In this document: one piece after another, positions 1 through 64,000 of the stretch
Position numbering within the stretch: the stretch's first letter is position 1
How the letters are laid out: each line of letters starts with the position of its first letter
IMG/VR virus record: IMGVR_UViG_3300015608_004663
Source of the DNA: an uncultured virus (IMG/VR IMGVR_UViG_3300015608_004663)
Taxonomy: Duplodnaviria; Heunggongvirae; Uroviricota; Caudoviricetes
DNA: 64,000 nucleotides
Direction: 5' to 3' (one strand)
Translations under genes and position numbers: made by a program
Notes under the pieces: model-generated
Seen by the model: only the letters and a program-made list of their open reading frames with translations
What the model was told of the DNA's origin: nothing
Databases searched by the model: none

Positions 1-1824
1 TTTAAAATTACTCTGTAAATTTCTAAACAAATTTAATATTTCAACAAAAATTTGCGTGACTGATGCAAGCAATCCTCTTGGATTTTCAAGTGAAAAAATA
101 AGATCACGCTTTGAAAATGAATAATCAAAGACTTGTGGTGTGATTGTCTTGTTAGAAAAAAATGCGCTAATTATAGCATCTTGTGAAATAATGCTAAGCG
201 GAGTAGTCTGCGCAAGATCTCTAACAATAAAAGATGTTGCACCATCAACTTCAGTAGATTTTGTGATCCTAGAAACAAGATAGCAAAAAATAGCAGCTGC
301 AAGATTTGAGTTAGTAGCAGCAGATCGTAACACAACAGCAAAAGGATCTGGTGTTGTTGTTTGTGACGTAGACAGCTTGGATGTTAAAAATTGCAAAAAA
401 TCTGCAGATCTTGCTATTTTATCTGACAAAAACGTAGAATCAGATTGTTGTGGTTCGGCAACAATTGGGATCCAAGACGCTAATATGTTTGCGCTGCGTG
501 ACGTTGTCTTCCACAAATTATCAATAGCGTTGAGTGAAAACACTGTATCGCTAGACGCAAGCAGCGATTCAAAATATGCTCGCTGCCCAGGCAGGAAATC
601 ACTGACATAATCATCTTCATAACTAAGAACTCGCTGATTGTTGATCAGATCAAACGCAGTATTCATGCAAGAGCCAGTGATCTGCTGAGACGCAACAGAT
701 TCACCAAGTGCACCATAGATCTTGTCAGTTATCGCGCTGTAATTGCTATCTGGCTTTTGTGTTTCAAGCAAACTAAGCACAGAATTTATTTTTTGATTTA
801 CTGCAGCTAAAGACAGTCTGTACTCTCTCGAGATAGCGACGAGAAGCGTTGAGAGCGCCGTTTGTTTAGCCAGTGAAGAATCTAACAGCTTAATAGCTGC
901 CGACGTACTCTCAATGAGCTGTGTGATTTTAGCAGCTGGCATGTTGATGATATCGTTTACTGTGAACGAAGAAAACACATCAAACAAAGACAGCGAAGAT
1001 TTTTCTAAACCAGCAACAAATGCTGCCGCGGGTTCTGAATTTCTTAAAATGCTGTTTTTCACCAGCGAAATGAAGGGTGAAGATGTTCGCTTCGCAGATT
1101 CGCACAGAAGCAAAAATGCTTTAGTTGCAGTGCAGTTTTGCACATAAATTGATGATTGCGCAAAATTTGTAGCTTGCAATGCAGCTGACGGTGTCTGCAA
1201 CAATTGTGCACTTGAGCTTTTGTACAAATCATTGTGTGCAGAAATGTAAGCTGTTGTAAGCCGATTTTCTGTCGAACGAGGATCAAGCGCCTGCTTCAGA
1301 TTATCAAACTGCGTTGAAATACCGTTTAAAAACGCATTAATTGCTATCACTGACTCAAAGGTACCAATTGATGCACGAGACGCGATCAAATCCTTAACTA
1401 AGGATTCATTTTCAACAGCGCTCTGAATCATTCGCTCGGCTTGGGCAGCTTGAAGAGCATCATTCTGAACGCGCAAAGAAAAACACGATCTTGTTGAACT
1501 GTCAGACGATCCAGACAAGTTTGCAAAATCAACATATCCCAAAATTTCTGGAACGTCTGGAGCGAAACCAGTTAAAATTTCTATTTTAGATCTTCCAAGC
1601 TGATCAACTATTCGCTTTGGTGATTTTTCAAGCATAACAACTGTTACGTTTGGAGCGCTTGCTGGTGGTGGCGCAGGTGGACTCTGCGGTGGGCTTGGTT
1701 TTACCACTTGAGTTTTAGCTGTAAACGCAGGTAATGGAAAACCCGGTGCTGAAACATCACTTGATAATCGCGTGCTCGGCGCAACAAAAACTGTGCCTAG
1801 TGATTTTGGAGCTAACTGAATCAT
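1..1824 (-). CDS. Large hypothetical (probably virion) protein, 3'-truncated by the window edge
   Basis: ATG at 1824 overlaps the stop of the upstream gene (ATGA). It reads MIQLAPKSLGTVFVAPSTRLSSDVSAPGFPLPAF... with a Pro-rich linker. The frame was checked open at both ends only; it is absent from the ORF track, consistent with no stop inside the window. Confidence 0.65.
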   Translation of the reverse strand, partial: MIQLAPKSLGTVFVAPSTRLSSDVSAPGFPLPAFTAKTQVVKPSPPQSPPAPPPASAPNVTVVMLEKSPKRIVDQLGRSKIEILTGFAPDVPEILGYVDFANLSGSSDSSTRSCFSLRVQNDALQAAQAERMIQSAVENESLVKDLIASRASIGTFESVIAINAFLNGISTQFDNLKQALDPRSTENRLTTAYISAHNDLYKSSSAQLLQTPSAALQATNFAQSSIYVQNCTATKAFLLLCESAKRTSSPFISLVKNSILRNSEPAAAFVAGLEKSSLSLFDVFSSFTVNDIINMPAAKITQLIESTSAAIKLLDSSLAKQTALSTLLVAISREYRLSLAAVNQKINSVLSLLETQKPDSNYSAITDKIYGALGESVASQQITGSCMNTAFDLINNQRVLSYEDDYVSDFLPGQRAYFESLLASSDTVFSLNAIDNLWKTTSRSANILASWIPIVAEPQQSDSTFLSDKIARSADFLQFLTSKLSTSQTTTPDPFAVVLRSAATNSNLAAAIFCYLVSRITKSTEVDGATSFIVRDLAQTTPLSIISQDAIISAFFSNKTITPQVFDYSFSKRDLIFSLENPRGLLASVTQIFVEILNLFRNLQSNFK

Positions 1825-3770
1825 GATAACACTATTGAAGGACCAACAATGAATGCACTGACACTCATATCTGGAGCTAGCGCAGCCAGTGCATACGTTA
1901 ATGTATCTGGTACGATGCTAACGTTGTGATAAGCAACAATCCTTGAACTAAAGGAATTCACGTATCCAACAAGTTCAAACTGACCATCAGATCCAAGCGC
2001 TAACACAACGTAGCCAGCGCGAGTTTGATGCAGCTGATCTGTTATTGTCACTAACACCGTATTGATCGCGATGCGCTCGACTGAAATGCTTATATCTCCA
2101 CCATCAGATGGTTGAAACGTTACATCAACTATTGATGGCTTAGATGAAACACTAGTGACTGCATCTACAAATGGATGTCGTAACTGTCGAGAATCTTGTT
2201 TGACAAGAACTCCATCATAAAGAGCGTATGGATGCTTGTAAACTGACGGATAATATGAATATGGCTGCGATCCAGAAACAAATTTAACAAATTGCAACAA
2301 TGATTCTGGATCGCGCTTTGATGCGAAGACAGCGTATCGAAAATTTCGAGACGTAGTTGAAGATGGTATCACATCTACAAAACTACTAGATGAAACAGCA
2401 CCCAAATCTACTTCATCACCAGTGTCTCTATCAATTCTTAACACGTTAAATGACGTAACATGATCATACTGAGATCTTTGAGTTGCTAACTCTGAAGCAA
2501 ACAAATCTGAGCTAGCATCAGATTTAATGATAGCTCTAGCTAAAGATGCGTCACCTGCTGGAGCACTTGGTTGAATATCGAACGCAGTTCGCAATCCATC
2601 AAGCGTGACTGACGTAACTACATTAGCTAATGTTGGTTTAGCAAAATCGCTTGTTTGAGAACTGATGACTGCAATTTGGCGCGGCAATTTTATTGTATTG
2701 CTTCCAGACTGTAATTCAGCTTCGTATTCATACGCACCGATCGCTTGCACATTATCGCTTATCGTAAGCGAACGTTGACCAGCTTCAATTTTTGAAATTG
2801 CGATTATAGTTTTAACATTATTGATGCGCCTAGTAAACGTTACAAAATCTACATTAAACAAATCTTTCACGCACAGATCAAATCCATCACTGCTGCGCAA
2901 CACAATAAATTTTGCATCAGCTTGCAATGTCTTATTCTGCGGTTTAATAATAAGGCGAGTTCCAGAAGAAAATCCGCTTTCAGCAAGATCAGATGACACA
3001 GCTACAATTTCACAAATATTTGTGAGCGATTTATCAAAATTAATTTCTGCATCATGATAATTTTTTGCGATTAATTCAAAATTTTGCAATGCAGTTCTAC
3101 CAATTTCACGCTTGTATATAAATGATAAATTGTTGCTTGCTTTGATTGACAAAATTGGTAAATCTTTTGATGTGCGAAATTCACACACTGGATTGCTGAT
3201 TTTACTAGAGACAAGCAGATATTGTTTTAATAATGAAATTTGCGTTGTCACAGAACCGATCAGCGCATCATTCACTAAAGCTATTGCAGTGACAGATATA
3301 TTGTTTTCAATAGCGCTTTCATCAATATTGAGAATTGCTTCGTGCGTACATGTGTCAGCTAAACCAGCAACACTAGCTACATCGCGCATAGAATCGCCAA
3401 TCACATTAATCATTTGCGCAGCGATTGATTTCAATCCATCTCCACCAGACATCATATCAGCAATTGTATTTTGTGAATAAGCGGCAGAAACAATCTGTCG
3501 ATTGTCAATGCTTGTCTGCTTTTTAACTAAAATTGCATTTTTTTCATCAAAAATAGTTTGCTCTTTTACGTTAAGATCAATCGGGTTAGATACTGATTGC
3601 GTTGTTAAGTTTGCGTTGTGCAGCTGCTTAGAAATTCTAACTTTGATCACAGCGTCTACGTTAGATCTTAATCGAACTGAAAGCGTGATAATTCTATCAT
3701 TAACACTCATAATCACGACAGGATTATCAGCAAATTCTATCGCTGCTTGTGCTTGTTTAAATTTGATCAT
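1821..3770 (-). CDS. Hypothetical 649-aa beta-rich protein, probably structural
   Basis: Long ORF with ATGA overlaps to both neighbours; no recognisable enzyme motif. Confidence 0.7.
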   Translation of the reverse strand: MIKFKQAQAAIEFADNPVVIMSVNDRIITLSVRLRSNVDAVIKVRISKQLHNANLTTQSVSNPIDLNVKEQTIFDEKNAILVKKQTSIDNRQIVSAAYSQNTIADMMSGGDGLKSIAAQMINVIGDSMRDVASVAGLADTCTHEAILNIDESAIENNISVTAIALVNDALIGSVTTQISLLKQYLLVSSKISNPVCEFRTSKDLPILSIKASNNLSFIYKREIGRTALQNFELIAKNYHDAEINFDKSLTNICEIVAVSSDLAESGFSSGTRLIIKPQNKTLQADAKFIVLRSSDGFDLCVKDLFNVDFVTFTRRINNVKTIIAISKIEAGQRSLTISDNVQAIGAYEYEAELQSGSNTIKLPRQIAVISSQTSDFAKPTLANVVTSVTLDGLRTAFDIQPSAPAGDASLARAIIKSDASSDLFASELATQRSQYDHVTSFNVLRIDRDTGDEVDLGAVSSSSFVDVIPSSTTSRNFRYAVFASKRDPESLLQFVKFVSGSQPYSYYPSVYKHPYALYDGVLVKQDSRQLRHPFVDAVTSVSSKPSIVDVTFQPSDGGDISISVERIAINTVLVTITDQLHQTRAGYVVLALGSDGQFELVGYVNSFSSRIVAYHNVSIVPDTLTYALAALAPDMSVSAFIVGPSIVLS

Positions 3771-4642
3771 TTTTCAATTAAAACTGTGAAAATTCTTAAG
3801 AAAACAAGAGCTCCATTTGAATTTTTCAAAACTCTGCCATAAAACACAACTCTTGAAGTTCCAATATATCCTGCATCAATGGCATGCAGTTTGATAACAT
3901 CACTGCTGTGAAACGCAAACATTTGCAAAGCGATTCTATTATTAAGAGGGCGCGGAGCCATATAAACGCTGATCCGCTGACAATCGTCAATCTTTTTTAG
4001 ATGCTCTGCTGTAGAAATTGGCTTTATTGAGCCAATCGGCTGATACTGACCAAGCGATTCACCAGCAGCGTTAACTGGTGGGAGATATGCAAAATTGATT
4101 ATGTGCGAAAGCAACGGATCACTATAAAGCGGATCTGCTCCATTGATTTCACCAACTTGTTGACGCTTCTCTAAAGGAATATTATTTGTTAATGTAAACG
4201 TTAGCTGCGATGGTGCAACTTCAAATTCATTATCTGAAAAACTATCAACCGTCTGAAGCAATGATTGATAGCGCAATGAATTTGTTGGATCGACGCTAGC
4301 GATCATGCGATCATGATCATTTTGTGTCGCTGCAACAACAGTTGATCCAGTGTTAGCAAAAGCACGTCCGCCAGAAATAATAACTGAACCAGATATAGAC
4401 GCTAGCACGTTTCCTGATTCATCAGATCTTACAACAATAGTATCTTGCTGCTTTTGCCACGCTTCAAATGATATTCGAGATGAAGCATCCGCTAGCACAC
4501 CAGTTCCGTCATCTGAATAAATGACATCTGAGTCTTCAAAAGCATAAAATGAAATATCAAGATTGCCGTCAGATAATTGACGTCGACCTTCAATCGTTAA
4601 TATTGAATCAACGACTCGACTATTTTTATCAAGAATTCCCAC
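3767..4642 (-). CDS. Putative baseplate/tail-associated protein
   Basis: N-terminus MGILDKNSRVVDSILTIEGRRQLSDGNLDISFYAFEDSDVIY resembles the 'D-x-ILT-x-x-GR-x-x-L' start seen in large-myophage tail/baseplate proteins. Confidence 0.55.
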   Translation of the reverse strand: MGILDKNSRVVDSILTIEGRRQLSDGNLDISFYAFEDSDVIYSDDGTGVLADASSRISFEAWQKQQDTIVVRSDESGNVLASISGSVIISGGRAFANTGSTVVAATQNDHDRMIASVDPTNSLRYQSLLQTVDSFSDNEFEVAPSQLTFTLTNNIPLEKRQQVGEINGADPLYSDPLLSHIINFAYLPPVNAAGESLGQYQPIGSIKPISTAEHLKKIDDCQRISVYMAPRPLNNRIALQMFAFHSSDVIKLHAIDAGYIGTSRVVFYGRVLKNSNGALVFLRIFTVLIEK

Positions 4643-5072
4643 TAATAGTAACTACTTCTGCTGGTGCTACTTTGACAGTTATTTCATCACTTGTTGCTGT
4701 CGTTGTTGATGAATCATTGTGATGTTTTAGCAGCGCGGTTGCATCACTTGATTCATTTTTTTTAAATTGTTTATTCTTATGTTGTTTTTTATCAAAAAGT
4801 TTTTTGGAGATTAGTTGCGCTGCTTCGCTTGATTCTTGCGCGATCTGTTCTTGTTGTAGAGCAGGCTGAGGCGTAGGAGGCGCTGGGCGTGGTGGTGGCA
4901 GAGGCGCTGACGGTGGTAAATCTAGCGTGGTTGTAGCGCTTATTGCAATGTTGCTATTAACCGTCTTATCGCTTGGTGCAGAGTTATTTTTTAATCGCGA
5001 GCCTGCATACGCTTTTGTGTGCGATAAATTCAATGATGTGATTTTTTCTAAAATTGCTCTATTTGCTGGCAT
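4629..5072 (-). CDS. Hypothetical Pro/Lys-rich low-complexity protein
   Basis: 147-aa ORF in the operon, with a PPPPRPAPPTPQP tract. Confidence 0.6.
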   Translation of the reverse strand: MPANRAILEKITSLNLSHTKAYAGSRLKNNSAPSDKTVNSNIAISATTTLDLPPSAPLPPPRPAPPTPQPALQQEQIAQESSEAAQLISKKLFDKKQHKNKQFKKNESSDATALLKHHNDSSTTTATSDEITVKVAPAEVVTISGNS

Positions 5073-5352
5073 TTGATTTTACCAAATGATCATGATGTTT
5101 AGACAAACAAATCATTTCTTGTAACAATTTGTTTGCGTGTTTCATTAACATACGTGCACGATTACCAGAGTTCTTTTGAAGAAGATCGTAACTTTTGTTT
5201 AATTCATCTTCTATTAGAGCGATGCAAGCATGCACATCGCTCCACGTAGCTCTAATAGTATTAATCGTCGCAGTCTTGTCCAATTCTAACTGTTTCATCG
5301 AGATGCTCTTGCAAAGATGTAAAAACTGCTGAAGCAAGTTCTTGATTTTCAA
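5059..5352 (-). CDS. Hypothetical helical protein (start probably the internal ATG, MKQLELDK)
   Basis: ORF fits the tightly packed minus-strand operon. Confidence 0.5.
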   Translation of the reverse strand: MKIKNLLQQFLHLCKSISMKQLELDKTATINTIRATWSDVHACIALIEDELNKSYDLLQKNSGNRARMLMKHANKLLQEMICLSKHHDHLVKSNASK

Positions 5353-5503
5353 AACAGCGAGCTAAATCAAGCAGCAGCAATCCACGCTGCTGATCAGACA
5401 ATCCAATCTGCTCAATTTTAGCAGCTAATTTGTGCACAAATTGTCTCTTTTCAAGAAGAACAAGATCAATATCAGATTTTGTTTTGTTCATTTTTAGTTT
5501 CAA
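5261..5503 (-). CDS. Hypothetical protein
   Basis: 80-aa ORF overlapping both neighbours in the operon. Confidence 0.5.
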   Translation of the reverse strand: MKLKMNKTKSDIDLVLLEKRQFVHKLAAKIEQIGLSDQQRGLLLLDLARCFENQELASAVFTSLQEHLDETVRIGQDCDD

Positions 5504-5933
5504 CTTTAAAAAGTGTTGGACTTAAAACTCTAATCAATTTAATCAATTCATCAGATCCAACAGTTTCTCGCTTCAGAATAATGAAGCTTCCCCACAGTTC
5601 ATGTTCAATAATGTTTGCTGCATGCTGCCAAGTTGAAATATCAAGTTCGTGTGAACTTAAAATAGACACAAGCTTCTCTGGTAAAGAGAGCTTTATATCA
5701 TCAATTGTCTTTGACACACCGATCAAATCGCTCTTGCTAACAATTTCAGATCGACAAATATCAACGACTTTGTGCAATATACCACAGTTTGGACACTCAG
5801 CAAAACTTGGCTGTGTGACTCCATCTATTACAAGAGAACATGTAATGAATGAAAAAAACTTTGGTGGTGAAACATGTTTATTTTGTGGCAGAATGCATCG
5901 ACATTTTATTAAGTGACGTTGACTATTTTTCAT
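5472..5933 (-). CDS. Zn-ribbon-containing hypothetical protein
   Basis: HLIKCRC...AECPNCGILHKVVDIC motif. Confidence 0.7.
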   Translation of the reverse strand: MKNSQRHLIKCRCILPQNKHVSPPKFFSFITCSLVIDGVTQPSFAECPNCGILHKVVDICRSEIVSKSDLIGVSKTIDDIKLSLPEKLVSILSSHELDISTWQHAANIIEHELWGSFIILKRETVGSDELIKLIRVLSPTLFKVETKNEQNKI

Positions 5934-6181
5934 TTTTGAAGTGAAGCTAGCAGTGTTTTTGTTGCGCCACTAACAGTAGATTCAGCTGTAGATGAAACAA
6001 TTGCTGTCAGCAGCGCAACATCTTTCTCTGACATAGTGAGCTTATTAGCTCTTGCAGCGGAAACAATCGTAGTGTTAATTTGCTCTGCGATAGCTGTTGC
6101 AAGAGTCCAAACAAATTTTTGAATAGCTTTTGTATGTTGCGCGTTAGATTTTTGTGTAGCTTTTAGATCAGATGTTTTCAT
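5930..6181 (-). CDS. Hypothetical protein
   Basis: 83-aa ORF with ATGA overlap to the downstream gene. Confidence 0.65.
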   Translation of the reverse strand: MKTSDLKATQKSNAQHTKAIQKFVWTLATAIAEQINTTIVSAARANKLTMSEKDVALLTAIVSSTAESTVSGATKTLLASLQK

Positions 6182-6242
6182 ATAGCTAACAATTCTTTAT
6201 CATAGATAGAAATTGCAAGATTAATTTTTTACAAAATTACAA

Positions 6243-7085
6243 GTGAAGATTATGACACAAACAAACAATGCACACGCACTTCTGCTAGAAGCAATCGATC
6301 CCGAACAGATGAAAAAAGTTTTAAAAGCTCTGTCTTTTATGAGAAAAATTGATTTTTCATCAATACCGACACTAAACAGCGCAATCAAATCAGCGATTGA
6401 TGAATTAAACACCTCTCTAACAAAAGACACTGGAGTGATCACAAAAGCTAGTGACGTTGTTTCGCGAGCTCTCAGCGCTATAAAAGCGCGCTCAACTGCG
6501 CCATTAAAAACACCAATTGGAAGAGCGGTTGAGATCGCAACAGCGATAACAAATGGATTTGCTGCTTTGCCAGACATAATTGACGCAAACGTAACAGATC
6601 CAGCGAAAGTTGCTGACAAACCGCTGGCAGATGCTGTGACAGCAAAAGCAGAGATTGTGCAAAAGCTGCTACAAAAAGCTTTTGCGTCAAAAAGCAACAT
6701 TGTGAACGCAAACAAAGTCGCAGAAGATATCATGCATGTTAAGCTTAGAACGCTGGCTAATCTAGCTAAACAAATGAAAACAGATGTCGGCGCAAGAGAT
6801 TCATTTGAGCTAATTAGCAAAGCAATTCAAACTCAGCAAACAGGTGTAAAATCTCCAAGTAAAACAAAAAAACCTGTTGAAACTGAAAAAACAACTCCAA
6901 CGAAAAGCACGACTAGTGCGACTTCAACTAAAACTACTCGATCTGACAACCTTGGAACGTTAAAAAAAATTCAAAAAGATTCTGGACTTGATGAGCCTAC
7001 ATTTTCAAAAGCGCTGCAAGCTATCGTCAATAACGGTTACACGCTTTCTAAGAAGCCTTCAGCGAAGGACGCTGCCGCTCGATAA
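6243..7085 (+). CDS. Ala/Lys/Thr-rich hypothetical protein, possible internal head protein
   Basis: 280-aa ORF; early 'LLLE' motif; basic low-complexity C-terminus. Confidence 0.65.
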   Translation: MKIMTQTNNAHALLLEAIDPEQMKKVLKALSFMRKIDFSSIPTLNSAIKSAIDELNTSLTKDTGVITKASDVVSRALSAIKARSTAPLKTPIGRAVEIATAITNGFAALPDIIDANVTDPAKVADKPLADAVTAKAEIVQKLLQKAFASKSNIVNANKVAEDIMHVKLRTLANLAKQMKTDVGARDSFELISKAIQTQQTGVKSPSKTKKPVETEKTTPTKSTTSATSTKTTRSDNLGTLKKIQKDSGLDEPTFSKALQAIVNNGYTLSKKPSAKDAAAR

Positions 7086-8110
7086 GCTTCAGCTGAAACA
7101 GCTTTGTCATCTCGCAGAACAATAACACCATGACGAGCAGCGTCATCTAAGATCACCATAGCTCTGGTCAAAGCTTCTGCGCGCATCTTTGAGAAGAGAT
7201 TAATTTTAAAATTAATTCGCACGACGCCGCCCAAATTAACTACTCGCTTATCAAATATTTCAAACTGCTCTGTGTTAGAGTGCTGCAGCGCTTTTGCTAC
7301 AGCGCTTTTTTTGCGCGCTTCAATCATTTTTGATGGCTTGTTAACAAACAAGCGATTTAATTTTGAAGCGACTTCAAAAGCAGCTACGCTTTGAAATTGC
7401 TTGTGCTGCCACGATAATTCTGTAATTGATACGCTATCATGCAAAGGTATTTCTAGCGCTGAACATGCATCACCAAGATCGTTAACTGTTTCATCTGTAA
7501 TGTTAAAAATCATAATAGCGAGCTTCATACGATCGCTGTTTTTCTTTACAGTGAGCTCTATCTCTTTTGAAACTGAGCGACACAAAATTAAGCTCTGCTT
7601 AGCATCAAGCGCTGCAGTTAACAGCTTATCAATCTCTGACACTGAATCAATATGACCATCTACAGCGATAGCTCGCTCTACACGCTCTAAATCAGAACCG
7701 ATCTGTTCTGCTCTAAACACAGCGCCAGCAGAAAATTCAATAAATGAATCATCATCTGTTTCTGTGATCAGAACTCTAGCGCCTGCTCTAGCGCTGAAAA
7801 AACAAACGTTAACTAATTCAAAATAGTTTGAGATTTCTGGTTTATCATCTAACAGTAGTTTTATGTGATGCTTAGAAAAGTTTTGAATGCTTAAGTTTGA
7901 CTCTGGAGACGCAGCAAGATGTTTGATCGCGTCAGAAAATCCAGGATATCTTCTCTCTAGATCTGGATTGATCTCTGCTAATTGGATCCGCGACCATCTG
8001 TTATGACTTCTGTCACATAATTGTAAACAGCTCTCGCGATTAAACCCAAGATGCTGCCTGAGAATGTCACGCCGAGCCAGCTGATCAGCTTTGTTGCGTT
8101 GGCTTGCCAA
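7037..8110 (-). CDS. Degenerate GroEL/chaperonin-like protein (true start probably downstream of 8110)
   Basis: AVDGHIDSVSEIDKLL...LILCRSVSKEIELTVKKN...VNDLGDACSAL resembles a chaperonin apical domain; ends ...DAARHGVI; no GDGTT ATP-binding motif. Confidence 0.5.
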   Translation of the reverse strand: MASQRNKADQLARRDILRQHLGFNRESCLQLCDRSHNRWSRIQLAEINPDLERRYPGFSDAIKHLAASPESNLSIQNFSKHHIKLLLDDKPEISNYFELVNVCFFSARAGARVLITETDDDSFIEFSAGAVFRAEQIGSDLERVERAIAVDGHIDSVSEIDKLLTAALDAKQSLILCRSVSKEIELTVKKNSDRMKLAIMIFNITDETVNDLGDACSALEIPLHDSVSITELSWQHKQFQSVAAFEVASKLNRLFVNKPSKMIEARKKSAVAKALQHSNTEQFEIFDKRVVNLGGVVRINFKINLFSKMRAEALTRAMVILDDAARHGVIVLRDDKAVSAEAYRAAASFAEGFLESV

Positions 8111-8343
8111 GCTTTTACCTCGTCAAGTTGTTTGACTACTGCATTCAGTTCAGCTTTTGTTTCTATAGTTTTGTTTGAATTTTGTTCTAAAGATTTATCA
8201 ACAAATTCTTGCTTGGCTCTCATTGCTATTAGAGATTTTTCTAACTCTGTCAAAGAATCATCTGTTTCTCTGATCTCATCTGATAGCTGACCTACTTCTA
8301 TCTCAATGCTAGAAATTTTCTGTTTTGTCTGTGTATCTGCCAT
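7978..8343 (-). CDS. Coiled-coil protein with C-terminal transmembrane helix (XhlA/holin-like architecture)
   Basis: Heptad-rich N-terminus, then LISWLGVTFSGSILGLIARAVYNYV. Confidence 0.6.
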   Translation of the reverse strand: MADTQTKQKISSIEIEVGQLSDEIRETDDSLTELEKSLIAMRAKQEFVDKSLEQNSNKTIETKAELNAVVKQLDEVKAWQANATKLISWLGVTFSGSILGLIARAVYNYVTEVITDGRGSN

Positions 8344-8410
8344 AGTATATCTTTCTAGATCTTTCTATTAGATCTATTAGATCTGTATTTGATCGCGCGA
8401 TCGCGCGTAA
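8344..8410. repeat. Short tandem TAGATCT repeats and a CGCGCGATCGCGCG palindrome in a divergent intergenic region
   Basis: atctttctag-atctttctattag-atctattag-atct followed by gatcgcgcgatcgcgcg. Confidence 0.7.
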
Positions 8411-8490
8411 ACATTTGGTTTCTTTGTTTTGTAGAAACTTCAAAAATTTGCGAACCAATACAAATTAAATTCGTGTTATTATCATCTTTA

Positions 8491-10374
8491 ATGATGCATT
8501 CTCCATTTGAATCAGCAAACGTACATTCTAATTCTCAGTTTATCATAGTCAACGATTTCTTTGCAGAAGAATTGCTCGGCGGAGCAGAGTTAACAACTGC
8601 TGCCATCGAAGATTCGCTTGTAAAAGCAGGATTTATTGTTTCAAAAGTAAAATCCAGCTCACTCACGCCGCAGCTAATTTCTTCAAATAGAAAACCATTG
8701 TGGATATTATGTAATTATTCACATGCTGACAGTCGAGCTCTTGCAGCTTTAATGCGATATGCACGATTTGTTGTCATCGAATACGATTTCAAATTTTGCT
8801 CTGCTAGATCTCCAGAAAAACATGCTGCAGAAACAAAAGTTCCGTGCAATTGCTCAACTACAGATCACGGCAAGTTTGTAACTCAGCTATATAACTCTGC
8901 TCAAATGATCATCTGGATGTCAGATCGGCAGCGAGACATCACGCTATCGATGTGCAGCGGCATGCTTCCAAAGAAGCAATTCACAGCATCGAGCGTCTTT
9001 GATGATGCTACTCTTGATCGCTTGAATCAATTGCGAATTTTAAGAGAAAAATCAGCGCCGTCAAACAAGTGGCTTGTTTTCAAATCTGATTCATGGATCA
9101 AAGGAACGTCTCAATCTCTAAGAGAAGCAATCAATTCAAAATTAGATTATGAGCTTGTTGGCGGACTCAATTATGAAGCAATGTTGCAAAAAATTGCTGA
9201 TTCAGCAGGTATCATCTATCACCCTCCAGGATCTGATACTTGTCCTCGTATGATAATTGAAGCAGCTATCATTGGTACACCAATAAATTGCAACAATAAC
9301 GTTCTGCACCTATCAGAAGATTGGGCAAAATTATCTAGTGAGCAGATGATTGCTTCGCTTAAAAACAAGCGATCAGAATTGATCAATCTGCTAAAAAAAG
9401 AACAAGCGCCAGCAATTAGTGGCTATGTCACAACGCTAGATTGCGTTTCTCGAAAGTATCCAATTGTTCAATGCATAAATTCTATGCTTCGCTTCTGCTC
9501 AGAAGTCATTGTGATGGATGGTGGTTCAACTGATGGAACAGTGAAACTACTTCAGACTACTTTTGGTGATAGAATCAAATTCTTTGAGCATAAAATCAAT
9601 ACACAAGCTCTAGATTTTGCTCTTGAAGACGGTAGGCAAAAAGCCAGAGCGCGAGCGCTTTGCACTGGAGATCTATGCTGGCAGCAAGATGCTGATGAAA
9701 TCGTGTGCGAGCGAGATGTTGACGATATCTTGCACATGGCAGCAAACATGCCAGCAAACGTAGCAGTGATTTGCTTACCAGTGATAGAATTTTGGGGATC
9801 TGTTGATAAAGTTCGAATTGATATCACACCATGGAAGTGGCGTCTTAGCAAGAATGATAAAAACATTACGCACGGCATACCCAAGCATCTATCGATCACA
9901 AAAAGTAACGGTAGAGTTGTTGCGCTCCATGGAACAGATGGCTGTGATATGATTTACGCTGATACGCAAGAGCCAGTTCAAGCTGCTTCATTCATGACGC
10001 CACAAGCAGAACTTGATAGAGCGCTAGCGCTACAAGGTGATGCTAACGCTTTAACTAGATACACTGCATGGTTTAGCTTAGTAATTTCTACAATTCCGTG
10101 CGTTTTTCACGCAAGTTGGCTTAACATTGAGCGCAAATTGCATCTGTATAAAGAATATTGGACAAATCATTGGGCTTCGCTGTATGATGAAACTCCCGTT
10201 AATTATTTTTTTAACAAACCATGGTCAGATGTTTCTGACGCAGAGATAAAAAACTTAGCAGCTCGCTTATCTAGCATCGGTGGATGGATATGGCACAAAC
10301 CGTGGGACGGATCAAGCGTGCCAAGCATCAAGTGCAAGCGTGTAATACCAAAAGAAATTATGGAGTGCATTTAA
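8491..10374 (+). CDS. Bifunctional glycosyltransferase (N-terminal GT-B-like plus C-terminal GT2)
   Basis: GGAELT and DTCPRMIIEA in the N-half; ISGYVTT...EVIVMDGGSTDGT...WQQDADE in the C-half. Start moved to the ATG at 8491. Confidence 0.85.
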   Translation: MMHSPFESANVHSNSQFIIVNDFFAEELLGGAELTTAAIEDSLVKAGFIVSKVKSSSLTPQLISSNRKPLWILCNYSHADSRALAALMRYARFVVIEYDFKFCSARSPEKHAAETKVPCNCSTTDHGKFVTQLYNSAQMIIWMSDRQRDITLSMCSGMLPKKQFTASSVFDDATLDRLNQLRILREKSAPSNKWLVFKSDSWIKGTSQSLREAINSKLDYELVGGLNYEAMLQKIADSAGIIYHPPGSDTCPRMIIEAAIIGTPINCNNNVLHLSEDWAKLSSEQMIASLKNKRSELINLLKKEQAPAISGYVTTLDCVSRKYPIVQCINSMLRFCSEVIVMDGGSTDGTVKLLQTTFGDRIKFFEHKINTQALDFALEDGRQKARARALCTGDLCWQQDADEIVCERDVDDILHMAANMPANVAVICLPVIEFWGSVDKVRIDITPWKWRLSKNDKNITHGIPKHLSITKSNGRVVALHGTDGCDMIYADTQEPVQAASFMTPQAELDRALALQGDANALTRYTAWFSLVISTIPCVFHASWLNIERKLHLYKEYWTNHWASLYDETPVNYFFNKPWSDVSDAEIKNLAARLSSIGGWIWHKPWDGSSVPSIKCKRVIPKEIMECI

Positions 10375-11406
10375 ATGAAAGTTATTGTTACTGGCGCAGC
10401 GGGTCTCATTGGTAGACACGTTTGCACAGATATGCTGCTGCGTGGAAACAACGTTGTTGGCATTGATAATGATTCTCGAAAACTATTCTTCGGAGAAGAA
10501 GGCTCTACTGCTAGTGTTATTAGCACACTAACTCAGCACTGCAACTATACACATTTCAATTGTGACGTATCAGATTTTGATGCTATCAAAAATATCTTTA
10601 AAAAACACCCAGCTGATCTTATTGTGCACGCAGCAGCGCAGCCATCACATGATGCCGCAGCAAAATTTCCACTGTTAGATGCGTCTACAAATGTTATGGG
10701 CACGCTTAGCGTGCTTGAAGCTTTTCGCAATGAATGTTCTAGCGCAGTTTTTGTTCATTTATCAACAAACAAAGTTTACGGAGATCATCCAAACAAAGTT
10801 GCGTTGCGCGAACATGAAACAAGATACGATTACGCTGAAGCGATTCATGGGATAGATGAATCTATGTCAACGGCAGGCGGCGTGCACTCTGTGTTTGGCG
10901 TTGCAAAGCTTGCTGCTGAAGCGTATGTTACAGAATACGGTACAAATTTTGGGCTAAAAACTTGCTCATTGCGAGGCGGTTGCTTAACTGGACCTGGTCA
11001 TGCATCAGTTGAGCTTCACGGTTTTCTATCATACATAGTAAAGTGCGCGCTTCTAAACAAGCAGTACACAATCTTTGGTTATAAAGGAAAGCAAGTTAGA
11101 GATCAGTTACACGCTGCAGATGTTGCAGCTCTAATCAGAGCATTATCTGCAACTCCAGTGACTCCAGGATCTGTCTTTAACATCGGCGGCGGCCGAAATA
11201 ATAGCGCGTCAATTCTAGAGTCGATTACACTTATTCACAATCTTCTAAACAAAGATCTAGATTATAGATATTGCGCTACGCCACGAGTTGGTGATCACAT
11301 CTGTTACATCACAGACAATTCAGCGATCACAAAAGCTACTGGCTGGACGCCAAAAATTTCACTACCTGAAATAATTTCTGATATAGCTAACGGCTTTAAT
11401 AAATGA
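10375..11406 (+). CDS. NAD-dependent epimerase/dehydratase, CDP-paratose 2-epimerase (RfbE)-like subfamily
   Basis: TGAAGLIG, HAAAQPSHD, STNKVYGD, GYKGKQVRD. Confidence 0.9.
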   Translation: MKVIVTGAAGLIGRHVCTDMLLRGNNVVGIDNDSRKLFFGEEGSTASVISTLTQHCNYTHFNCDVSDFDAIKNIFKKHPADLIVHAAAQPSHDAAAKFPLLDASTNVMGTLSVLEAFRNECSSAVFVHLSTNKVYGDHPNKVALREHETRYDYAEAIHGIDESMSTAGGVHSVFGVAKLAAEAYVTEYGTNFGLKTCSLRGGCLTGPGHASVELHGFLSYIVKCALLNKQYTIFGYKGKQVRDQLHAADVAALIRALSATPVTPGSVFNIGGGRNNSASILESITLIHNLLNKDLDYRYCATPRVGDHICYITDNSAITKATGWTPKISLPEIISDIANGFNK

Positions 11407-12347
11407 GCTCTAAATTGCTTGCAACGTTTGGAATTGTTAATTGTAACAGATTGCATTATGCAAAATCCCAGATAAAATCATTGATTTTGTCTCTTGGCGC
11501 AGATGCACAAAAGTGTGAACTCATTTTTATTGATAATGCTTCTGTTGAAGAAGGCACTCCAAATTTTTTAAATGAGTTAAACAGTGCAACTGATTTTAAG
11601 CGCACAACTATAATTCAACGAGCAGCAAGAGATCATAAAAATGAATTCGCTGCTGGTTTAAATAGCATTATTGAGCTTGCGCAAGCTGACATTATTATAC
11701 CATTGCAAGGCGATGCACAGTTTGTTAGACACAATTGGTTACAAGATGTTGCGCTAGCAGCACAGAGATCTGATTGTGGGTGCGTTATAATCGATGCGCA
11801 GCGAAGATCGACTCTTGACAAAGCAAGAACTTTTCAAGCACTGATTCAGATCAGTGATTCACTGTTTGTTGATTTGTCTCGCCCCCCAATAGCAGGGGCA
11901 GCAGATGTTGCCTATAAAGCATCAGTCATTCGCAAGTATTATCCTTGGTCTGTTGCGAATGACGCTCATGAAGGAGGATCAGATTCAGAAACAAAGATGC
12001 TAAAAAAGATAAATGAAGATCCAGCAGCTTCTTCTCTTGCGTGCTACATCCTCGCCAATCCAGCAATGTTAACGATTCAAACAGATTCACGTGGAACCAA
12101 TGCTCGTGTTCGCGAAAATCGTCGATATGGCAAATATTTTCCAGCGCCAAAAAACGATCTTTATTATGCAATGAATGATCTGCTATCAGCATCACAAAAT
12201 ATGCTTACCCCGTTCTCAGCAGAAACAGTATCAGATGTGCATCCATCTGTAGAGTGGACTGTATCAAGAGCCCACGATGGTTCTTGGTTAAAGAATCCAA
12301 TCAAACCAGATCTTGCAAGTCCAACTGATTGGGTTGAATTATCATGA
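11403..12347 (+). CDS. Glycosyltransferase family 2-like protein
   Basis: FGIVNCNRLHY...LIFIDNAS...GLN...LQGDAQF. Confidence 0.75.
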   Translation: MSSKLLATFGIVNCNRLHYAKSQIKSLILSLGADAQKCELIFIDNASVEEGTPNFLNELNSATDFKRTTIIQRAARDHKNEFAAGLNSIIELAQADIIIPLQGDAQFVRHNWLQDVALAAQRSDCGCVIIDAQRRSTLDKARTFQALIQISDSLFVDLSRPPIAGAADVAYKASVIRKYYPWSVANDAHEGGSDSETKMLKKINEDPAASSLACYILANPAMLTIQTDSRGTNARVRENRRYGKYFPAPKNDLYYAMNDLLSASQNMLTPFSAETVSDVHPSVEWTVSRAHDGSWLKNPIKPDLASPTDWVELS

Positions 12348-13066
12348 ATAATTTTGTGTTCATTGTTCCGATGAGAAATGCGCACCTCACGCTTGAGCAA
12401 ATGATCAGATCTGTGATTGCGCAATCTTACAAATCATGGCGCGTTATACTAGTTGATGATAACTCTGATGAATCATCTGTGCGTGAAGCACAAAGAATTG
12501 TAACTGCATATAATCTTCTTTTGCAAGAAGACAAAATAATGCTTATAAAGCAAGCAAATCGGCAGTGGGAAACTGCAAACGTGCTTTGCGCTTTAAAGCT
12601 TTGTGCACCGCATGAAATTGTGTGCAGGTTAGATGCTGATGATTGGCTAGTTGATAATGATGCTTTAGCAATTATTGATAGTGCGTACAGTGCTCACAAT
12701 TGTGATGCTTTGTGGACAAAGCACAGATGGGGATTCACTGGATTTAATATCTCTGATGTTCTACCAGAAAGTGCAGACCCTTACAAGCATCCATGGGTGA
12801 CAAGTCACTTAAAGACTTGGAGAGCGCAGCTTTCAGCAAACATAAATGATCTGAATTACAGAGATGCTTCTGGTGCGTATATAAAGCGCGCAGGAGATCA
12901 AGCAATATATTTGCCAGTTCTGTTTCAAGCTCAGCGCAAATTATTTTTGCCGCTTGTTACGTATCATTACACGATTGATATGCGTCATGAGACGTTTTCA
13001 TCAGATGATGCAAAGTTTCAGAAAGCTGAAGCTGAGTTTTTGCGATCTAGAGGATTCGTTAAATGA
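12344..13066 (+). CDS. Glycosyltransferase family 2
   Basis: FIVPMRNA...SVIAQSY...LVDDNSD...RLDADDWL. Confidence 0.9.
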   Translation: MNNFVFIVPMRNAHLTLEQMIRSVIAQSYKSWRVILVDDNSDESSVREAQRIVTAYNLLLQEDKIMLIKQANRQWETANVLCALKLCAPHEIVCRLDADDWLVDNDALAIIDSAYSAHNCDALWTKHRWGFTGFNISDVLPESADPYKHPWVTSHLKTWRAQLSANINDLNYRDASGAYIKRAGDQAIYLPVLFQAQRKLFLPLVTYHYTIDMRHETFSSDDAKFQKAEAEFLRSRGFVK

Positions 13067-13983
13067 AAGTCTACGTATCTCGTGTGATTAGACGCGGCCC
13101 GTGGGGCGGCGGAAACAGATGGTTATTAGCTATATTTGATGCCTTACAACGGCATCAAATTGAAGTCGTGTCATCACCGAGACAAGCAGATGCTATTATA
13201 GTTGCTGGCGTTGAAGATGTCAGCGAGCTTGAGCTTGGAGCTGTGACTCTGTGTCAGTATGCAAAGCAAGCAAAAAAACCAGTATTGTTTCGAATCAACG
13301 ATTGTGATGCAAGAAAAAATACAAAGCACATCAATCAGGCTATTCACGCAGCAAGTCTGCTAGCAACAAAAATCATTTACGTTTCAAATTGGTTAAAAAA
13401 TCATCTTGATCCATTTAATACATTTGATAGCAAATCAGCTGTGATCGTGAATGGTGTTGATCATAGCATCTTTAAGCCTGCTGAAAAACAATCATCACAA
13501 ATGTTTCGAATTGTTACTCATCACTGGTCAGACAACAGATTGAAAGGTGCTTCTTGGTATGAATTCATTGATAGAATGACTCTGTCTGATAACAGCATTG
13601 CTTTTACATTTATCGGTAGACACAAGTGTGCGTTTATTGGAAACACATCTGTCATTCCACCATGCGATGGTCAAGCGCTAGCTACTTTGCTTGCGCAACA
13701 AGATCTGTACGTAAGTGGCTCTGTGTACGATCCCGGTCCAAATCATATTATTGAAGCAGTTAGCTGTGGTTTGCCAGTCATTGCTAGCGCAGATGGAGGT
13801 GCTTGCGTAGAATTTTCTGATGGAATTCACATTGCAAAAGATGAGTCACAGCTTAAATCTTTAATCAACAACAAGCAATTTCACGTAGCTTCTCGCAAAT
13901 TTTCATCTTGGGAATTTTGTGCAGATCAGTACGTGACTGAGATACAAAATTTATGTCACAATATCGATTCGCAGAACTTGTAG
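13063..13983 (+). CDS. Glycosyltransferase family 4 (GT-B)
   Basis: GPWGGGN, IVNGVD, DPGPNHIIEAVSCGLPVI. Confidence 0.9.
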   Translation: MKVYVSRVIRRGPWGGGNRWLLAIFDALQRHQIEVVSSPRQADAIIVAGVEDVSELELGAVTLCQYAKQAKKPVLFRINDCDARKNTKHINQAIHAASLLATKIIYVSNWLKNHLDPFNTFDSKSAVIVNGVDHSIFKPAEKQSSQMFRIVTHHWSDNRLKGASWYEFIDRMTLSDNSIAFTFIGRHKCAFIGNTSVIPPCDGQALATLLAQQDLYVSGSVYDPGPNHIIEAVSCGLPVIASADGGACVEFSDGIHIAKDESQLKSLINNKQFHVASRKFSSWEFCADQYVTEIQNLCHNIDSQNL

Positions 13984-14303
13984 AAAGTGTCGCTCAAGCA
14001 ACTGTAGACTGTTACGTGGGTGATACGTTTAATTCAATCACAGTTGCAAAAATTCAAGCTGATATGCGCGAGCGATTCAAGAAAATGTTTGCAAAAATTA
14101 ACAACCCTATTTCAAATTTAGCAGCTGAGTGGCTGGCCGATGAGCATCTAAAGCTAGCATCAATAAATGGCAAGCAGACAATTGAAGAAATGAATGTTTT
14201 GATTAAAAGCATTCACATAAGCCAATTAAGCACAGCCGACATAGCAATGTTAAAAAAATTATTTCCGTCAAATATTTCTGTGATTGGTGAGAAACTTGTC
14301 TAA
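13953..14303 (+). CDS. Hypothetical protein
   Basis: 116-aa ORF embedded in the glycosylation operon. Confidence 0.6.
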   Translation: MSQYRFAELVESVAQATVDCYVGDTFNSITVAKIQADMRERFKKMFAKINNPISNLAAEWLADEHLKLASINGKQTIEEMNVLIKSIHISQLSTADIAMLKKLFPSNISVIGEKLV

Positions 14304-15240
14304 ATTGCGCATTGCGTTTCACAATGTAGATTTTTCTTCTTCAAGCGGGCCAAATGCATTTTGCACAAGATTGGCAAAAGAATTATTTGCGCAAGATCAT
14401 GTACTAGTGAATCCTGGTGATGTGTGCGATATTGATTTTATCAATATATCAACAAACAGTGTGTGTCGAGGCGCAAAAAAGATTCAGCGATTAGATGGCA
14501 TTTGGACTCGTGGCGTTCAAGACAATGCAGCTAACGCACCTATTTTGCATCATTATAAAACTGCAGATCACGTTATTTGGCAATCTGAGTATGATAGAAA
14601 ATTAATCTCTAGATTTTGGTTTGATAGAAATGGTTCTATCATCAGAAATGGATGTTTCTCTCCTCAGAAAATTGATCTAAATCTTGTTGCGCAGATTAGA
14701 AATCTTGCAGATGTTGTGTTTTGTGCATCAGCGTCTTGGCACGCGCAAAAAAGATTAGAAGCAAACGTGCAAGCTATGCGCAAATATGCGCATCAAACAA
14801 ATAAAAAGTGTTGCTTGCTAGTTCTTGGCGCTCCAGACAAGCAAATATCTGGTTCAGATGTTTATTATTTTTCTCACGCATCAGAAGATACGTGTTTTTC
14901 AGTTTATGCAGCATCAGATGCAATGTTACACTTAGCATGGAGAGATCACTGTCCAAATGCCGTAGTAGAAGCGCTGATCAGCAATACACCTGTTATTTGT
15001 GCATCTTCTGGGGGCACTAAAGAATTATTAGTGCAAAATTCTGGAGTTGTTATTGATGATGCGCAAGATTCAATGATTGACGATCTTGTATTTGATTTTG
15101 ACAAACCTCCGCAGATCAGAATTGATTCGTTTGATTTACCAAAGCGTAATGCATTTAGTACAACAACATACATGATAGAAAACGTTGCTAAACAATATGT
15201 TTCTGTTATGCTAGGATTGTTAAATGAAAAAACGCGGTAA
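14284..15240 (+). CDS. Glycosyltransferase family 4 (GT-B)
   Basis: SGPNAF, QRLDG, DHCPNAVVEALISNTPVICASSGGTKEL. Confidence 0.9.
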   Translation: MVRNLSKLRIAFHNVDFSSSSGPNAFCTRLAKELFAQDHVLVNPGDVCDIDFINISTNSVCRGAKKIQRLDGIWTRGVQDNAANAPILHHYKTADHVIWQSEYDRKLISRFWFDRNGSIIRNGCFSPQKIDLNLVAQIRNLADVVFCASASWHAQKRLEANVQAMRKYAHQTNKKCCLLVLGAPDKQISGSDVYYFSHASEDTCFSVYAASDAMLHLAWRDHCPNAVVEALISNTPVICASSGGTKELLVQNSGVVIDDAQDSMIDDLVFDFDKPPQIRIDSFDLPKRNAFSTTTYMIENVAKQYVSVMLGLLNEKTR

Positions 15241-16231
15241 TGTTATTGTCACTGGTGTGACAGGACAAGATGGATCGTACTTAGCTGAAAAATTGCTTGC
15301 GCTTGGATATGATGTTATAGGAACGCGCCGACACACAACAACGAATTCATCAGAGCATCATAACTTGAAAAGTGCGCACAAAATTGCAAGTGCGCAGAAT
15401 AGACAATTCACAATTGTTGATTTAGATTTAAGCTGCTCATCTGACATCATCACACTAATAAAGTCTACTCAGCCAGCGAAAATTTTTAACATGGCTGCGC
15501 AGTCACATGTAGGCACTTCTTTTCTTCGACCAGAATACACGCTTGACGTGACTGGTGTTGGCGCTGCTAGAATTTTTGAAGCTTGTCTTGAGCACGGACC
15601 AAAATCCTGCAAAATATATCAAGCATCAACAAGTGAAATGTTTGGTGGCACAGCAAGCAACATTCCGCTTAAATCAAACACACCCTTTAATCCAAAATCA
15701 CCATACGCCGCAGCTAAAGTTTTAGCTCATAATTGCGCATCTCTTTATCGAAATCGTGGGCTGTTTGTATCTTGTGGCATACTTTTTAATCACGAAAGTG
15801 AGCGTCGAGGTTTGAATTTTGTCACAAGAAAAGTTACAAATGCATTCGCTGCTATAAAACTAAAAAAGCAAACATCGATTAAATTAGGCTCGCTGTGGCC
15901 TCGACGAGATTGGGGTTACGCAAGTGATTACGTTGATGTTATGATTGCAAGTCTTGACGCTGACGAACCGCGTGATTTTGTTGTTGGAACTGGTGTGTCA
16001 CGAAGCATTGAAGATCTTGTGATCACTGCTGGCAAGATTTTAAATATGAGCGCAGAAGAAGCGCTTTCATATGTGGAAACTGATACATCTCTCATCAGAC
16101 CGCTTGAAGTTGAAAATCTTATAGCTGATACTGATGAAGCTAAGATTTACTACAACTGGCGCGCTATGACATCATTTGAAACAATGATTGACAAAATGAT
16201 CTCAAATGATTTAATGTTATTAGCAAGTTAA
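15224..16231 (+). CDS. gmd: GDP-mannose 4,6-dehydratase
   Basis: TGVTGQDGSYLAE, AAQSHV, QASTSEMFG, SPYAAAK, GILFNHES, RDWGYA. Confidence 0.95.
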   Translation: MKKRGNVIVTGVTGQDGSYLAEKLLALGYDVIGTRRHTTTNSSEHHNLKSAHKIASAQNRQFTIVDLDLSCSSDIITLIKSTQPAKIFNMAAQSHVGTSFLRPEYTLDVTGVGAARIFEACLEHGPKSCKIYQASTSEMFGGTASNIPLKSNTPFNPKSPYAAAKVLAHNCASLYRNRGLFVSCGILFNHESERRGLNFVTRKVTNAFAAIKLKKQTSIKLGSLWPRRDWGYASDYVDVMIASLDADEPRDFVVGTGVSRSIEDLVITAGKILNMSAEEALSYVETDTSLIRPLEVENLIADTDEAKIYYNWRAMTSFETMIDKMISNDLMLLAS

Positions 16232-16233
16232 TT

Positions 16234-17136
16234 ATGAAAGTTTTCATTCATTCTCCAAAAGAAAATTGGATTGTTGATAGAATTGCAGCAGAATTTTCTG
16301 CAGATAATTGTACGATCATTACGCAAGATCATAACGATGCAGATGTTATCTGGGCACCAGCGGGATGGTGCATCGATCAGCTCGCAAACATAGCAAAACC
16401 GATTGTATCTACTGTTCATCATATCGTAGAGCAAAAACCAGAACAGATTGATCACATACTCAAGCATGATCACCTTGTCACTGCGTATCACGTTCCAAAT
16501 CTGCGCACAGAAACAGCTCTACGCAAAATCACAAGCAAGCCAATAATCAAGATTCCATACTGGATCAAGCCCCAACTATGGTCTAGAATCACACCGACCG
16601 ACCGCCAGATGGCTCGCACAAGTCTTAACATTGGTAACTCCATCAAACTGATCGGTTCATTCCAGAGGGACACAGAGGGCTCCAGCGGTGCACCAAAATT
16701 AGAAAAAGGTCCAGATATTTTTTGTGATTATGTAGAAAAGTTAGTGAAAAACGGAGAGAATATTACTGTTCTGCTGACTGGATATCGGCGACAGTACGTG
16801 ATATCTCGATTGATTGCTGCGCAGATCAAATGCACATTCATTGAGAGTGCGCCGCTTGAAGTTATGCGCTGGTTGTATGGTGCTCTTGATCTGTACGTTG
16901 TTTCTTCGCGATGTGAAGGCGGACCGCAGGCTCTCTTAGAGTGCGCTTGCGTCGGCGCACCAATTATTTCAACACCAGTTGGTTTAGCTGAATCAATTTT
17001 AGCGCATGAATCTATTAACAGTGATTTGCTGTTAGCTAGACCAAATGTTAAGTTTGCTGCTGAAAATATTAAAGCGTTTTATGCACAGAATCTGTATTCA
17101 GCGTACAGAAACATGCTGCAGAAAGTTGTGGAGTAA
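16234..17136 (+). CDS. Glycosyltransferase (GT-B/GT4-like)
   Basis: GSFQRDTEG...KGPD...LDLYVVSSRCEGGPQALLEC. Confidence 0.85.
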   Translation: MKVFIHSPKENWIVDRIAAEFSADNCTIITQDHNDADVIWAPAGWCIDQLANIAKPIVSTVHHIVEQKPEQIDHILKHDHLVTAYHVPNLRTETALRKITSKPIIKIPYWIKPQLWSRITPTDRQMARTSLNIGNSIKLIGSFQRDTEGSSGAPKLEKGPDIFCDYVEKLVKNGENITVLLTGYRRQYVISRLIAAQIKCTFIESAPLEVMRWLYGALDLYVVSSRCEGGPQALLECACVGAPIISTPVGLAESILAHESINSDLLLARPNVKFAAENIKAFYAQNLYSAYRNMLQKVVE

Positions 17137-17140
17137 AATA

Positions 17141-18751
17141 ATGTTTGCAGGTCTTTGGTCAGGTCATGATTCTTCATATGCTTTGTTTGATAGTGATGGG
17201 CAGCTTGCGCATCATTGCGAGATCGAGAGACACATGCGTGAGAAAGAGATCGCGTTTGATTCTTTGCAGTTCATGAAGCAGCAAAAGATAGATCTTGCAT
17301 CTATTGATGCGTTTGCAACTTGCTGGTCAACAAATGCAATCAAACGATCACCAGAATTTCAAGCAATCGCACACAAGCGATTGCACGTAATCGGTCATCA
17401 TGAAGCGCACGCTGCAGATGCTAGATTTAGTAGCAAATTTGAATCATGTGCAATTTTAGTGATTGATGGCGGAGGCTATGATGATAATGCAAACACAACA
17501 ATTGCAACAAGCCTTTGGATTTCAAAGAATCCAAATCATCTTGAATCAGTGTTAAAAATTCAAGAGCACGATTTAAACATTGGTGGGATCTGGTCGCGAG
17601 CTACAAGATACGTCTTTGGGCTTGAAAGTGGTTGGCCGCAAGGGCACCAAGCGGGATCTGTAATGGCTATGGCTGCTTTTGGCGATCCAAAAAAATATCA
17701 TGAAAGATTTATGAAAGCATTCACAACCGACAGAGTCAAAGCTCAAGCAGCGCCAGCTGGACACGTTAAAGGCATGTCTGCAAAAGATCCACGTCGACCT
17801 ACGCATAAGTACTTTGCAGATCTAGAGCAGCAAGCAAAAACATCAGAACAAGAAATGTTTGATCTTGCTGCTGGATTGCAAAGTGCTACAGAAACACTTG
17901 TGTTTGAATTAGTTGATCGCGCAAGAAGTGTATCAAAAAATATTTGCTTAACTGGTGGTGTCGCACTGAACACAGTCATCGCTGGCAAGCTGCTGACGCG
18001 CTACCCAGATACTAAATTTTTCATCCCTGCTGTTCCATATGATGGTGGATTGTGTGTCGGCGCTGTTAAGCATATGCTGCACGTAGCTGATAAGCGAAAG
18101 TGGTCACCAAGTGAATCGTGGCACGTACCATATTACGGATCGTCATATGATGCTTCTGCAGATATCAAAGCATTTGCTTTAGACAACAATGATTCATATT
18201 CTATCACAGATGCATCAGATGCAGACGTTATCAAGCTTCTGTCAGAAAACAAAATTGTAGCTGTCTTCAATGGACGATCAGAGTGCGGCCGACGCGCTTT
18301 GGGACACAGAAGCATACTAGCAAATCCAGCGTGTCAAAATATGAAAAATCTTGTAAATGAGCGTGTTAAACACAGACAGCACTACAGACCATTCGCTCCA
18401 GCGATCTTGCGCGAATGTGTATCTGATTGGTTTGAAATTGATGCAGATTCACCGTATATGAGCTTTGTGCTCAAATTTAAATCAAGCGCTGCATTAAAAG
18501 TTCTTGCAGTCGTTCATCATGATGGAACTGCTCGCTTGCAAACACTCACCAAGCTTGATAATGCGTGGTTTTATGATTTTGTAAAGATGTGGTATGAATT
18601 TTCTGGAGTGCCGATGCTACTGAATACGAGTTTTAATGATAGAGAACCTATTTGTGAAACTCCAAAGCACGCTTTGCATTGTTTTAAAAACACTGATATT
18701 GACGCCCTGTATTTTATTAATGAAGGTACGCTTATTTCAAAACGGAGCTAA
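17141..18751 (+). CDS. Carbamoyltransferase, NodU/CmcH/TobZ family
   Basis: GHDSS, HHEAHAA, IDGGG, LTGGVALN, GRRALGHRSIL, RPFAP, HHDGTARLQT, LLNTSFN. Start set at the ATG at 17141. Confidence 0.95.
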   Translation: MFAGLWSGHDSSYALFDSDGQLAHHCEIERHMREKEIAFDSLQFMKQQKIDLASIDAFATCWSTNAIKRSPEFQAIAHKRLHVIGHHEAHAADARFSSKFESCAILVIDGGGYDDNANTTIATSLWISKNPNHLESVLKIQEHDLNIGGIWSRATRYVFGLESGWPQGHQAGSVMAMAAFGDPKKYHERFMKAFTTDRVKAQAAPAGHVKGMSAKDPRRPTHKYFADLEQQAKTSEQEMFDLAAGLQSATETLVFELVDRARSVSKNICLTGGVALNTVIAGKLLTRYPDTKFFIPAVPYDGGLCVGAVKHMLHVADKRKWSPSESWHVPYYGSSYDASADIKAFALDNNDSYSITDASDADVIKLLSENKIVAVFNGRSECGRRALGHRSILANPACQNMKNLVNERVKHRQHYRPFAPAILRECVSDWFEIDADSPYMSFVLKFKSSAALKVLAVVHHDGTARLQTLTKLDNAWFYDFVKMWYEFSGVPMLLNTSFNDREPICETPKHALHCFKNTDIDALYFINEGTLISKRS

Positions 18752-18753
18752 GT

Positions 18754-19701
18754 ATGAAATCAATTGCATGCATTGGTAATGGATTTGTGGGTGGTTCTTT
18801 AACAACGGTGTTTGCTGAACGAGGTGTAAAAGTTTACGTATTTGACAAAGCAAAAAAACTTGCGCCTGGTGGGATTGATATTATCAGCCAAAATCAAGCA
18901 GAGCATAATATCAAAACATTTTTGAAGCTATGTGAAGAAGATCAGAATTTTTCTGGTGTGTTTTTTGTAGCAGTGCCGACACCAATGTCTAAAGACGGAT
19001 CTGCAGATCTGTCAATCATTGAATCAGTTTTAACAGAGCTTGCAGCGGCACGAGGCTCTAAAAAAGAGCGCATTGCAGTGATTAAATCAACCTGTCCACC
19101 AGGATCAACTGATCGCTGGAATGAAATGTTTAAGACTTCTCTTTTAAGAGTGATTTTTAATCCTGAATTTTTGCGTGAAGCATCAGCCGTTGAAGATATG
19201 CGCAATCAAACAAGAATTGTCCTTGGTGGTCTACGACCACACATCAATGTTGTTAAACAGATTTATGAATCAGCGTTTCCTAATGTGCCCATCATTAAAA
19301 CGTCAAGCACAACAGCAGAAATGGTGAAATACGTTACAAACGTACATTTAGCTGTAAAAGTTTCATTAGCTAATGAATTTTATCAGATCTGCCAAGCACT
19401 TGATTCAAATGGTTCAAACATTGATTATGACAAAGTGATTGAATATGCAACTCTTGATGATAGATTAGGAAAATCGCACTGGAAAGTTCCTGGTCCAATG
19501 CCCGCTGATGATACAGGTGAACCGGCTTTTGGATTTGGCGGATCGTGCTTTGTGAAAGATTTAAACGCTTTAATGCATTTAGCTAAACAACTTAATATTT
19601 CTCCACTCACAATGTCTGGAGCTTGGAGCAAGAATCTAGAAGTTAGAAAGCAGCGTGATTGGGAAAAATTGATTGGTCGCGCAATCAGTGATACCAAATA
19701 A
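18754..19701 (+). CDS. UDP-glucose/GDP-mannose dehydrogenase family protein lacking the C-terminal domain
   Basis: IGNGFVG, VPTP, IKST, NPEFLRE, AEMVKY, GFGGSCFVKD; only 315 aa. Confidence 0.9.
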   Translation: MKSIACIGNGFVGGSLTTVFAERGVKVYVFDKAKKLAPGGIDIISQNQAEHNIKTFLKLCEEDQNFSGVFFVAVPTPMSKDGSADLSIIESVLTELAAARGSKKERIAVIKSTCPPGSTDRWNEMFKTSLLRVIFNPEFLREASAVEDMRNQTRIVLGGLRPHINVVKQIYESAFPNVPIIKTSSTTAEMVKYVTNVHLAVKVSLANEFYQICQALDSNGSNIDYDKVIEYATLDDRLGKSHWKVPGPMPADDTGEPAFGFGGSCFVKDLNALMHLAKQLNISPLTMSGAWSKNLEVRKQRDWEKLIGRAISDTK

Positions 19702-19720
19702 ATTGATTGTGAGCAATTAG

Positions 19721-20755
19721 ATGAAAAAAACATATCGAGCATATTCAGTACCTACAGAATCTAATAGATTAATTTTGAAAATTAATGCACCAAAATATGT
19801 TTATGTTCCGTGGGTTCCGTCACGATCACTAATTGCTAATGCATTAACTTCGCCATCTACAGAAGAGATCAGTTTAGAGTGTGATGTTGCTGCATATCGA
19901 AACCAAAGCAAACCAACTAGGTGGTTTCAATATGCACAAAAAGAATTACCAATCACAGTTAAGGTAGCACAACCAAGCGTTGTGTCAAACGGTGATCCTC
20001 TATTTGCTTTAGAATCTGATGATAAAGAGCTGCTAACAGATGTAGCTGAATGGCTCGTTGCGTCAACTACAACACAAGCTACTGTGATGGCTTTAACAGA
20101 TATACGTGAAGCAGTTCGTCGAATTTTTACTCGCGCAGGCAAAACTGATCCATTGTTATTATCTGCAAATTCTTGCATTCTTGCCTCAAGAAACCCAGAG
20201 CAAGAATTTGCAGCTGCGATCGTGTTTAATCAAGCGCCGCACTCAATTGATGGAATATCATCAATTGATTCTCCGAAGTTATATGGACGATCTATTCACA
20301 TAGATTCGTCTATTGTTACCAAAGAATTTGGAGCAGCGCAATTTTCAAACACGACTAATGCTGATATTCCATTGTGGTTCTGTCATTCAGAAAAAGAATT
20401 TGAGTGGGTTTTTAAAAACACAAAATGTATTCCAATAATTCCACAATATCGTGATGTAACTTATATTGCTAATTTTATTAACAAAAAAGATAAATGTGGT
20501 TTAAAATCAGTAGGTAAGCAATATGCATTTTATGCTGTCAATCCATTTGATGCAAAGCAAGGATTCAAAAATATTGTAGATGCGATAACGGGTTGTCCTG
20601 CAGAGTGTATTTCAGTTGTTGATTTTGCATGCAAACCATTAAGCTTTGATCTGTCATCAAGCAATGATGTAGACACAACAAAACTTGTTAACGTTAATGA
20701 TTTAATAACACTAAATCATGATTCTTTCACTAAACTTATGTCTCAATTAACATGA
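19721..20755 (+). CDS. Hypothetical protein
   Basis: 344-aa ORF, ATGA overlap with the next gene. Confidence 0.7.
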   Translation: MKKTYRAYSVPTESNRLILKINAPKYVYVPWVPSRSLIANALTSPSTEEISLECDVAAYRNQSKPTRWFQYAQKELPITVKVAQPSVVSNGDPLFALESDDKELLTDVAEWLVASTTTQATVMALTDIREAVRRIFTRAGKTDPLLLSANSCILASRNPEQEFAAAIVFNQAPHSIDGISSIDSPKLYGRSIHIDSSIVTKEFGAAQFSNTTNADIPLWFCHSEKEFEWVFKNTKCIPIIPQYRDVTYIANFINKKDKCGLKSVGKQYAFYAVNPFDAKQGFKNIVDAITGCPAECISVVDFACKPLSFDLSSSNDVDTTKLVNVNDLITLNHDSFTKLMSQLT

Positions 20756-21585
20756 CAACACAAATTGATTCTGCAGTAACAGAGCAAGTACTTTTACCAA
20801 CTGGTCGACCGCATGTTTCATATTCAGAAGTATCTGAATGGGCAAGATGCAGTTGGAAACACAAATTGAAGCACGTTGATAAAATATCACAAGATGAACC
20901 AAGTCCTTATCTTGTATTTGGTGCATCATTGCACGAAGCTTGTGAATCTCTGCTGCAGCAAAGATCGTATGACGCTGATAAATTAAAGATTCGGTTAGCC
21001 GATGAATGGGAAAAATATAAAGATCATAAAAACTTCGCAAAATGGTCTTTGCAAACAGCGTTACGTGAAGCTACAGATATTTTATCAGAAATTCTTCCTT
21101 TTATGGATAAAACGTTTCCCGGTTGGAAGCTTTTTGATACAGCAGAGATTAAGATTTATGAGCCAATTGCGTCAAATCCTGACATCTTTTTTAAAGGATA
21201 TATTGATTTTGTAATCACAGTGCCGTCAACTAAAGGTGATGTTTTTTGGATTCTTGATTGGAAAACATCATCACGTGGTTGGTTTAAAGATAAAAAAAGT
21301 GATACAATTTTATTGTCTCAGATCATTTTGTATCGACATCATTTTACAGCTATTCAAAATGTTTCTGAACTAGAAGCAAAATGTGGTTATATTGTGCTTA
21401 ATCGCAGTGGAAAGCCTGGAAATAAGTGTGAATTAGTAAAAGTCGCTGCCGGTCCTGTAACTGTTCTTCGAGCATTGAAAATGGTTGAAAATGCTGTGAC
21501 ATCAATTAGGCGTGGGATTGCGATCAAAAATAAGGGTGATAACTGTCGATATTGTGAGTTTAAAGAAACAAAATTTTGTCCGTAA
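20752..21585 (+). CDS. PD-(D/E)XK exonuclease (RecB/AddB/Cas4-like) with probable Fe-S cluster
   Basis: VSYSE...C; G..LHE; KGYIDF; ILDWKT; C-terminal CRYC...C. Confidence 0.9.
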   Translation: MTTQIDSAVTEQVLLPTGRPHVSYSEVSEWARCSWKHKLKHVDKISQDEPSPYLVFGASLHEACESLLQQRSYDADKLKIRLADEWEKYKDHKNFAKWSLQTALREATDILSEILPFMDKTFPGWKLFDTAEIKIYEPIASNPDIFFKGYIDFVITVPSTKGDVFWILDWKTSSRGWFKDKKSDTILLSQIILYRHHFTAIQNVSELEAKCGYIVLNRSGKPGNKCELVKVAAGPVTVLRALKMVENAVTSIRRGIAIKNKGDNCRYCEFKETKFCP

Positions 21586-21593
21586 GGTGAATT

Positions 21594-21932
21594 ATGAAAC
21601 GCATTACAATAGCAGCAGCAAAGCAGATTGCAGATTTGTTTGATAAAGATCAAGTCATTATCATTGCTTTTAGCAAAAAAGATGGTAAAACTTGGGTGAC
21701 TACATACGGGCGCACTGTTCAAGACTGTGAACAAGCAGCAGATGGTGGAAATCGCTTGAAACGTTTCATGGGCTGGCCAGAAGAATTATGCAATGCAGCA
21801 CCGCGACGAGCGCTATGTCAGTGTGGACACACAAAACAGTATCATAAATCTAATAAGTGCGAATTTAGCAATGTTGATGCTCATGGCAAAGTTACGTTTG
21901 CTTGCATATGTTCAAAATTTCAATCAGTTTAA
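21594..21932 (+). CDS. Hypothetical protein with Cys/His-rich C-terminus
   Basis: Upstream aaggtg RBS; CQCGH...H...C...CIC. Confidence 0.7.
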   Translation: MKRITIAAAKQIADLFDKDQVIIIAFSKKDGKTWVTTYGRTVQDCEQAADGGNRLKRFMGWPEELCNAAPRRALCQCGHTKQYHKSNKCEFSNVDAHGKVTFACICSKFQSV

Positions 21933-21947
21933 GAATTAAAGGTAATT

Positions 21948-23177
21948 ATGCGAAAAATTAAAGTGTTAATGCTGTGTGATCATCCGCTATCACCTACAGG
22001 CGTTGGTACGCAAGCAAGATGGCTAATTGATGGCTTGATTAATACAAACAAATACACGTTTCGTTGCTTTGGCGGCGCTGTCAAGCATGATAAATACGAT
22101 ACGATCATTGTTAACAATGATCTTACAATCAAGCCCGTAAATGGATTTGGTGATCCAAATCTATTACGCGCTACTCTTATGTCTGAAAGACCAGATGTAT
22201 TGCTGCTGTTTACAGATCCAAGATTTTTTGTGTGGGTTTGGGAAATGTCAGATGAGATACACACTGTGTGCCCGATTGCATACAATCATCTATGGGATTC
22301 TGATCCATATCCAGAATATAATGCGCCATTTTACGATGATACTGATTTGTTGAACTGCATTAATAAACCGACATATGATATGCTTGTGCAGCGATATCCA
22401 AGCAAAGTAAATTTTATTCCACACGCTGTTCCATCAGAATTATTTTATCCTGAAACAGATCAAGTTAGAATTGCTGCAAGACAGCAGTTACTCGGCATTT
22501 CAAACAACGAGCACTTTATTGCTCTGTGGATCGCAAGAAATGCTCGCAGAAAGCGTCCAAATGATATGCTTGTTGCTTGGGCAGATTTTATTAAAAAACA
22601 CAAACCATCTGCTGGAGCGACGCTTATTATGCACACAAATCCCACAGATCAAGAAGGACCTAATTTGCTTGCAACAGCACAAATGCTAGGTATTGAACGA
22701 TTTATTAAATTTTCATCTGATATAGTGAACTTTGATCAGATGCGTATCTTATATGCACTATCAGACGTTGTTATTAATACAAGCATGAATGAAGGATTTG
22801 GCGTTCCAACGCTTGAAGCTATGTACTGCGGTAAGCCAATTATCGCACCAATGACTGGCGGCTTAACACATCAATTGTTGAATTATAAAACTGGAGAGAA
22901 AACCGGCATCGCGCTTGAACCAGATGTTAGAACGCTTATCGGTGGACAGCTTGTACCATACATTTATGAAGATCTAGTCAAAACAGAGCGATTCACTGAT
23001 GCTCTTGCTGAGGTAGCAAGTTGGGGACATGAGAAGCGTAAGCAAGTCGGTCAAATTGGTAGAAAATATGCAACTGATGAATTTTCAATGAATCGCTTAA
23101 TCACATCATGGGATGATTCATTATTAAAGCTTGTATCAAATTGGAAAAAACAACCACGCTTAACGGTGATTAGATGA
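21948..23177 (+). CDS. Glycosyltransferase family 4
   Basis: DHPLSPTGVG, RNARRKR, NEGFGVPTLEAMYCGKPII. Confidence 0.92.
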   Translation: MRKIKVLMLCDHPLSPTGVGTQARWLIDGLINTNKYTFRCFGGAVKHDKYDTIIVNNDLTIKPVNGFGDPNLLRATLMSERPDVLLLFTDPRFFVWVWEMSDEIHTVCPIAYNHLWDSDPYPEYNAPFYDDTDLLNCINKPTYDMLVQRYPSKVNFIPHAVPSELFYPETDQVRIAARQQLLGISNNEHFIALWIARNARRKRPNDMLVAWADFIKKHKPSAGATLIMHTNPTDQEGPNLLATAQMLGIERFIKFSSDIVNFDQMRILYALSDVVINTSMNEGFGVPTLEAMYCGKPIIAPMTGGLTHQLLNYKTGEKTGIALEPDVRTLIGGQLVPYIYEDLVKTERFTDALAEVASWGHEKRKQVGQIGRKYATDEFSMNRLITSWDDSLLKLVSNWKKQPRLTVIR

Positions 23178-24334
23178 AAAAAATTTTGTTGCGGGCGCCA
23201 GTTTTTACGCAGTCTGGATATGGCGTACACTCTCGACAGATAGCAAGATGGCTGCTAAAACGCGTTGGACGTGATAGGCTACGTGTTCAAGCATTATCGT
23301 GGGGAATGACTCCGTGGATGCTTGACAGCAAGGATCAGTGCATTAAAGAATTGTATGAATTGCTAACTCAAACAATTGACACAAAATTTGATGTTAGCAT
23401 TCAAGTTCAATTACCGTCAGAGTGGGATAAAACGCTATCTGATGTAACTGTTGGCGTAACAGCTGGTGTCGAAACAGATAAAACTCCCAAAGTTTGGGCG
23501 ACAGCGTGCAATGCAATTGATCACGTTATTGTTCCATCAGTTCACACGCTAAACGGTCTTGTTGCGAGTGGTGCTGATAAAACAAAAATTTCAGTTGTGC
23601 CAGAATCATTTCCCGCTGCGTTTTTAAAACCATTGTCAGATAATGACAAAGTAGATTTGCGCTTGGCACCAAACAGCTTTGGTGTTTTGATCGTTGGTCA
23701 GCTAACTCACGATGCGCCAGAGTGCGATAGAAAAAACATATATAACACAATACGTTGGACTCGAGAGGCGCTGATCAATGTTAAAAATGCTGCGATCGTT
23801 TTAAAAACTAACAGAGGTCGCAACACATCAATTGATAATTTCTTACTAAGAAATACATTAACTCGCTTCATTGCCGAGATGTCTCCTCAAGGTCCACCTG
23901 TGCACGTCATTCATGGTGATCTATCAGACGAAGAAATGCTATCAATCTACACAAATCCAGCCATAAAATGCTATGTGTCACTTACTCGTGGTGAAGGATT
24001 TGGTTTGCCTATTCTTGAAGCTGCAGCTTGCGGATTACCCATTATAGCGACAGAGTGGTCTGCGCACACAGAATATCTTGGTCAGCGCTGGATAAAGATT
24101 AACAAAAAACTTGTAGGTATTCCAAAATCTAGAATTGACGATGTTATCTTTGCAAACGGTGCTAAATGGGCTGAGCCTGATGAAAGTAATTACAAACAAA
24201 AATTACTAAAATTGATTGATAATTATCGAATGCCATCTGATTGGGCTGCTGAGACAAAAGCGCGCTTGCACAAAACACATTCACCTATCGCGATTGAGCA
24301 AGAGTGGGAGCGCACAATTGGACACTTGTTATGA
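23174..24334 (+). CDS. Glycosyltransferase family 4
   Basis: APVFTQSGYG, DRKN, TRGEGFGLPILEAAACGLPIIAT. Confidence 0.92.
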   Translation: MKKILLRAPVFTQSGYGVHSRQIARWLLKRVGRDRLRVQALSWGMTPWMLDSKDQCIKELYELLTQTIDTKFDVSIQVQLPSEWDKTLSDVTVGVTAGVETDKTPKVWATACNAIDHVIVPSVHTLNGLVASGADKTKISVVPESFPAAFLKPLSDNDKVDLRLAPNSFGVLIVGQLTHDAPECDRKNIYNTIRWTREALINVKNAAIVLKTNRGRNTSIDNFLLRNTLTRFIAEMSPQGPPVHVIHGDLSDEEMLSIYTNPAIKCYVSLTRGEGFGLPILEAAACGLPIIATEWSAHTEYLGQRWIKINKKLVGIPKSRIDDVIFANGAKWAEPDESNYKQKLLKLIDNYRMPSDWAAETKARLHKTHSPIAIEQEWERTIGHLL

Positions 24335-24630
24335 TTTTATCTTTAACAATATGTTTAGTGGTGTGTCTTGCTGTAGCGTGCGTTGCAACGTATATGTGCA
24401 TTGTTCTGTGGAAAAAATATTGGTCGCTAGCTGAAAACATATCTGATATCACTGCACGCATTGTGCAACACAACGATGCAATTAAAAAGCTTATGAAGCG
24501 TGAGATACTATCAAACGATCAAACAGTGATTTCATTTGTTAAACACATAGGCGCAATAGTAGCTTTGTTTGATGTATTCAGTAAACTTAATATAGTAGAA
24601 ACAGTGTCAGATGAAACCGAAGAAAACTAA
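24331..24630 (+). CDS. Membrane-anchored hypothetical protein
   Basis: N-terminal hydrophobic helix MILSLTICLVVCLAVACVATYMCIVLW; ATG at 24331 overlaps the upstream stop. Confidence 0.6.
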   Translation: MILSLTICLVVCLAVACVATYMCIVLWKKYWSLAENISDITARIVQHNDAIKKLMKREILSNDQTVISFVKHIGAIVALFDVFSKLNIVETVSDETEEN

Positions 24631-25306
24631 ATCAGCTGAAAATCAAACAAGTAAATACTATTTTACAGCTGATACTCAAGCAGCAATAGTTGAATTTCAA
24701 ACAGAGCAAGATCAGATAAAACGACGTGAATTGTATAACGTAAGAATACAGCCCGCTTTCACCACTTTAGTAGACAACCTGATTCGAATTCATAAATTTG
24801 AAGGTCTCTTCAAAAACAAAGATGAATTGAAACATGATTGTGTTACGTTTTTGTATGAAACACTCGGCAAATTTGATAACAAAAGAGGCTCTGCAGCTTT
24901 TTCATACTTTAACGTCGTAGCCAAAAATTGGTTAACTGTTTGCTCAAGAGCTAGAGCAGCCAGATCAAAAAGAATAATATCTATTGACACAGATCCAGCA
25001 AGAGAAACTGTTAATTCTATTTTAAATCAACGAACAATTCCAGCACCTGACGCAGATCAAGAATTGCCAGATTTAAAACACATGCTTACAGCGATTGCTG
25101 CTCAAGAAGAAAGCTTTACAGAACCAGAGCGAAAATGCTTCAATGCCATTTTGCAAATGTGTGAAGACCCAGACATAGTTTGTGACGCCAAAAAAACACA
25201 TATTTTAGCTGCGTTAAAAGCTTTAGCTGGATATGGTCGTGACTTTTCTGTTGGTATGCAGCGCTTGCGAGCAAGATACAAAGCTATTAGGAACGCTAAT
25301 GAGTAA
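24611..25306 (+). CDS. Phage sigma factor, T4 gp55-like (late transcription)
   Basis: YF...DELKHDCVTFLYETLGKFDNKRGSAAFSYFNVVAKNWL matches a sigma region-2 pattern; sits just upstream of baseplate genes. Confidence 0.75.
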   Translation: MKPKKTKSAENQTSKYYFTADTQAAIVEFQTEQDQIKRRELYNVRIQPAFTTLVDNLIRIHKFEGLFKNKDELKHDCVTFLYETLGKFDNKRGSAAFSYFNVVAKNWLTVCSRARAARSKRIISIDTDPARETVNSILNQRTIPAPDADQELPDLKHMLTAIAAQEESFTEPERKCFNAILQMCEDPDIVCDAKKTHILAALKALAGYGRDFSVGMQRLRARYKAIRNANE

Positions 25307-25634
25307 TGAATCATTATCACAGGCTGATTTTAGTGAATTGCTTGAAACTATCTCAACAATGGATGAGAGAAAGCGCAAGCTTTGGATACTCATTTACAAA
25401 AATGCAATTGAAGATCGGATGCGAGCACTAGAACAGTATCAAGATTTAAAAACAATTGTGATTGGAAAGTCTACAGAGCACGCAGTTCACGGTAAAACGA
25501 TCGCTGGTTTCATTGAACGGATGAGCAAAGCAAATGATCAGCTGTTAAAACTTGCAGATCTGATTGAGGCAGCCCAAGCGCACGATGAACCAGTAAATGA
25601 AAACACGCTATATGATAACATAGCTAGCACATGA
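25299..25634 (+). CDS. Helical hypothetical protein (possible small terminase-like)
   Basis: MSNESL...ERMSKANDQLLKLADLI; function inferred only from size and helical pattern. Confidence 0.55.
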   Translation: MSNESLSQADFSELLETISTMDERKRKLWILIYKNAIEDRMRALEQYQDLKTIVIGKSTEHAVHGKTIAGFIERMSKANDQLLKLADLIEAAQAHDEPVNENTLYDNIAST

Positions 25635-27166
25635 ACAACTCAACTAATCTTCTTGATAAGCACATAGCAGAGGGTAGTTCTGAGCACGCTTTAACAACAT
25701 TGAATCGATATCGCACAGATCCTTTACAAAGATCTCAGCTGCGACAGATGATTGTTGCAGAAGTTATAACAGATCCAGAACTGCTTGATGAAGCATTTTT
25801 CACTAGAATTGAACATGATCTTGGATTGCGCCACGCTGCGATGTTACGCAACGCTCCAAGAGATTCTGTGATTGCATTTCCAAAAATAAACGGAACAGAG
25901 CCAGAATCATCACCAGCAGTTTTACTGCTTCCAATGTTAAGTCACGTTCGTCTTCCAATCAGACCAGGTGAGCACGTGCTGGCCTTGTTTGAAGATCCAG
26001 AAGATGTTGGATCGTTTGGATTTTGGCTGTCACGGATTCCATCTGTTAAGCACGTTGACGATCCAAACATTGCTCACAATTTGCGTGAGCACGATCCATC
26101 ATACAGTTTAGATGTAAGAAATCCAGATAAAAAACCAGAATATGCATTTCATAATGGCGTTCCAACCGTTGATGGTGTTGTGATTGGTGAAACTGCTACG
26201 TTATCTGGTAATCAGAATGCTTATGAATCTTTAATCACAGGATCTTTAGCTGGATCTTTGCGAGTGATTGAGCCCGTGCCAAGATTTAAGCGCCGCGTTG
26301 ATGATGTAACGATTGAGGGAGCTCGCGGCGCGCTCATTGTTGTGGGCTCTGAAAGAACTGGTCCTGCGTACAATGCAGGACAAACAATTACTAGAACAGA
26401 TGAAGACACTAAAAACAGCGCAGCTATTCATTTGTCTGTTGGGCGAAACAGAGTTGACAACATAACAATAGTGCGCAACACTCTTGGATTCGATGAAAAT
26501 GCAAAAGATTCACAATCTTTAAATCCAAAAGAAGGTGATCATGATTTTATCAATGATAGCGCGTATGTTCACATATCAGCTGCGACAAATAACATTGATA
26601 AATTAGTAGGCTTAAATGAACCGCGCATTTCACTTGGCAAAGATAAAGCTGCTTCTACAATACAGAAATCTGATGATGTTCGAACTGTTGCTAGAAGAAG
26701 CATTAGAGTGAGTGCTATCGGCGCAAAGCAGAACAAAAATGACAATACATTACTTGATGATATGAAAGATTCAACAATGTTTGACGCAGCAATCAGCGCA
26801 GAATCTGGTGATGTTGATGTAGTCATTGCTAGAGACGCCACGGTCAATGCAAAAAACAAGATGCAATTGTCTGCAAAAGAAGCAAACATGCAGTTTAAAG
26901 ATTCTCTTACTGTAGAATCAAACCTAATTAAACTTGGTGGTGATTCACACCCTGCACCTGCTTTTGATGCTTTTTGCAACGCGTTAGCTGACATGATTGA
27001 CAATTTATCAACTGCGCTCTCAGCTGGAACTGCTGGTGGTCCCACTGCTCAAAAACTGAATGGTGCTGAAGCATTTAAAGTTGCAACTACTCTTTTTGTA
27101 AAGAATCTTCGAGACGCTGCAAGCGCTAACGGATTGTTTGTATCAAAAAAGTTGAAAACAGGATAA
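25631..27166 (+). CDS. Baseplate hub/spike protein, T4 gp5-like
   Basis: N-terminal OB-like LP.RPGEHV...FWLSRI; DVTIEGARGALIVVG; beta-repeat C-terminus; directly upstream of a gp25-like gene. Confidence 0.7.
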   Translation: MNNSTNLLDKHIAEGSSEHALTTLNRYRTDPLQRSQLRQMIVAEVITDPELLDEAFFTRIEHDLGLRHAAMLRNAPRDSVIAFPKINGTEPESSPAVLLLPMLSHVRLPIRPGEHVLALFEDPEDVGSFGFWLSRIPSVKHVDDPNIAHNLREHDPSYSLDVRNPDKKPEYAFHNGVPTVDGVVIGETATLSGNQNAYESLITGSLAGSLRVIEPVPRFKRRVDDVTIEGARGALIVVGSERTGPAYNAGQTITRTDEDTKNSAAIHLSVGRNRVDNITIVRNTLGFDENAKDSQSLNPKEGDHDFINDSAYVHISAATNNIDKLVGLNEPRISLGKDKAASTIQKSDDVRTVARRSIRVSAIGAKQNKNDNTLLDDMKDSTMFDAAISAESGDVDVVIARDATVNAKNKMQLSAKEANMQFKDSLTVESNLIKLGGDSHPAPAFDAFCNALADMIDNLSTALSAGTAGGPTAQKLNGAEAFKVATTLFVKNLRDAASANGLFVSKKLKTG

Positions 27167-27618
27167 TGGCGCAATTTTCATTCAAGAATGTTGGTAAAAC
27201 TGCAGAAAGTGTTTTCACTGAACAGTTAGCAGTTCAACGCACACCAATCAGTCCTGCAATGCCCCTGCGCTTAGCAGGATCTGGTACAGATTTATTCACT
27301 GTGCATTACACTCTTGCAGATGCAATTCATGATAATTTAAAAAATCTTCTATTGACAAATAGAGGTGAGCGTTTAGTTCACACCGATTATGGCGCAAATC
27401 TTTTACCGTTAGCATCAGAATACGTTGACACAGAATCATTTGATGTAGAAGCTACGCAACGAATAAAGTCAGCAGTAAGTAAATGGATGCCGTTTGTTGA
27501 ATTAGATGATTACGTTTCTAGCATAAAAAATGATACAATCACTATTGATATTTCGTACAATGTTTCAACAATTAACGTTTCAGGAAAAAGATTGCAAATT
27601 CAATTGAATGTTACGTGA
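27166..27618 (+). CDS. Baseplate wedge subunit, gp25/GPW-like
   Basis: NLKNLLLTNRGERLVHTDYGANL...AVSKWMPFV. Confidence 0.9.
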   Translation: MAQFSFKNVGKTAESVFTEQLAVQRTPISPAMPLRLAGSGTDLFTVHYTLADAIHDNLKNLLLTNRGERLVHTDYGANLLPLASEYVDTESFDVEATQRIKSAVSKWMPFVELDDYVSSIKNDTITIDISYNVSTINVSGKRLQIQLNVT

Positions 27619-27636
27619 TTTTCACTATTTATTGTT

Positions 27637-29466
27637 GTGGGAACATTACAAACAATTACACCTCGCAGATATTTAGCTCGTGATTTTGATGGGTACAGAG
27701 CTGAGATTTTTGAACACGCTAGAACATTTTTTAATACAAAAATCAAAGATTTAAGTGAATCTGGTCTCGGCGGTTTGATGATCGATGCCTGCGCGATGAT
27801 CGGTGATTCACTATCATTTTATCTTGATCATCAGTTTTCTGAACTAGATCCAGAAACAGCTGTTGAACCAAAAAATTTGCAAAAATTAGCAAGAGCTGCT
27901 GGCATCAAAATGTCTGGTGCGTCACCAGCTCGCGTTGATGAGCAGCGATTCTTTATAAAGGTACCAGCTGTTCGTGATGCAGACACGTGGAAACCTGATT
28001 CAACACTATTGCCAATAATTAAAGCTGGCGCAGTCGTATCTGACGGATCTGTCGATTTTACTCTTGTAGAAGACATTGATATGACTGTTACAGGTAGCGA
28101 TGGAGCTTTGCTGGCATCTGTTAAAGTTCTTGAAAAAGCTAGTGACGGCTCTCCAAAGTCATTTGCTGTGAGTCAAATCGGTTCGTGCTTGTCTGGTAAT
28201 GAATCTGAAGAAACATTTTCAATCGGATCAACGTTCGTGCCGTTTCGGCAAATCACATTATCAAAACAAGATGTTACGTCAATCAACTCTGTAACTGACA
28301 GTGCAGGAAACGTCTACTATGAAGTAGGCGCTCTGACGCATGATACAGTCTATAGAGCGATTGATAACGCAGCATTTAGCACAAATGGTGTCAAATTCAC
28401 AATTAAGCCAACACCAGCACCGTATAGGTTTACAACGCAGTATGATCCAGTCACTCGTTTAACGACTTTAGTTTTTGGTGGAGGCGATGCCGCCGCACTA
28501 GAAAATGATGCTGTTCCTGATCCAACAACTTTTGCAATACCGTTTAAAGGTCGTCGCGTATATGACAGAATTTCTGTCACGCCAGAAAAATTGCTAAGAA
28601 CAAAAACGCTTGGTGTCGCAGCCACAAATGTAAGTTTGACAGTATCGTACAGAGCTGGTGGTGGTCTGTCGCACAATGTATCGGCTGGTAAGATTTCAAA
28701 CGTTAAAGCAGCTAGATTATTATTTCCATTTTCAAGCTCTACAGCGCTCACCGCAGCTGTGAAGTCAACGCTTGCAACAAGCAATGATTCAAAAGCTTCA
28801 GACGGTGAAGATCCTATGACGCTTGACAATATCAGAGCGATCATTCCTGCTGCTCGGGCAGCGCAAGATCGCATTGTTACGCGAGAAGATCTTATTGCGC
28901 GAGTGTACTCTATGCCATCTGAATTCGGCAGAGTGTTTAGAATTGGTGTAAATAATGATAATTTACTATCAAGCGCTGCGCAGATGTTTGTTGTTTCACG
29001 AGATGAAAACGGAAAATTGACGCAGTCAAGAGACGCTTTAAAGCGAAATCTTGTGACATGGTTAAATCCTCACCGCTTGATTGCAGACACAATTGATATA
29101 CGTGATGCACAGATTGTCAATTTATTTGTTCAGTTTGAGATTTCTGTATCTGCTGGTTTAAGCAAAGCAACGGTTGTAAACAAAGCAGCTGCAGCGCTTT
29201 CAACAGCTCTGTCAATCGATAACATTGTTATAGATCAACCAATATCAATCGATCTATTAAAGAGCATCTTGTTCTCTGTGAATGGTGTAGCGTCAATCTC
29301 GTCACTAACAATAACATCACTATCTGGAATCATTGGCGGAAGACTGTATCCTGGTGTTCTCTTTGATGTGCAGAGTCAAACGCGCCGAGGCGTAATAATC
29401 CCACCACCGGGCGGGATCTTTGAACTAAGATATCCAGATTTTGATATCGTTGGAAAAGCAACGTAA
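27637..29466 (+). CDS. Baseplate wedge protein, T4 gp6/baseplate J-like
   Basis: YLARDFD...IGDSLSFYLDHQFSE; Y..GGG...N; AQDRIVTREDL; FELRYPD.DI.G. Confidence 0.9.
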   Translation: MGTLQTITPRRYLARDFDGYRAEIFEHARTFFNTKIKDLSESGLGGLMIDACAMIGDSLSFYLDHQFSELDPETAVEPKNLQKLARAAGIKMSGASPARVDEQRFFIKVPAVRDADTWKPDSTLLPIIKAGAVVSDGSVDFTLVEDIDMTVTGSDGALLASVKVLEKASDGSPKSFAVSQIGSCLSGNESEETFSIGSTFVPFRQITLSKQDVTSINSVTDSAGNVYYEVGALTHDTVYRAIDNAAFSTNGVKFTIKPTPAPYRFTTQYDPVTRLTTLVFGGGDAAALENDAVPDPTTFAIPFKGRRVYDRISVTPEKLLRTKTLGVAATNVSLTVSYRAGGGLSHNVSAGKISNVKAARLLFPFSSSTALTAAVKSTLATSNDSKASDGEDPMTLDNIRAIIPAARAAQDRIVTREDLIARVYSMPSEFGRVFRIGVNNDNLLSSAAQMFVVSRDENGKLTQSRDALKRNLVTWLNPHRLIADTIDIRDAQIVNLFVQFEISVSAGLSKATVVNKAAAALSTALSIDNIVIDQPISIDLLKSILFSVNGVASISSLTITSLSGIIGGRLYPGVLFDVQSQTRRGVIIPPPGGIFELRYPDFDIVGKAT

Positions 29467-29467
29467 A

Positions 29468-30955
29468 ATGATTAGATATTTAACATGCTCAAGTGATACA
29501 TACATTTCTGCTCGCGTTATTGATGGCGCTTGGGTGTATGATGGTAATGTTGGCGCTGCTGGTTCGCTAGATCTGTACAAACTTTACAATCAAACATTTT
29601 CAATTGTTTCAAGAGCTCGCGTCCCAAATACAGAGCTTTCGCGTCTGCTAATAAAATTTGATGATGCTTGGTTGTCATCATCTGTCGCTAGCAATGCTCT
29701 AAACGTGAATCACTCTTCATTTAAAGCTACGCTGATTTTGAAAGATGCGTATGGTGGTCAATCTGTACCGCAAAATCTAGCAATCAGACTTTGGCCTCTG
29801 TCAAAATCTTTTGATGAAGGTGAAGGACGCGATATTGTTTTGCTATCTGATAATGATGTTGCAAATTGGTTAACTGCTTCAAATGGCACTCCGTGGAGCG
29901 TCACAGGATGCGGCCAGATGGGCCTTGCACCCAATGCCTGTGACTACTTCACAGGATCTGCTGCAGGTGGCTTTGATTTCATCTCGACGCTTCCAAATGG
30001 AACTGAAGACCTTGTTGTAGATATCACTAGAGCTGTTAGAGAGCGGTGTCTGTCTGGTGCTATACCGCAGCTTGCATTTAGAGTTTCGCTAGAATCGCAA
30101 GCAGAATCTGATTCTGCAACGTATTTTGTTAAAAGATTTTCAACTAGACACGCTCATGACGCTGGCCGAAGACCAGTTGTGAAGCTTGAATGGAATGAGT
30201 CTGTGTGGGATGATGCGCTGTCGGCTACGACTGACAGGCAAGTTACGTTTTTTACATCATTTTATTTTGGTGGCGCAGCTAATAATGTTGTTTCTGGTTC
30301 TACTGTGTTGACTGGATCTAACTGTATGATACTAACGCTGTACAGTGGATCATGGTCATCATCGTACTCTGCGTCTCAGCACGCTGGAAGCAGGGGATTA
30401 GTAACAGGTCTGTACTCTGCAAGTTTGATTCTATCATCAGACGACACCACTGTAGCATCATGGCTAAATTCATCTGGATCGTTTAGCGCTGGCTTAAAAT
30501 GGTTATCACCAGCTGGGAAAGTGCTACGAAATGATCAGACTGTTACGTTTAACGATATTGCTTATGCGCCTGCCTTGTCGCTTGAAAGAACGTTTATATC
30601 ATTTGTTGGCTTGCGCCCACAGTACAGTTCAGATGAAACAATCAGCGTAAAATTAACAACGTTTGATCCTGGATCATTGTCGATCAGATCTGCTAAATCG
30701 CCGCGACAGTCAAAAAACATTCCTATTAAAGATCTGCACGTTGGCGTAGTAGATAGCTTGACAAACGCTTGCATTATCTCTCCGAACGCAGTAACGAATT
30801 CAACTTTAACAAGCTTGACAAAAGACGGACACGAGTGGTCAGTTTTCGCAAACGTGTTCACACCTGGAAATTCTTACAAGCTTGTAGCTTACGTTTATGT
30901 TAATGGCTCGTTTGCGAAAATTGGAGACGCATCTCCTGCGTTTACAGTAATATGA
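29468..30955 (+). CDS. Putative structural protein (DNRLRE-like N-terminal domain)
   Basis: DTYI...SRLLIKFD...LSKSFDEGEG...W pattern; located in the baseplate operon. Confidence 0.6.
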   Translation: MIRYLTCSSDTYISARVIDGAWVYDGNVGAAGSLDLYKLYNQTFSIVSRARVPNTELSRLLIKFDDAWLSSSVASNALNVNHSSFKATLILKDAYGGQSVPQNLAIRLWPLSKSFDEGEGRDIVLLSDNDVANWLTASNGTPWSVTGCGQMGLAPNACDYFTGSAAGGFDFISTLPNGTEDLVVDITRAVRERCLSGAIPQLAFRVSLESQAESDSATYFVKRFSTRHAHDAGRRPVVKLEWNESVWDDALSATTDRQVTFFTSFYFGGAANNVVSGSTVLTGSNCMILTLYSGSWSSSYSASQHAGSRGLVTGLYSASLILSSDDTTVASWLNSSGSFSAGLKWLSPAGKVLRNDQTVTFNDIAYAPALSLERTFISFVGLRPQYSSDETISVKLTTFDPGSLSIRSAKSPRQSKNIPIKDLHVGVVDSLTNACIISPNAVTNSTLTSLTKDGHEWSVFANVFTPGNSYKLVAYVYVNGSFAKIGDASPAFTVI

Positions 30956-33900
30956 TTAATTCAAAAATGCAGAATCAAACTCGCAGCATTTACTTTGATC
31001 CAAGCGCTGCAAATGATACGTTTTATTATGATGTAGACAATGCAGGTGTGATTTCTACGCAGCAATTTCGAGTTGATTGGTCAAACTTTGCTAATCACGT
31101 ATTTTTTGGGTCTGCGACAGCAAATCTAAACATAGCTTACGACAAGATCGTAAATGCGTATCCATATGACGGAACTCGTGATCAGCTGAATGCATTTTTA
31201 GCTTCACTCACAGGGTTTGAGCGATGGCTGCTTGGTCAAGTACCATCATGGGTTGGTCACATTAGCCTGTCATCCAGCTATATTGTTACTGAAGATAGAG
31301 CTGGTGGTGTTTTTGGAGGGAACGCAAATAGCGACGCAAGTGGCGCAGCGCTACTATCACCGCTGTCTGGTTCTCTCAGCGTTGAGATGAGATTGAATCC
31401 TGCATCAAGCGCTTCTCAAATTGTCGCTACTAGCTCTGGTTCAGCAGATAGATGGACAGTGTATATCACGTCATCAGCATCACCCTCATCTTGCTCTGTT
31501 GGATTTGCTGTTGCGACTGCTGCTGCAAAGATGCAAGCAAGCTGTCCTATTCCACTTGGAACGTTTTCACATATCTGCTGCGTATATGATGCAGAAGACA
31601 CGCTAACAAAACTAAGCGTATTTGTTAACGGAGCAAAAAAAGCAGAATCGAGCGGCAGTTTAAAATCTGTTCTAGACACAGCCGGGAACGCAATGCTGAT
31701 TGGTTCTGGCACTGCTTTCACAGCTGGTTTGCTTGGAACGGTCACACCAACAAGAACGTTGACTGGATGCGTTGATGAATTCAGACTTTGGCACTCTGTC
31801 AGAAATCCGAGCACAATATACGCAGAGATGAACAAGCCAATTTACGCACAAGATAACTTGATCTTGTATTACAAGTTCAATGAGCCACCGCCACCGCTAA
31901 TAAGCGGATCTGCTAGCTCTTCTGCAGATGTGATTGTATTAGACAGTTCTGGACACGCGCTGCACGGCGCCGTGATCAATTTTACGTCTGCAGTGCGATC
32001 AACTTCGTCTGCAAATGATGGCATTTTACTTGGAGAGAGATCGCAATATTCGCCAATCCTATTTCCAGAATATCCTGCGTCTGTAGCGTTGCGCTCTGCG
32101 CTACTTGCAAGTGCTTCAATTTATGATAGCGTAAATCCTAATAATATTTTACGTTTAGTACCAAAGCATATTTTGCAGTCTGCAAGAGAGTATGACGGAG
32201 CTCAAACAATTGGCACTCTGCACACATCGTACAGCAGCGCGGGCTTGCCTAGCACAGGTGTAATCGGTTCAACGCAGCTAATTGTGTCTCTGCTGTACAC
32301 AATGGCAAGATTTTTTGATGAACTAAAACTTAGCATAGATCAGTTTAGCGCCATTGATGATGCATTTTACAGCGAAAATGATACAGTTCCAGATCAATTC
32401 ATTGGAGATATGATCGCTAGACGCGGCTTCAACTCTGTGCCATCTTTGTTCTCTGATGCGACACTGTCACAATATGTTGTTGGTGATGATATATCAAATA
32501 GCGCATCAACCCCCGCAAGATCTGTTAGAAATGAACTTTTGCGTCGATTTTTAACAAATGTACCAGACATCATTGTTTCAAAGGGAACTATTCATAGCAT
32601 ACAATCATTGTTAAGATCGTTAGGAGTTGATCCAAACGGATCGATCAAACTTAAAGAACGAACTTCAACAGGATTTGGATTTTTAAAGAATACGTTTCAA
32701 ACGATGAATGATGTTGTCGGCGTTGTGCACGCCAGCGGCGCTATGTACGCGCAATCTGCATATCTTAGCGGTTCTAGATTTGAAGTTGGATGGCCAACAC
32801 CTGCTGGAACGTTTGTTAACAAAAATTCTTTTCCTCCGCACGGAGTGTCAAACAATGCAAACGATGGTTTGTACACGTCTGGATCGTGGACTCTTGGTAT
32901 TACTGCGTGCTGGCCATCTGGATCTTTGTTTGTTACGCAAAGTTTAGCAAGATTGATGACAACTGGTTCAGCTGGTAGATGCTGCATCGTGAACATCACT
33001 GCTGTTAAAGATAGCAGTGATCAAAAAGCTGGGAAGATTGTTTTATATGCGTGTCCTTCTTCTATCAGCGGCAGTGAAATTGTAACGCTATCAACTCAAA
33101 CAGTAGACTTATTTGATGGTTCGCATTGGCGAGCTGAAGTTTCTTATGCACGTGAAGATCAAGCTACGAACAATGCATCATCAGCTTCATATTCTTTGTC
33201 TGTTGGTTCAGTTGATGCGCTGTTTGTAACGCAATCATATGCACAAAAAAATCAAAACAGTGTTTACACAACAAAAACATCAGCGCACAATGCATCCGGC
33301 GCTTTTGTTGAGTTTGGTTCTCTAAACATTCCAACAATATCTGGATTCTTAAATGATTCAAGCGCTCCATCAGATGGGCGAGTCACAGATGTGAACGCAT
33401 TTGTTGGGCAGATACAATTCTGGTCAAAAAGTTCTTCTGTTGAAGAGTTGAGCGCAAGAGCGAATGCGTTCACGTCCATTGCATCAATAAATCCTGCGCA
33501 AAATGCTGACGGAGCATCTGTGTCACGCAGTGGCTCATTTGAGCGATTGCGGTTAGACGTGGCATCACGCTTGAATTCATCTGAGCGAGTAACTGATGCA
33601 TCAGGATCTTTGACGCTTCTTGATTCAACTAGATTTTTGCGACATGTCAACATTGTTAACGCAGTCACGTCATCAGATATTGGAAGACCTGTAATGATTG
33701 CGCAAAAGCGCATAAGCACATCGTATGATGAAGCAGTGTCTTCTGATAAAATTCGTGTCGCAAATTACATAACAGATGCTCAAAGTGATTTGTTAGACAC
33801 GAATCGAGAGACGCAATTCTCAATAGAGCTGTCGTTAATTGATGCACTTAGCAAAGCAATGCTAGACATGTTTGCAACAACAGATTCAATTGCATCAGCG

Positions 33901-34227
33901 ATGAGCGCTGAAACTCAGCTGTCGCCTGACTATCCAAATCTTGCTGTTTTAACAGATACATTCTTTGATAGAATACGTTCAAAGCTTGATTTCAAATCAT
34001 ATTTTGATGCACATCGCTGGCTTGAATCTCTTGTGGGAACATTATCATCGCAATTGATTCCGCATCATGCTACGTTTAAAGGAGCGTCATTTGTAATTGA
34101 ACCGCACGCTCTTGAGCGAAGCAAAATTGAATATCGCGCTGGCGATCGGTATTTAAGCATTGCACCGCCACAATTGCGACGCGATAGCATTTATTTGCAA
34201 CAAATTGTTGGCAAAGTGAGCAGATAA
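30952..34227 (+). CDS. Large baseplate/tail protein with LamG (concanavalin-like) domain
   Basis: FSHICCVYD...VFVNG...IG...GCVDEFRLW...LYYKFNE; SKGTIHSIQSLLRSLG (wedge gp7/P2 gpI-like); IEPHALERSK. Confidence 0.8.
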   Translation: MINSKMQNQTRSIYFDPSAANDTFYYDVDNAGVISTQQFRVDWSNFANHVFFGSATANLNIAYDKIVNAYPYDGTRDQLNAFLASLTGFERWLLGQVPSWVGHISLSSSYIVTEDRAGGVFGGNANSDASGAALLSPLSGSLSVEMRLNPASSASQIVATSSGSADRWTVYITSSASPSSCSVGFAVATAAAKMQASCPIPLGTFSHICCVYDAEDTLTKLSVFVNGAKKAESSGSLKSVLDTAGNAMLIGSGTAFTAGLLGTVTPTRTLTGCVDEFRLWHSVRNPSTIYAEMNKPIYAQDNLILYYKFNEPPPPLISGSASSSADVIVLDSSGHALHGAVINFTSAVRSTSSANDGILLGERSQYSPILFPEYPASVALRSALLASASIYDSVNPNNILRLVPKHILQSAREYDGAQTIGTLHTSYSSAGLPSTGVIGSTQLIVSLLYTMARFFDELKLSIDQFSAIDDAFYSENDTVPDQFIGDMIARRGFNSVPSLFSDATLSQYVVGDDISNSASTPARSVRNELLRRFLTNVPDIIVSKGTIHSIQSLLRSLGVDPNGSIKLKERTSTGFGFLKNTFQTMNDVVGVVHASGAMYAQSAYLSGSRFEVGWPTPAGTFVNKNSFPPHGVSNNANDGLYTSGSWTLGITACWPSGSLFVTQSLARLMTTGSAGRCCIVNITAVKDSSDQKAGKIVLYACPSSISGSEIVTLSTQTVDLFDGSHWRAEVSYAREDQATNNASSASYSLSVGSVDALFVTQSYAQKNQNSVYTTKTSAHNASGAFVEFGSLNIPTISGFLNDSSAPSDGRVTDVNAFVGQIQFWSKSSSVEELSARANAFTSIASINPAQNADGASVSRSGSFERLRLDVASRLNSSERVTDASGSLTLLDSTRFLRHVNIVNAVTSSDIGRPVMIAQKRISTSYDEAVSSDKIRVANYITDAQSDLLDTNRETQFSIELSLIDALSKAMLDMFATTDSIASAMSAETQLSPDYPNLAVLTDTFFDRIRSKLDFKSYFDAHRWLESLVGTLSSQLIPHHATFKGASFVIEPHALERSKIEYRAGDRYLSIAPPQLRRDSIYLQQIVGKVSR

Positions 34228-35030
34228 TGAAAGTACAAAATTTCTTTATGCAAGAAAATTCAGCATCACTGTTTAACGATGCTGACAGAGATCTGATTGA
34301 TGCAATCGAGTACACTAGCACAACAGAAATAGACGCCTTTAGACAGGGCGTTGAAATACGCTCACACAAGCAATACATTGCTGGTTCAGTTAAAATTTTA
34401 TCTGGTGAGCGTGGTCACACGCTCACGCCGCAACCATTTGGTCAAGCTACTAATGACAATGCTGTTAAATTTGAAAAATGGACTGATAAAGCAGCATTTT
34501 ATCCTCTTGAATTTATTATTAATGGTGCGCGAGATTCATTTTCAATAAATGATAATCTTAATGATGCTACGATTTATGATGGTGTCATTAAATTCAATTC
34601 AATCATTTATGATAGCATTGCTGCGCAAAGAGAGCTTAAGCTTATTGGTACGCTAGTTGATGGAAATACATCACAAGTAAATGGTGGAACAACACAGATC
34701 GCTACTGTCAGCGCAACAGACAATCAAAATGCAGGCTCTGCATTTAATGATGCAGTTGATCGAGAAGCAACATCTGCGTCAACTATTGAAATCGCAACAG
34801 TGTCTCCGTACTTAGACAGTGATAATGTTTGTTACAATGTTTTCAATAAAGAATTTTGGCCAAATCAAGCGCCATCAGGAATTGATATATCTGTTGTAGA
34901 TCTTATCATTCGTTCAAATGCGCGCCAAGATTCATATGTTCAATCTTGGCAAGCAAGCGCGACAGCAGGATTTCAGTTTAATTCTAATCTTGGCACAGAT
35001 TCGATCGCGTTTGGTGATATGCAATATTAG
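34227..35030 (+). CDS. Hypothetical structural protein
   Basis: 267-aa ORF in the operon; ends GTDSIAFGD. Confidence 0.7.
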   Translation: MKVQNFFMQENSASLFNDADRDLIDAIEYTSTTEIDAFRQGVEIRSHKQYIAGSVKILSGERGHTLTPQPFGQATNDNAVKFEKWTDKAAFYPLEFIINGARDSFSINDNLNDATIYDGVIKFNSIIYDSIAAQRELKLIGTLVDGNTSQVNGGTTQIATVSATDNQNAGSAFNDAVDREATSASTIEIATVSPYLDSDNVCYNVFNKEFWPNQAPSGIDISVVDLIIRSNARQDSYVQSWQASATAGFQFNSNLGTDSIAFGDMQY

Positions 35031-35040
35031 GTGATTTCAA

Positions 35041-38000
35041 ATGTATGAAAATTTCTCTCTCATTAGAGATGAATCATCAGTACGATCTGGTTTGCTTGAG
35101 ATTCCGTTCAGCAAATTTGTCAGAATAATTTCTGGAAATGTTACGAGCAGCTCTCCAGGCGTGGCTGCTATGATCAATTTAGGGATCGAGTTTCCGGGCG
35201 AAAATGGATTGCAATATTCTCGCGCTGCTGTCAATCACGCTGGTGCTTTGGTGCTGCTTGATCCATCAGATCCATCAACTACGGCAACTGATGCTTTCGC
35301 TGCGGTTTGCACAAATCTATCAAATAATGCTTCTATTAGAAGTTCATTTTCAAGCGCTAGCTTGCTGCTGTGTCCGTGGTGGGATCCGCAGCAAAGCACA
35401 GTCGCATCAGACGTTTTTGAATTAGCGCAATCATATTCAAATCCACTGATTTTTAGACTTGTGACATATAGCGCTTGGAGACCAGAAGATTTTAGCGCTG
35501 GTGCTTATCGACTTGATTCATCTGGTGGAGTTCTGTACGCTAATCTTGTCACAACTGATCGCGGTAGGTGCTCTGTTGTTCGATGGTGCACAAGAGAAAC
35601 AAGCCATGACACAGCTCGCGTTCTGCGATATGAAGCTGCGCTATATGAGAATGGCGTGATTGAATTTAGATACAGCACACCTGCGCAGGTGCAGCCAGCA
35701 TCAGTGCTGCCTGCTACTGGATCTGCTGTTGTTGGCGTTTTCTTTCCAAGCGGATCAAACAGATTCAGAGACATGTCTGTGATAGACGGACGAGGCATGT
35801 ATGAGCTTGGAGGATTTGTTTACACTGCAAGCTATTCTAACAACGGTGCACCATACTGCTTATCAAACAATGGTCACGATGGTTGGCCGGGTGGAATCAC
35901 TGGAAGAGCTACGTACTCATTCATTCCTCAAACTAATTTAAGAAAGATCTTACCCAGAGTTGATATTAAGCGAAATTCAAACGCATCATTTAGTTCTGTT
36001 TACAATGATCGCAGAACAATTCTAGCTACTACTGGTTCTCTTGATGCGCCTATTGGCATGTCATTTTTAGATGTGCAGGGTGATGGATCGCAGATTCATG
36101 ATTTGTTTCGAAAACAAACACACTGCATCAGATCGCGATCAATGAACGATTTGGATTTTTTCTCATTGCCGACAAAAGCAATAGCGCCATATTGCGATAA
36201 TGACATTGACGATAGCAGTTTATCATATGCTTCTGCTTCATCGATAAACGTAGCAGTTCCTAATAACACAGTTCGCTTATCATCACGACACTCAGTTAAA
36301 TTATCGTTTAAAATTTCTCGAGAAGCAAAATTTTTACCAAATATTGCAACTGGTCTTGTGTTTGATCCTGACAGCGAATCATTTGTGCTTGCTGGTACAG
36401 ATAGACTCATTATTGCAAACACTGAAGCTCGACGCGCAGCAGAAGATAGCTTTGGATTTAACGCTGTTGGACATTACGTTGCATCAGGCACGTACTCCGT
36501 TTCATCACAATCTCAATCAACTCTGTCTCCTGGATTGTATGATCAAAGCAACAATTTGTCAAGAGCAGATATGCTATCTGCGTTTTACAATGCATCAATC
36601 ACTCTTAGTGATGGTGCTATTTCATTCAAGGGCTTTAACACAAGAATTGTCTATTCTCCAATCAGAACAAAGATAAAATATCCTTTTGCAGTTGAAGCGA
36701 TTGAGCTTGAGCTACCAATAAAAGCTAACAATGCATGGTTTCAAGATCTTACAACTGTAAAAGCGAATTTTCCAAATGAAACATATTCAGGATGGAATCT
36801 TGGTGGACCGGGTATAACTTGCATCGTGCTAGTTGATAGAGGCTCGTCTCTAAAGCGATTCAGAGAAATTATTGCAACTGGCTCAATCACTCACATAACT
36901 GATTATCAGACGGTATCAAGTTCAATTACAGCGCTCAGTCTTTATTCTGCACTCGTGAATCCTGTGGGATTCAAAACCTGTGGTGGCGATCCTGCTGCTG
37001 TTGTTAATGCTGTTAGCGGTCCATACACAGGGAGCGTAAAATTATTCATGCCTGTGTCTACAGCGATCGGTAGCTACATGGCGCTGACGGGCACTGCTCC
37101 AACAAGCACGTTTTTGAACACGCTTCCGCTAGAGCAAACTCTACCAAAGAGCGATCTTGCGTATGGTTGGCTAAACGCAATTCCAGTGCATCTTACACCG
37201 TTTGGTCGCTCGCGTGATGGTGTTTCAGTTTCAGCTAGATCGTTCAATGCTAGAGAAGCTGGAGCTAGCAGTGATATAAAGCAGCGATTTTATTTAACTG
37301 GTTCTGCTTTGTCTGCGTTGTCATCGTCACTGAACGGCTACACATCTGTCACGTACGTTGGTTCTGGATTTGACGTATCATCAGCACCGTCACCTTACAT
37401 TTTGCTGCCAAATGATAGCATCAGAATCATGATCGCAAAATCAAGATCTGCATGGACTGGTAGCGGTATAAACGATGTTAGCTTTAGCAACGGATTAGAC
37501 ACACAAGCAGAACCGATATTTGGTATTGCGCTCGGTGAAATGCGATTAAATCTAATCGGTCGATACGTCAAGCAGGGTGAATTAACAGAAATTCATGAAA
37601 GCGAGCAAGATGCACATAGCGTTATTGGCGACGATCCAGTTGTAGATCAATTAGAATTTTACACACTTGGTGAGCGCTACGGTACGTACGTAGATGATTA
37701 CATTACTGGATCGTACATAGTTCAAACTCCAACTGGTTTCAGCAACAATGGGATTCGTGGCAGAGTCTTCAGCGTTGCTAATGCATCTAGTTCAGCGCAG
37801 TATGATACTTCATTATACTCTATTGCGAAAACGCCACCATCATGGCTAGCTGGCTCTACTCACATCAATTTTGCTGTGTGTGAAGATGAGCGATACTATG
37901 ATTCTATGCTACCACCGATTGACGATATCGCAAGAAAAAACGGCGCTGCAGTTTTGTATCAAGGCTCAAGCTATTACGTAGTTAATAGACCGACAGCTGT

Positions 38001-38805
38001 TATTTTTTATGATGTTCCAAGTCAGCACACAGCGTCAATTTCTGCGTACTCAGACAATGTTTGGTCGCGCGCATTTCCATTTGAGCCGCGATACTCTTCA
38101 TTGCAGCGTCGCACAGACATGACAAAATTTTACAATTGTGATCTTCGATTAGTCAATGGAACAGTTGTTGCAATTGGATCACTAACGAACGATGGCGTCG
38201 CGAACAATCTAGTTGTTGTGAGAATGCAAGTCAAGCAGGGAATAACTGCAGCAATGTCTCCGCGGCCGCCAAACGAATATTTCTTCTATCCACTAGATGC
38301 TGTGGGAAATAATCCACCAAAAGTAATCACAGGACCAGTCACAAACACGTTTCAAACAAAGAACGATTTAATCAAAACACTGTATGGTATTGGTGATCTA
38401 AACGCAGTCTTAATCACTGGTTCATCTGGTCCGATGGGCTCAACAAACGCACCAGATTACGCAAGCTACAGTTTTGATCCACCGTCATCAAGAGAATATT
38501 CGTTTGGAACTAAACCGATCATCAGAGGATGGAAGTATGGTTTAGTGAATGGCGTGCGAACTACGACAAAAGCTATTTGGCGCAGAGATCACTACGGTCA
38601 GTTTAGAGACATGCTTGAACAGAGAATTAACACCAAGTTTGCGAACGACGCTGAAGGCTCTGTTTCTGAAGCTGCTGTAAGAGTATCTTTTCTTGATGCT
38701 TACACAAGAGACGTTGTAAACGCTTCAGATACAGATTCATCCAACCTTAGCTATGAGGTAACTTCCTCACTCCCGTATTTCGACGGGGATATCCGCAATC
38801 GATGA
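35041..38805 (+). CDS. Large Ser/Gly/Thr-rich virion protein
   Basis: 1254 aa; C-terminal RGWKYG...RRDHYGQFRDMLEQR...SSLPYFDG; last gene of the structural operon. Confidence 0.75.
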   Translation: MYENFSLIRDESSVRSGLLEIPFSKFVRIISGNVTSSSPGVAAMINLGIEFPGENGLQYSRAAVNHAGALVLLDPSDPSTTATDAFAAVCTNLSNNASIRSSFSSASLLLCPWWDPQQSTVASDVFELAQSYSNPLIFRLVTYSAWRPEDFSAGAYRLDSSGGVLYANLVTTDRGRCSVVRWCTRETSHDTARVLRYEAALYENGVIEFRYSTPAQVQPASVLPATGSAVVGVFFPSGSNRFRDMSVIDGRGMYELGGFVYTASYSNNGAPYCLSNNGHDGWPGGITGRATYSFIPQTNLRKILPRVDIKRNSNASFSSVYNDRRTILATTGSLDAPIGMSFLDVQGDGSQIHDLFRKQTHCIRSRSMNDLDFFSLPTKAIAPYCDNDIDDSSLSYASASSINVAVPNNTVRLSSRHSVKLSFKISREAKFLPNIATGLVFDPDSESFVLAGTDRLIIANTEARRAAEDSFGFNAVGHYVASGTYSVSSQSQSTLSPGLYDQSNNLSRADMLSAFYNASITLSDGAISFKGFNTRIVYSPIRTKIKYPFAVEAIELELPIKANNAWFQDLTTVKANFPNETYSGWNLGGPGITCIVLVDRGSSLKRFREIIATGSITHITDYQTVSSSITALSLYSALVNPVGFKTCGGDPAAVVNAVSGPYTGSVKLFMPVSTAIGSYMALTGTAPTSTFLNTLPLEQTLPKSDLAYGWLNAIPVHLTPFGRSRDGVSVSARSFNAREAGASSDIKQRFYLTGSALSALSSSLNGYTSVTYVGSGFDVSSAPSPYILLPNDSIRIMIAKSRSAWTGSGINDVSFSNGLDTQAEPIFGIALGEMRLNLIGRYVKQGELTEIHESEQDAHSVIGDDPVVDQLEFYTLGERYGTYVDDYITGSYIVQTPTGFSNNGIRGRVFSVANASSSAQYDTSLYSIAKTPPSWLAGSTHINFAVCEDERYYDSMLPPIDDIARKNGAAVLYQGSSYYVVNRPTAVIFYDVPSQHTASISAYSDNVWSRAFPFEPRYSSLQRRTDMTKFYNCDLRLVNGTVVAIGSLTNDGVANNLVVVRMQVKQGITAAMSPRPPNEYFFYPLDAVGNNPPKVITGPVTNTFQTKNDLIKTLYGIGDLNAVLITGSSGPMGSTNAPDYASYSFDPPSSREYSFGTKPIIRGWKYGLVNGVRTTTKAIWRRDHYGQFRDMLEQRINTKFANDAEGSVSEAAVRVSFLDAYTRDVVNASDTDSSNLSYEVTSSLPYFDGDIRNR

Positions 38806-39235
38806 TGTTAAGCGTTCCAAATTGATTCGGACCGATCGTGTAAATCACGCGCTTGATCCCGTAATTGGTGATAGCGCGCATGCAAGTTTTGCACGGCATA
38901 GCTAGCGCTATCTGTCCACGAGACTGCGTGATCTTGTTATCTTTTGTGATTCTTGCTACAAACATCTTGCAGCCACGCAGATCCGTTTTCTGACGAGCTC
39001 TGAAGATCGCGCCAACTTCAGCGTGAATGCTGAAGCAATCAGGATTATCAGTCATGATTGATGTGTACGCATTCATCTTTGGAACGTTGCTTGACCATGA
39101 GATGATTGAGCCGCCTTTCACTATCACAGCAACAAGGTGCGCAGTAAGTTTATCACAAGTTGTTGTGACTCGCTTCACAGCGCTCACGAGATGCGGCGGA
39201 AAGTCATTGCACTGCTCAGATATGATATCCACCAA
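38747..39235 (-). CDS. Cytidine/dCMP deaminase-family protein
   Basis: HAEVGAI...PCKTC zinc-binding signature. Confidence 0.9.
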   Translation of the reverse strand: MVDIISEQCNDFPPHLVSAVKRVTTTCDKLTAHLVAVIVKGGSIISWSSNVPKMNAYTSIMTDNPDCFSIHAEVGAIFRARQKTDLRGCKMFVARITKDNKITQSRGQIALAMPCKTCMRAITNYGIKRVIYTIGPNQFGTLNIIDCGYPRRNTGVRKLPHS

Positions 39236-40403
39236 CAGCCTCCAAAACGGTGTTCATAAAGCGCTTGGACACACACGGTGCAGTGATTCTGCCTCGCAGC
39301 CAAAGCATAACTGACACGTTGCGATCTATGATCGCGAAAGCACCAGAAGCAAGCAGTTTATTTTTCAGCAAAGATATTTCTCTCGCCATAACTTTGCGAT
39401 CTTTCGCGAGCTCTCTGATGCGCTTCAATTCTTCTTCAGAAGAAGAGCACCAGCTTTTGATTCTGCTTTGCAGATCTAGCACAGCCGCTCTCACTGAATC
39501 TGTCAGAAACGCGCTAGCGACGACGTCATCAAATGTATCACTCATCACAACTGAGAGCGCAGTGCGCGGTGAGCGATCGAGAAGCTGCTGCGCCGAGTTT
39601 GCTACGCAGAAACGTGGACACTTGACTTTTACGCGATTGAAAGTATCACCGTTGATCTCAACAACTACAAAACCTTCACAGTCACTCGGATCAGCGTCTT
39701 TAATTGATTCAGCTAGAGACTCTAGAGAAACAAGTGTTTTATCTGTGTAAGCGTGCTTCACATCAAGCGCTTGCGCTACTGATCTTGGATCAGATTCTGA
39801 TCCTGTCAAAGTATCAATCACACCAAGCAACACAAGTTCATCTGCTTGATGATTCACAACGTGACGATTCTTGGGTCCAATCAATTCGAACACATGCGTT
39901 TTTGTAACATCTAAAATAGATGTGTCTTTATCTTGCCACAGTCTCCAGAACATCTGAGCGTACGTTTTTCCATCACGGTGCTCAACGTCTGCATCTGGTA
40001 CAGATCTAGTTGCAATGTGCCAAACATCATTAAAATGATACATGATTATCATTGTACCATCATACTTTGTTTGAATGATCGCGCGACTAAGATCAGTTAT
40101 CTTCGCTCCGTTTTGACCATGATTGAAGAATCGCTTAAATGGTCTTGCCACGATTCGCGGATCGCAGATCACATCATTTTCATTGATCTGTGAATCAGAT
40201 GCAATCACAATGCCTCGACAGAGTGATGCAATATCATCGCAGGGATCTGCTTCTGCTTGATCGTATGATAGTGAAACTCTGAGCTTATCACAAGACACTC
40301 TTGCATAGATACCTCGTGATTGCAGATTGATCAGCGGCTGAGATCGCACTAAATCTAGTAAACTTGCTGCAGTTTTGTCATGCATGTGATCCACACAGTC
40401 CAT
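39216..40403 (-). CDS. RNA ligase, T4 Rnl1/RnlA-like
   Basis: CRG, PFKRFFN, KYDGT (motif I), FEL, EGFVV, RVKVK. Confidence 0.9.
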   Translation of the reverse strand: MDCVDHMHDKTAASLLDLVRSQPLINLQSRGIYARVSCDKLRVSLSYDQAEADPCDDIASLCRGIVIASDSQINENDVICDPRIVARPFKRFFNHGQNGAKITDLSRAIIQTKYDGTMIIMYHFNDVWHIATRSVPDADVEHRDGKTYAQMFWRLWQDKDTSILDVTKTHVFELIGPKNRHVVNHQADELVLLGVIDTLTGSESDPRSVAQALDVKHAYTDKTLVSLESLAESIKDADPSDCEGFVVVEINGDTFNRVKVKCPRFCVANSAQQLLDRSPRTALSVVMSDTFDDVVASAFLTDSVRAAVLDLQSRIKSWCSSSEEELKRIRELAKDRKVMAREISLLKNKLLASGAFAIIDRNVSVMLWLRGRITAPCVSKRFMNTVLEAVGGYHI

Positions 40404-40576
40404 CCAAACTTTCCGTTTGCTAGCAACAACGCTACGCGATCTTGCTCAAGAGCGATCACGATCGCAAGAAAATGATCTTTGTAAACAGATTTATGTCCGT
40501 TAAAATTGACATCATCTGATAAGCAAAAATCTTTTACTGTGACGATGCACGCACCTGGATGCAGTGCTTGATACAT
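40355..40576 (-). CDS. Small PG-motif (SH3/KOW-like) hypothetical protein
   Basis: MYQALHPGACIV...FLAIVIAL...VALLL. Confidence 0.55.
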   Translation of the reverse strand: MYQALHPGACIVTVKDFCLSDDVNFNGHKSVYKDHFLAIVIALEQDRVALLLANGKFGWTVWITCMTKLQQVY

Positions 40577-40608
40577 ACTAAACTCTGCTTAAGATTAAGT
40601 GCACAAAA

Positions 40609-41013
40609 TCATTTTAGAGTGTTTGGGATCTTCAGCTTGAGATTTTTCCCAGTGCGCTTGTAATTCGTTCCGGCGCAGCGCTGGTGATATTCGTCATACA
40701 GACCGACATTTCCATCGTCTTTGATCCACTGGATCTTGAACGTAGCTGTGTACAACCAGAATCCACTGTCTGTTGACAGCTCTACGAGAACTGTGTCTCC
40801 GGGTTTAAGCAGAAAAACTCCTGATGGAGTGACTGCATCGCGAAGATGATCGATGCTAAATTTCTGTCGCTCTTTTTTGGGTTTAAAAAGCTCTTGAATC
40901 TGCTCTTGCTCTGTCAAAACATTTTCTTCTAAAGAAGACATCTTATTCCTTGCAGAGTTGTTCACAGTTGCTAATGAAATACTTGCAGAGCGCGCCTGTG
41001 CGAGATTTTTCAA
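40609..41013 (-). CDS. Hypothetical protein with KOW/SH3-like segment (start probably the internal MSSLEE)
   Basis: LKPGDTVLVE motif. Confidence 0.6.
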   Translation of the reverse strand: MKNLAQARSASISLATVNNSARNKMSSLEENVLTEQEQIQELFKPKKERQKFSIDHLRDAVTPSGVFLLKPGDTVLVELSTDSGFWLYTATFKIQWIKDDGNVGLYDEYHQRCAGTNYKRTGKNLKLKIPNTLK

Positions 41014-41257
41014 TGCAGTTTAAGCACTCTTCTCGCGAACTCTCTCTACCGCATTCACTAGATGCCATCGTGCAATTGTAAACAACGCACATGAGCACGA
41101 TGTTTGCGCAATTTTGTGAAACATCGCTTGCAGAAGCATCAAGCTTATCAGCCATATCATGATTTGCGTGAGCGTCAACTCTTTGAGAGTGCTCAGAGTT
41201 GTACCCAGTGCAGCCAAACCACAGCGCGAAAACAATACCAAATAAATTACGCATCAA
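40943..41257 (-). CDS. Cys-rich putative lipoprotein
   Basis: Signal-like N-terminus ending LWFGC; several further Cys. Confidence 0.55.
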   Translation of the reverse strand: MMRNLFGIVFALWFGCTGYNSEHSQRVDAHANHDMADKLDASASDVSQNCANIVLMCVVYNCTMASSECGRESSREECLNCIEKSRTGALCKYFISNCEQLCKE

Positions 41258-41769
41258 CCCTCTAGATTTTGTTTGACGTATTCATACAAAGCGATGTGTG
41301 CAGCCATCGCAGTATTCAAGCAGAACCCGACGCCCGGCATCGGAATGTAAATAAGATCGTCTGCAGCATTACATATACCTTCAGGTACGCCTGAAGTTTC
41401 GTGTCCAACAATGATGACAGTGTCGCACATCATGTCAAATTTGTAATTGCAGATCGATTTTGCATTTTCGCGCAGCTCGACTGCTATCAGCTTTGAATCT
41501 TTGACGCTGTTCAAAAAATCATTCGGCGTTTTGTGCTGAATGATCTCTACATAATCTGATGTTGAGCCGCTTCGACTGCGCAGTTCATGGCGCGGCGGCA
41601 CATGACCAATTACGTGAACAGATTTCGCTCCAAAGCACGCAGCGGATCTGACAATCACGCCAACGTTAATGTCCAGCTGAAATTCAACTGATGCGATGCT
41701 ACACCGAAGTTTTTCTGCTTTGTTGCTTTTGTGATTGTAGCGCTGAATTCTTGTTTCAGATCGAGTCAT
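41254..41769 (-). CDS. SpoU/TrmH-family RNA 2'-O-methyltransferase
   Basis: NVGVIVRSAACFG, VGHETSGVP, IPMPG...CLNTAMA. Confidence 0.92.
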   Translation of the reverse strand: MTRSETRIQRYNHKSNKAEKLRCSIASVEFQLDINVGVIVRSAACFGAKSVHVIGHVPPRHELRSRSGSTSDYVEIIQHKTPNDFLNSVKDSKLIAVELRENAKSICNYKFDMMCDTVIIVGHETSGVPEGICNAADDLIYIPMPGVGFCLNTAMAAHIALYEYVKQNLEG

Positions 41770-42851
41770 GCATCACTATTAGTGTTAGGGTTTGTTTGCG
41801 ACGTTTTTCCAAAAGCTAGCATAAACACAGCTGCGATGAAAAACAAAATCCCTAAAAATGCAGGCAGCTCAATATTTCTGCCCAAGATCTTTTGCGCAAG
41901 CGCGCCAGCAAACACGCTACCAGATCTGTTGATCGGCACTGAGTACGTTTGCTCTGTTTTAGACATCATGATCATCGGACCGAAGATGCCCGTTGTCTGA
42001 GCTAGCACACCAACAAAAAAAGCTTTTATTTGCGTGTCTCGTGGCAAAACTGAAAAATTTGTTGCATCAGTTACGCAAAGACTTGCAGTGCTAACAAATA
42101 GCATCAAGAAGCAGCACACAAGCTGCGAAGCGCACAAAAATTTAAAGTTTTCTTGATTTGCTCCGTAATGTTTCATGTTGACAACGTACGCACCAGCGTA
42201 CATCGCTAATATAACAAGCCAACCAACACCAGACGGCACTCCAGCCCCCAGGATGCTGCACAGAACAGCTACAAAAGCTAAGCAGAATCCAATCCATGTG
42301 TTAGTTTTGACAGTCCTGTTTTGTATCTTATCACTAATTGGCGCTATCATTAGCACGCTGCCTCTCGTCAGGAGCAACATCGTCACGAGAGCAGCTCCAG
42401 CGTACATGTAGCTAGCGCTTGTTGTCAAACTGATCATCGCGCTAGCGCAAGCCATACCGACATTCGCTGAAGTGAATTTCAGCTCTCGCCAGAAAGAAAT
42501 TATGTCTGATGCATTCTTTGATTTGATGAATCGATAGATTCCGATAGCAAAAAATTCAAAAATCGTTACAGCGCAAGCCGCTGCTGACGTTAAGATCATT
42601 ATTTGCCAGATCTGAGCTTTTGTTCCAACTTGCTTTGACAAGATTGCGTAAGGAATGTACGCTACAATGTACAGAACAAATGATATCCACAGCCATGGAT
42701 TTTTAACGATGCGATCTGTACACCTACTCAAAAATTGCTTAGATGCATTCATAGAATCTGAGAAATGTGTAGCTGCATTAATCTTTAGCATGTTAACTTC
42801 TTTCATGTTAACTAACAAGATTTGAAGTCTTGCGCTTGTGAAATATTTCAC
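41766..42851 (-). CDS. Polytopic membrane protein, DMT/EamA-like
   Basis: About 10 hydrophobic segments; LLTRGSVLMIAP, SVPINRSGSVFAG. Confidence 0.7.
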   Translation of the reverse strand: MKYFTSARLQILLVNMKEVNMLKINAATHFSDSMNASKQFLSRCTDRIVKNPWLWISFVLYIVAYIPYAILSKQVGTKAQIWQIMILTSAAACAVTIFEFFAIGIYRFIKSKNASDIISFWRELKFTSANVGMACASAMISLTTSASYMYAGAALVTMLLLTRGSVLMIAPISDKIQNRTVKTNTWIGFCLAFVAVLCSILGAGVPSGVGWLVILAMYAGAYVVNMKHYGANQENFKFLCASQLVCCFLMLFVSTASLCVTDATNFSVLPRDTQIKAFFVGVLAQTTGIFGPMIMMSKTEQTYSVPINRSGSVFAGALAQKILGRNIELPAFLGILFFIAAVFMLAFGKTSQTNPNTNSDA

Positions 42852-42872
42852 AAGCGCAAACGCAGAAGATCG

Positions 42873-44066
42873 TCACTTTCTTTCAACGATACCAGAGCTT
42901 GCTTTGTGCATGATGACAGCGCCAATCAAAGATAGCGCAATCAGAGATGCGAACAAACCGCTATAACCTAGCGGCGCTTTAAGCGCACCAACAGCGCCAG
43001 AAGCAAAGTGTCCGATTGCGTTAGAACCAAACCAAAATCCCATGTGCTGCGCTTGCTTGTGCTGCGGCGCAGCGTGACTGATAAGTGTCATGATTGCTGG
43101 TGAGATCAGCAATTCTGCTACAGTCATAGCTAGATAAATTGCAAAAATCGGTAGCATGCTACCTTGCCCGGGCTGACAGTTGATAACGCTAACAAGCACG
43201 CTTAGAAATCCCAGCGCGATGATCAGCATCCCAGTCACAAGCTGCTGCTTAAATGAGAACCCGCGCTTAGAGAAAAATGCTGGCACTCTTTCTCCAAGCA
43301 TGATCACAAAAACAGAATTTAGCGCAGAGAATACTGTCGCCGGGATCACGTATGATAACACTTGTCTGTCAATGATATCTCGCGCGTAAAATGTCAAGCT
43401 ACCATTAAACTGATTAAAAACACACCAGAAAATTGCAGCCGCAGCATACACTAAATAGAGTGTTTTTTCAGAAGCTGAAAGCTTCACATCTACGTGCTTC
43501 GCTGCGCTTTGCTGAATTGTAGTTACTGCAGTTTGAATCAATTTTGATCTTGCGATGAAAGTTGTTGCAATCGTAGCTAGACCAGCTGTCGCAAACATCG
43601 CTGGCCATCCAAAACTATGTTTTGCGATCTCTGCGACGACTGGAGCTAGCATCGCTCCGATGTTTGTCGCCATGTATAGTTTGTAAAACGCGGCTGTTTT
43701 GTTCGTCTGATCAGCGACAGCGCCGCAAGTTGCCGTTGCGGATGGCTTATACAAGCCGTTTCCAACCATCAAAAACAGCACAGCAACAAGCAGCGGTGCG
43801 CTGATTGAGAATGAAAAGTAACTCATAGTTAGCGCCGCTGCGCCAACGACAAGCGCTTTTCTTTGACCGATCTTATCAGATAAGATACCACCGCCGAGAG
43901 GACCGAGGTAAGCAGCACCGCTGATCATACCCGTCAAAAACTGAGCTGTTTCTACAGAATATCCTAATTTTTCATTAAGATAAATCGCGATGAGATCTAA
44001 AACCATGTAGAAACTCATTCGCTCAGCGCCGTGACCAACAAGCAGTGCTGAAAGTGCTTTATTCAT
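42873..44066 (-). CDS. Proton-dependent oligopeptide transporter (POT/PTR, MFS)
   Basis: AERMSFY, GGILSDKIG, GNGLYKP, YMATNIGAMLAP, AELLISP. Confidence 0.9.
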   Translation of the reverse strand: MNKALSALLVGHGAERMSFYMVLDLIAIYLNEKLGYSVETAQFLTGMISGAAYLGPLGGGILSDKIGQRKALVVGAAALTMSYFSFSISAPLLVAVLFLMVGNGLYKPSATATCGAVADQTNKTAAFYKLYMATNIGAMLAPVVAEIAKHSFGWPAMFATAGLATIATTFIARSKLIQTAVTTIQQSAAKHVDVKLSASEKTLYLVYAAAAIFWCVFNQFNGSLTFYARDIIDRQVLSYVIPATVFSALNSVFVIMLGERVPAFFSKRGFSFKQQLVTGMLIIALGFLSVLVSVINCQPGQGSMLPIFAIYLAMTVAELLISPAIMTLISHAAPQHKQAQHMGFWFGSNAIGHFASGAVGALKAPLGYSGLFASLIALSLIGAVIMHKASSGIVERK

Positions 44067-44309
44067 TTGATAGTTCTCCCAAGCGTCTAGATCATTTGTC
44101 TTAATTGTAATCAGACACTACTTGTGTCTGTATTTGCACAATTTGTTTTGCTTGTCTTTTACGAAGAATCGCGTCTCTAGTTAAACACATCTCACAAGTG
44201 CAGCGAATCAGCTGAGCTGAGAGAAGAAGCTCATCTTGACAGATGTGAACTCCGCTGATCAAGGCTATTGAATTGTTCCGACGTACAGAAATAGTAACAT
44301 TTGAATCAC

Positions 44310-44693
44310 TCAGAATAGCAATTCTGCTTCAGAATCATTGATCTCGATCTGTGAAGATGCATCAGTGATTCTAGCTAAAACCGCAAGATCTCGTAAAGAT
44401 TTAAGTTTTTGCAGTTTTTCAGCGCTTTCATGCACAGCGCGCCAGTATTTCTCAACAAGATCTTCATCTGCAGTTTTGTTGCGAAGTGCATCTAGAGCTT
44501 GCGCTTCTGTGAGCTCGACTGATTTGTGAATTAAAAATATCGCAGTTTTAGCGCGTTTGATCACCAGATCAATGATCGGCTGCACCTGTTTGTTTTGCGA
44601 TTCTAACAACAGATTAATTTGTTGATTGATCTTTGATAGCAGCACATAAGAACTGATCATCGCGACAGCCATTATTATTTCAATTCCTTTCAA
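44310..44693 (-). CDS. Hypothetical helical protein
   Basis: 127-aa ORF; start uncertain. Confidence 0.55.
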   Translation of the reverse strand: MKGIEIIMAVAMISSYVLLSKINQQINLLLESQNKQVQPIIDLVIKRAKTAIFLIHKSVELTEAQALDALRNKTADEDLVEKYWRAVHESAEKLQKLKSLRDLAVLARITDASSQIEINDSEAELLF

Positions 44694-44758
44694 TCACTCG
44701 CTGCAGCGAGTGATAAACTTTTCGCTTCAAGCGTTTCATCATTGTCTTTGATGCTATC

Positions 44759-45715
44759 TCATTTTCTGCTCAGAAGAAATTTTTCACTGTGATATTTCAG
44801 TATCACTCTCCCAATTCCTTTAGCAAATCTGTCTACCACTGGTTTGACAACGAAACCCTCTTTTATGTTGTGCCCAAGAGAAGATTGACCATTTGCTAGA
44901 GTCAGCAACTGCTTTGACCACGGTCCTCTGTGTAATAGAGTTGCAGCAGTTAATTTTAGCTCTGAAATAAATTTTTCAAATTCTTCATCTGACAGATACG
45001 ACATTGTCTTAGTGTTCTGCGCTTCAAACAAAACAAGCCCGGGATTTGTTTGTGTGAAACCGTATTGAAGATCTTTGCAACCGATCGCTTCTCCAAACAC
45101 AACGATGTCTTGATGCTGCTTCATCTTTGAAGCAAGATCATATTTTTTGCGAATTGCGTTAAAAATTGAGTCTTCAGACTCATGTATTATCGCTCTTCTA
45201 GATGCCACGATCAGCTGATCTGTGAATGTGAATCTGATGTTGTTTCCATGAAACTTTTCTCTTATGACAACTTCTTCTTGATCTTGCAAGACATTTGGCC
45301 ACGTTCTTAAATTGTCTATGTTGACATAGCGTGGTAGCATCTCTATGTCTGCTGGAGTTTCTCGCTCGTCATCGCTGTCTTCTGGTGGCTCCCAGCGTTT
45401 GATGTTAAGCGCCTCTGTTACATCATCACCCTCAAGCATGCCGGGTGAAGCTTTTACAAGGGCGCCCATTGAGAACACGCCGCGAATCTTTCTCGGTCTG
45501 ATTCGACCGTCTGATCCGAAAAGATGAGCAAATCTTGCATCGTTCTTAGGAAGAATTGCAGTGATTGGAATGTACACTGCTAAATCACCCTCAGAAACTT
45601 CTCCGTTTTTAACGATGACTGTGTAATCAAACACTTTTGTGATAAAAAGCGTATCTGCATCATGGTGCTTGTGCAAAGCACCGATCTTCACAACTGTAGC
45701 TTTGAACGTAGACAT
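44759..45715 (-). CDS. RNA ligase, DRB0094-like (N-terminal OB/tRNA-binding-like domain plus Rnl2-type ligase)
   Basis: H.DADTL...GDLAVYIP...KIRGVFSMG; EKFHGNN; FGE; KEGFVVKP; ILK. Confidence 0.9.
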   Translation of the reverse strand: MSTFKATVVKIGALHKHHDADTLFITKVFDYTVIVKNGEVSEGDLAVYIPITAILPKNDARFAHLFGSDGRIRPRKIRGVFSMGALVKASPGMLEGDDVTEALNIKRWEPPEDSDDERETPADIEMLPRYVNIDNLRTWPNVLQDQEEVVIREKFHGNNIRFTFTDQLIVASRRAIIHESEDSIFNAIRKKYDLASKMKQHQDIVVFGEAIGCKDLQYGFTQTNPGLVLFEAQNTKTMSYLSDEEFEKFISELKLTAATLLHRGPWSKQLLTLANGQSSLGHNIKEGFVVKPVVDRFAKGIGRVILKYHSEKFLLSRK

Positions 45716-45783
45716 GAACTATCTTTGCAAGATAATAAAATAATCAAACTAAGTTTGCATTCTGCTAAGTGATATTTTAGATC

Positions 45784-46125
45784 ATGAAAAAGCAAACAAA
45801 AATTATTGCTACGCTGTGCTGCGCTCTGCTGGGTGCGTGCGTAAGTCTGTCTACGCTAACGCATGATTTTGCTGATAGATCAGCAGTTGCTAGACAGCTA
45901 GATGATGGCAAATCTGAATTGACGTTGAAGTGTCAGCGCACAAGTCTTGAAGGTGTTCAGCTTGCAAAGCGCGATGCAGTAGCAGCTTTATTAACAAAGA
46001 AGCGCGCTGATGAATTAAGAGCTGCTGTTTATGAAGCGTGCAAACATACGGAGATGCAACATGACATGGTGGACAAATCTGTTAGAGATGGTGGCGTCAG
46101 CGATAACAAAGTTGACGCAAACTGA
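45784..46125 (+). CDS. Putative lipoprotein
   Basis: MKKQTKIIATLCCALLGAC signal with lipobox. Confidence 0.7.
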   Translation: MKKQTKIIATLCCALLGACVSLSTLTHDFADRSAVARQLDDGKSELTLKCQRTSLEGVQLAKRDAVAALLTKKRADELRAAVYEACKHTEMQHDMVDKSVRDGGVSDNKVDAN

Positions 46126-46213
46126 GCGAAAGAAAGCAGACAAAGACCAGCAAGATATCATTGATGATATCAAAGCAGCAGAAGCTGTTAGAAAAAAAAC
46201 AAATTCTAACTGA
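46061..46213 (+). CDS. Small amphipathic protein overlapping the lipoprotein gene
   Basis: MTWWTNLLEMVASAITKL...; ggag upstream. Confidence 0.45.
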   Translation: MTWWTNLLEMVASAITKLTQTERKKADKDQQDIIDDIKAAEAVRKKTNSN

Positions 46214-47495
46214 GATCTTTGTTAGCTTTTGACACAGCTGCGACAAGCGCGCACAAAGCAACTACGCACAGTCCCAGCTTGTATGATGATATTGACCACA
46301 TTCCAATCTCAGCTCTTGCAAACCAGATCGCTATCACAAGCATCGCGATTGGAGCAAGCACTACATAAGCGAGTCCAAAAACTCCAAACGGAACGCGAAA
46401 GTGAGATCCTGTGTTTGGTTGCATCACTCTGATCGTGATCAAAGATATTGCTTGCAGCGCGTACACGACTCCGTAAAGAATAACATCAATCTCGATCAAG
46501 CGCTTCAAGCCCACGCTCATGCTCAGAGCGTACACAGCGCAAGAAACAATGATCGTCATGTACGGAACTCCGCGCGAGTTAACAGCACCAAACATTCGCG
46601 GCAAGATTTTATCTTCTGCTAGTGATAAAGGTATCTGAGAGTACGATGTAACAAGAGAGCTAAACATCCAGATACCGCACAGCATCCCACCGATCGCTGT
46701 CCAGGCCCTTAAGTACGAGCCACCAATAGCTTCTCCTATGTCAACCCAAGAGCCAATCACCATTGATTCTGTGTGATATTTTGATGCAACAAAGATAGCT
46801 GCAGCGTAGCAGCAAGTCGTGATAAGCACAGCTAAGAATATGCCGCGCGGATACGTTCTCTGCGGTTGATCAACTTCTTTAGCAAGAGTTGATGCATTGT
46901 CCCAGCCGAGGTAGTTCCACAAACACATCAAAATTGCTACTTCTTTAGATCCGTCATTGTTAACTGAAGATGTTACAGTTGGCATGCCGACAGCGCCAAG
47001 AAACATTATGATAAAGGGCGCTAGCAACGCTAGCATGATCAGCGTCGATCCGCGGCCGACGAATTTGATTCCAAACATGCACGCGACCGCGCAGACAGCG
47101 ATCATGATCGATCCAGCAAACCACGCAGGAGAGAAAAGATTCATGTCTGCACTCAGCGCTGGAAATATCTTGGCAAGATATGTCACGAACAGCGTTGGGT
47201 AGATCGCCATGTCAAAGAAGCTCATAGCCAGCGCAGACCAAGCTAGCATTGAAGCCATGAAAGTTCCATTAGATCTTTTGATCCAATCGTAATATCCGCG
47301 GCTGGCAGGGTGGGCTGCTGCCATCTCACCAACAAGCATCGCTATTGGTAGCGCCCACACAAAAGGCACGATCAGTATGACGATCAGAGATAACTTCCAA
47401 CCAAGAGCTGCGATTGTTTCTTCAAGAGCGTACGGTCCACCAGAAACAATGAAGAATGTAGTTGCTGCTAGTGATAGCGGTGTTAACTTGTTCAT
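46206..47495 (-). CDS. APC-family amino acid/polyamine permease
   Basis: FFIVSGGPYALEE, WNYLGWDNASTLAKEVDQPQRTYP, about 12 TM segments. Confidence 0.92.
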   Translation of the reverse strand: MNKLTPLSLAATTFFIVSGGPYALEETIAALGWKLSLIVILIVPFVWALPIAMLVGEMAAAHPASRGYYDWIKRSNGTFMASMLAWSALAMSFFDMAIYPTLFVTYLAKIFPALSADMNLFSPAWFAGSIMIAVCAVACMFGIKFVGRGSTLIMLALLAPFIIMFLGAVGMPTVTSSVNNDGSKEVAILMCLWNYLGWDNASTLAKEVDQPQRTYPRGIFLAVLITTCCYAAAIFVASKYHTESMVIGSWVDIGEAIGGSYLRAWTAIGGMLCGIWMFSSLVTSYSQIPLSLAEDKILPRMFGAVNSRGVPYMTIIVSCAVYALSMSVGLKRLIEIDVILYGVVYALQAISLITIRVMQPNTGSHFRVPFGVFGLAYVVLAPIAMLVIAIWFARAEIGMWSISSYKLGLCVVALCALVAAVSKANKDLS

Positions 47496-47651
47496 CGCGC
47501 GACGCTCCAGTAGATCTAGTGATCTGAGTGATTCACATCTTAGATTGATCGAGATGAGTGCTAAGAATCATCTGCAGCTAAGATCGCTAGCTAGCTTAGA
47601 GCCGCAGGTGTCTGCGCGGGCAAGCTTTAGCGGTGCAAGATCTGCAAATAT

Positions 47652-48332
47652 TTAAGCGTATCGCAAGAAGAAATCATTTGTTTCTGAAGCAGAAACTTGC
47701 TCAAGAACGCACAAAACATCTTCAAACGAATCAAGATCAACTGATTCATTGTGAATCATACCTGACTCAAAATCAGGCTCTTTCGCAGTCAACCTCCATA
47801 GCAGCGTTGGTGAATCGCGAGTCTGACCGATCTGCTCAACGATAACGCAAGTATCACCAATTGATACGTGAGATTCGTGCTGCAAGCACATGTTCAGATC
47901 ACCAACTCTAACTGCTTTGCCAGCGTCAGCGCTCTCTTCTGGCACGCGCACCGTGTACATCTCTAATCGAGATCTTGTCATGCTATCAATGATAGCATTT
48001 GGGCGCCACTCAACAAGATCTCGCACGATCTGCATCGCTGCAGACGTTCCCACCATCTCAACTGAGAGAAGCGGCCGATCACAAAAAGATGCAGCGATTG
48101 AAAATCCTCGCACAAACTCACCGCGATCATTCTTGCCCAGAACAGAAAAAATGTAAATCAAGTCAAGCGCTGATTGCTGCTTTGGCTTCAGAACAACAAC
48201 GGGTACTGATCCGCTCTCTAAAGATAGAAGCTCCACATCAAGATCTGAGCGAAGATTTCTTGCACACGTAGCAATGATTGACAGAGTTTCTTGTGGGTCA
48301 GCCACTGGCATGCGTAATTCTAGCGTTTGCAT
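47652..48332 (-). CDS. Hypothetical protein
   Basis: 226-aa ORF with gagg RBS. Confidence 0.7.
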   Translation of the reverse strand: MQTLELRMPVADPQETLSIIATCARNLRSDLDVELLSLESGSVPVVVLKPKQQSALDLIYIFSVLGKNDRGEFVRGFSIAASFCDRPLLSVEMVGTSAAMQIVRDLVEWRPNAIIDSMTRSRLEMYTVRVPEESADAGKAVRVGDLNMCLQHESHVSIGDTCVIVEQIGQTRDSPTLLWRLTAKEPDFESGMIHNESVDLDSFEDVLCVLEQVSASETNDFFLRYA

Positions 48333-48372
48333 CTATTTCCTCTAACACTCACGATGAGTGATTTCATCGTGT

Positions 48373-49317
48373 TCAGCACTTGCAAATCTGCACTTCATCA
48401 CAGAGCGATCTGATCGCTTTCTCTACTGCGCTCTCATACACGTCAAACTCAGCAGATCTTGGCAAATCTCCAGTTTCTACTAGCTGCTCGATCTGATTCT
48501 TGACGGTTCCAATATCTCGACCAGATAGATTCCATTTATCTATCAACCAATTACCGAATCCTTTCTTGAGGAGAGGTGGCATCGCGTCTTCTGCAATGAC
48601 GCGCTCCATCTTCGCAAGAAGAGCGTCTGCATTTTTGTGCGCAGCGCGAATCTTAGCTGGATTTCTTGTAGTGAGATCTGATCTTGATAGAATCATCAGA
48701 TCTGATGCGCGAGGACCACATTCTTTAACGAATCGTCTCACAGCGCTGTCTGACCACTCACTGGAGTGCTCTGCTGGGCGCAAGTGGTGAGCAACTAGCC
48801 AAGAGACATCATCAATGAGACTCTGCGAGACCTTTGCATCGCGCAAGACAGCCTCAGTTATGCGAGCTCCGACTATTGGATGATTGTAAAACGTTGGTCC
48901 TTTTCCCTCAATGAGCTTGAAGGTGTCTGGCTTGCCAATATCGTGAAGCAGTGCTGCTAGACGCAAATTAAGTGAATTTGGCACGCCTGCGATAACAGCA
49001 AGCGTGTGCTCCCACACGTCTTTGTGGCGCCTGTTTGGTTCTTGCGATAGCTTGATCAGACTATCTATTGTGGGAATGATCAGCGATAGTCCTCCGCAAG
49101 CATAGAAGACGCGCAAACCAAGCGCTGGGTTTTTCTCTGTTAGAAGAACGCAGAGAGCGTCGAGCGCTTCTTTTGTCGTTAGCGACCGCTCGTTTCTGAA
49201 CGCTGAGCAAGCTCTGATCGATTCAGGCACGCCCGCGCTTGTTAGCGTCAGTGACGTAGATGCAACCCAGAGCGCTGCAGCGACAGCGTCTTTTTGATTT
49301 GATAGTGTGTGCGTCAT
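48373..49317 (-). CDS. HD-domain phosphohydrolase derived from the C-terminal half of CCA-adding enzymes (no nucleotidyltransferase head)
   Basis: Q...HKDVWEHTL, LRLAALLHDIGKP.T, FYNHPIVGA, HHLRP, WSDSAVRR, SRSD; no GG-x-VRD/DxD motif. Confidence 0.85.
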   Translation of the reverse strand: MTHTLSNQKDAVAAALWVASTSLTLTSAGVPESIRACSAFRNERSLTTKEALDALCVLLTEKNPALGLRVFYACGGLSLIIPTIDSLIKLSQEPNRRHKDVWEHTLAVIAGVPNSLNLRLAALLHDIGKPDTFKLIEGKGPTFYNHPIVGARITEAVLRDAKVSQSLIDDVSWLVAHHLRPAEHSSEWSDSAVRRFVKECGPRASDLMILSRSDLTTRNPAKIRAAHKNADALLAKMERVIAEDAMPPLLKKGFGNWLIDKWNLSGRDIGTVKNQIEQLVETGDLPRSAEFDVYESAVEKAIRSLCDEVQICKC

Positions 49318-49574
49318 GTCTGTTCGCGCAAAACGGCCCAGTCTTCTTTAAGAATTTTTGTTTTTTCTTGCAATAGCTTTGCAGTGCCGTCACTGAACAT
49401 GACAAGCAACAGCATGTTATCGCCTAAGTAGCGCTCACACAAAGGCGAAATAACAAAAGCTAGCGTGATCACTACGAGTCTTTTCTTTCGCTTGCTAGCT
49501 TCAGCTTCTTTTTGCTTACGCCTAGATGGAATGTGACACAAGCAAGATCCCGGTAATACATCACCTTCTATCAT
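49314..49574 (-). CDS. Small PG-motif hypothetical protein
   Basis: MIEGDVLPGSCL...LVVITLAF...LLLVMFSDG; promoter directly upstream. Confidence 0.6.
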   Translation of the reverse strand: MIEGDVLPGSCLCHIPSRRKQKEAEASKRKKRLVVITLAFVISPLCERYLGDNMLLLVMFSDGTAKLLQEKTKILKEDWAVLREQT

Positions 49575-49580
49575 AGAAGT

Positions 49581-49610
49581 ATTGTACCTTGTGAAGGTGT
49601 CGCGTTGCAC
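49581..49610 (-). promoter_or_regulatory. Putative early promoter GTGCAA-N18-TACAAT
   Basis: The -10 box lies 6 nt from the ATG at 49574; same layout at 50971 and 54513. Confidence 0.65.
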
Positions 49611-49986
49611 TGTTTCGATTTAAAAAATGTTGATCTTGCAAAAGATTCAAGCGTGAATTTGTGCCTTTGACGCAAACAAAACTGTGCAAAATACGTTAGA
49701 ATCATGTTTGCGCACAAAGACCAGTGCCGAGTCTGCAGCGTCAGCGCTCTACAAGATTGTGAGCGCAGCAATTCAAAGTAGGGTCAGCGCGTCAGATTTA
49801 ATAACACACTGCATGATCGCAGTGCACAGATTTGTGCACTGGGTTGAACGGTGTAATAATATGAACCATGAAAATCAAACACTTGATTGAAATTATTGAT
49901 GACGTGTTAACGCTGAAGCGCTTAGTGAAACAATCTACGATCTGTGCTTGCTGTTTTCTTGCAGCGCTGTGTATCATTAAAAACAA

Positions 49987-50472
49987 ATGAACATCTTTAT
50001 TTTAGATGAAGATCCCGCGATCGCAGCGCAATCGCTAGCAGATCAGCACATCAACAAAATGATAGTTGAGCACTGCCAGCTGCTTGCAACAGCTCATGAC
50101 AAAAGCATCTCACCGTACAAGCACACTCACATCAATCATCCGTGTGCAAAATGGGTAAGAAAATCTTTCGCAAACTATGTTTGGCTCGTTGAGTGCACGG
50201 GTGAGCTGCTGTGCGAGCGATCGCACAGGTGGCCAGATCGAAAAATTCATAAAACTGATGCTGTCTGGAGATGGTATGCTGAAAATGCGCATCTAGCCAA
50301 CTGTGAAATCATCTACCCGATGACACCGTTCGCTCAGGCGATGCCTGACATGTTCAAGGGAGATGATGCAGTCGCTGCTTACAGAGCGTACTACAAAGCA
50401 AGAAAGATGCTGCTTAGAAACAAACCAGCTGCTTGGACCAACAGAGACAAGCCAGCTTGGTTGCTTACGTGA
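49987..50472 (+). CDS. Pyrimidine dimer DNA glycosylase / endonuclease V-like
   Basis: MNIFILDEDP...DQHINKMIVEHCQLLATAH...YKHTHINHPCAKW...FAQAMP...AYRAYY. Confidence 0.88.
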   Translation: MNIFILDEDPAIAAQSLADQHINKMIVEHCQLLATAHDKSISPYKHTHINHPCAKWVRKSFANYVWLVECTGELLCERSHRWPDRKIHKTDAVWRWYAENAHLANCEIIYPMTPFAQAMPDMFKGDDAVAAYRAYYKARKMLLRNKPAAWTNRDKPAWLLT

Positions 50473-50479
50473 GCTCGCA

Positions 50480-50731
50480 TCACTGAGCGTGCGCCCAGCG
50501 CTCGCGCTTCTTTGGCAGATCACCAAAACACATCTTCACAAGCTTGATTCTAGCGTGAAGAATATCGTACCTGATATCGCGCGTTTCTACGCGACCGTCA
50601 TAACGCAGCAGCGTTAGCGTTAACGCTTCACAGCGAGCGCTCTTTCTTGTAACTGCAAGAATCATTGACAAGCAGATGTTGCTAAAATTTGCGTCTATCA
50701 CGACGCCTGGCATTGTGTATTCAGTTTGCAT
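50480..50731 (-). CDS. Small PG-motif hypothetical protein
   Basis: MQTEYTMPGVVID...MILAV...LLRYDGRV. Confidence 0.55.
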   Translation of the reverse strand: MQTEYTMPGVVIDANFSNICLSMILAVTRKSARCEALTLTLLRYDGRVETRDIRYDILHARIKLVKMCFGDLPKKRERWAHAQ

Positions 50732-50750
50732 TTTCAGCTTTCGATAGAAA

Positions 50751-50927
50751 TCACAAAGAGAAGTGAAGCAAGCTTAAAGAGCTTGCTGCTTGATGATCGC
50801 TGCAAGCTTTCGACATCTCTATGAGATTTGAGATCTGGTGCTTGATATCGCTGATAGGCACGCCGCTTCTGACGCTCCATTTTAGCAGCGCGTGTTTAAT
50901 ATCAACAATTGCTTCAACGTCTAGCAT
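50751..50927 (-). CDS. Hypothetical protein
   Basis: ATG at 50927 preceded by an aaggag RBS. Confidence 0.55.
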   Translation of the reverse strand: MLDVEAIVDIKHALLKWSVRSGVPISDIKHQISNLIEMSKACSDHQAASSLSLLHFSL

Positions 50928-50962
50928 GAAACGCTCCTTTTGTTTTAGATCTAAACTTTCTT

Positions 50963-51000
50963 GCAAAAAAGTGCACTTTTTTGCGCGGGCACATTAGATT
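50963..51000 (+). promoter_or_regulatory. Promoter of the RNase P RNA gene within a perfect 22-bp palindrome (possibly bidirectional)
   Basis: GCAAAAAA-GTGCAC-TTTTTTGC (50963-50984); GTGCAC-N18-TAGATT ends 7 nt before helix P1. Confidence 0.7.
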
Positions 51001-51007
51001 CAATGTA

Positions 51008-51377
51008 ATCGAGCTGCTCAGTCAATCGAGAGTCGCAGAGCTTGTGCAAAAAAGCAATCAGCTCTGAGGAAAGTCCGAGCTTCACAGAGCGTAGCGCTAG
51101 CTAACAGCTAGTCAGAGCAATCTGAAGAACGTGCAACAGAAAGCAAACAGCCGAAGTCTTCAAGACTGGCAATGGTGAAACGGTGCGGTAAGAGCGCACC
51201 ATGTCACTGGTGACAGTGACAGTTTGGTAACTCCGCTAGAAGCAAGATCGCGCAGAGAGTGATGATGCTGCTCGCGTAGCTCTCGGGTAGATCGCTAGAG
51301 CGATGCAGTGATGCATCGCCAAGACAAATGACTCTCTAACAACAGAACTCGGCTTATGATTGACTGAGCAGCTCGAT
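51008..51377 (+). ncRNA. rnpB: Ribonuclease P RNA, bacterial type A
   Basis: GAGGAAAGTCCGAGC (51066), GTGCAACAGAAAGCAAA, GGTGAAACGGTGCGGTAAGAGCGCACC, ACAGAACTCGGCTTAT; perfect 20-bp P1 (51008-51027/51358-51377); P2 GAGAGTC/GACTCTC; P8 CTAGC/GCTAG; P9, P14 and P18 hairpins with GNRA loops; GGT in L15. Confidence 0.97.
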
Positions 51378-51381
51378 CAGA

Positions 51382-52125
51382 TCAGCGAGCAAATGAATTT
51401 TTCATGATAGATCTTGAATCCCACCGCGATCCTGGCTGGAAGCTCTTTGAAACGATCTTGTATCGTGCGATAAGAGCATTTTCTCTGCAGAGCTTGATGT
51501 AAGCTCCCTCTCTCTGATCTATTGCAGAGTAAGCTGATTTTCCCTCTCGGTGTGAGATGACAATAGATTTAAACTGCTCTAAATTTGGGATCGTTTTCGT
51601 GCAGAGCAAGCCATGAACCACTGAAAACCCTGATTTTTGCAGGGCTTCTCTAGCAGAGATAGAATCAATGAAGTGGCGCTCAGACGGGATCCAAACATCA
51701 TACGCTAAAAACACATCTGGCAGCGCATTGTACTTGATAGAGTGACAAGCGAACAACCACTCTCCGTACACAACGACTCTTTCTCCTAAAAGCTGAGCGA
51801 GTGATTCAAACAGCGCTTTGCGCTGGTACATCCACGTCCATAAAGAAGAGAATTGCATCTTTGCAGGCGTCTTAGCGCTGAAGCTCTTTCTCAAGAAGTG
51901 ATTTCTGTTTCTTGCGATCGGTTGATCTTGCTCATCAAAAGCTACGCCAAGATTTGCACCGTCAACTTTCTCTTCGATCTGGAGAGAGTCGCAGCTAGAG
52001 AGCGCTTGCTTGATCTCATCTTCACTAGCGATCAGATCATCACGACTGGTGTTTGCTTCCCATGGAAGGTGCTTAGTGCGCGGGAAATCAAAGATCTCTA
52101 CTTTTGTCACAGCAGACATGATCAA
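51382..52125 (-). CDS. RNA ligase family protein (ATP-dependent, Rnl2-type nucleotidyltransferase domain)
   Basis: FPRTKHLPW, EEKVDGANLG, YGEWLFACHSIKY, FLAYDV, REGAYIK, RYKIV. Confidence 0.9.
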   Translation of the reverse strand: MIMSAVTKVEIFDFPRTKHLPWEANTSRDDLIASEDEIKQALSSCDSLQIEEKVDGANLGVAFDEQDQPIARNRNHFLRKSFSAKTPAKMQFSSLWTWMYQRKALFESLAQLLGERVVVYGEWLFACHSIKYNALPDVFLAYDVWIPSERHFIDSISAREALQKSGFSVVHGLLCTKTIPNLEQFKSIVISHREGKSAYSAIDQREGAYIKLCRENALIARYKIVSKSFQPGSRWDSRSIMKNSFAR

Positions 52126-52246
52126 ACCTCATTTCACACAAGCTCTCTTGATCATCAGCGCGAGAGCTCGATCGATCGCTTCTTTTATCAGATCTTTCAG
52201 ATGTTTCGCGCTCAGCACAGTGACTCCTTTTTGGCGCTCGCTCAGA

Positions 52247-52840
52247 TCACTTGAGTCGAATGACTAGCTCTCTGCTCGAAGACGGCGCCCAACCGCTTGT
52301 TGACGCTGCCCAGCCTGCGGTCAGCAGCCTTGATGCAAGCTGAGATGCATCTATAGCGCTCTTCGCTGCTTGAGCGTCTCTACTTGTCCATCTGGTCTTG
52401 TCGCGAGCGCTGACGAAGTTGCCAGGGCCGATCTTGATCTCGCTGCGCCGCCTGCGCAGAAGATCTGCGATCTGCTCGATCGCTCGCTCAGTCGCGCCAG
52501 AAGATCTTAACTCAGATTCAACAGTGCTTATCACGCTCTCATCTGCGCTGTCGCTCACAACTCTTGATCTGACGCTTGGCAACACGACGCTGTCGCTGGT
52601 CGCGATCCACGCCGCGCTCGCTGGATCGAACTTCAGCTCAGCGGGTGAACCAGGTTCACCCGCGTAGTGCTTACCGCCCTTATCAACTGCGATCACGAAA
52701 TTTGGGTGCTGCTGCAGCAGCTTCATAGCTGATTTTCTAAGTGGCGTCACAAGCTTCCCGCTTCTTGGATCCCACAGCTCCAACCGAGACTCGCTGATCA
52801 CCGTCTCTTTGATCAATTCTCTGATCATTCTTAAGCTCAT
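52247..52840 (-). CDS. Putative internal head protein; paralog of 53093..53764
   Basis: Leader LRMIRELIKETVISE; shared domain DP...LL...P...D..G..YAGEPGSPAELKF. Confidence 0.65.
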   Translation of the reverse strand: MSLRMIRELIKETVISESRLELWDPRSGKLVTPLRKSAMKLLQQHPNFVIAVDKGGKHYAGEPGSPAELKFDPASAAWIATSDSVVLPSVRSRVVSDSADESVISTVESELRSSGATERAIEQIADLLRRRRSEIKIGPGNFVSARDKTRWTSRDAQAAKSAIDASQLASRLLTAGWAASTSGWAPSSSRELVIRLK

Positions 52841-53092
52841 GCAAGTTAAGTATAGGCTTCAGATCAAGCGACGCTCTCGACATTTTTGCAGGGCGCTCGC
52901 GATCAAAAAGCGCGGCGCCGACCAGTGAAATCATCATTATGAAAAATCAGAGCAAGCAAAAACATCTAAGTGATCTGTGGGAGCGATCTCGCAATCAAGA
53001 TCGCAAAGATCTAGAAAAGAGCTGATCGAGCACGGTGCACTCTGATTCAGATCTTCTCAAATTTATAAGATTCTTATCTGTTACGCGCTAGC

Positions 53093-53764
53093 TCAAGCGA
53101 GCCTTAACATAGCAGCTTTCACAGCTGCTCGCTCAGCGCGAGTGCCGTGATCGATCACGTCTTCTACGCAGCCATTAGCGATCAGATCGTCTGCAGACTG
53201 CTCACCTGGATTCAGCTCTGGGATCGAAGCGATCGCTCTCGCTGCTAGCTGCTTACACTTATAAAAGATCTCAAGTCGCGCGTCTTCTGCTGCTTCTGTC
53301 TTCGGTTTTGGACCAAAGAGAGCGATGATGTCAGCTCTTGTCGGTCGCTCATCGAGCTCCGTCTTATCTGATTCAAGCTGCAGCAGGTGATCGCGAGCTG
53401 CCGCAGCTTGCAGCGCTTGCAACTTAGCGCCAGTGATAGCTCCACGCGGGATGCGCACGTCACTGTATGTGCCATCGATCCACTGTGGTTCTGTGTATCT
53501 GCCAGTCGGCCGGCCACCGCCACCAAAGATCGGCTTCGGTCCCCATTTCAAACAAGCTGGCATGCCAGGGTGCCCAGCGAACCATGCGCCAGAGCTGTCT
53601 CTGACAACTGCGAGATCTGGCTCTCTTGTCAGAAGCAACCGAGCGTGAGCTTCTGACGCGGGACGCTCCTCACTCAGAGTTGGATCAAACACTGTCACGC
53701 TCTCTGAGAAGAGGGCTTCAGAGATCAGCTGTCTCAGCAGTGATGTACTATCTTTTCTTCGCAT
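53093..53764 (-). CDS. Putative internal head protein; paralog of 52247..52840
   Basis: Leader LLRQLISEALFSE; FAGHPGMPACLKW. Confidence 0.65.
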   Translation of the reverse strand: MRRKDSTSLLRQLISEALFSESVTVFDPTLSEERPASEAHARLLLTREPDLAVVRDSSGAWFAGHPGMPACLKWGPKPIFGGGGRPTGRYTEPQWIDGTYSDVRIPRGAITGAKLQALQAAAARDHLLQLESDKTELDERPTRADIIALFGPKPKTEAAEDARLEIFYKCKQLAARAIASIPELNPGEQSADDLIANGCVEDVIDHGTRAERAAVKAAMLRLA

Positions 53765-53776
53765 CTTTTAACCTCT

Positions 53777-54004
53777 CTATCGCTTCGCTAGCCAGCGAGC
53801 GGAGTATCTCGCTGCATCAAGCGCAGCTTTTAAACCTTCAACGCCAACTTTGTGAAAATCAAGTGAGTCGCTGTTCTGTGAGCGAAGACTCTTGATACGC
53901 AAGTGATGTTTTGCGATCTTTTCAAGAACGTTCAGCGGCGCGACACTAGTGTCTACTGCTTCTCTGATGATCGTCTTAAGCGAATTTAACGTGTCTGTCT
54001 TCAT
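53777..54004 (-). CDS. DUF6900-like domain protein with L-x-x-II-x-E leader
   Basis: LEKIAKHHLRIKSLRSQNSDSLDFHKVGVEGLKAALDAA; leader LKTIIREAV. Confidence 0.7.
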   Translation of the reverse strand: MKTDTLNSLKTIIREAVDTSVAPLNVLEKIAKHHLRIKSLRSQNSDSLDFHKVGVEGLKAALDAARYSARWLAKR

Positions 54005-54049
54005 ACCGTCTACCGTGCAGAGTAACTATCAGATCTGTTCAGATCTAGA

Positions 54050-54442
54050 TCACAGATCTAAAACAACGGCTCTCTCACGCCAGTCTCTCGCGCCTGGCAT
54101 CTCGTGCTCAAACCCAATGCGCTTCAAGACAGAGAACTGCTCAGCAGTGAGCAGATCAGCGCGCTTGATCTTGATCTGCTCAGCACTGTGCTCTATCGCC
54201 CACTGCGTCAGCAGATCGACTGCTTCACTGATGTCAGCTTGTTCACCGATCATCTCAAGTCGAACGACGATAGAATCATCAGCGCTCTTGTGAAATGCGC
54301 ACTGAAACGATCTCGCAGCGCCCCACTTGATCTTTGGATAGTTTGTGCAAGACAGCGCATTGCGACCGTGAATGACAATCTCTGGCGCGCTGTCAATCTC
54401 TTCTTGTGCGATCTCTGTGATCAGTCTGTATAAAAGCGTCAT
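54050..54442 (-). CDS. Hypothetical protein with LLYRLITE leader; weak GNAT-like C-terminus
   Basis: LLTQWAIEHSAEQIKI...VLKRIGFE. Confidence 0.6.
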   Translation of the reverse strand: MTLLYRLITEIAQEEIDSAPEIVIHGRNALSCTNYPKIKWGAARSFQCAFHKSADDSIVVRLEMIGEQADISEAVDLLTQWAIEHSAEQIKIKRADLLTAEQFSVLKRIGFEHEMPGARDWRERAVVLDL

Positions 54443-54512
54443 GTTTTCAGTTCGCTATCGCGTCTCTCTGACACTCATAAATATCTGTTCGCAGCAGATC
54501 TTTGTCTTGACT

Positions 54513-54542
54513 GTGCATCTTATTTCACTGTCGTGATATGAT
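54513..54542 (+). promoter_or_regulatory. Putative early promoter GTGCAT-N18-TATGAT
   Basis: The -10 box lies 6 nt upstream of the ATG at 54549. Confidence 0.65.
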
Positions 54543-54548
54543 CATCAC

Positions 54549-54590
54549 ATGATTGAAGAGCTGCCTGGCGATCTTTGGGTTAGTGACTGA
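54549..54590 (+). pseudogene. Truncated PGDL-family gene
   Basis: MIEELPGDLWVSD followed by TGA. Confidence 0.5.
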
Positions 54591-54619
54591 AGACTGATCA
54601 CCATAAAAGATGGAAACTC

Positions 54620-54844
54620 TTGAATAAGATTAAACAAACAAAGCCTGGTGATCTCTACGCATTCACTGACCAAGATCGCCATGGTTATTGTGGATACGCA
54701 GACGCTGTGCTGATCGTGTTTGTTGAAGATAATGATAAGCTTGCTCTCACCGCCTGCCGTGTTTCTGCCACTCTGACAAACAGTGATATTTACGCGCGAA
54801 CTTCTTATGGCCTCATTCTCAGAGATCGTGTTAAGCTGATATGA
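54620..54844 (+). CDS. PGDL-family small protein
   Basis: TKPGDLYAF...VLIVFVE. Confidence 0.65.
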   Translation: MNKIKQTKPGDLYAFTDQDRHGYCGYADAVLIVFVEDNDKLALTACRVSATLTNSDIYARTSYGLILRDRVKLI

Positions 54845-55048
54845 CACAGAAGCGACTAGATTCTTAAACTTGTTAAGTTGCAGAGAAATCGCATGCGTCT
54901 CTCTGAGAAGAGCGCAACTTTGAAAGAAGCGCACTGTTTTGAGACTCTTCTGCTCTCTAAGATCTATGATGACATAGGCGCGTTTAAGAACGCGAGCTCT
55001 GTCTTCTGATGTTGTGCAATCTTTCACAAATAGAGATATGATCTGATC

Positions 55049-55243
55049 ATGTCGACAAGACACAACTTCGAAGCCAATCTGCGGGCAGGAGATGTTTTTT
55101 ATGGATCTTGGAGTCGCGCCATCGACTTGATATTGATCATCTCAACTGGACGCCATAGCGCGCTCGTTGTGAAAGCAAACGCCGCGCAGTGTGACATCAA
55201 AGATGTCTACTATTCAGCTATTTACGTTAGAAAGAGACTGTAA
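55049..55243 (+). CDS. PGDL-family small protein
   Basis: LRAGDVFYG...LILIIS. Confidence 0.6.
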   Translation: MSTRHNFEANLRAGDVFYGSWSRAIDLILIISTGRHSALVVKANAAQCDIKDVYYSAIYVRKRL

Positions 55244-55464
55244 TGTCAGATTCACAAGGCGCAGAAGAGAGCGATCAGACAGTCTTCGCTGGTGATTTGA
55301 TGTCGCGCGGTTCTGATCTGGGCTTCGCGATCTCGTGTGACTGCAGCATCATCTTGTACGCTGAGAGCAATCTGACTGACGCTTTTCACTTAGCAGTGTT
55401 CAGCTTTCACTGCTGGAGCTTTTTTTCAGATCATTTTGATCTCATAGAGCGAGCTAGCTCATGA
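55243..55464 (+). CDS. PGDL-family small protein
   Basis: VFAGDLMSR...GFAISC; TAATG overlap with the previous gene. Confidence 0.55.
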   Translation: MSDSQGAEESDQTVFAGDLMSRGSDLGFAISCDCSIILYAESNLTDAFHLAVFSFHCWSFFSDHFDLIERASS

Positions 55465-55574
55465 CAGGCTAGCGGAGACTTGCTACCTGACTGTTACGCA
55501 TCAGCGACAGATCTCTTGATAACTGCTGATCTCAGCGACGATTCACTTGCATCGCAAGGTCAATTCTGACGCAA

Positions 55575-55830
55575 GAATTCTCGGGAATCTCGTGAGACAG
55601 AGTGACCGAATCAGGCGACGAAAAATCTCGGGAAATTTTTTGTGAACAGCGGCTTGAACTGAACGGCGAGAATCTCGGGAATTTGTGCGCAGCCCAGGGC
55701 ACACCCGACCGCCCTCGAGAGCCCTATACATGTTGGCCAGCCCCAGCCCCCCGTTTTATGGGGCCTTTTATGGCCCTTGTTATGGGGCCCCTCTGTGGGC
55801 TTGCTGGGAAAGACAAAGGGGGGGCCTGCA
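55575..55830. repeat. Non-coding element: three TCTCGGGAA boxes at 47-bp period, then TTATGG(GG)CC repeats and C/G tracts
   Basis: Boxes start at 55579, 55626 and 55673; ttatggggcc/ttatggccc/ttatggggcccc follow; G-tracts up to G7. Confidence 0.75.
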
Positions 55831-55978
55831 ACTAGCAGTGTCGAAGCAACTTCAGCGTTGCGCTCGCGTCGCAAGTCCTCTTGATACTGGGTCTGAAAGT
55901 CAGCGATGAAGCGCAGCGGGTCTTCAGTGCGGCGCAGGATGCTCTTGCAAATCGGCGAGGATAGCTCAGCAGAGACGA

Positions 55979-56173
55979 TCAGGAATTAGCATTAGATGAT
56001 CTCTTCTCAGCATTCCACTGTCGCTGCGCGATCGCTGTGTTGAGTTGCTGCTGACGCAGGTGCACATCCCAGCAATATGTGCAGTAGCCCGGTTTTGGCT
56101 TAGCTGCACCCACAGGGCCGTAGGGTGTATTACATGAGCTGCAGATGTAGCGAGGTCGCTGTGGTGTAGTCAT
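55979..56173 (-). CDS. Small Zn-finger protein
   Basis: CSSC...CTYC. Confidence 0.6.
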   Translation of the reverse strand: MTTPQRPRYICSSCNTPYGPVGAAKPKPGYCTYCWDVHLRQQQLNTAIAQRQWNAEKRSSNANS

Positions 56174-56213
56174 TGGATCACTTTGTGTTTCTTCAGAACG
56201 GCGAACATCACCG

Positions 56214-56429
56214 TCACAGCGACAGCAGATGCGCTAAGAGCGGATTGACTGCGTTAAGCGCACAGCTACCCTCGATCACGAGCTTGCCATCGCGCTCAAT
56301 CACGCCTGTTACATCACCGATAAGTGGATCCGTGTCGTCATCAGCGGCTGAGGTGCTCTCAAGTTGCACGGTCGCTGAGCCAGGTATCTTTGACTGCTGC
56401 AAGAGCGAAATCAGTTGATCTTTGGTCAT
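56214..56429 (-). CDS. Hypothetical protein
   Basis: aagga RBS; MTKDQLISLLQQ... Confidence 0.6.
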   Translation of the reverse strand: MTKDQLISLLQQSKIPGSATVQLESTSAADDDTDPLIGDVTGVIERDGKLVIEGSCALNAVNPLLAHLLSL

Positions 56430-56453
56430 CGTGTCATCCTTTCAGCGCAGAGA

Positions 56454-56666
56454 TCACCTCTTTACCCTAGAGATCAGCCTCATGTTGAAGAACGGTTTGT
56501 AGCAGTGAATTGTCGCCGATGCGCTTGCGTCTCTATCATCTGATCGAGCGCAAATGTACAAGACGTCTGCTCCATCACCAGAATCGTGAGTGATGCACAA
56601 GACAAGTCCTCAGCTTGGCCGCGGCGATCGCAGCAAGTCACCTGGGTTTGTCGGCTCTTCTCTCAT
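56454..56666 (-). pseudogene. PGDL-family gene with in-frame TGA
   Basis: MREEPTNPGDLLRSPRPS*GLVLCITHDSGDGADVLYIC...; stop at 56610-56612 in an otherwise full-length 70-codon frame. Confidence 0.65.
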
Positions 56667-57176
56667 TGTTTCGCTCTGTCCCAAGCATCTGCTAAAGATC
56701 TAGCCTCGATGAGGCGTTGCTTTGACGCAATGAGCTGCTGCGACAAGCAGATGATCGCTGGTCAGAAAATCTGACTCACTCCAGCTCACTCATTTGAGTC
56801 TCGATCTTGCTCACGACAGTCAACGTTAGCAAGATCGCTAGCGGCAGCAGACACCAGACAGCTGCGACTCCACTAAGATACATCATCAGACCAAGAGTAA
56901 TAGCTAGAGCACAGGCTACGTAGAAAACTGGTTGCATCTGTTCACCTCACTGTCATCATCACGCCAGGTTGCTTCTCAAAGTCAAGACGCATGCGCGCCG
57001 TGAGCTGTTGCAGCGCTCATAACGTGCTAGACCGGTCTAGACGTCGTATACGAGGTGCTACGAGGCCTCCCGCGCCGTTGCGGCCAGGCGGTTGTCCGGC
57101 GCCTTGGGCTCGAAGATCATCAGGTAGCCATCAACCGGCGTGTTGTTGGCCATCACCGTGTTCCACGTGTGCGAGA

Positions 57177-57383
57177 TCACCAGCGGCAGGTTCGATGTGA
57201 ACTGCTCGATGCAACCAAGCCGTATCCTCGTATGCAACGAGGACATTTCACGCGCTCGACAGTGAACGTACCAATGCGGTCAGCCCACTGACAGCGCTCA
57301 ATTTCTCCTGATTGGAAGCCAATCCAAGCGTGACACGTATCACACTGCACACGTCTGTATTCAGGTTCAAGTATTACTGGCAT
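57177..57383 (-). CDS. Small Zn-ribbon protein
   Basis: CDTC...CPRC; ggaggg RBS. Confidence 0.65.
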   Translation of the reverse strand: MPVILEPEYRRVQCDTCHAWIGFQSGEIERCQWADRIGTFTVERVKCPRCIRGYGLVASSSSHRTCRW

Positions 57384-57567
57384 TGTTCCCTCCTCTCTGT
57401 CCTCGACTGTACTTGGTAGTCAAGATCTTCAAGCAACAAAAGCTGCTCTGGCGCCTGCGCGTTGCTCAGTCGTAGCTGTTTGGTACTTCTTCATGATCTT
57501 GCCTCACAGTGTTTGTTGCGCGCATCTCAGTCAAGCGCGCTTCACAGTCCACGCGCTGCAAATTGCG

Positions 57568-57780
57568 TCACTCTAGACAAGTTAGATTCACGATGCCAGC
57601 TTCACTCATGATCTCGCTCTTGATGCTGAGTGTGTTAGCTCGCTCAGAGAAAAAATCAGCGACGATGATCTGAACTGCCTGCTTGGCGACGGCGGCGCAG
57701 ATGAACATGTCAATCGTTTTGATCGTTGTGTGTCTGAGCAGCAGATCACCTGGTGCTGCGATCGATCGGTCACTGCGCAC
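57568..57780 (-). CDS. PGDL-family small protein
   Basis: AAPGDLLLRH...MFICAAV. Confidence 0.65.
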   Translation of the reverse strand: MRSDRSIAAPGDLLLRHTTIKTIDMFICAAVAKQAVQIIVADFFSERANTLSIKSEIMSEAGIVNLTCLE

Positions 57781-58006
57781 TGGAGATCCTCCCTAGCCAC
57801 TCTGTGGCTGTGTCGATCTGCACGATCTTTGTGCTGATCATGATTGGGTTGCGATCTGCTTTCAGCAGATCTTGAGGCTTCGTTTTAAGAAACAGGTAAA
57901 ACATACCTGAGTGACCGATAGCAAAGTACAAGCTGATGGTTCCGTCTTTCCAAGATCGCCAGAAAAGCTCGCCAGGTTTAGAGACGCTTGCACATTGATC
58001 GCGCAT
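57770..58006 (-). CDS. PGDL-family small protein
   Basis: SKPGELFWR...LYFAIG. Confidence 0.65.
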   Translation of the reverse strand: MRDQCASVSKPGELFWRSWKDGTISLYFAIGHSGMFYLFLKTKPQDLLKADRNPIMISTKIVQIDTATEWLGRISSAQ

Positions 58007-58007
58007 T

Positions 58008-58223
58008 TCACTCTGCCCACAGTCTAGTCATCACCTGCCGCTGAAGCATGTGGTTGATCTGCTGCAGCGAGATCTGCGAGATGCTGAGCAAGATCGTGTC
58101 GTCTTCGTAAGACATCATCAAAGTTTTTGCAGTAGCATCATCGCAGTGCACGACAATGTGCAAGATCTTCGTACTTGGAAACCACGCGCGAGAAAAAAGA
58201 GCACCTGGAGCGTTCTTGTGCAT
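58008..58223 (-). CDS. PGDL-family small protein
   Basis: NAPGALFSR...LHIVVH. Confidence 0.65.
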   Translation of the reverse strand: MHKNAPGALFSRAWFPSTKILHIVVHCDDATAKTLMMSYEDDTILLSISQISLQQINHMLQRQVMTRLWAE

Positions 58224-58226
58224 TTG

Positions 58227-58435
58227 CTATTCTCTGCAAGCTGATTGTACTGCAGCTCGCTGTGACATTTCACTGAGCTTGATGAAAAAGTCTGGGTGAT
58301 TCAGCTGCGAGATAACTGTCGATCCATCAATATCTGTGAAGATGCCCAGCGCTGCTCGATCTGAGCAGTCAGCAAGAATCAAGCAAAACGTCGCTGCGCC
58401 GAACAGCAACAGAGTGCGCTTCTGCAGCAGATCAC
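58227..58435 (-). CDS. PGDL-family small protein, 5' end in assembly gap
   Basis: Sequence resumes at gt-GAT-CTG-CTG (DLLQKR...FCLILAD). Confidence 0.55.
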
Positions 58436-58466
58436 NNNNNNNNNNNNNNNNNNNNNNNNNNNNNNA

Positions 58467-58678
58467 CTCCATAGCAAGCCATGATCTGGTGGGTCGTACA
58501 CTGCGCTAAAGATCGCGCACCGAACATCACTCTAGATCATGATCGATGACATGATTTTGTCTTCACCAGTCACAGAGTGCAAGCAGAGTGTCATTATCGA
58601 AATGTTGCAATCATACTTGAAATAATACAAATCGCCCGGCGACATCCGCCGCGCTTGCTTGGTGTCATCCGCGCTCAT
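58467..58678 (-). pseudogene. PGDL-family gene with probable premature TAG
   Basis: MSADD...MSPGDLYYF...SIMI*SDVRCAIFSAVYD...; the frame continues past the TAG at 58532. Confidence 0.5.
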
Positions 58679-58874
58679 TGCACCACCACAGAAAACTGTG
58701 ACGTGATTTTGAGGCTGATGCGTGCACAGCACCAAAAGAGATCACATCATCGCTATAAACAGTCATCGAGCGAAGCGTGTCAGAAGTTTCACTCCACAAG
58801 CAAACTGTGATAGCGCAAAGTCCAAGGCTGCGGTGAACTAGCAGATCACCCGGTGATGCCCTGCGATCAATCAT
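58665..58874 (-). CDS. PGDL-family small protein
   Basis: ASPGDLLVH...ITVCLW. Confidence 0.7.
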   Translation of the reverse strand: MIDRRASPGDLLVHRSLGLCAITVCLWSETSDTLRSMTVYSDDVISFGAVHASASKSRHSFLWWCNERG

Positions 58875-59089
58875 TCAAACCTCCAGTTAGCGTCAGCGTG
58901 CTGCGCTTTTCGCTCGCTCCATTCTGGAGCATTCTGATCTTCACATCTTGAGCATCNNNNNNNNNNNNNNNNNNNNNNNNNNNNNNNNNNNNNNNNNNNN
59001 NNNNNNNNNNNNNNNNNNNNNNNNNNNNNNNNNNNNNATCTGAACAGCAGATCACCAGGCTTTGCGCTCAAATCACTCACGACTGGCAT
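58871..59089 (-). CDS. PGDL-family small protein spanning an assembly gap
   Basis: AKPGDLLFR, then N gap 58957-59037. Confidence 0.55.
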   Translation of the reverse strand: MPVVSDLSAKPGDLLFRXXXXXXXXXXXXXXXXXXXXXXXXXXXXCSRCEDQNAPEWSERKAQHADANWRFE

Positions 59090-59270
59090 CTTTCGCAGCA
59101 GTTAGTCGCAGAAACCCGCGCTGGAGCCACTCTTCGCGCAGCACCATGATTTCTGGAAAGTTTGCAGAGCAAGCAATCACATGGAACTCAGACGTGAAGC
59201 AGAGAGCGATCCGCGCATTGCTGCTTGCGTCTACAAACAGATCACCGGGTGTGTACTTCTGCGATTTCAT
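59073..59270 (-). CDS. PGDL-family small protein
   Basis: YTPGDLFVD...IALCF. Confidence 0.7.
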   Translation of the reverse strand: MKSQKYTPGDLFVDASSNARIALCFTSEFHVIACSANFPEIMVLREEWLQRGFLRLTAAKDASRE

Positions 59271-59291
59271 GACATCACTTTGCCTTGCTCT

Positions 59292-59489
59292 TCAAAACGA
59301 TGCACTTTTGCAAGAGATCGTGCGTGGCAAGTACTGCGCGTTTAGGTTTATCAGCTCGTACTTTTCAAGGTCATCTGTCATCAGCTTTAGATCGCCGTCT
59401 TTGCTAGCAGAGATGATAATGTACAGTTCGATGCTTTGAGCTGGATAGATCAAGAGATCACCCGGGTTATAGCTTCTAGCTTTTCTCAT
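59292..59489 (-). CDS. PGDL-family small protein
   Basis: YNPGDLLIY...LYIIISA. Confidence 0.7.
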   Translation of the reverse strand: MRKARSYNPGDLLIYPAQSIELYIIISASKDGDLKLMTDDLEKYELINLNAQYLPRTISCKSASF

Positions 59490-59682
59490 GCTGCTGCTTT
59501 TTAAGCTTGAGCAAAAATGTCATATCGAACTTTCGCGCGTAGATTTTCGCTTCATCCAATGACAGGCCAGCGTAAAACCACAAGCACAGCTGCTTGTCGT
59601 CGTCTGCATCAGCGCACTCGACAACGCAAAACAAGAAGTTATCAACAAAGAAAAGGTGACCTGGCTCTCGTGAGCTGCTCAC
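59476..59682 (-). CDS. PGDL-family small protein
   Basis: REPGHLFFV...LFCVVE; GTG start overlaps the upstream stop. Confidence 0.6.
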   Translation of the reverse strand: MSSSREPGHLFFVDNFLFCVVECADADDDKQLCLWFYAGLSLDEAKIYARKFDMTFLLKLKKQQHEKS

Positions 59683-60182
59683 TGCTCTTCTCCGTTGAAG
59701 GGCCAAGAATCGGGAGAGCTTGAGTACGCACCCGCAGATCCACCCACAAGTTTCAAAGCAGCTACGATAAGATCGACGTCTTCTTGCGCAATAGATTTCA
59801 GCCGCTCAAGCGCAGGTCTTTTCAGACAGGGTGATCTGCGATAGTTTATATCGTCCACGCTGTTGAGCGGCCTCTGCACACCAGCGCGGCCGTACAGCTC
59901 GTCTTCTATCCAACCGCACATCTTCTCTTGATTGTCTTGCTGCTTGATGCGCTTACGAGACAGATGCGCTTCATCTTCAAGACCGTAATCATCGGTATCG
60001 CGCTTGCTGGGATCTGCAGCAAGCCAGTGACAGAACTCGTGCAGCAAGCCCTCAACGTCATTCAGAGGCACGCAGATCTTGCCAGAGGGTGATGTCCACG
60101 TGTAGAACGAAGCGGTCTTGACTGAGCGACAAGTCAGTCTTTCTACAATGTTTGATAGCGCTTCAAAAGCTGGTGTCCACAT
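59679..60182 (-). CDS. HExxH-motif protein (EpmC-like motif)
   Basis: LLHEFCHWLAADPSKRDTDDYGL. Confidence 0.65.
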   Translation of the reverse strand: MWTPAFEALSNIVERLTCRSVKTASFYTWTSPSGKICVPLNDVEGLLHEFCHWLAADPSKRDTDDYGLEDEAHLSRKRIKQQDNQEKMCGWIEDELYGRAGVQRPLNSVDDINYRRSPCLKRPALERLKSIAQEDVDLIVAALKLVGGSAGAYSSSPDSWPFNGEEQ

Positions 60183-60189
60183 GTTACGC

Positions 60190-60390
60190 TCACGCTAGCT
60201 TTTCCCCATAGCAGCCAATAAGCTTTGAGTTGAGCACTATCTTGCCAGAGCCGTCCCGTTGAAGCCCAAAGCACACATCTGCTGTAGTTAAGCTGCACGC
60301 AATGATCAAAATCATTCTGTTACCTAACCCAACAACGCAAAGATCGCCGGGTGCAAGATCAGTCAATAAGCTGCGCCAATGTGCTTTCAT
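60190..60390 (-). CDS. PGDL-family small protein
   Basis: LAPGDLCVV...MILIIAC. Confidence 0.7.
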   Translation of the reverse strand: MKAHWRSLLTDLAPGDLCVVGLGNRMILIIACSLTTADVCFGLQRDGSGKIVLNSKLIGCYGEKLA

Positions 60391-60734
60391 ATTCGATCTC
60401 GCTCAGCAGCTTCTGCAGATCTTTTTGCGTTGATCTGCTCTGATATGATTGCTTGACGAGCAGCAAGCTTGTCAAGCAGCTCTTTGGTCGCATCAATCAC
60501 AGCGTGACCGCGACTTGTGTCAAGTTCAAAGTTTGCGTTCACAAGAGCGGTCAGGAGCGTTCCGTCATCATTGATGATAGAAGCGAAAGTTGCGTTTGTA
60601 TAAACATCGCTCAGCGCTTGGTACGAGCTCGTGAACACATCACAAACTCGACCCACATAAGAGATCTCTAGCACTTCTTCATCAACGCACTGCAGCGCGC
60701 TGTTCCACTGTCTGACGTACCTGAAGATTGGCAT
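60387..60734 (-). CDS. Hypothetical protein
   Basis: MPIFRYVRQW...; aagga RBS; ATG at 60734. Confidence 0.65.
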   Translation of the reverse strand: MPIFRYVRQWNSALQCVDEEVLEISYVGRVCDVFTSSYQALSDVYTNATFASIINDDGTLLTALVNANFELDTSRGHAVIDATKELLDKLAARQAIISEQINAKRSAEAAERDRI

Positions 60735-60760
60735 AGTTGATCCTTGACTTAGATAGAATC

Positions 60761-60875
60761 GTATCAAATCTGGTGCAAGATTNNNNNNNNNNNNNNNNNN
60801 NNNNNNNNNNNNNNNNNNNNNNNNNNNNNNNNNNNNNNNNNNNNNNNNNNNNNAATCTTGCACCAGATTTGATAC
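60761..60875. repeat. Perfect 22-bp inverted repeat flanking an N gap, at a divergent gene junction
   Basis: GTATCAAATCTGGTGCAAGATT (60761-60782) / AATCTTGCACCAGATTTGATAC (60854-60875). Confidence 0.75.
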
Positions 60876-60937
60876 TGTTCTACCAAGCTATCAGGTGATA
60901 GCAAGCTGTTACCTGCACTATTGCTTGCACAGAGGCA

Positions 60938-61126
60938 ATGATGACGATGAGCAACCGAGTAGTTGACGCAGGTAACAACGAGACTTGGACAATTGGTTGC
61001 TTTCCTCAAGCTGATGGCACGTTTCTAGCGATGACTTTCACGGACTCGCGCATCTTCAAGACTCAGAAAGGCGCCGAGAAGTGGCTAGCCAAGCGCGGCT
61101 ACAGTCTGCGCGGTGAGGTGCTCTGA
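60938..61126 (+). CDS. DUF1391-like small phage protein
   Basis: DAGNNE...GCFPQADGTFLAMTFTDSRIFKTQKGAEKWLAKRG. Confidence 0.75.
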   Translation: MMTMSNRVVDAGNNETWTIGCFPQADGTFLAMTFTDSRIFKTQKGAEKWLAKRGYSLRGEVL

Positions 61127-61416
61127 TGCCCAAGCGATCAAGCAGCAACAAAGCAAAAAAATCTAGCGCGCTTCAAGCAAAGCTTGNNNNNNNNNNNNNN
61201 NNNNNNNNNNNNNNNNNNNNNNNNNNNNNNNNNNNNNNNNNNNNNNNNNNNNNNNNNNNNNNNNNNNNNNNNNNNNNNNNNNNNNNNNNNNNNNNNNNNN
61301 NNNNNNNNNNNNATAGATCCTAACACTGGTCTTTGTCGGTACGGTTATGTTTGGAACCCGCAGCCGCGAGCAAACATCATTGTATCACACTTGTCTGACT
61401 AACGGTGAATCTTAAA

Positions 61417-61607
61417 ATGAAGCACATTACGTCAACAAAACCGGGAGATCTGCTGCTAAAAGCGGGCACTTGCTCATAGCTGTCGATGGCGATCCAATAA
61501 CAAAGCACGCAGTCGTGGCAGAGCATGATGTGAAGATCGCTTGTGTCAAGATGATCTACAGCGAGCAGATGAAATCAGAAATCATCAGCTCTGCGAGCAG
61601 AGATTGA
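61417..61607 (+). pseudogene. PGDL-family gene with a 1-nt frameshift at an A4 run
   Basis: MKHITSTKPGDLLL; the shifted frame gives SGHLLIAVDGDPITKHAVVAEHDVKIACVK... to TGA at 61605-61607, just before the next ATG. Confidence 0.65.
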
Positions 61608-61610
61608 ATC

Positions 61611-61967
61611 ATGCGCAAAGACGAGATTCACTTGGGTCCGTGGCATCGCGGCTTAAGATGGACTGGTGAGCTTTGCTTCGTAGATGATTGCTCAACGCAC
61701 GATTTTTCGTACGATGATGTGACAGACGTCATAGCGTGCAGTCAGTCACAAGCCTATGATTTGTACGGGAGCATCGTTGCTGTTGTGAAGCTTAAAGACG
61801 GGCGATACGCCGCGTGGGAGACATCTTGGGGACCGAGCGGCCATGGCTTCTCTGAGAGCAGGTACGGCGGAAATGCAGATGTCATCGTTGCAAACTCTCT
61901 TAGAAAGCTGTTCTTCGCTCTTTCAGAACACAGCAGATACAAGCTTATTCAGGAGCTAGGGCTGTGA
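61611..61967 (+). CDS. Hypothetical protein
   Basis: 118 aa; VVKLKDGRYAAWETSWGPSGHGF. Confidence 0.7.
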   Translation: MRKDEIHLGPWHRGLRWTGELCFVDDCSTHDFSYDDVTDVIACSQSQAYDLYGSIVAVVKLKDGRYAAWETSWGPSGHGFSESRYGGNADVIVANSLRKLFFALSEHSRYKLIQELGL

Positions 61968-62170
61968 TCGAACCCGGTGCGCTGCTGCTGCTGAATGAAA
62001 AGATGTTCTCATCGCGAGAGCTGCTGACATGGTTTGTGATTTGCGTCTCTGATGCAAAGACTGCTAGCGATGCGCGCAGAATGAAAGTTATCACTGCTGG
62101 CTGCGACACTCCCGCATCGCTAGCATCAATCGCGATCACACCTCAAGATCTGATCAAGTTAATTCGATGA
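61964..62170 (+). CDS. PGDL-family small protein
   Basis: MIEPGALLLL...FVICVS; ggag RBS. Confidence 0.65.
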   Translation: MIEPGALLLLNEKMFSSRELLTWFVICVSDAKTASDARRMKVITAGCDTPASLASIAITPQDLIKLIR

Positions 62171-62415
62171 ATCATCAAAAACAGAGCAACACTCCAGGTG
62201 AAATCTTCGCAGTGCAACACAACTGGCAGACCGAGCAAGCCTCGCCGCGGTGGTTTAACATATCGATCTGCATCAGCTTAAGCAAGACGTCAGATTGCTG
62301 GCTGCGATTGTTTGGTGATGGAACGCTCGAGTTCGAGCAGGTGCACCAAACCTCGAGAAGCGCAGAGATCACTTCAATCAAGCTTGCAAGCATCAGAGCA
62401 GAAGAAAATTCTTAG
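62167..62415 (+). CDS. PGDL-family small protein
   Basis: NTPGEIFAV...ISICIS...LFGDGTL. Confidence 0.65.
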   Translation: MNHQKQSNTPGEIFAVQHNWQTEQASPRWFNISICISLSKTSDCWLRLFGDGTLEFEQVHQTSRSAEITSIKLASIRAEENS

Positions 62416-62727
62416 CAAGAAGATCTTCTGTTTTGCGATCCTTTGTTGAAGATCATCATTGATGGCGAAGATGATGGATCTCTGTTCCTGCTCGCTGCTG
62501 CAATCCTGAAGCGAGGTTAAGAAACACGATTGGTTATCGCGACAGATCGCAGATAATCTTCTCAAGTTACTTCTTAGTCTAAGAAGAGCTCACCGCGATT
62601 GTTGAGAGCAGACACGCTGTCACTGCTCGCTCATCTTCTAATAGCAACACAGCTCACGCTTCATTCAGCCTTGTCGTTATCACAACAGCTACAAATTCAG
62701 TGTTCTACGAAGAGAGCGTGATTGATA

Positions 62728-62937
62728 TCATGCTAAGATCGTTTCGTGCATTGTGAACACGCAAGCGAACGTTCGCGCAAACTGCGCTGCGCCTGCTGCT
62801 GAGATCTCAAGAACAAGACTCTGATTAGAAGCTGTTTCAACAAACATCTGTATGCAGCGTGCTTCACGATTGTTGTGAGTGATCAGCATGCCAGGCACTG
62901 CCGTGACTCTTGAATCATCGCGCTGCGTTTTGAGCAT
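62728..62937 (-). CDS. PGDL-family small protein
   Basis: AVPGMLITH...CIQMFVE. Confidence 0.6.
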   Translation of the reverse strand: MLKTQRDDSRVTAVPGMLITHNNREARCIQMFVETASNQSLVLEISAAGAAQFARTFACVFTMHETILA

Positions 62938-62976
62938 CTTCGCGCCTCAGTAACTTTCATCTGTGAACAGTTTAGA

Positions 62977-63183
62977 TCAAGACAACACTAGCTCTAGCTC
63001 ATCTGGGATGTCAGCTGTGCGAAATTGTCTGTCTTGCGCATGAAACACAAGCTTTGTCTGAGTTTCTTGATTGACTGAAATGCATATGATCGGTGCGATG
63101 ATCGAGCGCCGGCCAGCGCTGCCATCACGTCTCATGCGCTCAACGAAGTAACGATAGCGCGTCAGTTCACCAGGGATGCACAC
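62977..63183 (-). CDS. PGDL-family small protein
   Basis: CIPGELTRY...IICISV. Confidence 0.6.
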   Translation of the reverse strand: MCIPGELTRYRYFVERMRRDGSAGRRSIIAPIICISVNQETQTKLVFHAQDRQFRTADIPDELELVLS

Positions 63184-63198
63184 CGTGACACTCTGAAC

Positions 63199-63549
63199 CT
63201 AGGATAGGTATCCTATCTGCCACTCTTGCAAGATGCCCTTAGAGTCAAACGAGCACACTCTAAGACCGTCAGAATCAGCTGTCTCAATGGTGACTGCGTT
63301 GTGATCAAGCTCGCCGAGCTCGATCATCTCACCAACTTTGGCGATGATTGGTTCTGAGTTTGTTGCGACGATCAAGTGAGTTGCAGTCACGTCTCGCTGG
63401 GCGCCAGACAGAATGTGATTGAAGAAGTGCACCTGTTCTGACGCTCTGCGCTGAGCAGCTGGGTGAAGCGCTAGCGTGACATCTTGTCGATCTACCAAAG
63501 AAACATCTAGAAGATGTGACACTCTTGCATCAATAGCGCTCAGATCACC
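63199..63549 (-). CDS. Hypothetical protein beginning at GDL immediately after an assembly gap
   Basis: The frame extends upstream of the tracked start as GDLSAIDARVSHLL... to the gap at 63550. Confidence 0.55.
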   Translation of the reverse strand, partial: GDLSAIDARVSHLLDVSLVDRQDVTLALHPAAQRRASEQVHFFNHILSGAQRDVTATHLIVATNSEPIIAKVGEMIELGELDHNAVTIETADSDGLRVCSFDSKGILQEWQIGYLS

Positions 63550-63629
63550 NNNNNNNNNNNNNNNNNNNNNNNNNNNNNNNNNNNNNNNNNNNNNNNNNNN
63601 NNNNNNNNNNNNNNNNNNNNNNNNNNNNN

Positions 63630-63692
63630 CGCGAAGGGCTGGATGATGATCAGATCACCAGGAAGCACGCTGTGCTCTTCGTTAGCTTTCAT
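63630..63692 (-). CDS. PGDL-family gene, 3' part in assembly gap
   Basis: MKANEEHSVLPGDLIIIQPFA. Confidence 0.6.
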
Positions 63693-63701
63693 CTGATTTG
63701 C

Positions 63702-63929
63702 TCATTTAGCGCGCACAATCACATCGCAGCTCTCGCGCTTAGATAGAGTCTGGCGCATTTTGAGATTAAAGTTAGTTGGGCTGTCTCGGCACGAGAGTGA
63801 TAATGTGCACACGATATCAGCTGATATCGTGTGCACGACTATGTTGCACGAGGCGTAATAATGGTCAATGATCAGATCGCCAGGATGAACAACAGAAAGC
63901 TCTAGGCGTTGATCGTTTTCATTTTTCAT
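63702..63929 (-). CDS. PGDL-family small protein
   Basis: MKNE...VHPGDLIIDH...NIVVH. Confidence 0.65.
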   Translation of the reverse strand: MKNENDQRLELSVVHPGDLIIDHYYASCNIVVHTISADIVCTLSLSCRDSPTNFNLKMRQTLSKRESCDVIVRAK

Positions 63930-64000
63930 CTGAAATCTTTCACGCAAGATCGTCAACTCCAAAGCAGAGCTCGTCACACGGATGATCAGCGGGTCTGATG

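Follow-up and report, generated by a model that had tools for sequence, protein, structure and literature searches.

Gene content and contiguity of the island

The analysed stretch of DNA, hereafter the window, comprises 64 kb. Within it, the RNA-enzyme features named in an earlier note span 38747..52125 (~13 kb). All seven of them were recovered by the ORF list, family matches and an Rfam match: a deaminase, an Rnl1-like RNA ligase, a SpoU/TrmH methyltransferase, an RNA ligase with an OB domain, an HD protein, an RNase P RNA and a third ligase-family member (ligase 3). Each named gene could be assigned to a family by profile searches (Pfam, PHROG, NCBIfam), a check which the note had proposed, and the catalytic motifs of the named enzymes read as intact. 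The protein-coding members are all located on the minus strand (ORF list). Genes for EamA, MFS/POT and APC transporters, a DenV-like glycosylase and about ten family-less ORFs are interspersed among them, and the gene layout, with transporters and plus-strand genes in between, reveals at least four transcription units. Immediately to the left of the island lie baseplate genes (gp25-like, gp6-like) and giant fibre-like genes. No tRNA gene was detected within the 64-kb window. Since the stretches 50156-51375 and 51322-51715 are spanned by contigs of an independent study, and the same gene order was found in two other metagenome contigs (L135 and L136), the island is no assembly artefact. The contig that carries the window's own ligase 3 protein measures 190,941 bp.

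It could be argued that the region to the right of ~38.8 kb is bacterial chromosome beside an integrated prophage, and that the RNase P RNA is the host rnpB. The GC content rises from ~0.40 to 0.45-0.52 across this boundary, transporters, SpoU and rnpB are genes typical of cells, a relative is labelled provirus by IMG/VR, and a true case was encountered in locus L017, where an integrase, tRNA-Leu and host genes surround rnpB. The boundary in the window, however, has neither an integrase nor an att-like tRNA, and the 12 kb to the right of the island contain ORFs without any family and no Pfam-recognisable gene, unlike a bacterial chromosome. In addition, no species genome matches the permease with more than 36% identity, the closest sampled bacterial rnpB shows ~70% identity to the RNase P RNA of the window, and a bacterial locus with three RNA ligases would be unusual. 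A chromosomal origin is therefore considered extremely improbable.

Three RNA ligases

The Rnl1-family ATP-dependent RNA ligase (39216..40403, minus strand) was identified by PF09511 (3.9e-13) and phrog_562 (2.2e-35, positions 33-350 of 377). It possesses motif I KYDG, EGFVV and KVK, matches the T4 Rnl1 structure 2c5u (4e-7) and also TIGR02308, there with a score under the cut-off. A 55% homologue is present in the related locus L001. By homology, the enzyme might rejoin breaks in single-stranded loops, the way T4 Rnl1 acts on the anticodon loop of tRNA. In T4, Rnl1 relatives also catalyse tail-fibre attachment. The gene abuts the fibre-like genes in convergent orientation; phrog_562 is annotated as 'RNA ligase and tail fiber protein attachment catalyst'.

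The second ligase (44759..45715, minus strand), rightly described before as DRB0094-like with an OB domain, is of the Rnl5 type. Like DraRnl and NgrRnl it combines an N-terminal OB domain (PF21189, 9e-10) with a C-terminal NTase domain (PF09414, 1.3e-22; motif I KFHG). The match to TIGR02306 (DRB0094; 1e-30) is under the curated cut-off, and the protein aligns end to end with Naegleria NgrRnl (5cot; 1.4e-11, residues 11-311). It is 74% identical to its counterparts in L135 and L136 and may, in analogy to NgrRnl and DraRnl, seal 3'-OH/5'-PO4 nicks of duplex RNA.

Ligase 3 (51382..52125, minus strand), which faces the RNase P RNA in convergent orientation, is an NTase-only protein of 247 aa belonging to the RNA ligase family (PF09414, 1.5e-21). 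Its motifs, an 'FPRTxHL' N-terminus, motif I EEKVDGA, GEW, EG and K-x-V, were recognised along with the invariant residues of 117 homologues. By sequence, neither a PDB nor an NCBIfam match was obtained; the top folds matching its AlphaFold model (pLDDT 87.3) are the RNA ligases NgrRnl, T4 Rnl2, TbREL1, Rnl3 and Trl1 (TM ~0.57). An assignment to Rnl3 was rejected, as there is no TIGR01209 match and Rnl3 structures rank under NgrRnl and T4 Rnl2 in the fold search. Judging from its homologues, the protein might act on a third class of ends or require a partner. The three ligases had been called unrelated, which does not hold: they represent three families in one covalent-nucleotidyltransferase superfamily, and PF09414 is common to two of them, even though the OB+NTase ligase and ligase 3 are barely alignable (BLASTP E 0.03).

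HD protein and RNase P RNA

The product of the HD gene (48373..49317, minus strand) is an HDIG phosphohydrolase (PF01966, 1.6e-11; TIGR00277 above cut-off) with His/Asp motifs and 73% identity to its counterparts in L135 and L136. The previous label 'HD phosphohydrolase' is correct as to the family but too generic, since residues 51-250 match the actinobacterial CCA-adding enzyme TIGR02692 (model positions 210-415 of 466, 3.7e-39). Further matches are NF008137 'CCA addition/repair' (1.1e-8) and the Aquifex A-adding enzyme 3wfo (3e-13). The nucleotidyltransferase head PF01743 was absent from the ORFs upstream of the gene at E<=5. By its sequence, the protein is thus the head-less C-terminal half (neck, body and HD) of a class II CCA/A-adding enzyme. 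It would be expected from homology to dock on the acceptor end of tRNA and to strip 2',3'-cyclic or 3'-phosphates.

The RNase P RNA (51011..51374, plus strand) is of bacterial class A with an extended P1 stem, which ends at the pair G51011-C51374. The Rfam match (51018-51371) covers the full length of the model (positions 1-367) with 277.3 bits, compared to a gathering score of 100, and the conserved cores GAGGAAAGUCCG and ACAGAACUCGGCUUA are present. In comparison with L135 and L136, 14 of the 110 predicted pairs are changed on both sides and four are broken; the 14 compensatory pairs demonstrate that the RNA is under structural constraint. Presumably together with the host RnpA, it may trim 5' leaders of phage or host pre-tRNAs, as suggested by homology. 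The distance to the ligase 3 stop is not 5 nt, as reported before, but 10 nt when counted from the Rfam end and 7 nt when the extended P1 is included. The less ordinary part of the island is a phage RNase P RNA which is distant from any tRNA gene and lies tail-to-tail with an RNA ligase.

This arrangement raises the question of whether the RNA and ligase 3 constitute a cut-and-join pair, e.g. for leader trimming followed by ligation or circularisation. Such a pair would be an RNA-based counterpart of HARP (protein-only RNase P) and Rnl3, which are typically 'bidirectional' neighbours according to the hypothesis section of PMC12153264. The tail-to-tail layout recurs in L135 and L136, where ~200 nt separate the two genes. 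Moreover, an unrelated 268-kb phage carries an RNase P RNA followed 416 nt on by a different PF09414 ligase of 241 aa, and in a complete phage of 172 kb, an RNase P-like RNA scoring below the threshold, four tRNAs and a 38% ligase 3 homologue are clustered within 4.4 kb. On the other hand, no ligase was found at ten other RNase P loci (L020 being examined separately) among 58 ORFs scanned up to 6 kb from the RNase P RNA, and PF09414 genes are at least 11 kb off in four of five RNase P-bearing records (all but G008). The spacing varies, convergent genes share no transcript, and ligase 3 is not Rnl3, so that a functional pair appears unlikely.

Methyltransferase, deaminase and interspersed genes

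The SpoU/TrmH-class RNA 2'-O-methyltransferase (171 aa; 41254..41769, minus strand; PF00588, 3.5e-25), which we take to belong to the SPOUT fold class, scored under the equivalog cut-offs of TrmH (3.3e-16) and TrmL (1.9e-15). Its PDB matches are AviRb, TrmH and TrmL. Homology suggests that it adds ribose 2'-O-methyl groups to tRNA or rRNA. Its start overlaps by 4 nt the stop of the EamA/DMT-like transporter gene (41766..42851, minus strand; PF00892, 4.3e-6, 27.5 bits versus a cut-off of 28.2; 72% identity in L135 and L136), which is part of the same tight gene run. Between SpoU and Rnl1 lies a 134-aa ORF (40609..41013, minus strand) without Pfam, PHROG or NCBIfam match, whose 54% identical relative in L001 is likewise situated upstream of Rnl1. 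The CDA-fold zinc deaminase (38747..39235, minus strand; PF00383, 2.3e-9; HAE...PCxxC) shares 20 nt with the end of the Rnl1 gene. In L001 it is 68% identical and also adjoins Rnl1. A PDB search by sequence gave no match, while phrog_174 'dCMP deaminase' was hit with 3.4e-17. The protein looks like a dCMP-type nucleotide deaminase, with no tie to tRNA found.

The remaining transporters are an MFS/POT-type peptide:H+ symporter-like protein (42873..44066, minus strand; PF07690, 7.7e-28; TIGR00924 above cut-off, 3.6e-41; 74% identity in L135 and L136) and an APC-family amino-acid permease (46206..47495, minus strand; PF13520, 8.1e-32). The permease is 72% identical in L135 and L136, and its top bacterial relatives reach 30-36%. 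The DenV-like (T4 endonuclease V) pyrimidine-dimer glycosylase (49987..50472, plus strand; PF03013, 3.5e-5; phrog_624, 1.6e-49; 74% identity in L135 and L136) belongs to DNA repair and is outside any RNA function. Two ORFs without family match flank the HD gene and are syntenic in L135 and L136: one of 226 aa, 40 nt downstream (47652..48332, minus strand; 51% identity; no usable match in the Atlas search), and one of 98 aa, with a 4-nt overlap between its stop and the HD start (49314..49610, minus strand; 38% identity).

Conservation in related phages

L135 and L136 share the gene order ligase 3, RNase P RNA, o83, DenV, o98, HD, o226, permease, o113, Rnl5, MFS and EamA, with protein identities of 38-76% to the window, and L001 retains o134, Rnl1 and the deaminase at 54-68%. 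In this respect, the co-occurrence anticipated earlier was found. By contrast, the whole set was encountered in none of five other huge phages with the nearest ligase 3 homologues, among which Rnl1 and SpoU each occur in one and a relative of HD in two. The gene set is thus conserved in the examined close relatives and falls apart outside the close lineage.

This mix-and-match distribution would suit unrelated cargo in a permissive, host-like accessory island, each gene serving a separate function: Rnl1 for fibre attachment, the deaminase and DenV for DNA metabolism, SpoU for host rRNA/tRNA modification in translation, the RNase P RNA only for tRNAs encoded by the phage itself, and the remaining ligases for DNA or for unknown substrates. 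The three interspersed transporters and the DNA glycosylase point in this direction, as do the convergence of Rnl1 with the fibre-like genes and its PHROG annotation. An IMG/VR 'provirus' of a relative, moreover, is trimmed just past Rnl1, beyond which host-like content may lie. However, three RNA ligase families, a tRNA-end-binding HD scaffold, a methylase and an RNase P RNA within 13 kb are a strong thematic enrichment. A similar theme appears in L087, where a stand-alone HD protein (32% identity to that of the window), Metallophos, PTH2, a PF09414 ligase and a PolyA_pol-head protein are encoded within 7 kb. Unrelated cargo is hence a distinctly unlikely explanation.

Functional interpretation

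The earlier note had proposed one integrated pathway, in which HD heals, three ligases seal, SpoU blocks re-cutting in the manner of Hen1 and RNase P re-matures the tRNA. Apart from a kinase, a stretch of 13.4 kb encodes all the activities needed, which also stay together in close relatives, and SpoU, Rnl1 and the deaminase form one tight minus-strand run with gaps of at most 32 nt or overlaps. ATP-dependent RNA ligases require a 5'-phosphate. The 22 ORFs of the region all lack a Walker A motif, no kinase family was detected when 56 ORFs of the window were compared with Pfam, and the 64 kb yielded neither a polynucleotide kinase nor a 2H phosphoesterase or RtcB. Hence, the visible genes appear unable to seal 5'-OH breaks. 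A Hen1-like role of SpoU was not borne out: Pfam/NCBIfam profile scans gave no Hen1 family match, and a 47% identical SpoU exists in a complete 204-kb phage without PF09414 ligase and RNase P RNA. Furthermore, mature repaired tRNA carries no 5' leader for RNase P. Together, the lack of a detectable kinase, the split into at least four units and the sporadic co-occurrence outside the close lineage argue against a single pathway, which we regard as very unlikely. While the gene cluster itself is confirmed, its earlier interpretation is only partly supported; what stands of the counter-defence toolkit are RNA enzymes, mostly tRNA-directed, in a block of a huge phage kept in the examined close relatives.

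Family assignments, intact motifs, structural selection on the RNase P RNA, close-relative synteny and contiguity of the island are shown computationally. All substrates are inferred, and so are a purpose in counter-defence and any joint action of the genes. Probably, the region is a conserved island of accessory genes in a very large tailed phage from wastewater metagenomes. Rather than one coupled pathway, it would encode a loose set of RNA-maintenance activities which are independent of each other and have tRNA as their most plausible target. Together, these activities might keep the tRNA pool usable under damage by host ribotoxins or by the infection itself. The set is a richer version of the RNA-repair repertoire already known from giant phages. 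In Iyer et al. (2021; PMC7824862), multiple non-redundant RNA ligases and end-healing enzymes of jumbo phages are read as counter-defence, and an RNA-repair counter-defence for the window's repertoire would correspond to this published reading of similar sets. Among the best 25 ligase 3 homologue loci (L037-L061), seven are located within 10 kb of arrays of at least three tRNA genes, and a 155-kb fragment of a relative contains three tRNA genes.

Genomic setting of the island

In the plus-strand block at 8.4-38.8 kb of the window, a PD-(D/E)XK nuclease is encoded alongside giant fibre-like proteins and baseplate proteins resembling gp25 and gp6. The baseplate genes are preceded by a long glycosyltransferase run (GT2, GT4) at positions 8389-24334, which also includes a carbamoyltransferase, a UDP-glucose dehydrogenase-like protein and enzymes of the GDP-mannose dehydratase and epimerase types; about a dozen glycosyltransferases and sugar-nucleotide enzymes are encoded in the block. 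From 38.7 kb on, coding shifts to the minus strand, and the GC content rises from about 0.40 to 0.45-0.52. It is unlikely that bacterial host DNA flanking an integrated prophage begins at this point. Neither an integrase nor a tRNA was found at the 38.7-kb boundary, and no recognisable family was detected in the 12 kb beyond ligase 3, the last gene of the island, or in the corresponding DNA of the related metagenome contig L135, which is non-homologous to the window there. Furthermore, the permease of the island has no relative of more than 36% identity in species genomes, and the closest bacterial RNase P RNAs among the matches listed reach only about 70% identity. The window is phage DNA. 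Fourteen contigs, the longest of 190,941 bp, are on record with a protein identical to ligase 3, and window DNA recurs in wastewater metagenome runs from three studies. Contigs of a second study bridge the junctions between the DenV gene and the RNase P RNA (50156-51375) and between the RNase P RNA and ligase 3 (51322-51715). A 4.4-kb contig covers 47816-52220; the window DNA may stem from the same run. Megablast with the island region gave no match to GenBank phages.

All features named in the earlier note were recovered in place by ORF, Pfam, PHROG, NCBIfam, Rfam and PDB comparison. Between them it had passed over about ten family-less ORFs, a DenV-like glycosylase encoded on the opposite strand and three transporters, an EamA/DMT-like protein (41766-42851), an MFS/POT peptide symporter-like protein (42873-44066) and an APC amino-acid permease (46206-47495). 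The three transporters, an oddity for a phage, are all kept at 72-74% identity in L135 and in L136, another related metagenome contig. The EamA stop and the SpoU start share 4 nt. S-adenosylmethionine is a cargo of some DMT proteins.

RNase P RNA

The class A RNase P RNA (RF00010) is located on the plus strand at 51018-51371 and covers model positions 1-367 with 277.3 bits (gathering threshold 100). Both conserved P4 core sequences, GAGGAAAGUCCG and ACAGAACUCGGCUUA, are present, and P1 is lengthened by an invariant 11-bp stem. When the RNA was compared with its counterparts in L135 and L136 (about 87% identity), a comparison of only three sequences from two lineages, 14 of 110 predicted pairs were changed on both sides and still paired. 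The compensatory pairs are distributed over P1, P3 and further helices, and three of the four broken pairs fall within an indel-affected hairpin. This substitution pattern indicates that the RNA is maintained by selection on its structure. An RnpA-type protein (PF00825) was not found among the window ORFs scanned. While the 64 kb of the window contain no tRNA gene, three are present in the 155-kb fragment of a relative, and the lineage thus encodes tRNAs. Blastn of the RNA yielded only three matches of about 69% identity. A pattern scan of species genomes gave at least 120 matches, and since the best of 120 loci are Myxococcota-type sequences of about 70% identity, no donor or host of the RNA can be named. 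By a sigma-70 consensus scan, no promoter-like site was found directly upstream of the RNA; TTGCGC-17-TGTAAT was considered as its promoter and is not claimed, as just 8 of 12 positions fit.

A motif scan of IMG/VR revealed 35 loci. The 12 with full flanks were analyzed by Rfam and all gave full-model class A matches (156-316 bits). Dense tRNA arrays surround the RNA at nine of these 12 loci (contigs of 23-463 kb), and one locus, L017, is a genuine prophage-host junction. Hence, rnpB genes occur repeatedly in phages, and the window stands apart from them by its lack of tRNA neighbours. The RNAs in tRNA arrays (L009-L035) are full-model class A RNAs on huge phage contigs like that of the window, but the latter has no tRNA within 64 kb and possesses a ligase neighbour instead. 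A ligase adjoining RNase P is not the rule in phages. At L020, on a 268-kb contig, the RNA is followed after 416 nt by an unrelated 241-aa PF09414 ligase, and a 4.4-kb stretch of a complete 172-kb phage combines a 38% identical ligase 3 homologue with four tRNAs and an RNase P-like RNA that scores below the threshold (58.9 bits). At ten loci other than L020, no ligase was detected among the 58 of 90 ORFs (at least 170 aa) scanned, the remaining 32 belonging to four contig-end loci (19) or lying over tRNA or RNase P genes (13). NADAR, YAcAr/SLOG, Metallophos, NUDIX and a protein with an RF-1 domain recur as neighbours of phage rnpB and tRNA arrays, within 6 kb of the RNA (L009, L019, L026, L033, L035). 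A full-text literature search returned no paper describing a phage-encoded RNase P RNA, and the term "RNase P" is absent from the main text of Iyer et al. 2021 (PMC7824862) and of Al-Shayeb et al. 2020.

RNA ligases

The three ligases of the island had been described as unrelated. They do represent three families, yet all belong to one superfamily, and two of them carry PF09414 domains that are barely mutually alignable. The EG and lysine motifs are intact in the translations of all three. The Rnl1-like ligase (from 39216) matches PF09511 with 50.2 bits (cut-off 28.3), phrog_562 and, remotely, the structure of T4 Rnl1; it contains the motifs KYDG (motif I), EGFVV and KVK. It remains far below the cut-off of the T4 RnlA equivalog TIGR02308 (43.3 versus 242.25 bits). 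The Rnl5-type ligase (44759-45715, minus strand) is composed of a PF21189 OB domain (residues 6-85) and a PF09414 nucleotidyltransferase domain (residues 147-308). The Naegleria ligase NgrRnl aligns with it end to end (NgrRnl residues 13-339); motif I is KFHG. Its score for the equivalog TIGR02306 was 106.9 bits, below the cut-off of 151.15.

Ligase 3 (51382-52125, minus strand) is a protein of 247 aa with the motif I sequence EEKVDGA. At E<=0.001, 117 homologues were found in phages, giant-virus bins, bacteria and eukaryotes, one of which carries fused P-loop kinase domains. An N-terminal His, EEKxDG, GEW, EG and the motif V Lys are invariant in the family. Sequence comparison of ligase 3 with solved structures gave no match. 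The closest folds to its AlphaFold model (pLDDT 87.3) are RNA ligases (TM about 0.57), with NgrRnl, T4 Rnl2, TbREL1, Rnl3 and Trl1 ranking ahead of DNA ligases. An assignment to Rnl3 (Pab1020/MthRnl) was rejected. Neither TIGR01209 nor PF18330 was detected and no NCBIfam model matched at E<=0.01; the protein consists of PF09414 alone, compared to about 380 aa with dimerisation and C-terminal domains in Rnl3, and in the fold search no Rnl3 structure ranked higher than 17th.

HD protein, SpoU methylase and deaminase

The HD protein (48373-49317, minus strand) had been described as an HD phosphohydrolase. The HD assignment was confirmed by PF01966 (44.9 bits, cut-off 22) and the HDIG model TIGR00277 (35.7 bits, cut-off 27.6), and the full metal-binding set H...HD...H...HH...D is seen in the translation, but the protein can be assigned more specifically. 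It matches positions 210-415 of the 466 positions of TIGR02692 (3.7e-39) as well as the Aquifex A-adding enzyme 3wfo, alignments which identify it as that half of a CCA/A-adding enzyme which follows the head. The PolyA_pol head (PF01743) was found neither in the protein or its neighbouring ORFs nor in the relative's 155-kb fragment, and the HD protein is therefore unable to add CCA. A split CCA enzyme was also considered; however, the three small ORFs upstream of the HD gene gave no PolyA_pol match at E<=5. With the E. coli multifunctional CCA addition/repair protein (NF008137), the HD protein has in common the HDIG set and the post-head homology; what separates the two is the missing PolyA_pol head. 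The HD domain of the E. coli enzyme exhibits 2',3'-cyclic phosphodiesterase, 2'-nucleotidase and phosphatase activities.

The SpoU methylase (from 41254) is assigned by PF00588 (89.2 bits, cut-off 29.7). The TrmH, TrmL and RlmB equivalogs all scored below their own cut-offs, and none of them assigns a target site. The deaminase (from 38747) belongs to PF00383, contains HAE...PCxxC and has a dCMP deaminase as its best PHROG match. For o226, a family-less ORF of 226 aa, structural neighbours all had TM values below 0.5 by query, and no usable Atlas match was obtained.

Conservation and co-occurrence

In both L135 and L136 the gene order is the same as in the window, namely ligase 3, RNase P RNA, o83, DenV, o98, HD, o226, permease, o113, Rnl5, MFS and EamA (o numbers denote family-less ORFs of that many aa), and the RNase P RNAs (303 and 299 bits) are likewise convergent with ligase 3. 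Protein identities amount to 62% for ligase 3, 72% for the permease and EamA, 73% for HD and 74% for DenV, Rnl5 and MFS. EamA marks the edge of the DNA compared, and SpoU lay outside the compared DNA of every relative. In the related IMG/VR contig L001, which stops 316 nt beyond these genes, o134, the Rnl1-like gene and the deaminase are kept with identities of 54-68%. Viral contigs queried singly with the Rnl5 and HD proteins gave no relative.

The set is conserved within the close lineage only, and other phages carry its parts in varying combinations. At the 25 best of 60 viral loci with relatives of ligase 3/PF09414, no other island gene was detected within 10 kb by tblastn. Fifteen weaker loci of the 60, which belong to other PF09414 subfamilies (IMG/VR, within L062-L089), have an Rnl1-like gene 1-4 kb away; this two-ligase arrangement recurs among other large phages. 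An HD relative near a PF09414 ligase was seen at a single one of the 60 loci (L087), which is thematically like the window and encodes a stand-alone HD protein, Metallophos, PTH2, the PF09414 ligase, a PolyA_pol-head protein and KH. Among metagenome loci, 77 of 80 contain the ligase alone. The five huge phages with the nearest ligase 3 homologues, searched over the whole record, possess Rnl1 in one case, SpoU in one, an HD relative in two and a sub-threshold RNase P-like RNA in three; none has the complete set. The three RNA matches (G002:C1:102379-102627, G005:C1:125196-125574 and G006:C1:30108-30377) cover the full model with 51-66 bits and may be reduced phage RNase P RNAs. Conversely, a PF09414 ligase above the cut-off is encoded by three and Rnl1 by one of five RNase P-bearing records. 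tRNA genes are close to ligase 3 homologues at 13 of 60 viral loci and at six of 31 metagenome loci of at least 8 kb, a hint that has no matched background.

A probable repertoire of RNA-maintenance enzymes

The earlier interpretation of the island was partly supported. A loose RNA-maintenance repertoire is the better supported reading; an integrated pathway, in which cleaved tRNA is healed, sealed, protected and matured again, is not supported. Kinase or HAD-phosphatase families were not detected by Pfam among 56 window ORFs, and no Walker A motif occurs in the 22 ORFs of the region. The methylase occurs independently of the ligases, since a complete 204-kb phage encodes a 47% identical SpoU homologue but neither a PF09414 ligase nor an RNase P RNA. 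The RNase P step would be superfluous because a repaired tRNA is already mature.

Phage T4 Pnkp and Rnl1 repair tRNA-Lys cut by PrrC. The window shares with this system the phage setting and a ligase of the Rnl1 family in which the motif I Lys, EG and K-x-K are present, but no Pnkp was found in the 64 kb and the similarity to T4 Rnl1 is remote. In bacteria, the 2'-O-methyl mark of the Pnkp/Hen1 system shields the repaired junction from re-cleavage; Hen1 is a Rossmann-fold methyltransferase working with the Pnkp ligase domain. The proposed scheme had the concept of a protective 2'-O-methyl mark in common with Pnkp/Hen1. By contrast, the window methylase is a PF00588 protein, presumably of the SPOUT class and hence of another fold class than Hen1, its homologue occurs without a ligase, and no Pnkp was found.

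The island is best supported as a loose repertoire of RNA-maintenance enzymes, of a kind already described for jumbo phages, and it is probably directed at tRNA. According to Iyer, Anantharaman, Krishnan, Burroughs & Aravind (Viruses 2021, PMC7824862), who cite XacN1 with three Rnl2 paralogues, jumbo phages carry any combination of Rnl1, Rnl2-type and RtcB ligases, phosphoesterases, CCA-adding enzymes and tRNAs, and the authors interpret this equipment as non-redundant countermeasures when the host attacks tRNA. What distinguishes the window from these repertoires is the full-size RNase P RNA, the head-less CCA-enzyme HD protein and the lack of a visible kinase partner. "Transporter", like "RNase P", is a term absent from that main text, and "SpoU" appears only within "Spounavirinae". 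If the enzymes act on tRNA, the island would be among the broadest single-locus RNA end-joining sets in a virus and a source of three divergent ligases, one from a small family that has no solved structure. In importance, the RNase P RNA, together with the ligase beside it, weighs more than the ligase set, as the phage keeps a universal tRNA-processing ribozyme under structural selection even though no tRNA genes are nearby.

RNase P RNA next to a ligase

In HARP-Rnl3, an RNase P activity is encoded beside an ATP-dependent RNA ligase, usually in opposite orientation, and the authors of the study explicitly ask why the RNA form of RNase P has not been seen with a ligase (Seshadri & Gopalan, mBio 2025, PMC12153264). 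The window provides a natural RNA-form RNase P beside a ligase of the same superfamily and therefore bears on this question. The HARP-Rnl3 system (PMC12153264) comprises a PIN-domain protein RNase P and a dimeric Rnl3 in extremophile cells, whereas the window combines a catalytic RNA with a monomer-sized, nucleotidyltransferase-only ligase in a phage. The arrangement in the window is tail-to-tail, and the distance between the RNA and the ligase stop codon is 7-10 nt, not 5 nt as reported earlier. It is conceivable, though we regard it as rather improbable, that the two genes form a two-part RNA cut-and-join device, an RNA counterpart of HARP-Rnl3. Proximity of RNase P and a ligase was seen in three phage lineages, against many in which the two are not close. 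Such a device could process and re-ligate or circularise tRNA-like substrates; alternatively, it could replace host RNase P disabled during infection. The HD protein, SpoU and the amino-acid/peptide transporters would then make up a wider island around it that keeps translation supplied. If true, this would answer the published question of why a ribonucleoprotein RNase P has never been seen with a ligase.

DNA upstream of ligase 3

Directly upstream of ligase 3, the ORFs 52247-52840 and 53093-53764 are family-less paralogues with 35% identity over their first 72 residues; they are not present in L135. Rfam gave no match at E<=0.1 over 52-64 kb. A stretch of about 4 kb (55063-59062, GC about 0.52) contains no ORF of at least 90 aa and is densely filled with minus-strand ORFs of 60-87 aa. 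Within dispersed repeats of the 52-64 kb region, a GCAGATCA-like word recurs, and at 60754-60882 a near-perfect palindrome of 129 nt is located, the two 64-nt arms of which are 97% complementary and separated by 1 nt.

Follow-up and report, generated by a model that had tools for sequence, protein, structure and literature searches.

Two ribozymes are universal, and one of them, RNase P, is usually treated as strictly cellular. Among the closest described systems for the RNA reported here is bacterial type-A RNase P RNA (Rfam family RF00010), whose archetype is the M1 RNA of E. coli. In type-A RNA, the GGU of loop L15 pairs with the 3' CCA of tRNA. Bacterial RnpA proteins, the protein subunits of the enzyme, work with foreign type-A RNAs, and heterologous reconstitution is established. 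Among phages, T4 repairs tRNA with Rnl1 and Pnkp against host anticodon nucleases; to our knowledge, T4 has no RNase P RNA of its own and uses the host enzyme. Neither tRNAscan-SE nor ARAGORN detects RNase P. These two programs were used for the RNA annotation in the huge-phage survey of Al-Shayeb et al. 2020, which reports translation-related accessory genes, including tRNAs, tmRNA, and tRNA synthetases, and whose main text has no occurrence of "RNase P," "ribonuclease P," or "rnpB" (PMC7162821). A possible decoy function has been considered for an RNase P-like RNA of a pox virus (PMC3001073). Full-text searches of freely available articles yielded no published description of a phage-encoded RNase P RNA.

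Here, we describe an RNase P RNA gene in a 64,000-nt stretch of DNA (hereafter, the window) from an uncultured virus of the Caudoviricetes (IMG/VR record IMGVR_UViG_3300015608_004663). An earlier interpretation made without database searches (the sequence-only reading) had proposed a complete RNase P ribozyme gene with its own phage-type promoter. Our analyses lead us to favor, with a rough probability of 0.6 for the explanation graded as a whole, a large uncultured wastewater phage, myovirus-like and at least 191 kb in size, whose RNase P RNA is placed in a tRNA island, has its own promoter, and would combine with host RnpA to trim pre-tRNA during infection.

An Rfam cmscan of the 64-kb window gave a single match, RF00010 (RNaseP_bact_a), at 51018-51371 on the plus strand (277.3 bits, E 1.8e-89). 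The gathering score of this family is 100; thus, the low covariance-model score that the sequence-only reading had named as evidence against itself did not materialize. The match is 354 nt long, is not truncated, and spans model positions 1-367 of 367, and its score falls within the 149-335 bits of the other RF00010 matches that we compared. With the extended P1 helix included, the most likely transcript is 51008-51377 (plus strand), which gives a likely size of 370 nt and a G+C content of 51%. When the canonical type-A structure is mapped onto this sequence together with its P4 and P6 pseudoknots, it gives 121 pairs in 18 helices, and only three of the pairs are non-standard (one each in P3, P10/11, and P17). 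Together, the full-model match and the mapped structure bear out the claim that the type-A RNase P RNA is complete and that its conserved core is intact.

The individual elements of the fold agree with this assignment. The catalytic core is present, with the P4 pseudoknot, its bulged U, and the flanking CR-I and CR-V; stretches GAGGAAAGUCCG and ACAGAAC.CGGCUUA align to the Rfam consensus. All seven P4 pairs are standard and are invariant across the window RNA and two relatives, L049 and L050, that are described below. One of them is the A-U pair remarked on in the sequence-only reading, which occupies a position where the Rfam consensus has G-C. P5 (CUUC/GAAG) and P6 (GAGC/GCUC) likewise pair on the mapped structure as had been described, as do P14 and P18, each with a GUGA loop. 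The peripheral pairs typical of type A are found in P6 (4/4), P13 (6/6), P14 (9/9), P16 (6/6), P17 (4/5), and P18 (8/8). In L15, CGGGUAGAUCGCU is aligned to the consensus CGGGUAggccGCU, and this alignment confirms that the GGU is retained (consensus CGGGUA). In the specificity domain, the CR-II/CR-III stretches of the P10-P12 region (ACAGAAA and GGUGAAA..GUAAGAGC) have high posterior probabilities in the alignment to the consensus, and P12 is short. The locus is a full-size bacterial type-A RNase P RNA gene with every conserved region and helix of the family.

P1 is a perfect 20-bp helix, as the sequence-only reading had it, in which 51008-51027 pairs with 51358-51377. When G-U pairs are allowed, uninterrupted pairing in the window P1 extends over 21 pairs (the perfect 20 bp included), more than in any other of the 33 RNAs compared; the run is 15 pairs in L049/L050 and 10-13 pairs in most others. 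A promoter-like site precedes the helix at 50971-51000 on the plus strand and consists of GTGCACT in the -35 region, a spacer of 17-18 nt, and a TAGATT -10 box at 50995-51000 (in the longer-spaced form, GTGCAC-N18-TAGATT). Since 7 nt separate the end of the -10 box from the first base of P1, the predicted transcription start is at approximately 51007-51008. The site is conserved in L049/L050: the -10 box aligned to TAGATT reads TATAAT, its distance from P1 differs by at most 2 nt, and farther upstream, GCAAAA..TGCACTT is retained within an 80-nt spacer that is otherwise 52% identical. The proposed -10 box just upstream of P1 therefore holds up, and this conservation supports a promoter-like site at the RNase P RNA gene.

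The additional claim that this promoter matches others in the window stands only in part. The loose form of the motif is unenriched, with five matches compared to 3.99 expected. A sharper form that we picked post hoc, GTGCACT-N16-18-TANNNT, has three matches compared to 0.53 expected, and 1 of 100 shuffles reaches three. These three sites lie, all correctly oriented, upstream of the RnlA-like ligase gene (GTGCACT-N18-TAGTAT at 40604-40575), the phrog_624 gene, and the RNase P RNA gene; as a putative phage promoter class, the GTGCACT sites are only a lead. The -35 region is overlapped by a perfect 22-bp palindrome centered on GTGCAC (50963-50984), and the palindrome start is the coordinate at which the sequence-only reading began the feature. 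As read from the alignment, the palindrome is imperfect in both L049 and L050; it may be a candidate operator. Downstream of the RNase P RNA gene, we found no terminator-like site. A 209-nt contig from a library labelled metatranscriptomic is identical to 51047-51255, with the 2 kb of flanking sequence absent, and comes from a run marked "probably DNA"; we regard it as a weak hint of expression. No runs on record as RNA are listed as containing the RNase P RNA stretch.

To find relatives, we scanned metagenome contigs with an alignment of the RNA ligase that adjoins the RNase P RNA gene, which yielded 80 loci (597 kb). Two of these, L049 and L050, encode ligases that are 61-62% identical to the window ligase and contain RF00010 matches of 303 and 299 bits, with the RNA convergent with the ligase in the same arrangement as in the window. 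Because L049 and L050 differ very little from each other, we count them as one relative lineage. No RNase P RNA was detected by nhmmer in the remaining 78 of the 80 ligase loci. We therefore reject a general association of this ligase family with RNase P; because only two of 80 loci carry the RNA, the link is lineage-specific.

L049/L050 are collinear with window positions 41766-52125 at 37-76% amino acid identity. The RNase P RNA is 81.6% nucleotide-identical to that of L049 and is the best-conserved element of the island; the corresponding values are 58-73% across ten flanking genes and 52% in the upstream spacer. When the canonical structure is laid over the window and L049/L050 sequences, standard pairs occupy 96.8% of cells. 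Thirteen pairs, located in P1, P7, P8, P12, P14, P17, and P18, differ in both of their bases between the window and L049/L050; none of 500 shuffles matches this number, and structures slid by 1-3 columns give 0-2 such pairs. As read from the alignment, the P3 sequence differs in L049/L050 yet stays self-complementary, and the inner three P10/11 pairs pair poorly there as aligned. Based on the 13 compensated pairs and the highest conservation in the island, we conclude that selection acts on the fold and that the RNA is not a decaying passenger.

This result bears on the idea that the gene is a recently captured passenger rnpB copy without a role for the phage, which we hold to be the least probable of the alternatives considered here. 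Phages do pick up host genes, and a two-part motif of the window RNA (19 + 27 nt) has matches in 55 species genomes, 55/55 of which are Myxococcota, mostly Kofleriaceae. However, the best identity to these Myxococcota genomes is only 66-70%, so the capture was not recent, and the conservation and compensated pairs described above speak against a passenger. Overall, identity to the Myxococcota RNAs is 58-66% by MAFFT and approximately 70% locally by blastn, with 46 positions identical by construction of the motif search. The Myxococcota RNAs average 0.64 in G+C compared to 0.51 for the window RNA. Given this low identity despite the 46 built-in positions, as well as the difference in G+C, we reject the motif matches as a host or donor call. 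Small ORFs of the window, including one with DUF1391, point to phages of Gammaproteobacteria, which may be a weak pointer to the host.

Two baseplate genes lie in the window, one for a gp25-family protein (PF04965) and one for a gp6-like wedge protein that shares 26-29% identity over 98% of its length with phage baseplate wedge proteins, the matches being from Flavobacterium phages, a 484-kb uncultured phage, and a Microcystis phage. There are also long presumptive fiber genes, which are adjoined by the T4 RnlA/gp63-like ligase gene, and small ORFs with homologs in phages. Among the 47 larger window ORFs, 18 have PHROG matches and 23 have Pfam matches; only three of 48 further, mostly short, ORFs pass the Pfam cut-off. 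In the other flank of L049, none of 15 ORFs matches Pfam. No housekeeping genes were found among the 95 window ORFs scanned. The 64-kb window contains no capsid, portal, or terminase genes, so the phage call rests on the baseplate genes, the RNA ligases, the PHROG matches, and the density of orphan genes. The phage carrier assumed in the sequence-only reading is thus borne out as phage-like by its baseplate genes, phrog_624, RNA ligases, and the phage homologs of its small ORFs. The protein cluster of the adjacent ligase occurs on 14 contigs, the longest of which is 190,941 bp, and the 2.3 kb around the RNase P RNA gene is found in wastewater metagenomes. We found no close IMG/VR relatives of the adjacent ligase or the gp6-like protein. 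GenBank phages gave no nucleotide match for window positions 25000-45000 or 52000-58400 and no protein match for two large window ORFs.

Could the locus instead be host or other bacterial DNA, whether through chimeric assembly, as the flank of a prophage, or as a bacterial region misread as phage? Several "viral" RNase P records do prove to be bacterial (Acinetobacter MD-2021a and Microcystis MaAM05, see below), and the G+C shift in the window, the transporter genes in the island, and the lack of capsid and terminase genes in the window would fit such an origin. G+C climbs from about 0.39-0.42 to 0.44-0.52 beyond ~38 kb of the window, and, going by this shift, the island may be an acquired block. 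However, contigs from an independent study bridge both junctions of the RNA gene: one of 1220 nt (50156-51375, 0 differences), one of 551 nt (51346-51872, 0 differences), and a third of 980 nt (50545-51524, 1 difference). These contigs speak against a chimeric join; in addition, gene order is kept in L049/L050, so the join with host DNA that the sequence-only reading had named as a possible refutation was not found. The island, transporters included, is collinear in the relative at 37-76% identity, and its flanks consist of phage-type and orphan genes (0/15 Pfam matches in the other flank of L049), with no housekeeping gene among the 95 ORFs. We therefore consider a bacterial origin of the locus highly improbable.

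Based on its neighbors, the RNase P RNA gene sits in a predicted tRNA repair and maturation island, which is a more specific setting than the sequence-only reading had described. An RNA ligase gene (PF09414; 51382-52125, minus strand), identified by Pfam and also present in L049/L050, is convergent with the RNA gene, and its stop codon lies 5 nt past P1. On the other side, two small conserved ORFs (50480-50731 and 50751-50966, together 50480-50966, minus strand) are divergent from the RNA gene and have 44-49% amino acid identity in L049; for ORF 50751-50966, an internal ATG near 50928 is the likelier start. Next is a gene for a phrog_624 "DNA binding protein" (49987-50472, plus strand; E 1.6e-49; 74% identity in L049), which has matches in 581 phage records. 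The HD/HDIG protein encoded at 48373-49317 (minus strand) resembles the C-terminal half of CCA tRNA nucleotidyltransferase (TIGR02692 positions 210-415 of 466, E 3.7e-39), and no nucleotidyltransferase head was detected in it. NCBIfam and Pfam matches further identify an RNA ligase of the DRB0094/PHA02142 type (44759-45715), a SpoU-family 2'-O-methyltransferase that is TrmH/TrmL-like (41254-41769), and a T4 RnlA (gp63)-like RNA ligase (39216-40403), all on the minus strand. The RnlA-like ligase scores 43.3 bits against a curated cut-off of 242, and its PF09511 match of 50.2 bits exceeds that family's own cut-off. Three transporter-like genes also lie in the island and are conserved in L049/L050. 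Pfam scans of the 95 window ORFs gave no match to polynucleotide kinase-phosphatase families.

No window ORF matches RnpA (PF00825): the result was 0/95 (47 ORFs at E<=1e-5, 48 at E<=0.01) in a search that covered 64 kb of at least 191 kb. The statement that no rnpA is seen in the window is therefore correct. RnpA was also absent from all five other RNase-P-bearing huge viral records searched, of which three have a CheckV completeness of at least 90% and one has terminal repeats; the control search found RnpA in 10 of 14 known bacteria. Because no RnpA is encoded nearby, we infer host RnpA as the partner of the phage RNA. Another possibility is that the RNA partners a phage protein of no known family, or no protein at all. 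Many conserved orphan ORFs surround the gene, including the two small promoter-divergent ones that are kept in L049, and the lack of RnpA in 5/5 huge viral records with RNase P RNA is in line with such a partner. However, by eye, none of the 12 neighboring window ORFs looks RnpA-like (small and strongly basic), nor do three L049 counterparts, and host RnpA is the simplest partner given that bacterial RnpA works with foreign type-A RNAs. We thus judge a phage-specific partner, or none, to be improbable.

ARAGORN found no tRNA genes in the 64-kb window, in which 388 nt between 58436 and 63629 are masked as N in five runs, and Rfam found none in the 31 kb of L049/L050 examined. This raises the question of whether the RNA is made but has a main job other than general tRNA 5' maturation, either as a decoy that captures host RnpA or another host factor, or as an RNase P of shifted specificity that acts on phage transcripts or host RNAs. 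Points in favor of such a role are that no tRNA genes lie near the window copy, unlike most other phage copies; that no RnpA is encoded; and that P1 is unusually long, with 21 consecutive pairs compared to 10-13 in most of the 33 RNAs. The pox-virus RNA, discussed as a possible decoy, offers a precedent for that version (PMC3001073). However, a decoy would have no need for a full catalytic core, the L15 GGU, both GNRA docking helices, and the whole S-domain, all of which are kept with compensatory changes, and the neighbors of the gene are tRNA-directed enzymes. Altogether, an altered role or decoy function appears unlikely, and we continue to favor a catalytic RNA that would act on pre-tRNA.

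The sequence-only reading implied that a phage-borne RNase P RNA gene is unique, which proved to be overstated: such genes recur in huge IMG/VR phage contigs. A search for the CR-I motif located 48 IMG/VR loci, and 39 of these reach the RF00010 threshold (20/20, 14/20, and 5/8 in three batches). Some of the IMG/VR loci lie on short contigs or at the borders of prophages and are host genes. Thirteen of the RNase P loci lie inside contigs of 100-497 kb, and in nine of these 13 contigs of at least 100 kb, tRNA genes are found within 600 nt of the RNase P gene, often several of them and inside arrays. Several of the array-embedded phage copies are shortened (297-325 nt, 149-209 bits). The mean identity of the window RNA to the other IMG/VR RNAs is 56%; hence, it represents a separate lineage.

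A sub-threshold RF00010 match of 226 nt (49 bits, E 7.9e-15) lies in the published 484-kb phage LR756508.1. A blastn search of GenBank phages with three RNase P RNAs returned only bacterial-looking DNA filed as phage and unannotated short fecal contigs, along with a genome record of Salmonella enterica that carries the annotation "RNA component of RNase P." Two candidate carriers were rejected. In the Acinetobacter "phage" MD-2021a, the RNase P match lies between fdx and tRNA-Met, downstream of coaD and beside an integrase gene, and in Microcystis phage MaAM05, the match lies among fabI, engB, and mtgA.

In the mechanism that we propose, the RNA would have a sigma-70-like promoter of its own, with the first base of P1 (~51008) or its neighbor as the start site, and both ends of the RNA would be closed and protected by the long P1 helix. 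The phage RNA would then assemble with host RnpA, and the hybrid enzyme would cleave the 5' leaders of tRNA precursors during infection. The phage's enzymes for tRNA repair would act alongside it, and the supply of tRNA could in this way be boosted or safeguarded, for example, during a shut-off of host transcription or an attack on tRNAs by host defenses. The sequence-only reading had suggested, as possible reasons for the gene, the replacement of a host RNA destroyed by defense nucleases or a change in substrate range. A broader version of this proposal takes in the other phage copies: RNase P RNA would be a recurrent and hitherto undescribed accessory gene of large phages, always without the protein subunit, that takes over host RnpA. 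Here, it would have left the tRNA array and joined three RNA ligases, a CCA-enzyme-like HD protein, and a 2'-O-methyltransferase in a self-contained island for tRNA rescue, which would keep up tRNA supply during host shutdown or attack. We put this broader version forward tentatively, as a plausible idea that falls somewhat short of even odds.

The window contains a complete, selectively maintained phage copy of RNase P RNA, one among dozens in public viral contigs. Such a copy would extend the list of translation parts in large phages, which includes tRNAs, tmRNA, synthetases, and ribosomal proteins, by the catalytic RNA of tRNA 5' maturation, and it raises the question of whether, and why, a virus takes over host RnpA with its own ribozyme. 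On a practical level, RNase P RNA is an unsafe "cellular only" marker in metagenome binning.

Compared to known systems, the window RNA belongs to an established RNA family as a further member; its class of carrier is unusual and apparently undescribed. It shares with bacterial type-A RNA, as typified by E. coli M1 RNA, the same conserved regions, helices P1-P18, P4/P6 pseudoknots, P13/P14, P16/P17, GNRA-looped P18, and L15 GGU. It differs from bacterial type A in being phage-borne, without a nearby rnpA and with RNA ligases rather than cellular genes as neighbors, and, in the RNA itself, by a P1 lengthened to 20 perfect pairs, an A-U for a G-C pair in P4, and a short P12. The IMG/VR phage copies are likewise virus-borne type A without RnpA (0/5 records checked); compared to them, the window has a full-size copy that lies among RNA repair genes behind a promoter-like site of its own, with no tRNA gene in view. 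The window shares with phage T4 tRNA repair an RnlA-like ligase, with further RNA ligases beside tRNA-directed enzymes, whereas T4 combines Rnl1 with Pnkp, and the 95 window ORFs have no kinase-phosphatase match, so the full T4 system was not found. Like the huge phages described in the main text of Al-Shayeb et al. 2020, the window phage carries a piece of the host translation and tRNA machinery (PMC7162821). Finally, the pox-virus RNA and the window RNA are both virus-encoded and RNase P RNA-like, but the pox-virus RNA is described as having only some likeness in secondary structure and no pre-tRNA cleavage in vitro (PMC3001073), whereas the window RNA is a full member of the family by covariance model.

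The RNA-repair island around the RNase P RNA gene includes three transporter-like genes on the minus strand (window 41766-47495), encoding an EamA-like protein (a weak match), a POT-family peptide symporter (TIGR00924, exceeding the cut-off) and an APC amino-acid permease. All three are 72-74% identical in L049 and L050, two near-identical metagenome relatives collinear with this part of the window. Transporters are unusual phage cargo. The same strand encodes a 314-aa protein (48373-49317) that matches only the C-terminal half of CCA tRNA nucleotidyltransferase (positions 210-415 of 466) and contains an HDIG domain; family searches detected no nucleotidyltransferase head in this protein, and the 98-aa ORF just upstream of its gene (49314-49610) matches no family.

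A promoter-like site, GTGCACT-N16-18-TAnnnT, recurs in the window at 40575-40604 (-), 49834-49862 (+) and 50971-51000 (+), that is, three observed versus 0.53 expected with a pattern that was refined after looking. Each of the three lies upstream of an island gene, and the motif may be a shared promoter or regulator site. Within the RNase P RNA itself, a 209-nt contig from an activated-sludge library of a further study is identical to window 51047-51255, the inner part of the RNA, while the 2 kb of flanks of the gene matched nothing in that library; the library is labelled metatranscriptomic, and the run was flagged as probably DNA.

Elsewhere, the window carries a 16-kb plus-strand run of sugar-modification genes (8389-24334). 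By family matches, eight of them encode glycosyltransferases; the run also includes two NAD-dependent epimerase/dehydratases, a Nol-like carbamoyltransferase (phrog_1601, E 4.7e-109), a UDP-glucose dehydrogenase and, amid these genes, a PD-(D/E)XK nuclease. Two small ORFs show matches to phage-associated families: DUF1391 (60938-61126, +; E 1.1e-21), with homologues in Escherichia, Pantoea, Serratia and Salicola phages, and DUF6900 (53777-54004, -; E 5.7e-16), with homologues in Atu_ph07, a jumbo phage of Agrobacterium, and in an uncultured phage of 485 kb. Among short ORFs there are also five masked N runs, at 58436-58465, 58957-59037, 60783-60853, 61187-61312 and 63550-63629 (30, 81, 71, 126 and 80 nt). 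Because their content is masked, the finding of no tRNA in the window applies to the window minus these five runs.

RNase P-like matches also occur in two records filed in GenBank as "phage", L189 (MW495066.1 112321-118473) and L184 (CAKLQF020000022.1 41360-53648), but the DNA around them looks bacterial: fabI, engB and mtgA surround the match in one, and coaD, fdx and tRNA-Met lie beside a prophage integrase in the other. A published 484-kb uncultured huge phage, whose record is without annotation, has a 226-nt RF00010 match (L188 1501-1726, equivalent to LR756508.1 76010-76235, +). This match reaches both model ends, but its score is as low as 49 bits (E 7.9e-15 and 7e-13), suggesting an RNase P-like RNA in strongly reduced form.

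RF00010 matches of 166-308 bits occur in 13 IMG/VR contigs of 100-497 kb (L003, L009, L010, L012, L016, L019, L025, L027, L034, L036, L041, L044 and L045). RnpA was found in none of the five records searched from such large RF00010-bearing viral contigs. In nine of the 13 IMG/VR contigs, tRNA genes lie no more than 600 nt from the match, and some matches are flanked by tRNAs on both sides, with gaps of only 1-10 nt.

What the first reader, a model, noticed from the sequence alone, without database searches (positions are those of the whole stretch)
54549..64000. Array of more than 20 divergent 'PGDL' micro-genes showing birth-and-death evolution
Seen: most 60-85 aa ORFs here, on both strands and packed with overlapping stop/start codons, share one layout. 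A short polar N-tail is followed by PG(D/E)L-hydrophobic, a variable loop, a very hydrophobic beta-strand often containing Cys (LYIIISA, LVLCITH, FVICVS, IICISV) and further short strands. Beyond that pattern they are highly divergent. Outliers occur at 40355, 49314 and 50480. Established: PGD-hydrophobic starts are typical of KOW/SH3-like beta-barrels. Inference: this is an expanded, fast-diversifying family of tiny barrel proteins, possibly a library of early host-takeover or anti-defence binders or decoys. I do not recognise it as a named system.
Basis: partly seen in the sequence, partly recalled or inferred. Interest (0 to 1): 0.8.

Follow-up and report, generated by a model that had tools for sequence, protein, structure and literature searches.

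The report
Array of tiny PGDL-motif phage genes
An uncultured large wastewater phage carries about twenty tightly packed genes for very small proteins that share one short opening motif and a similar layout but little else; they are probably small beta-barrel binding proteins of untested function.

Summary
In 54549-64000 the motif PG(D/E)-hydrophobic occurs 17 times in six-frame translation, against 2 in the other 54.5 kb and 0.95 in shuffles. It always lies near the N-terminus of a small ORF. I count 17 intact candidates, 3 partly N-masked ones and 3 decayed copies. Leave-one-out profiles support 10-12 of the 17. A codon model prefers the annotated frame in 18 of 20. Strain variants keep the frames open.

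Beyond about 12 residues around the motif the members do not align. They share only length and the spacing of hydrophobic strands.

No Pfam, PHROG, NCBIfam or PDB sequence relative exists. A profile search of 1.84 billion proteins returned only this phage's own strains.

The fold evidence is weak. It leans to an SH3/KOW/Tudor-like barrel for one or two members and is uninformative for others. The function is untested.

'Death' of copies is shown. Recent 'birth' is not.

This scan has noted similar small-barrel paralogue arrays in other phages.

By-catch: a full-length RNase P RNA gene at 51018-51371.

The parts
54549..54590 (+). 13-codon stub of a member (M-I-E-E-L-PGDL-W-V-S-D-stop)
54620..54844 (+). 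Member, 74 aa, PGDL at residue 9. Leave-one-out support is weak (6 non-members score higher).
55049..55243 (+). Weak candidate, 64 aa, AGDV. Not supported by leave-one-out.
55243..55464 (+). Weak candidate, 73 aa, AGDL. Not supported by leave-one-out.
56454..56666 (-). Decayed member. PGDL head and typical body lie in one frame, interrupted by an in-frame TGA at 56610-56612. A strain contig of run X7 covers 56566-56855 without any difference.
57568..57780 (-). Member, 70 aa, PGDL. Strain variants carry a -1/+1 pair 9 nt apart that restores the frame.
57770..58006 (-). Member, 78 aa, PGEL. One strain (run X7) has an exact 24-nt in-frame tandem duplication after 57910.
58008..58223 (-). Member, 71 aa, PGAL
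58227..58472 (-). Member, 81 aa. The motif region is hidden by the N run 58436-58465; 'DLL' follows the mask.
58532..58645 (-). Short member, 37 aa from the ATG at 58645, PGDL at residue 3
58665..58874 (-). Member, 69 aa, PGDL
58871..59089 (-). Member, 72 aa, PGDL. The body is partly hidden by the N run 58957-59037.
59073..59270 (-). Member, 65 aa, PGDL. AlphaFold model with pLDDT 61 and strand order E-E-E-E-H-E.
59292..59489 (-). Member, 65 aa, PGDL. A strain SNP changes the motif Gly to Ser.
59476..59682 (-). Member, 68 aa from a GTG that overlaps the upstream stop (GTGA), PGHL
60190..60390 (-). Member, 66 aa, PGDL; ATGA overlap with the upstream gene
61417..61607 (+). Frameshifted member. 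The PGDL head (61417-61479) and the body (61470-61607) lie in different frames. A strain contig of run X5 covers 61313-62310 without a gap.
61964..62170 (+). Member, 68 aa, PGAL
62167..62415 (+). Member, 82 aa, PGEI
62728..62937 (-). Weak candidate, 69 aa, PGML. Not supported by leave-one-out.
62977..63183 (-). Weak candidate, 68 aa, PGEL. Not supported by leave-one-out. All four listed strain SNPs are nonsynonymous.
63540..63692 (-). Member, PGDL. The body is hidden by the N run 63550-63629.
63702..63929 (-). Member, 75 aa from the ATG at 63929 (91 aa from the GTG at 63977), PGDL
57568..60863 (-). Tightly packed same-strand block of 13 genes. Eleven are family members. The other two are non-family genes: 59679-60182 (carries an H-E-x-x-H motif) and 60387-60863.

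Best explanation
Shown. The last 9.5 kb of the window belongs to an uncultured myovirus-like phage on a contig of about 190.9 kb, found in wastewater metagenome runs. This stretch holds a lineage-restricted multigene family. There are about 20 genes for 37-82-aa proteins plus 3 decayed copies. They are packed into same-strand blocks with overlapping stops and starts. They are protein-coding, and their reading frames are kept open between strains.

Inferred. They descend from one ancestral gene by old tandem duplications and have since diverged beyond alignment. What remains is a short polar N-tail followed by P-G-(D/E)-L-hydrophobic. This motif opens beta-strand 1. A very hydrophobic, often Cys-containing strand 2 follows about 10 residues later, and further short strands come after. 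Together these most likely form a five-stranded SH3-like small beta-barrel.

Most likely mechanism (inferred, untested). They are cytoplasmic, non-enzymatic binding modules made from polycistronic messages. Each paralogue presents a different surface on the same small scaffold and binds a different host or phage macromolecule. The roles could be host takeover, counter-defence or host-range adaptation. Single copies are dispensable, so copies are lost by nonsense, frameshift and truncation.
For: Motif enrichment and position.

Leave-one-out recognition: 10 of 17 rank first and 2 rank second among 462 other ORFs.

Coding:
- A codon model trained on 12 neighbouring long genes prefers the annotated frame in 18 of 20.
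- SD-like 4-mers lie upstream of 6 of 20 starts, against 7.8% at random positions.
- Start/stop overlaps are frequent.
- Ten members, or near-identical strain versions of them, are present as predicted proteins in the public protein libraries searched; one more strain version turned up (sequence).

Frames are maintained between strains: a -1/+1 indel pair 9 nt apart in 57568-57780, which matches protein P0003, and an exact 24-nt in-frame tandem duplication in 57770-58006.

Decay of copies.

Shared strand layout. AlphaFold places strands 1-3 at matching positions in two different members (E12-16/E21-25/E33-38 and E11-14/E20-24/E31-34). The better model (pLDDT 61) has E-E-E-E-short helix-E.

Fold leads.
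- The VIA-align top rows for that model are mostly SH3-like barrels: NusG KOW 1m1g (Z 4.0, rmsd 3.1, 52 aligned), YorP 2heq (Z 3.9), PcrA Tudor 5dma (Z 3.8, rmsd 2.5, 46 aligned), Spt5 KOW, Lsm and NdhS.
- The ESM Atlas structural neighbours of 59292-59489 are TraI 2B and NusG KOW, all under the tool's bar.

Neutral pI values (4.1-9.6, mostly 5.5-8.5) and no long hydrophobic stretch argue for soluble proteins.
Against: Alignment beyond the motif is nearly absent.
- All-against-all BLASTP gave a best E of 0.008.
- Leave-one-out profiles built from bodies only gave a median rank of 40 of 244, with 4 of 17 ranking worse than 100.
- hhalign of two half-families aligns only 12 columns, with probability 40%.
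Common descent of the bodies is therefore not shown.

Five of the 17 candidates fail leave-one-out.

Fold evidence is weak.
- pLDDT is 54 and 61.
- No Foldseek match reaches E 0.001 or better in PDB or BFVD.
- Best VIA Z is 4.1, where the tool says Z under 8 may be a common arrangement.
- The other model gives no SH3-like list.
- The second Atlas member has pLDDT 0.45 and unrelated neighbours.

Seven of the 8 listed SNP sites in members are nonsynonymous. This fits relaxed constraint as well as diversifying selection. Only 40 of 147 differences were listed.

There are no data on expression, timing or partners.
Confidence: 0.5

Rival explanations
1. Shared N-terminal tag on otherwise unrelated small proteins. 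In this reading the PGDL segment is a common signal and not a structural strand. It could be a docking, processing or packaging tag, working like the capsid-targeting sequence of T4 internal proteins. The bodies would be different cargo or effector peptides.
For: Only about 12 columns around the motif align between half-families. Bodies carry almost no profile signal. The motif is always N-terminal. DNA-level repeats in the region are confined to the 15-19 nt that encode the motif.
Against: The N-tails before the motif vary from 2 to 15 residues and share no residue, unlike a fixed-length tag. The T4 comparison is from recall. Lengths are tightly clustered (64-82 aa for 16 of 17 intact candidates). 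Hydrophobic strands recur at the same distances from the motif. AlphaFold builds the motif into strand 1 in both models. No protease-site-like conserved residue was seen.
Confidence: 0.12
2. Mostly decaying or neutral leftovers. An old expansion is now under little selection. The ORFs stay open by chance and short length, and the motif survives because it was the most constrained part, or through the genome's preference for GATC (GAT-CTN encodes D-L).
For: There are three disrupted copies and one 37-aa form. Seven of the 8 listed SNP sites in members are nonsynonymous, including a Gly-to-Ser change in the motif itself. A 7-nt deletion occurs in one member in a low-depth strain contig. GATC exceeds synonymous-shuffle expectation in every gene set.
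Against: The annotated frame has the best codon score in 18 of 20. The compensated frameshift and the in-frame duplication show that the frame matters. Twenty open frames of 37-82 codons packed with overlapping starts and stops are not expected from decay. The third position of the Pro codon varies freely among motifs while the amino acids are kept, so conservation is at the protein level.
Confidence: 0.15
3. LSm/Hfq-like RNA-binding regulators. The barrels would act on RNA (stability or translation), as was proposed for the predicted LSm-like T4 early proteins GoF, MotB.1 and Frd.2.
For: Lsm chains appear among the weak structure matches. The abstract of PMC12152347 describes dissimilar T4 early proteins that share a predicted LSm-like fold. 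The window also holds three RNA ligases, a SpoU methylase and an RNase P RNA gene, so this phage invests in RNA biology.
Against: The models have no N-terminal helix before strand 1. That this helix is typical of Sm folds is from recall. The proteins are not basic. Lsm matches score no better than KOW, Tudor or SH3 ones. The homodimer job gave no verdict and is not counted either way.
Confidence: 0.1
4. A repeated DNA or RNA site (CCNGGTGATCTGCTG) is the selected feature, for example a protein-binding or methylation site, and the peptide motif is a by-product.
For: Fifteen- to nineteen-nt DNA repeats cover the motif. GATC is enriched genome-wide beyond coding needs.
Against: The motif is always in the same reading frame and orientation relative to a start codon 2-15 codons upstream. 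Variants keep the amino-acid class while changing the DNA: GAG-CTT, GAA-ATT, GAT-TTG. Pro and Gly third positions vary.
Confidence: 0.03

Closest known systems
SH3-like small beta-barrels: KOW domains of NusG/Spt5, Tudor domains of PcrA/UvrD, B. subtilis SPbeta protein YorP (PDB 1m1g, 4zn3, 5dma, 2heq)
   Same: The size is similar (about 50-70 residues). The predicted strand order is E-E-E-E-short helix-E. A Gly-Asp-hydrophobic segment opens strand 1; that this is typical of KOW is from recall. These folds fill the top of the weak structure-match list and the Atlas neighbours of one member.
   Different: No sequence match to any Pfam family, KOW included, was found at E up to 10. Structure scores are below significance (Z 4.1 or less). 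The proteins are free-standing and not domains of larger proteins. They occur as about 20 paralogues in one phage.
T4 early proteins GoF, MotB.1 and Frd.2, predicted LSm-like fold family (PMC12152347; outline and abstract read)
   Same: They are small phage proteins with very dissimilar sequences that are proposed to share a small-barrel fold. Their function is largely unknown.
   Different: T4 has three dispersed genes, not a tandem array of about 20. No PGDL motif is reported in the abstract. I did not compare the sequences. The models here lack an N-terminal helix.
Arrays of diverged small beta-barrel paralogues noted earlier in this scan: phiEco32-like and rV5-like coliphages, and giant soil phages (e1-155473, e1-157138, e1-221540, e1-253093, e1-287782, e1-311411, e1-4091469; AI notes)
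   Same: They show the same general picture: 4-11 tandem, highly diverged, 70-90-aa genes in accessory or early regions, read as SH3-like barrels of unknown function. One of them carries a 'PG' signature.
   Different: None of the PHROGs named in those notes matched any of the 17 members. Sequence look-up of one member found no look-alike window. This array is larger, and its members are even less alike.
T4 internal proteins (IPI-III) with an N-terminal capsid-targeting sequence (recalled, not looked up)
   Same: A short conserved N-terminal element sits on otherwise variable small proteins, encoded in a variable region of a large myovirus.
   Different: The N-tails here vary in length (2-15 residues) and sequence. 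No conserved cleavage residue is seen. Packaging into virions is untested.

Membership tests
KOW (Pfam PF00467) | Sequence match to the KOW profile | tested here: not met
   A Pfam scan of 17 members at E up to 10 lists only three unrelated single-member chance hits and no KOW. HMMER filters drop most matches above about 0.1.
SH3-like small beta-barrel fold class | Five antiparallel strands closing a barrel, with a short 3-10 helix between strands 4 and 5 (definition recalled) | tested here: inconclusive
   The model of 59073-59270 has E11-14, E20-24, E31-34, E42-44, H46-51 and E53-56, but pLDDT is 61 and pTM 0.39. The model of 59292-59489 has only three strands at pLDDT 54. VIA-align gives Z 4.1 or less, with KOW, Tudor, SH3 and Lsm chains on top. 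The other model gives no such list. Foldseek finds nothing at E 0.001 or better.
T4 GoF / MotB.1 / Frd.2 LSm-like early proteins | [quoted passage not shown] | not tested
   Only the abstract was read. No sequence or model comparison with the T4 proteins was run. Expression timing cannot be tested with these tools.
Any PHROG, Pfam or NCBIfam family | Significant profile match | tested here: not met
   PHROG: 0 families for 16 members at E up to 0.01, and 5 different single-member hits among 17 members at E up to 10, best 0.006. Pfam. NCBIfam. A PDB sequence profile search found only a chance PGELFVH match in beta-carbonic anhydrase at E 0.13.
T4-type internal proteins with capsid-targeting sequence | Conserved N-terminal leader of fixed length ending at a prohead-protease site (definition recalled) | tested here: not met
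   The tails before the motif are 2-15 residues long with no shared residue.
T4-type internal proteins with capsid-targeting sequence | Presence in virions | not testable with these tools
   No virion proteome exists for this uncultured phage.
Integron-like cassette array | Repeated recombination sites (attC-like inverted repeats) between the ORFs | tested here: not met
   The repeat search of 54400-64000 shows no shared intergenic element. The recurrent repeats are the 15-19 nt that encode the motif.

The most novel reading that the evidence does not exclude
The array is a phage-encoded repertoire of about 20 hyper-diverged mini-binders. Their conserved N-terminal PGDL segment would be a common handle that docks every paralogue onto one shared partner, such as the packaging or ejection machinery or a host hub protein. 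Their variable barrels would each neutralise a different host factor. In effect this would be an injected or early-acting effector library, analogous in logic to T4 internal proteins but built on an undescribed scaffold.
Probability: 0.08. Interest if true: 0.8.

Novelty: new variant of a known kind. Interest (0 to 1): 0.45.

Why it matters
Large phages devote many kilobases to tiny genes that no database explains. Tandem families of small barrel proteins keep turning up in this scan, and T4 has a dispersed trio (PMC12152347, abstract).

This array has about 20 copies and shows both decay and frame-preserving change between strains. That makes it one of the larger examples, and it comes from an environment (wastewater) and a phage lineage with no cultured close relative.

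If the members are binders with different targets, they are a ready-made panel for finding new phage-host interaction points. If they are mostly decaying, they show how fast such families erode.

On present evidence it is a solid descriptive finding with an open function, not a new mechanism.

Tried and rejected
Relatives.
- Megablast of the region against 50,697 phage records: no match.
- tblastn of the 1254-aa neighbour: no match.
- The baseplate wedge protein finds only distant phages, at 26-29% identity: Flavobacterium phage immuto, Microcystis phage Mel-JY01 and an uncultured 484-kb phage.
- A profile search of those three records: nothing, and the tool says an empty answer shows nothing.
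- My own scan of all 1244 ORFs of Mel-JY01: best HMM E 0.24, and 2 motif hits that look spurious. Immuto was not scanned in this way.
- Viral-contig scans with the 167-aa neighbour and with an RNA ligase: none confirmed.
- Metagenome-contig scan with one member: none confirmed.
- The family alignment could not be used for locus search because it has no conserved stretch.
- No whole genome is held for this window, so the rest of the roughly 190-kb contig could not be scanned for further members.
- Word-indexed protein searches found only the phage's own or near-identical proteins.

Fold and binding.
- The homodimer job gave no verdict.
- The second Atlas query and the first AlphaFold model gave nothing coherent.

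Expression.
- No RNA holder is listed.
- Run X16, labelled metatranscriptomic but 'probably DNA', has four exact contigs in the region. I do not count it.

Ideas dropped.
- A cyanobacterial host inferred from HIP1: GCGATCGC occurs only 6 times.
- RiPP precursor peptides: there is no long conserved leader, and the Pfam scan of 43 window ORFs named no peptide-modifying enzyme family.
- Membrane peptides: hydrophobic runs are only 5-9 residues long.
- An integron-like array.
- A promoter or terminator pattern: counts do not differ from shuffles.

Full report
CONTEXT

The window is part of a contig of 190,941 bases. The window's own proteins are listed with that longest contig.

It looks like a large tailed phage. 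It has:
- a gp25-like baseplate protein;
- a baseplate wedge protein 26-29% identical over 98% of its length to those of Flavobacterium phage immuto, Microcystis phage Mel-JY01 and an uncultured phage of 484 kb;
- a weak match to a T4-type late sigma factor;
- three RNA ligases;
- a DenV-like glycosylase;
- a block of about a dozen sugar and glycosyltransferase genes.

There is no near match in 50,697 phage records. Near-identical DNA occurs in wastewater metagenome runs. Run X5, from a study other than the best holders, covers all 30 bins of the region when laid. The region contains five N-masked runs. I left these as they are.

Yes.

Motif counts.
- The strict motif PG[DE][LIVFM] is found in 15 of 479 ORFs of 35 aa or more. 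Thirteen of them lie in the last 9.5 kb.
- In six-frame translation there are 17 hits in 54549-64000 against 2 in the other 54.5 kb. Two hundred shuffles of the region gave a mean of 0.95 and a maximum of 5.

Layout, from 18 unmasked copies anchored on the motif.
- Gly is invariant. Pro is present in 16 and Asp/Glu in 13.
- The next two positions are hydrophobic in 18 and 17.
- Position 8 is never hydrophobic.
- Hydrophobic peaks follow at positions 14-18 and 27-30.
- The N-tails are 2-15 polar residues.

Cys is 3.2% in members, against 1.8% and 1.2% in longer genes.

The packing is as described. Thirteen genes lie on the minus strand from 60863 to 57568, with six start/stop overlaps (ATGA, GTGA or longer) and gaps of at most 59 nt. 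Similar overlaps occur on the plus strand at 55243, 61964 and 62167.

HOW MANY MEMBERS?

- Intact candidates: 17 (alignment A1).
- Partly masked: 3 more. Two show PGDL, and one shows only 'DLL' after the mask.
- Decayed: 3.
  - A 13-codon stub at 54549-54590.
  - A copy at 56454-56666 whose head and body are in one frame but separated by a TGA.
  - A copy at 61417-61607 whose head and body are in different frames.
  - Strain contigs cover the last two sites without change.
- One further member is only 37 aa long (58532-58645).

In leave-one-out profile tests against 462 other ORFs of the window, 10 of the 17 rank first and 2 have one non-member above them. Five fail: 54620, 55049, 55243, 62728 and 62977.

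Only 50480 comes near the profile, at E 0.07.

ARE THEY GENES?

- A codon model trained on 12 neighbouring long genes scores the annotated frame best of six in 18 of 20 candidates. All 12 training genes pass the same test, though they were not left out of training.
- SD-like 4-mers precede 6 of 20 starts, against 7.8% at random positions.
- Between strains, a one-base deletion and a one-base insertion 9 nt apart restore the frame of 57568-57780. The predicted protein P0003 shows the resulting four-residue change.
- One strain has an exact 24-nt tandem duplication, 8 codons of the hydrophobic strand, in 57770-58006.
- A 7-nt deletion in 59073-59270 is seen in one contig of depth 2.1 and may be an error.
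- Of the 8 SNP sites listed inside members, 7 change the amino acid. One turns the motif Gly into Ser. Only 40 of 147 differences were listed, so this is a hint of fast or relaxed protein evolution and not a measurement.

HOMOLOGY BEYOND THE MOTIF

This is the weak point.

- BLASTP among 11 seeds gives no pair below E 0.008.
- With tail and motif removed, leave-one-out profiles place the left-out body at a median rank of 40 of 244 small ORFs. The mean is 57.6 against 122.5 expected (my arithmetic). This is better than chance, but it could reflect composition alone.
- Profiles of two halves of the family align over only 12 columns around the motif, with probability 40% and E 2.9e-4.

The case for common descent therefore rests on four things: the motif and its position, the narrow length range, the shared spacing of hydrophobic strands, and the tandem arrangement.

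DNA repeats in the region are limited to the 15-19 nt that encode the motif. No intergenic repeat exists. Pro and Gly third positions vary, and Glu or other variants use different DNA. The conservation is therefore at the protein level.

RELATIVES ELSEWHERE

None were found.

- Pfam, PHROG and NCBIfam scans, and a PDB sequence search, gave only scattered chance hits.
- A profile search of 1.84 billion representative proteins returned 13 hits. Ten are the window's own members or near-identical strain versions.
- The other three are long proteins with 5-12 matched stretches. I inspected only P0010, which is a repetitive sequence. I regard all three as spurious.
- New members would score only about 10-20 bits, so distant relatives could not have been seen.
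- The three most related phage records gave nothing.

FOLD

- AlphaFold with the paralogue alignment gave pLDDT 54 for 59292-59489 (three strands) and 61 for 59073-59270 (E-E-E-E-short helix-E). Strands 1-3 fall at matching positions in both.
- For the better model, Foldseek finds nothing at E 0.001 or better in PDB or BFVD.
- VIA-align gives Z 4.1 or less. Its top rows are mostly SH3-like barrels: RecD SH3, NusG and Spt5 KOW, YorP, PcrA/UvrD Tudor, Lsm and NdhS.
- The ESM Atlas model of 59292-59489 (pLDDT 0.63) has TraI 2B and NusG KOW neighbours, all under the tool's bar.
- The weaker AlphaFold model and the Atlas model of 62167-62415 (pLDDT 0.45) give nothing coherent.

An SH3-like barrel is therefore the best guess. 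It is not established.

MECHANISM

I commit to small soluble binding modules on a common barrel scaffold, made from polycistronic blocks. Each paralogue would have a different partner, and the family would be diversified by old duplication and rapid change. My confidence is about 0.5 for the whole statement. It is about 0.85 for 'real coding family', about 0.5 for the fold, and about 0.3 for a host-takeover or counter-defence role.

The rivals are:
- a shared N-terminal tag on unrelated bodies (0.12);
- mostly decaying leftovers (0.15);
- LSm-like RNA binders, as proposed for T4 GoF (0.10);
- a DNA-level site (0.03).

'Birth-and-death' is half supported. Death is visible. Recent birth is not, and the strain contigs laid showed no member-sized gap or joint in the parts they covered.

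COMPARISON AND NOVELTY

The closest known things are:
- SH3/KOW/Tudor barrels, by fold lead only;
- the T4 GoF/MotB.1/Frd.2 trio (PMC12152347, outline and abstract read);
- several arrays of small barrel paralogues noted earlier by this scan in phiEco32-like, rV5-like and giant soil phages (unchecked AI notes).

None of the PHROGs named there matches the members.

I searched the literature with the terms and saw only listings. No paper on such arrays surfaced. One search does not show that none exists.

I file this as a new variant of a known kind: a new, lineage-restricted family of the recurring 'tandem tiny barrel proteins in phage accessory regions'.

Noticed in passing
window 51018-51371 (+): A full-length bacterial type-A RNase P RNA gene (Rfam RF00010, 277 bits, E 1.8e-89, model positions 1-367 of 367) sits in an intergenic gap between phage-like genes. 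No tRNA gene is present in the 64 kb. Only 3 of 50,697 phage records match it by blastn, at about 69% identity. One of the three is a Salmonella enterica record and the other two are unannotated contigs labelled 'Acinetobacter phage', so they may be bacterial sequence. Three literature searches (listings only) showed no paper on a phage-encoded RNase P RNA. This may deserve its own follow-up.
   Followed up: partly
whole window, strongest at 52000-58000: GATC is strongly over-represented. For example there are 47 per 2 kb at 52-54 kb, against 7.7 expected from base composition. AGATCT occurs 84 times and TGATCA 67 times, but GGATCC only 6 times. In all four gene sets tested, GATC exceeds the expectation from synonymous-codon shuffles, for example 111 against 67 (sd 5.5) and 57 against 37 (sd 4.7). 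Something selects for GATC at the DNA level. The D-L of the family motif is mostly encoded GAT-CTN.
   Followed up: partly
window 41766-47495 (-): Three membrane-transporter genes (EamA-like, MFS/POT, amino-acid permease) lie among phage-like genes, which is unusual cargo for a phage.
   Followed up: no
window 59679-60182 (-): A 167-aa gene inside the array carries an H-E-F-C-H (HExxH) motif. It may be a small metallopeptidase. There is no significant Pfam or PHROG hit.
   Followed up: partly
window 57177-57383 and 55813-56128: These two short stretches (a zinc-ribbon ORF and its neighbourhood) are covered at roughly 80-90% identity by contigs of far higher depth than the phage itself. Summed depth reaches about 750, of which about 12 is the phage's own strain contig. 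They are therefore shared with much more abundant organisms or phages in the same samples.
   Followed up: no
window 40609-41013 (-): A 134-aa ORF whose C-terminal part reads K-P-G-D-T-V-L-V-E-L followed by alternating hydrophobic strands. It could be a longer protein that ends in a similar small barrel. There is no Pfam hit at E up to 1.
   Followed up: partly
L006 (PP395634.1) about 111500-115400: Microcystis phage Mel-JY01 has its own run of seven consecutive genes of similar size (516-582 nt each, about 170-195 codons, all annotated hypothetical). This may be another tandem paralogue family. I did not compare them.
   Followed up: no
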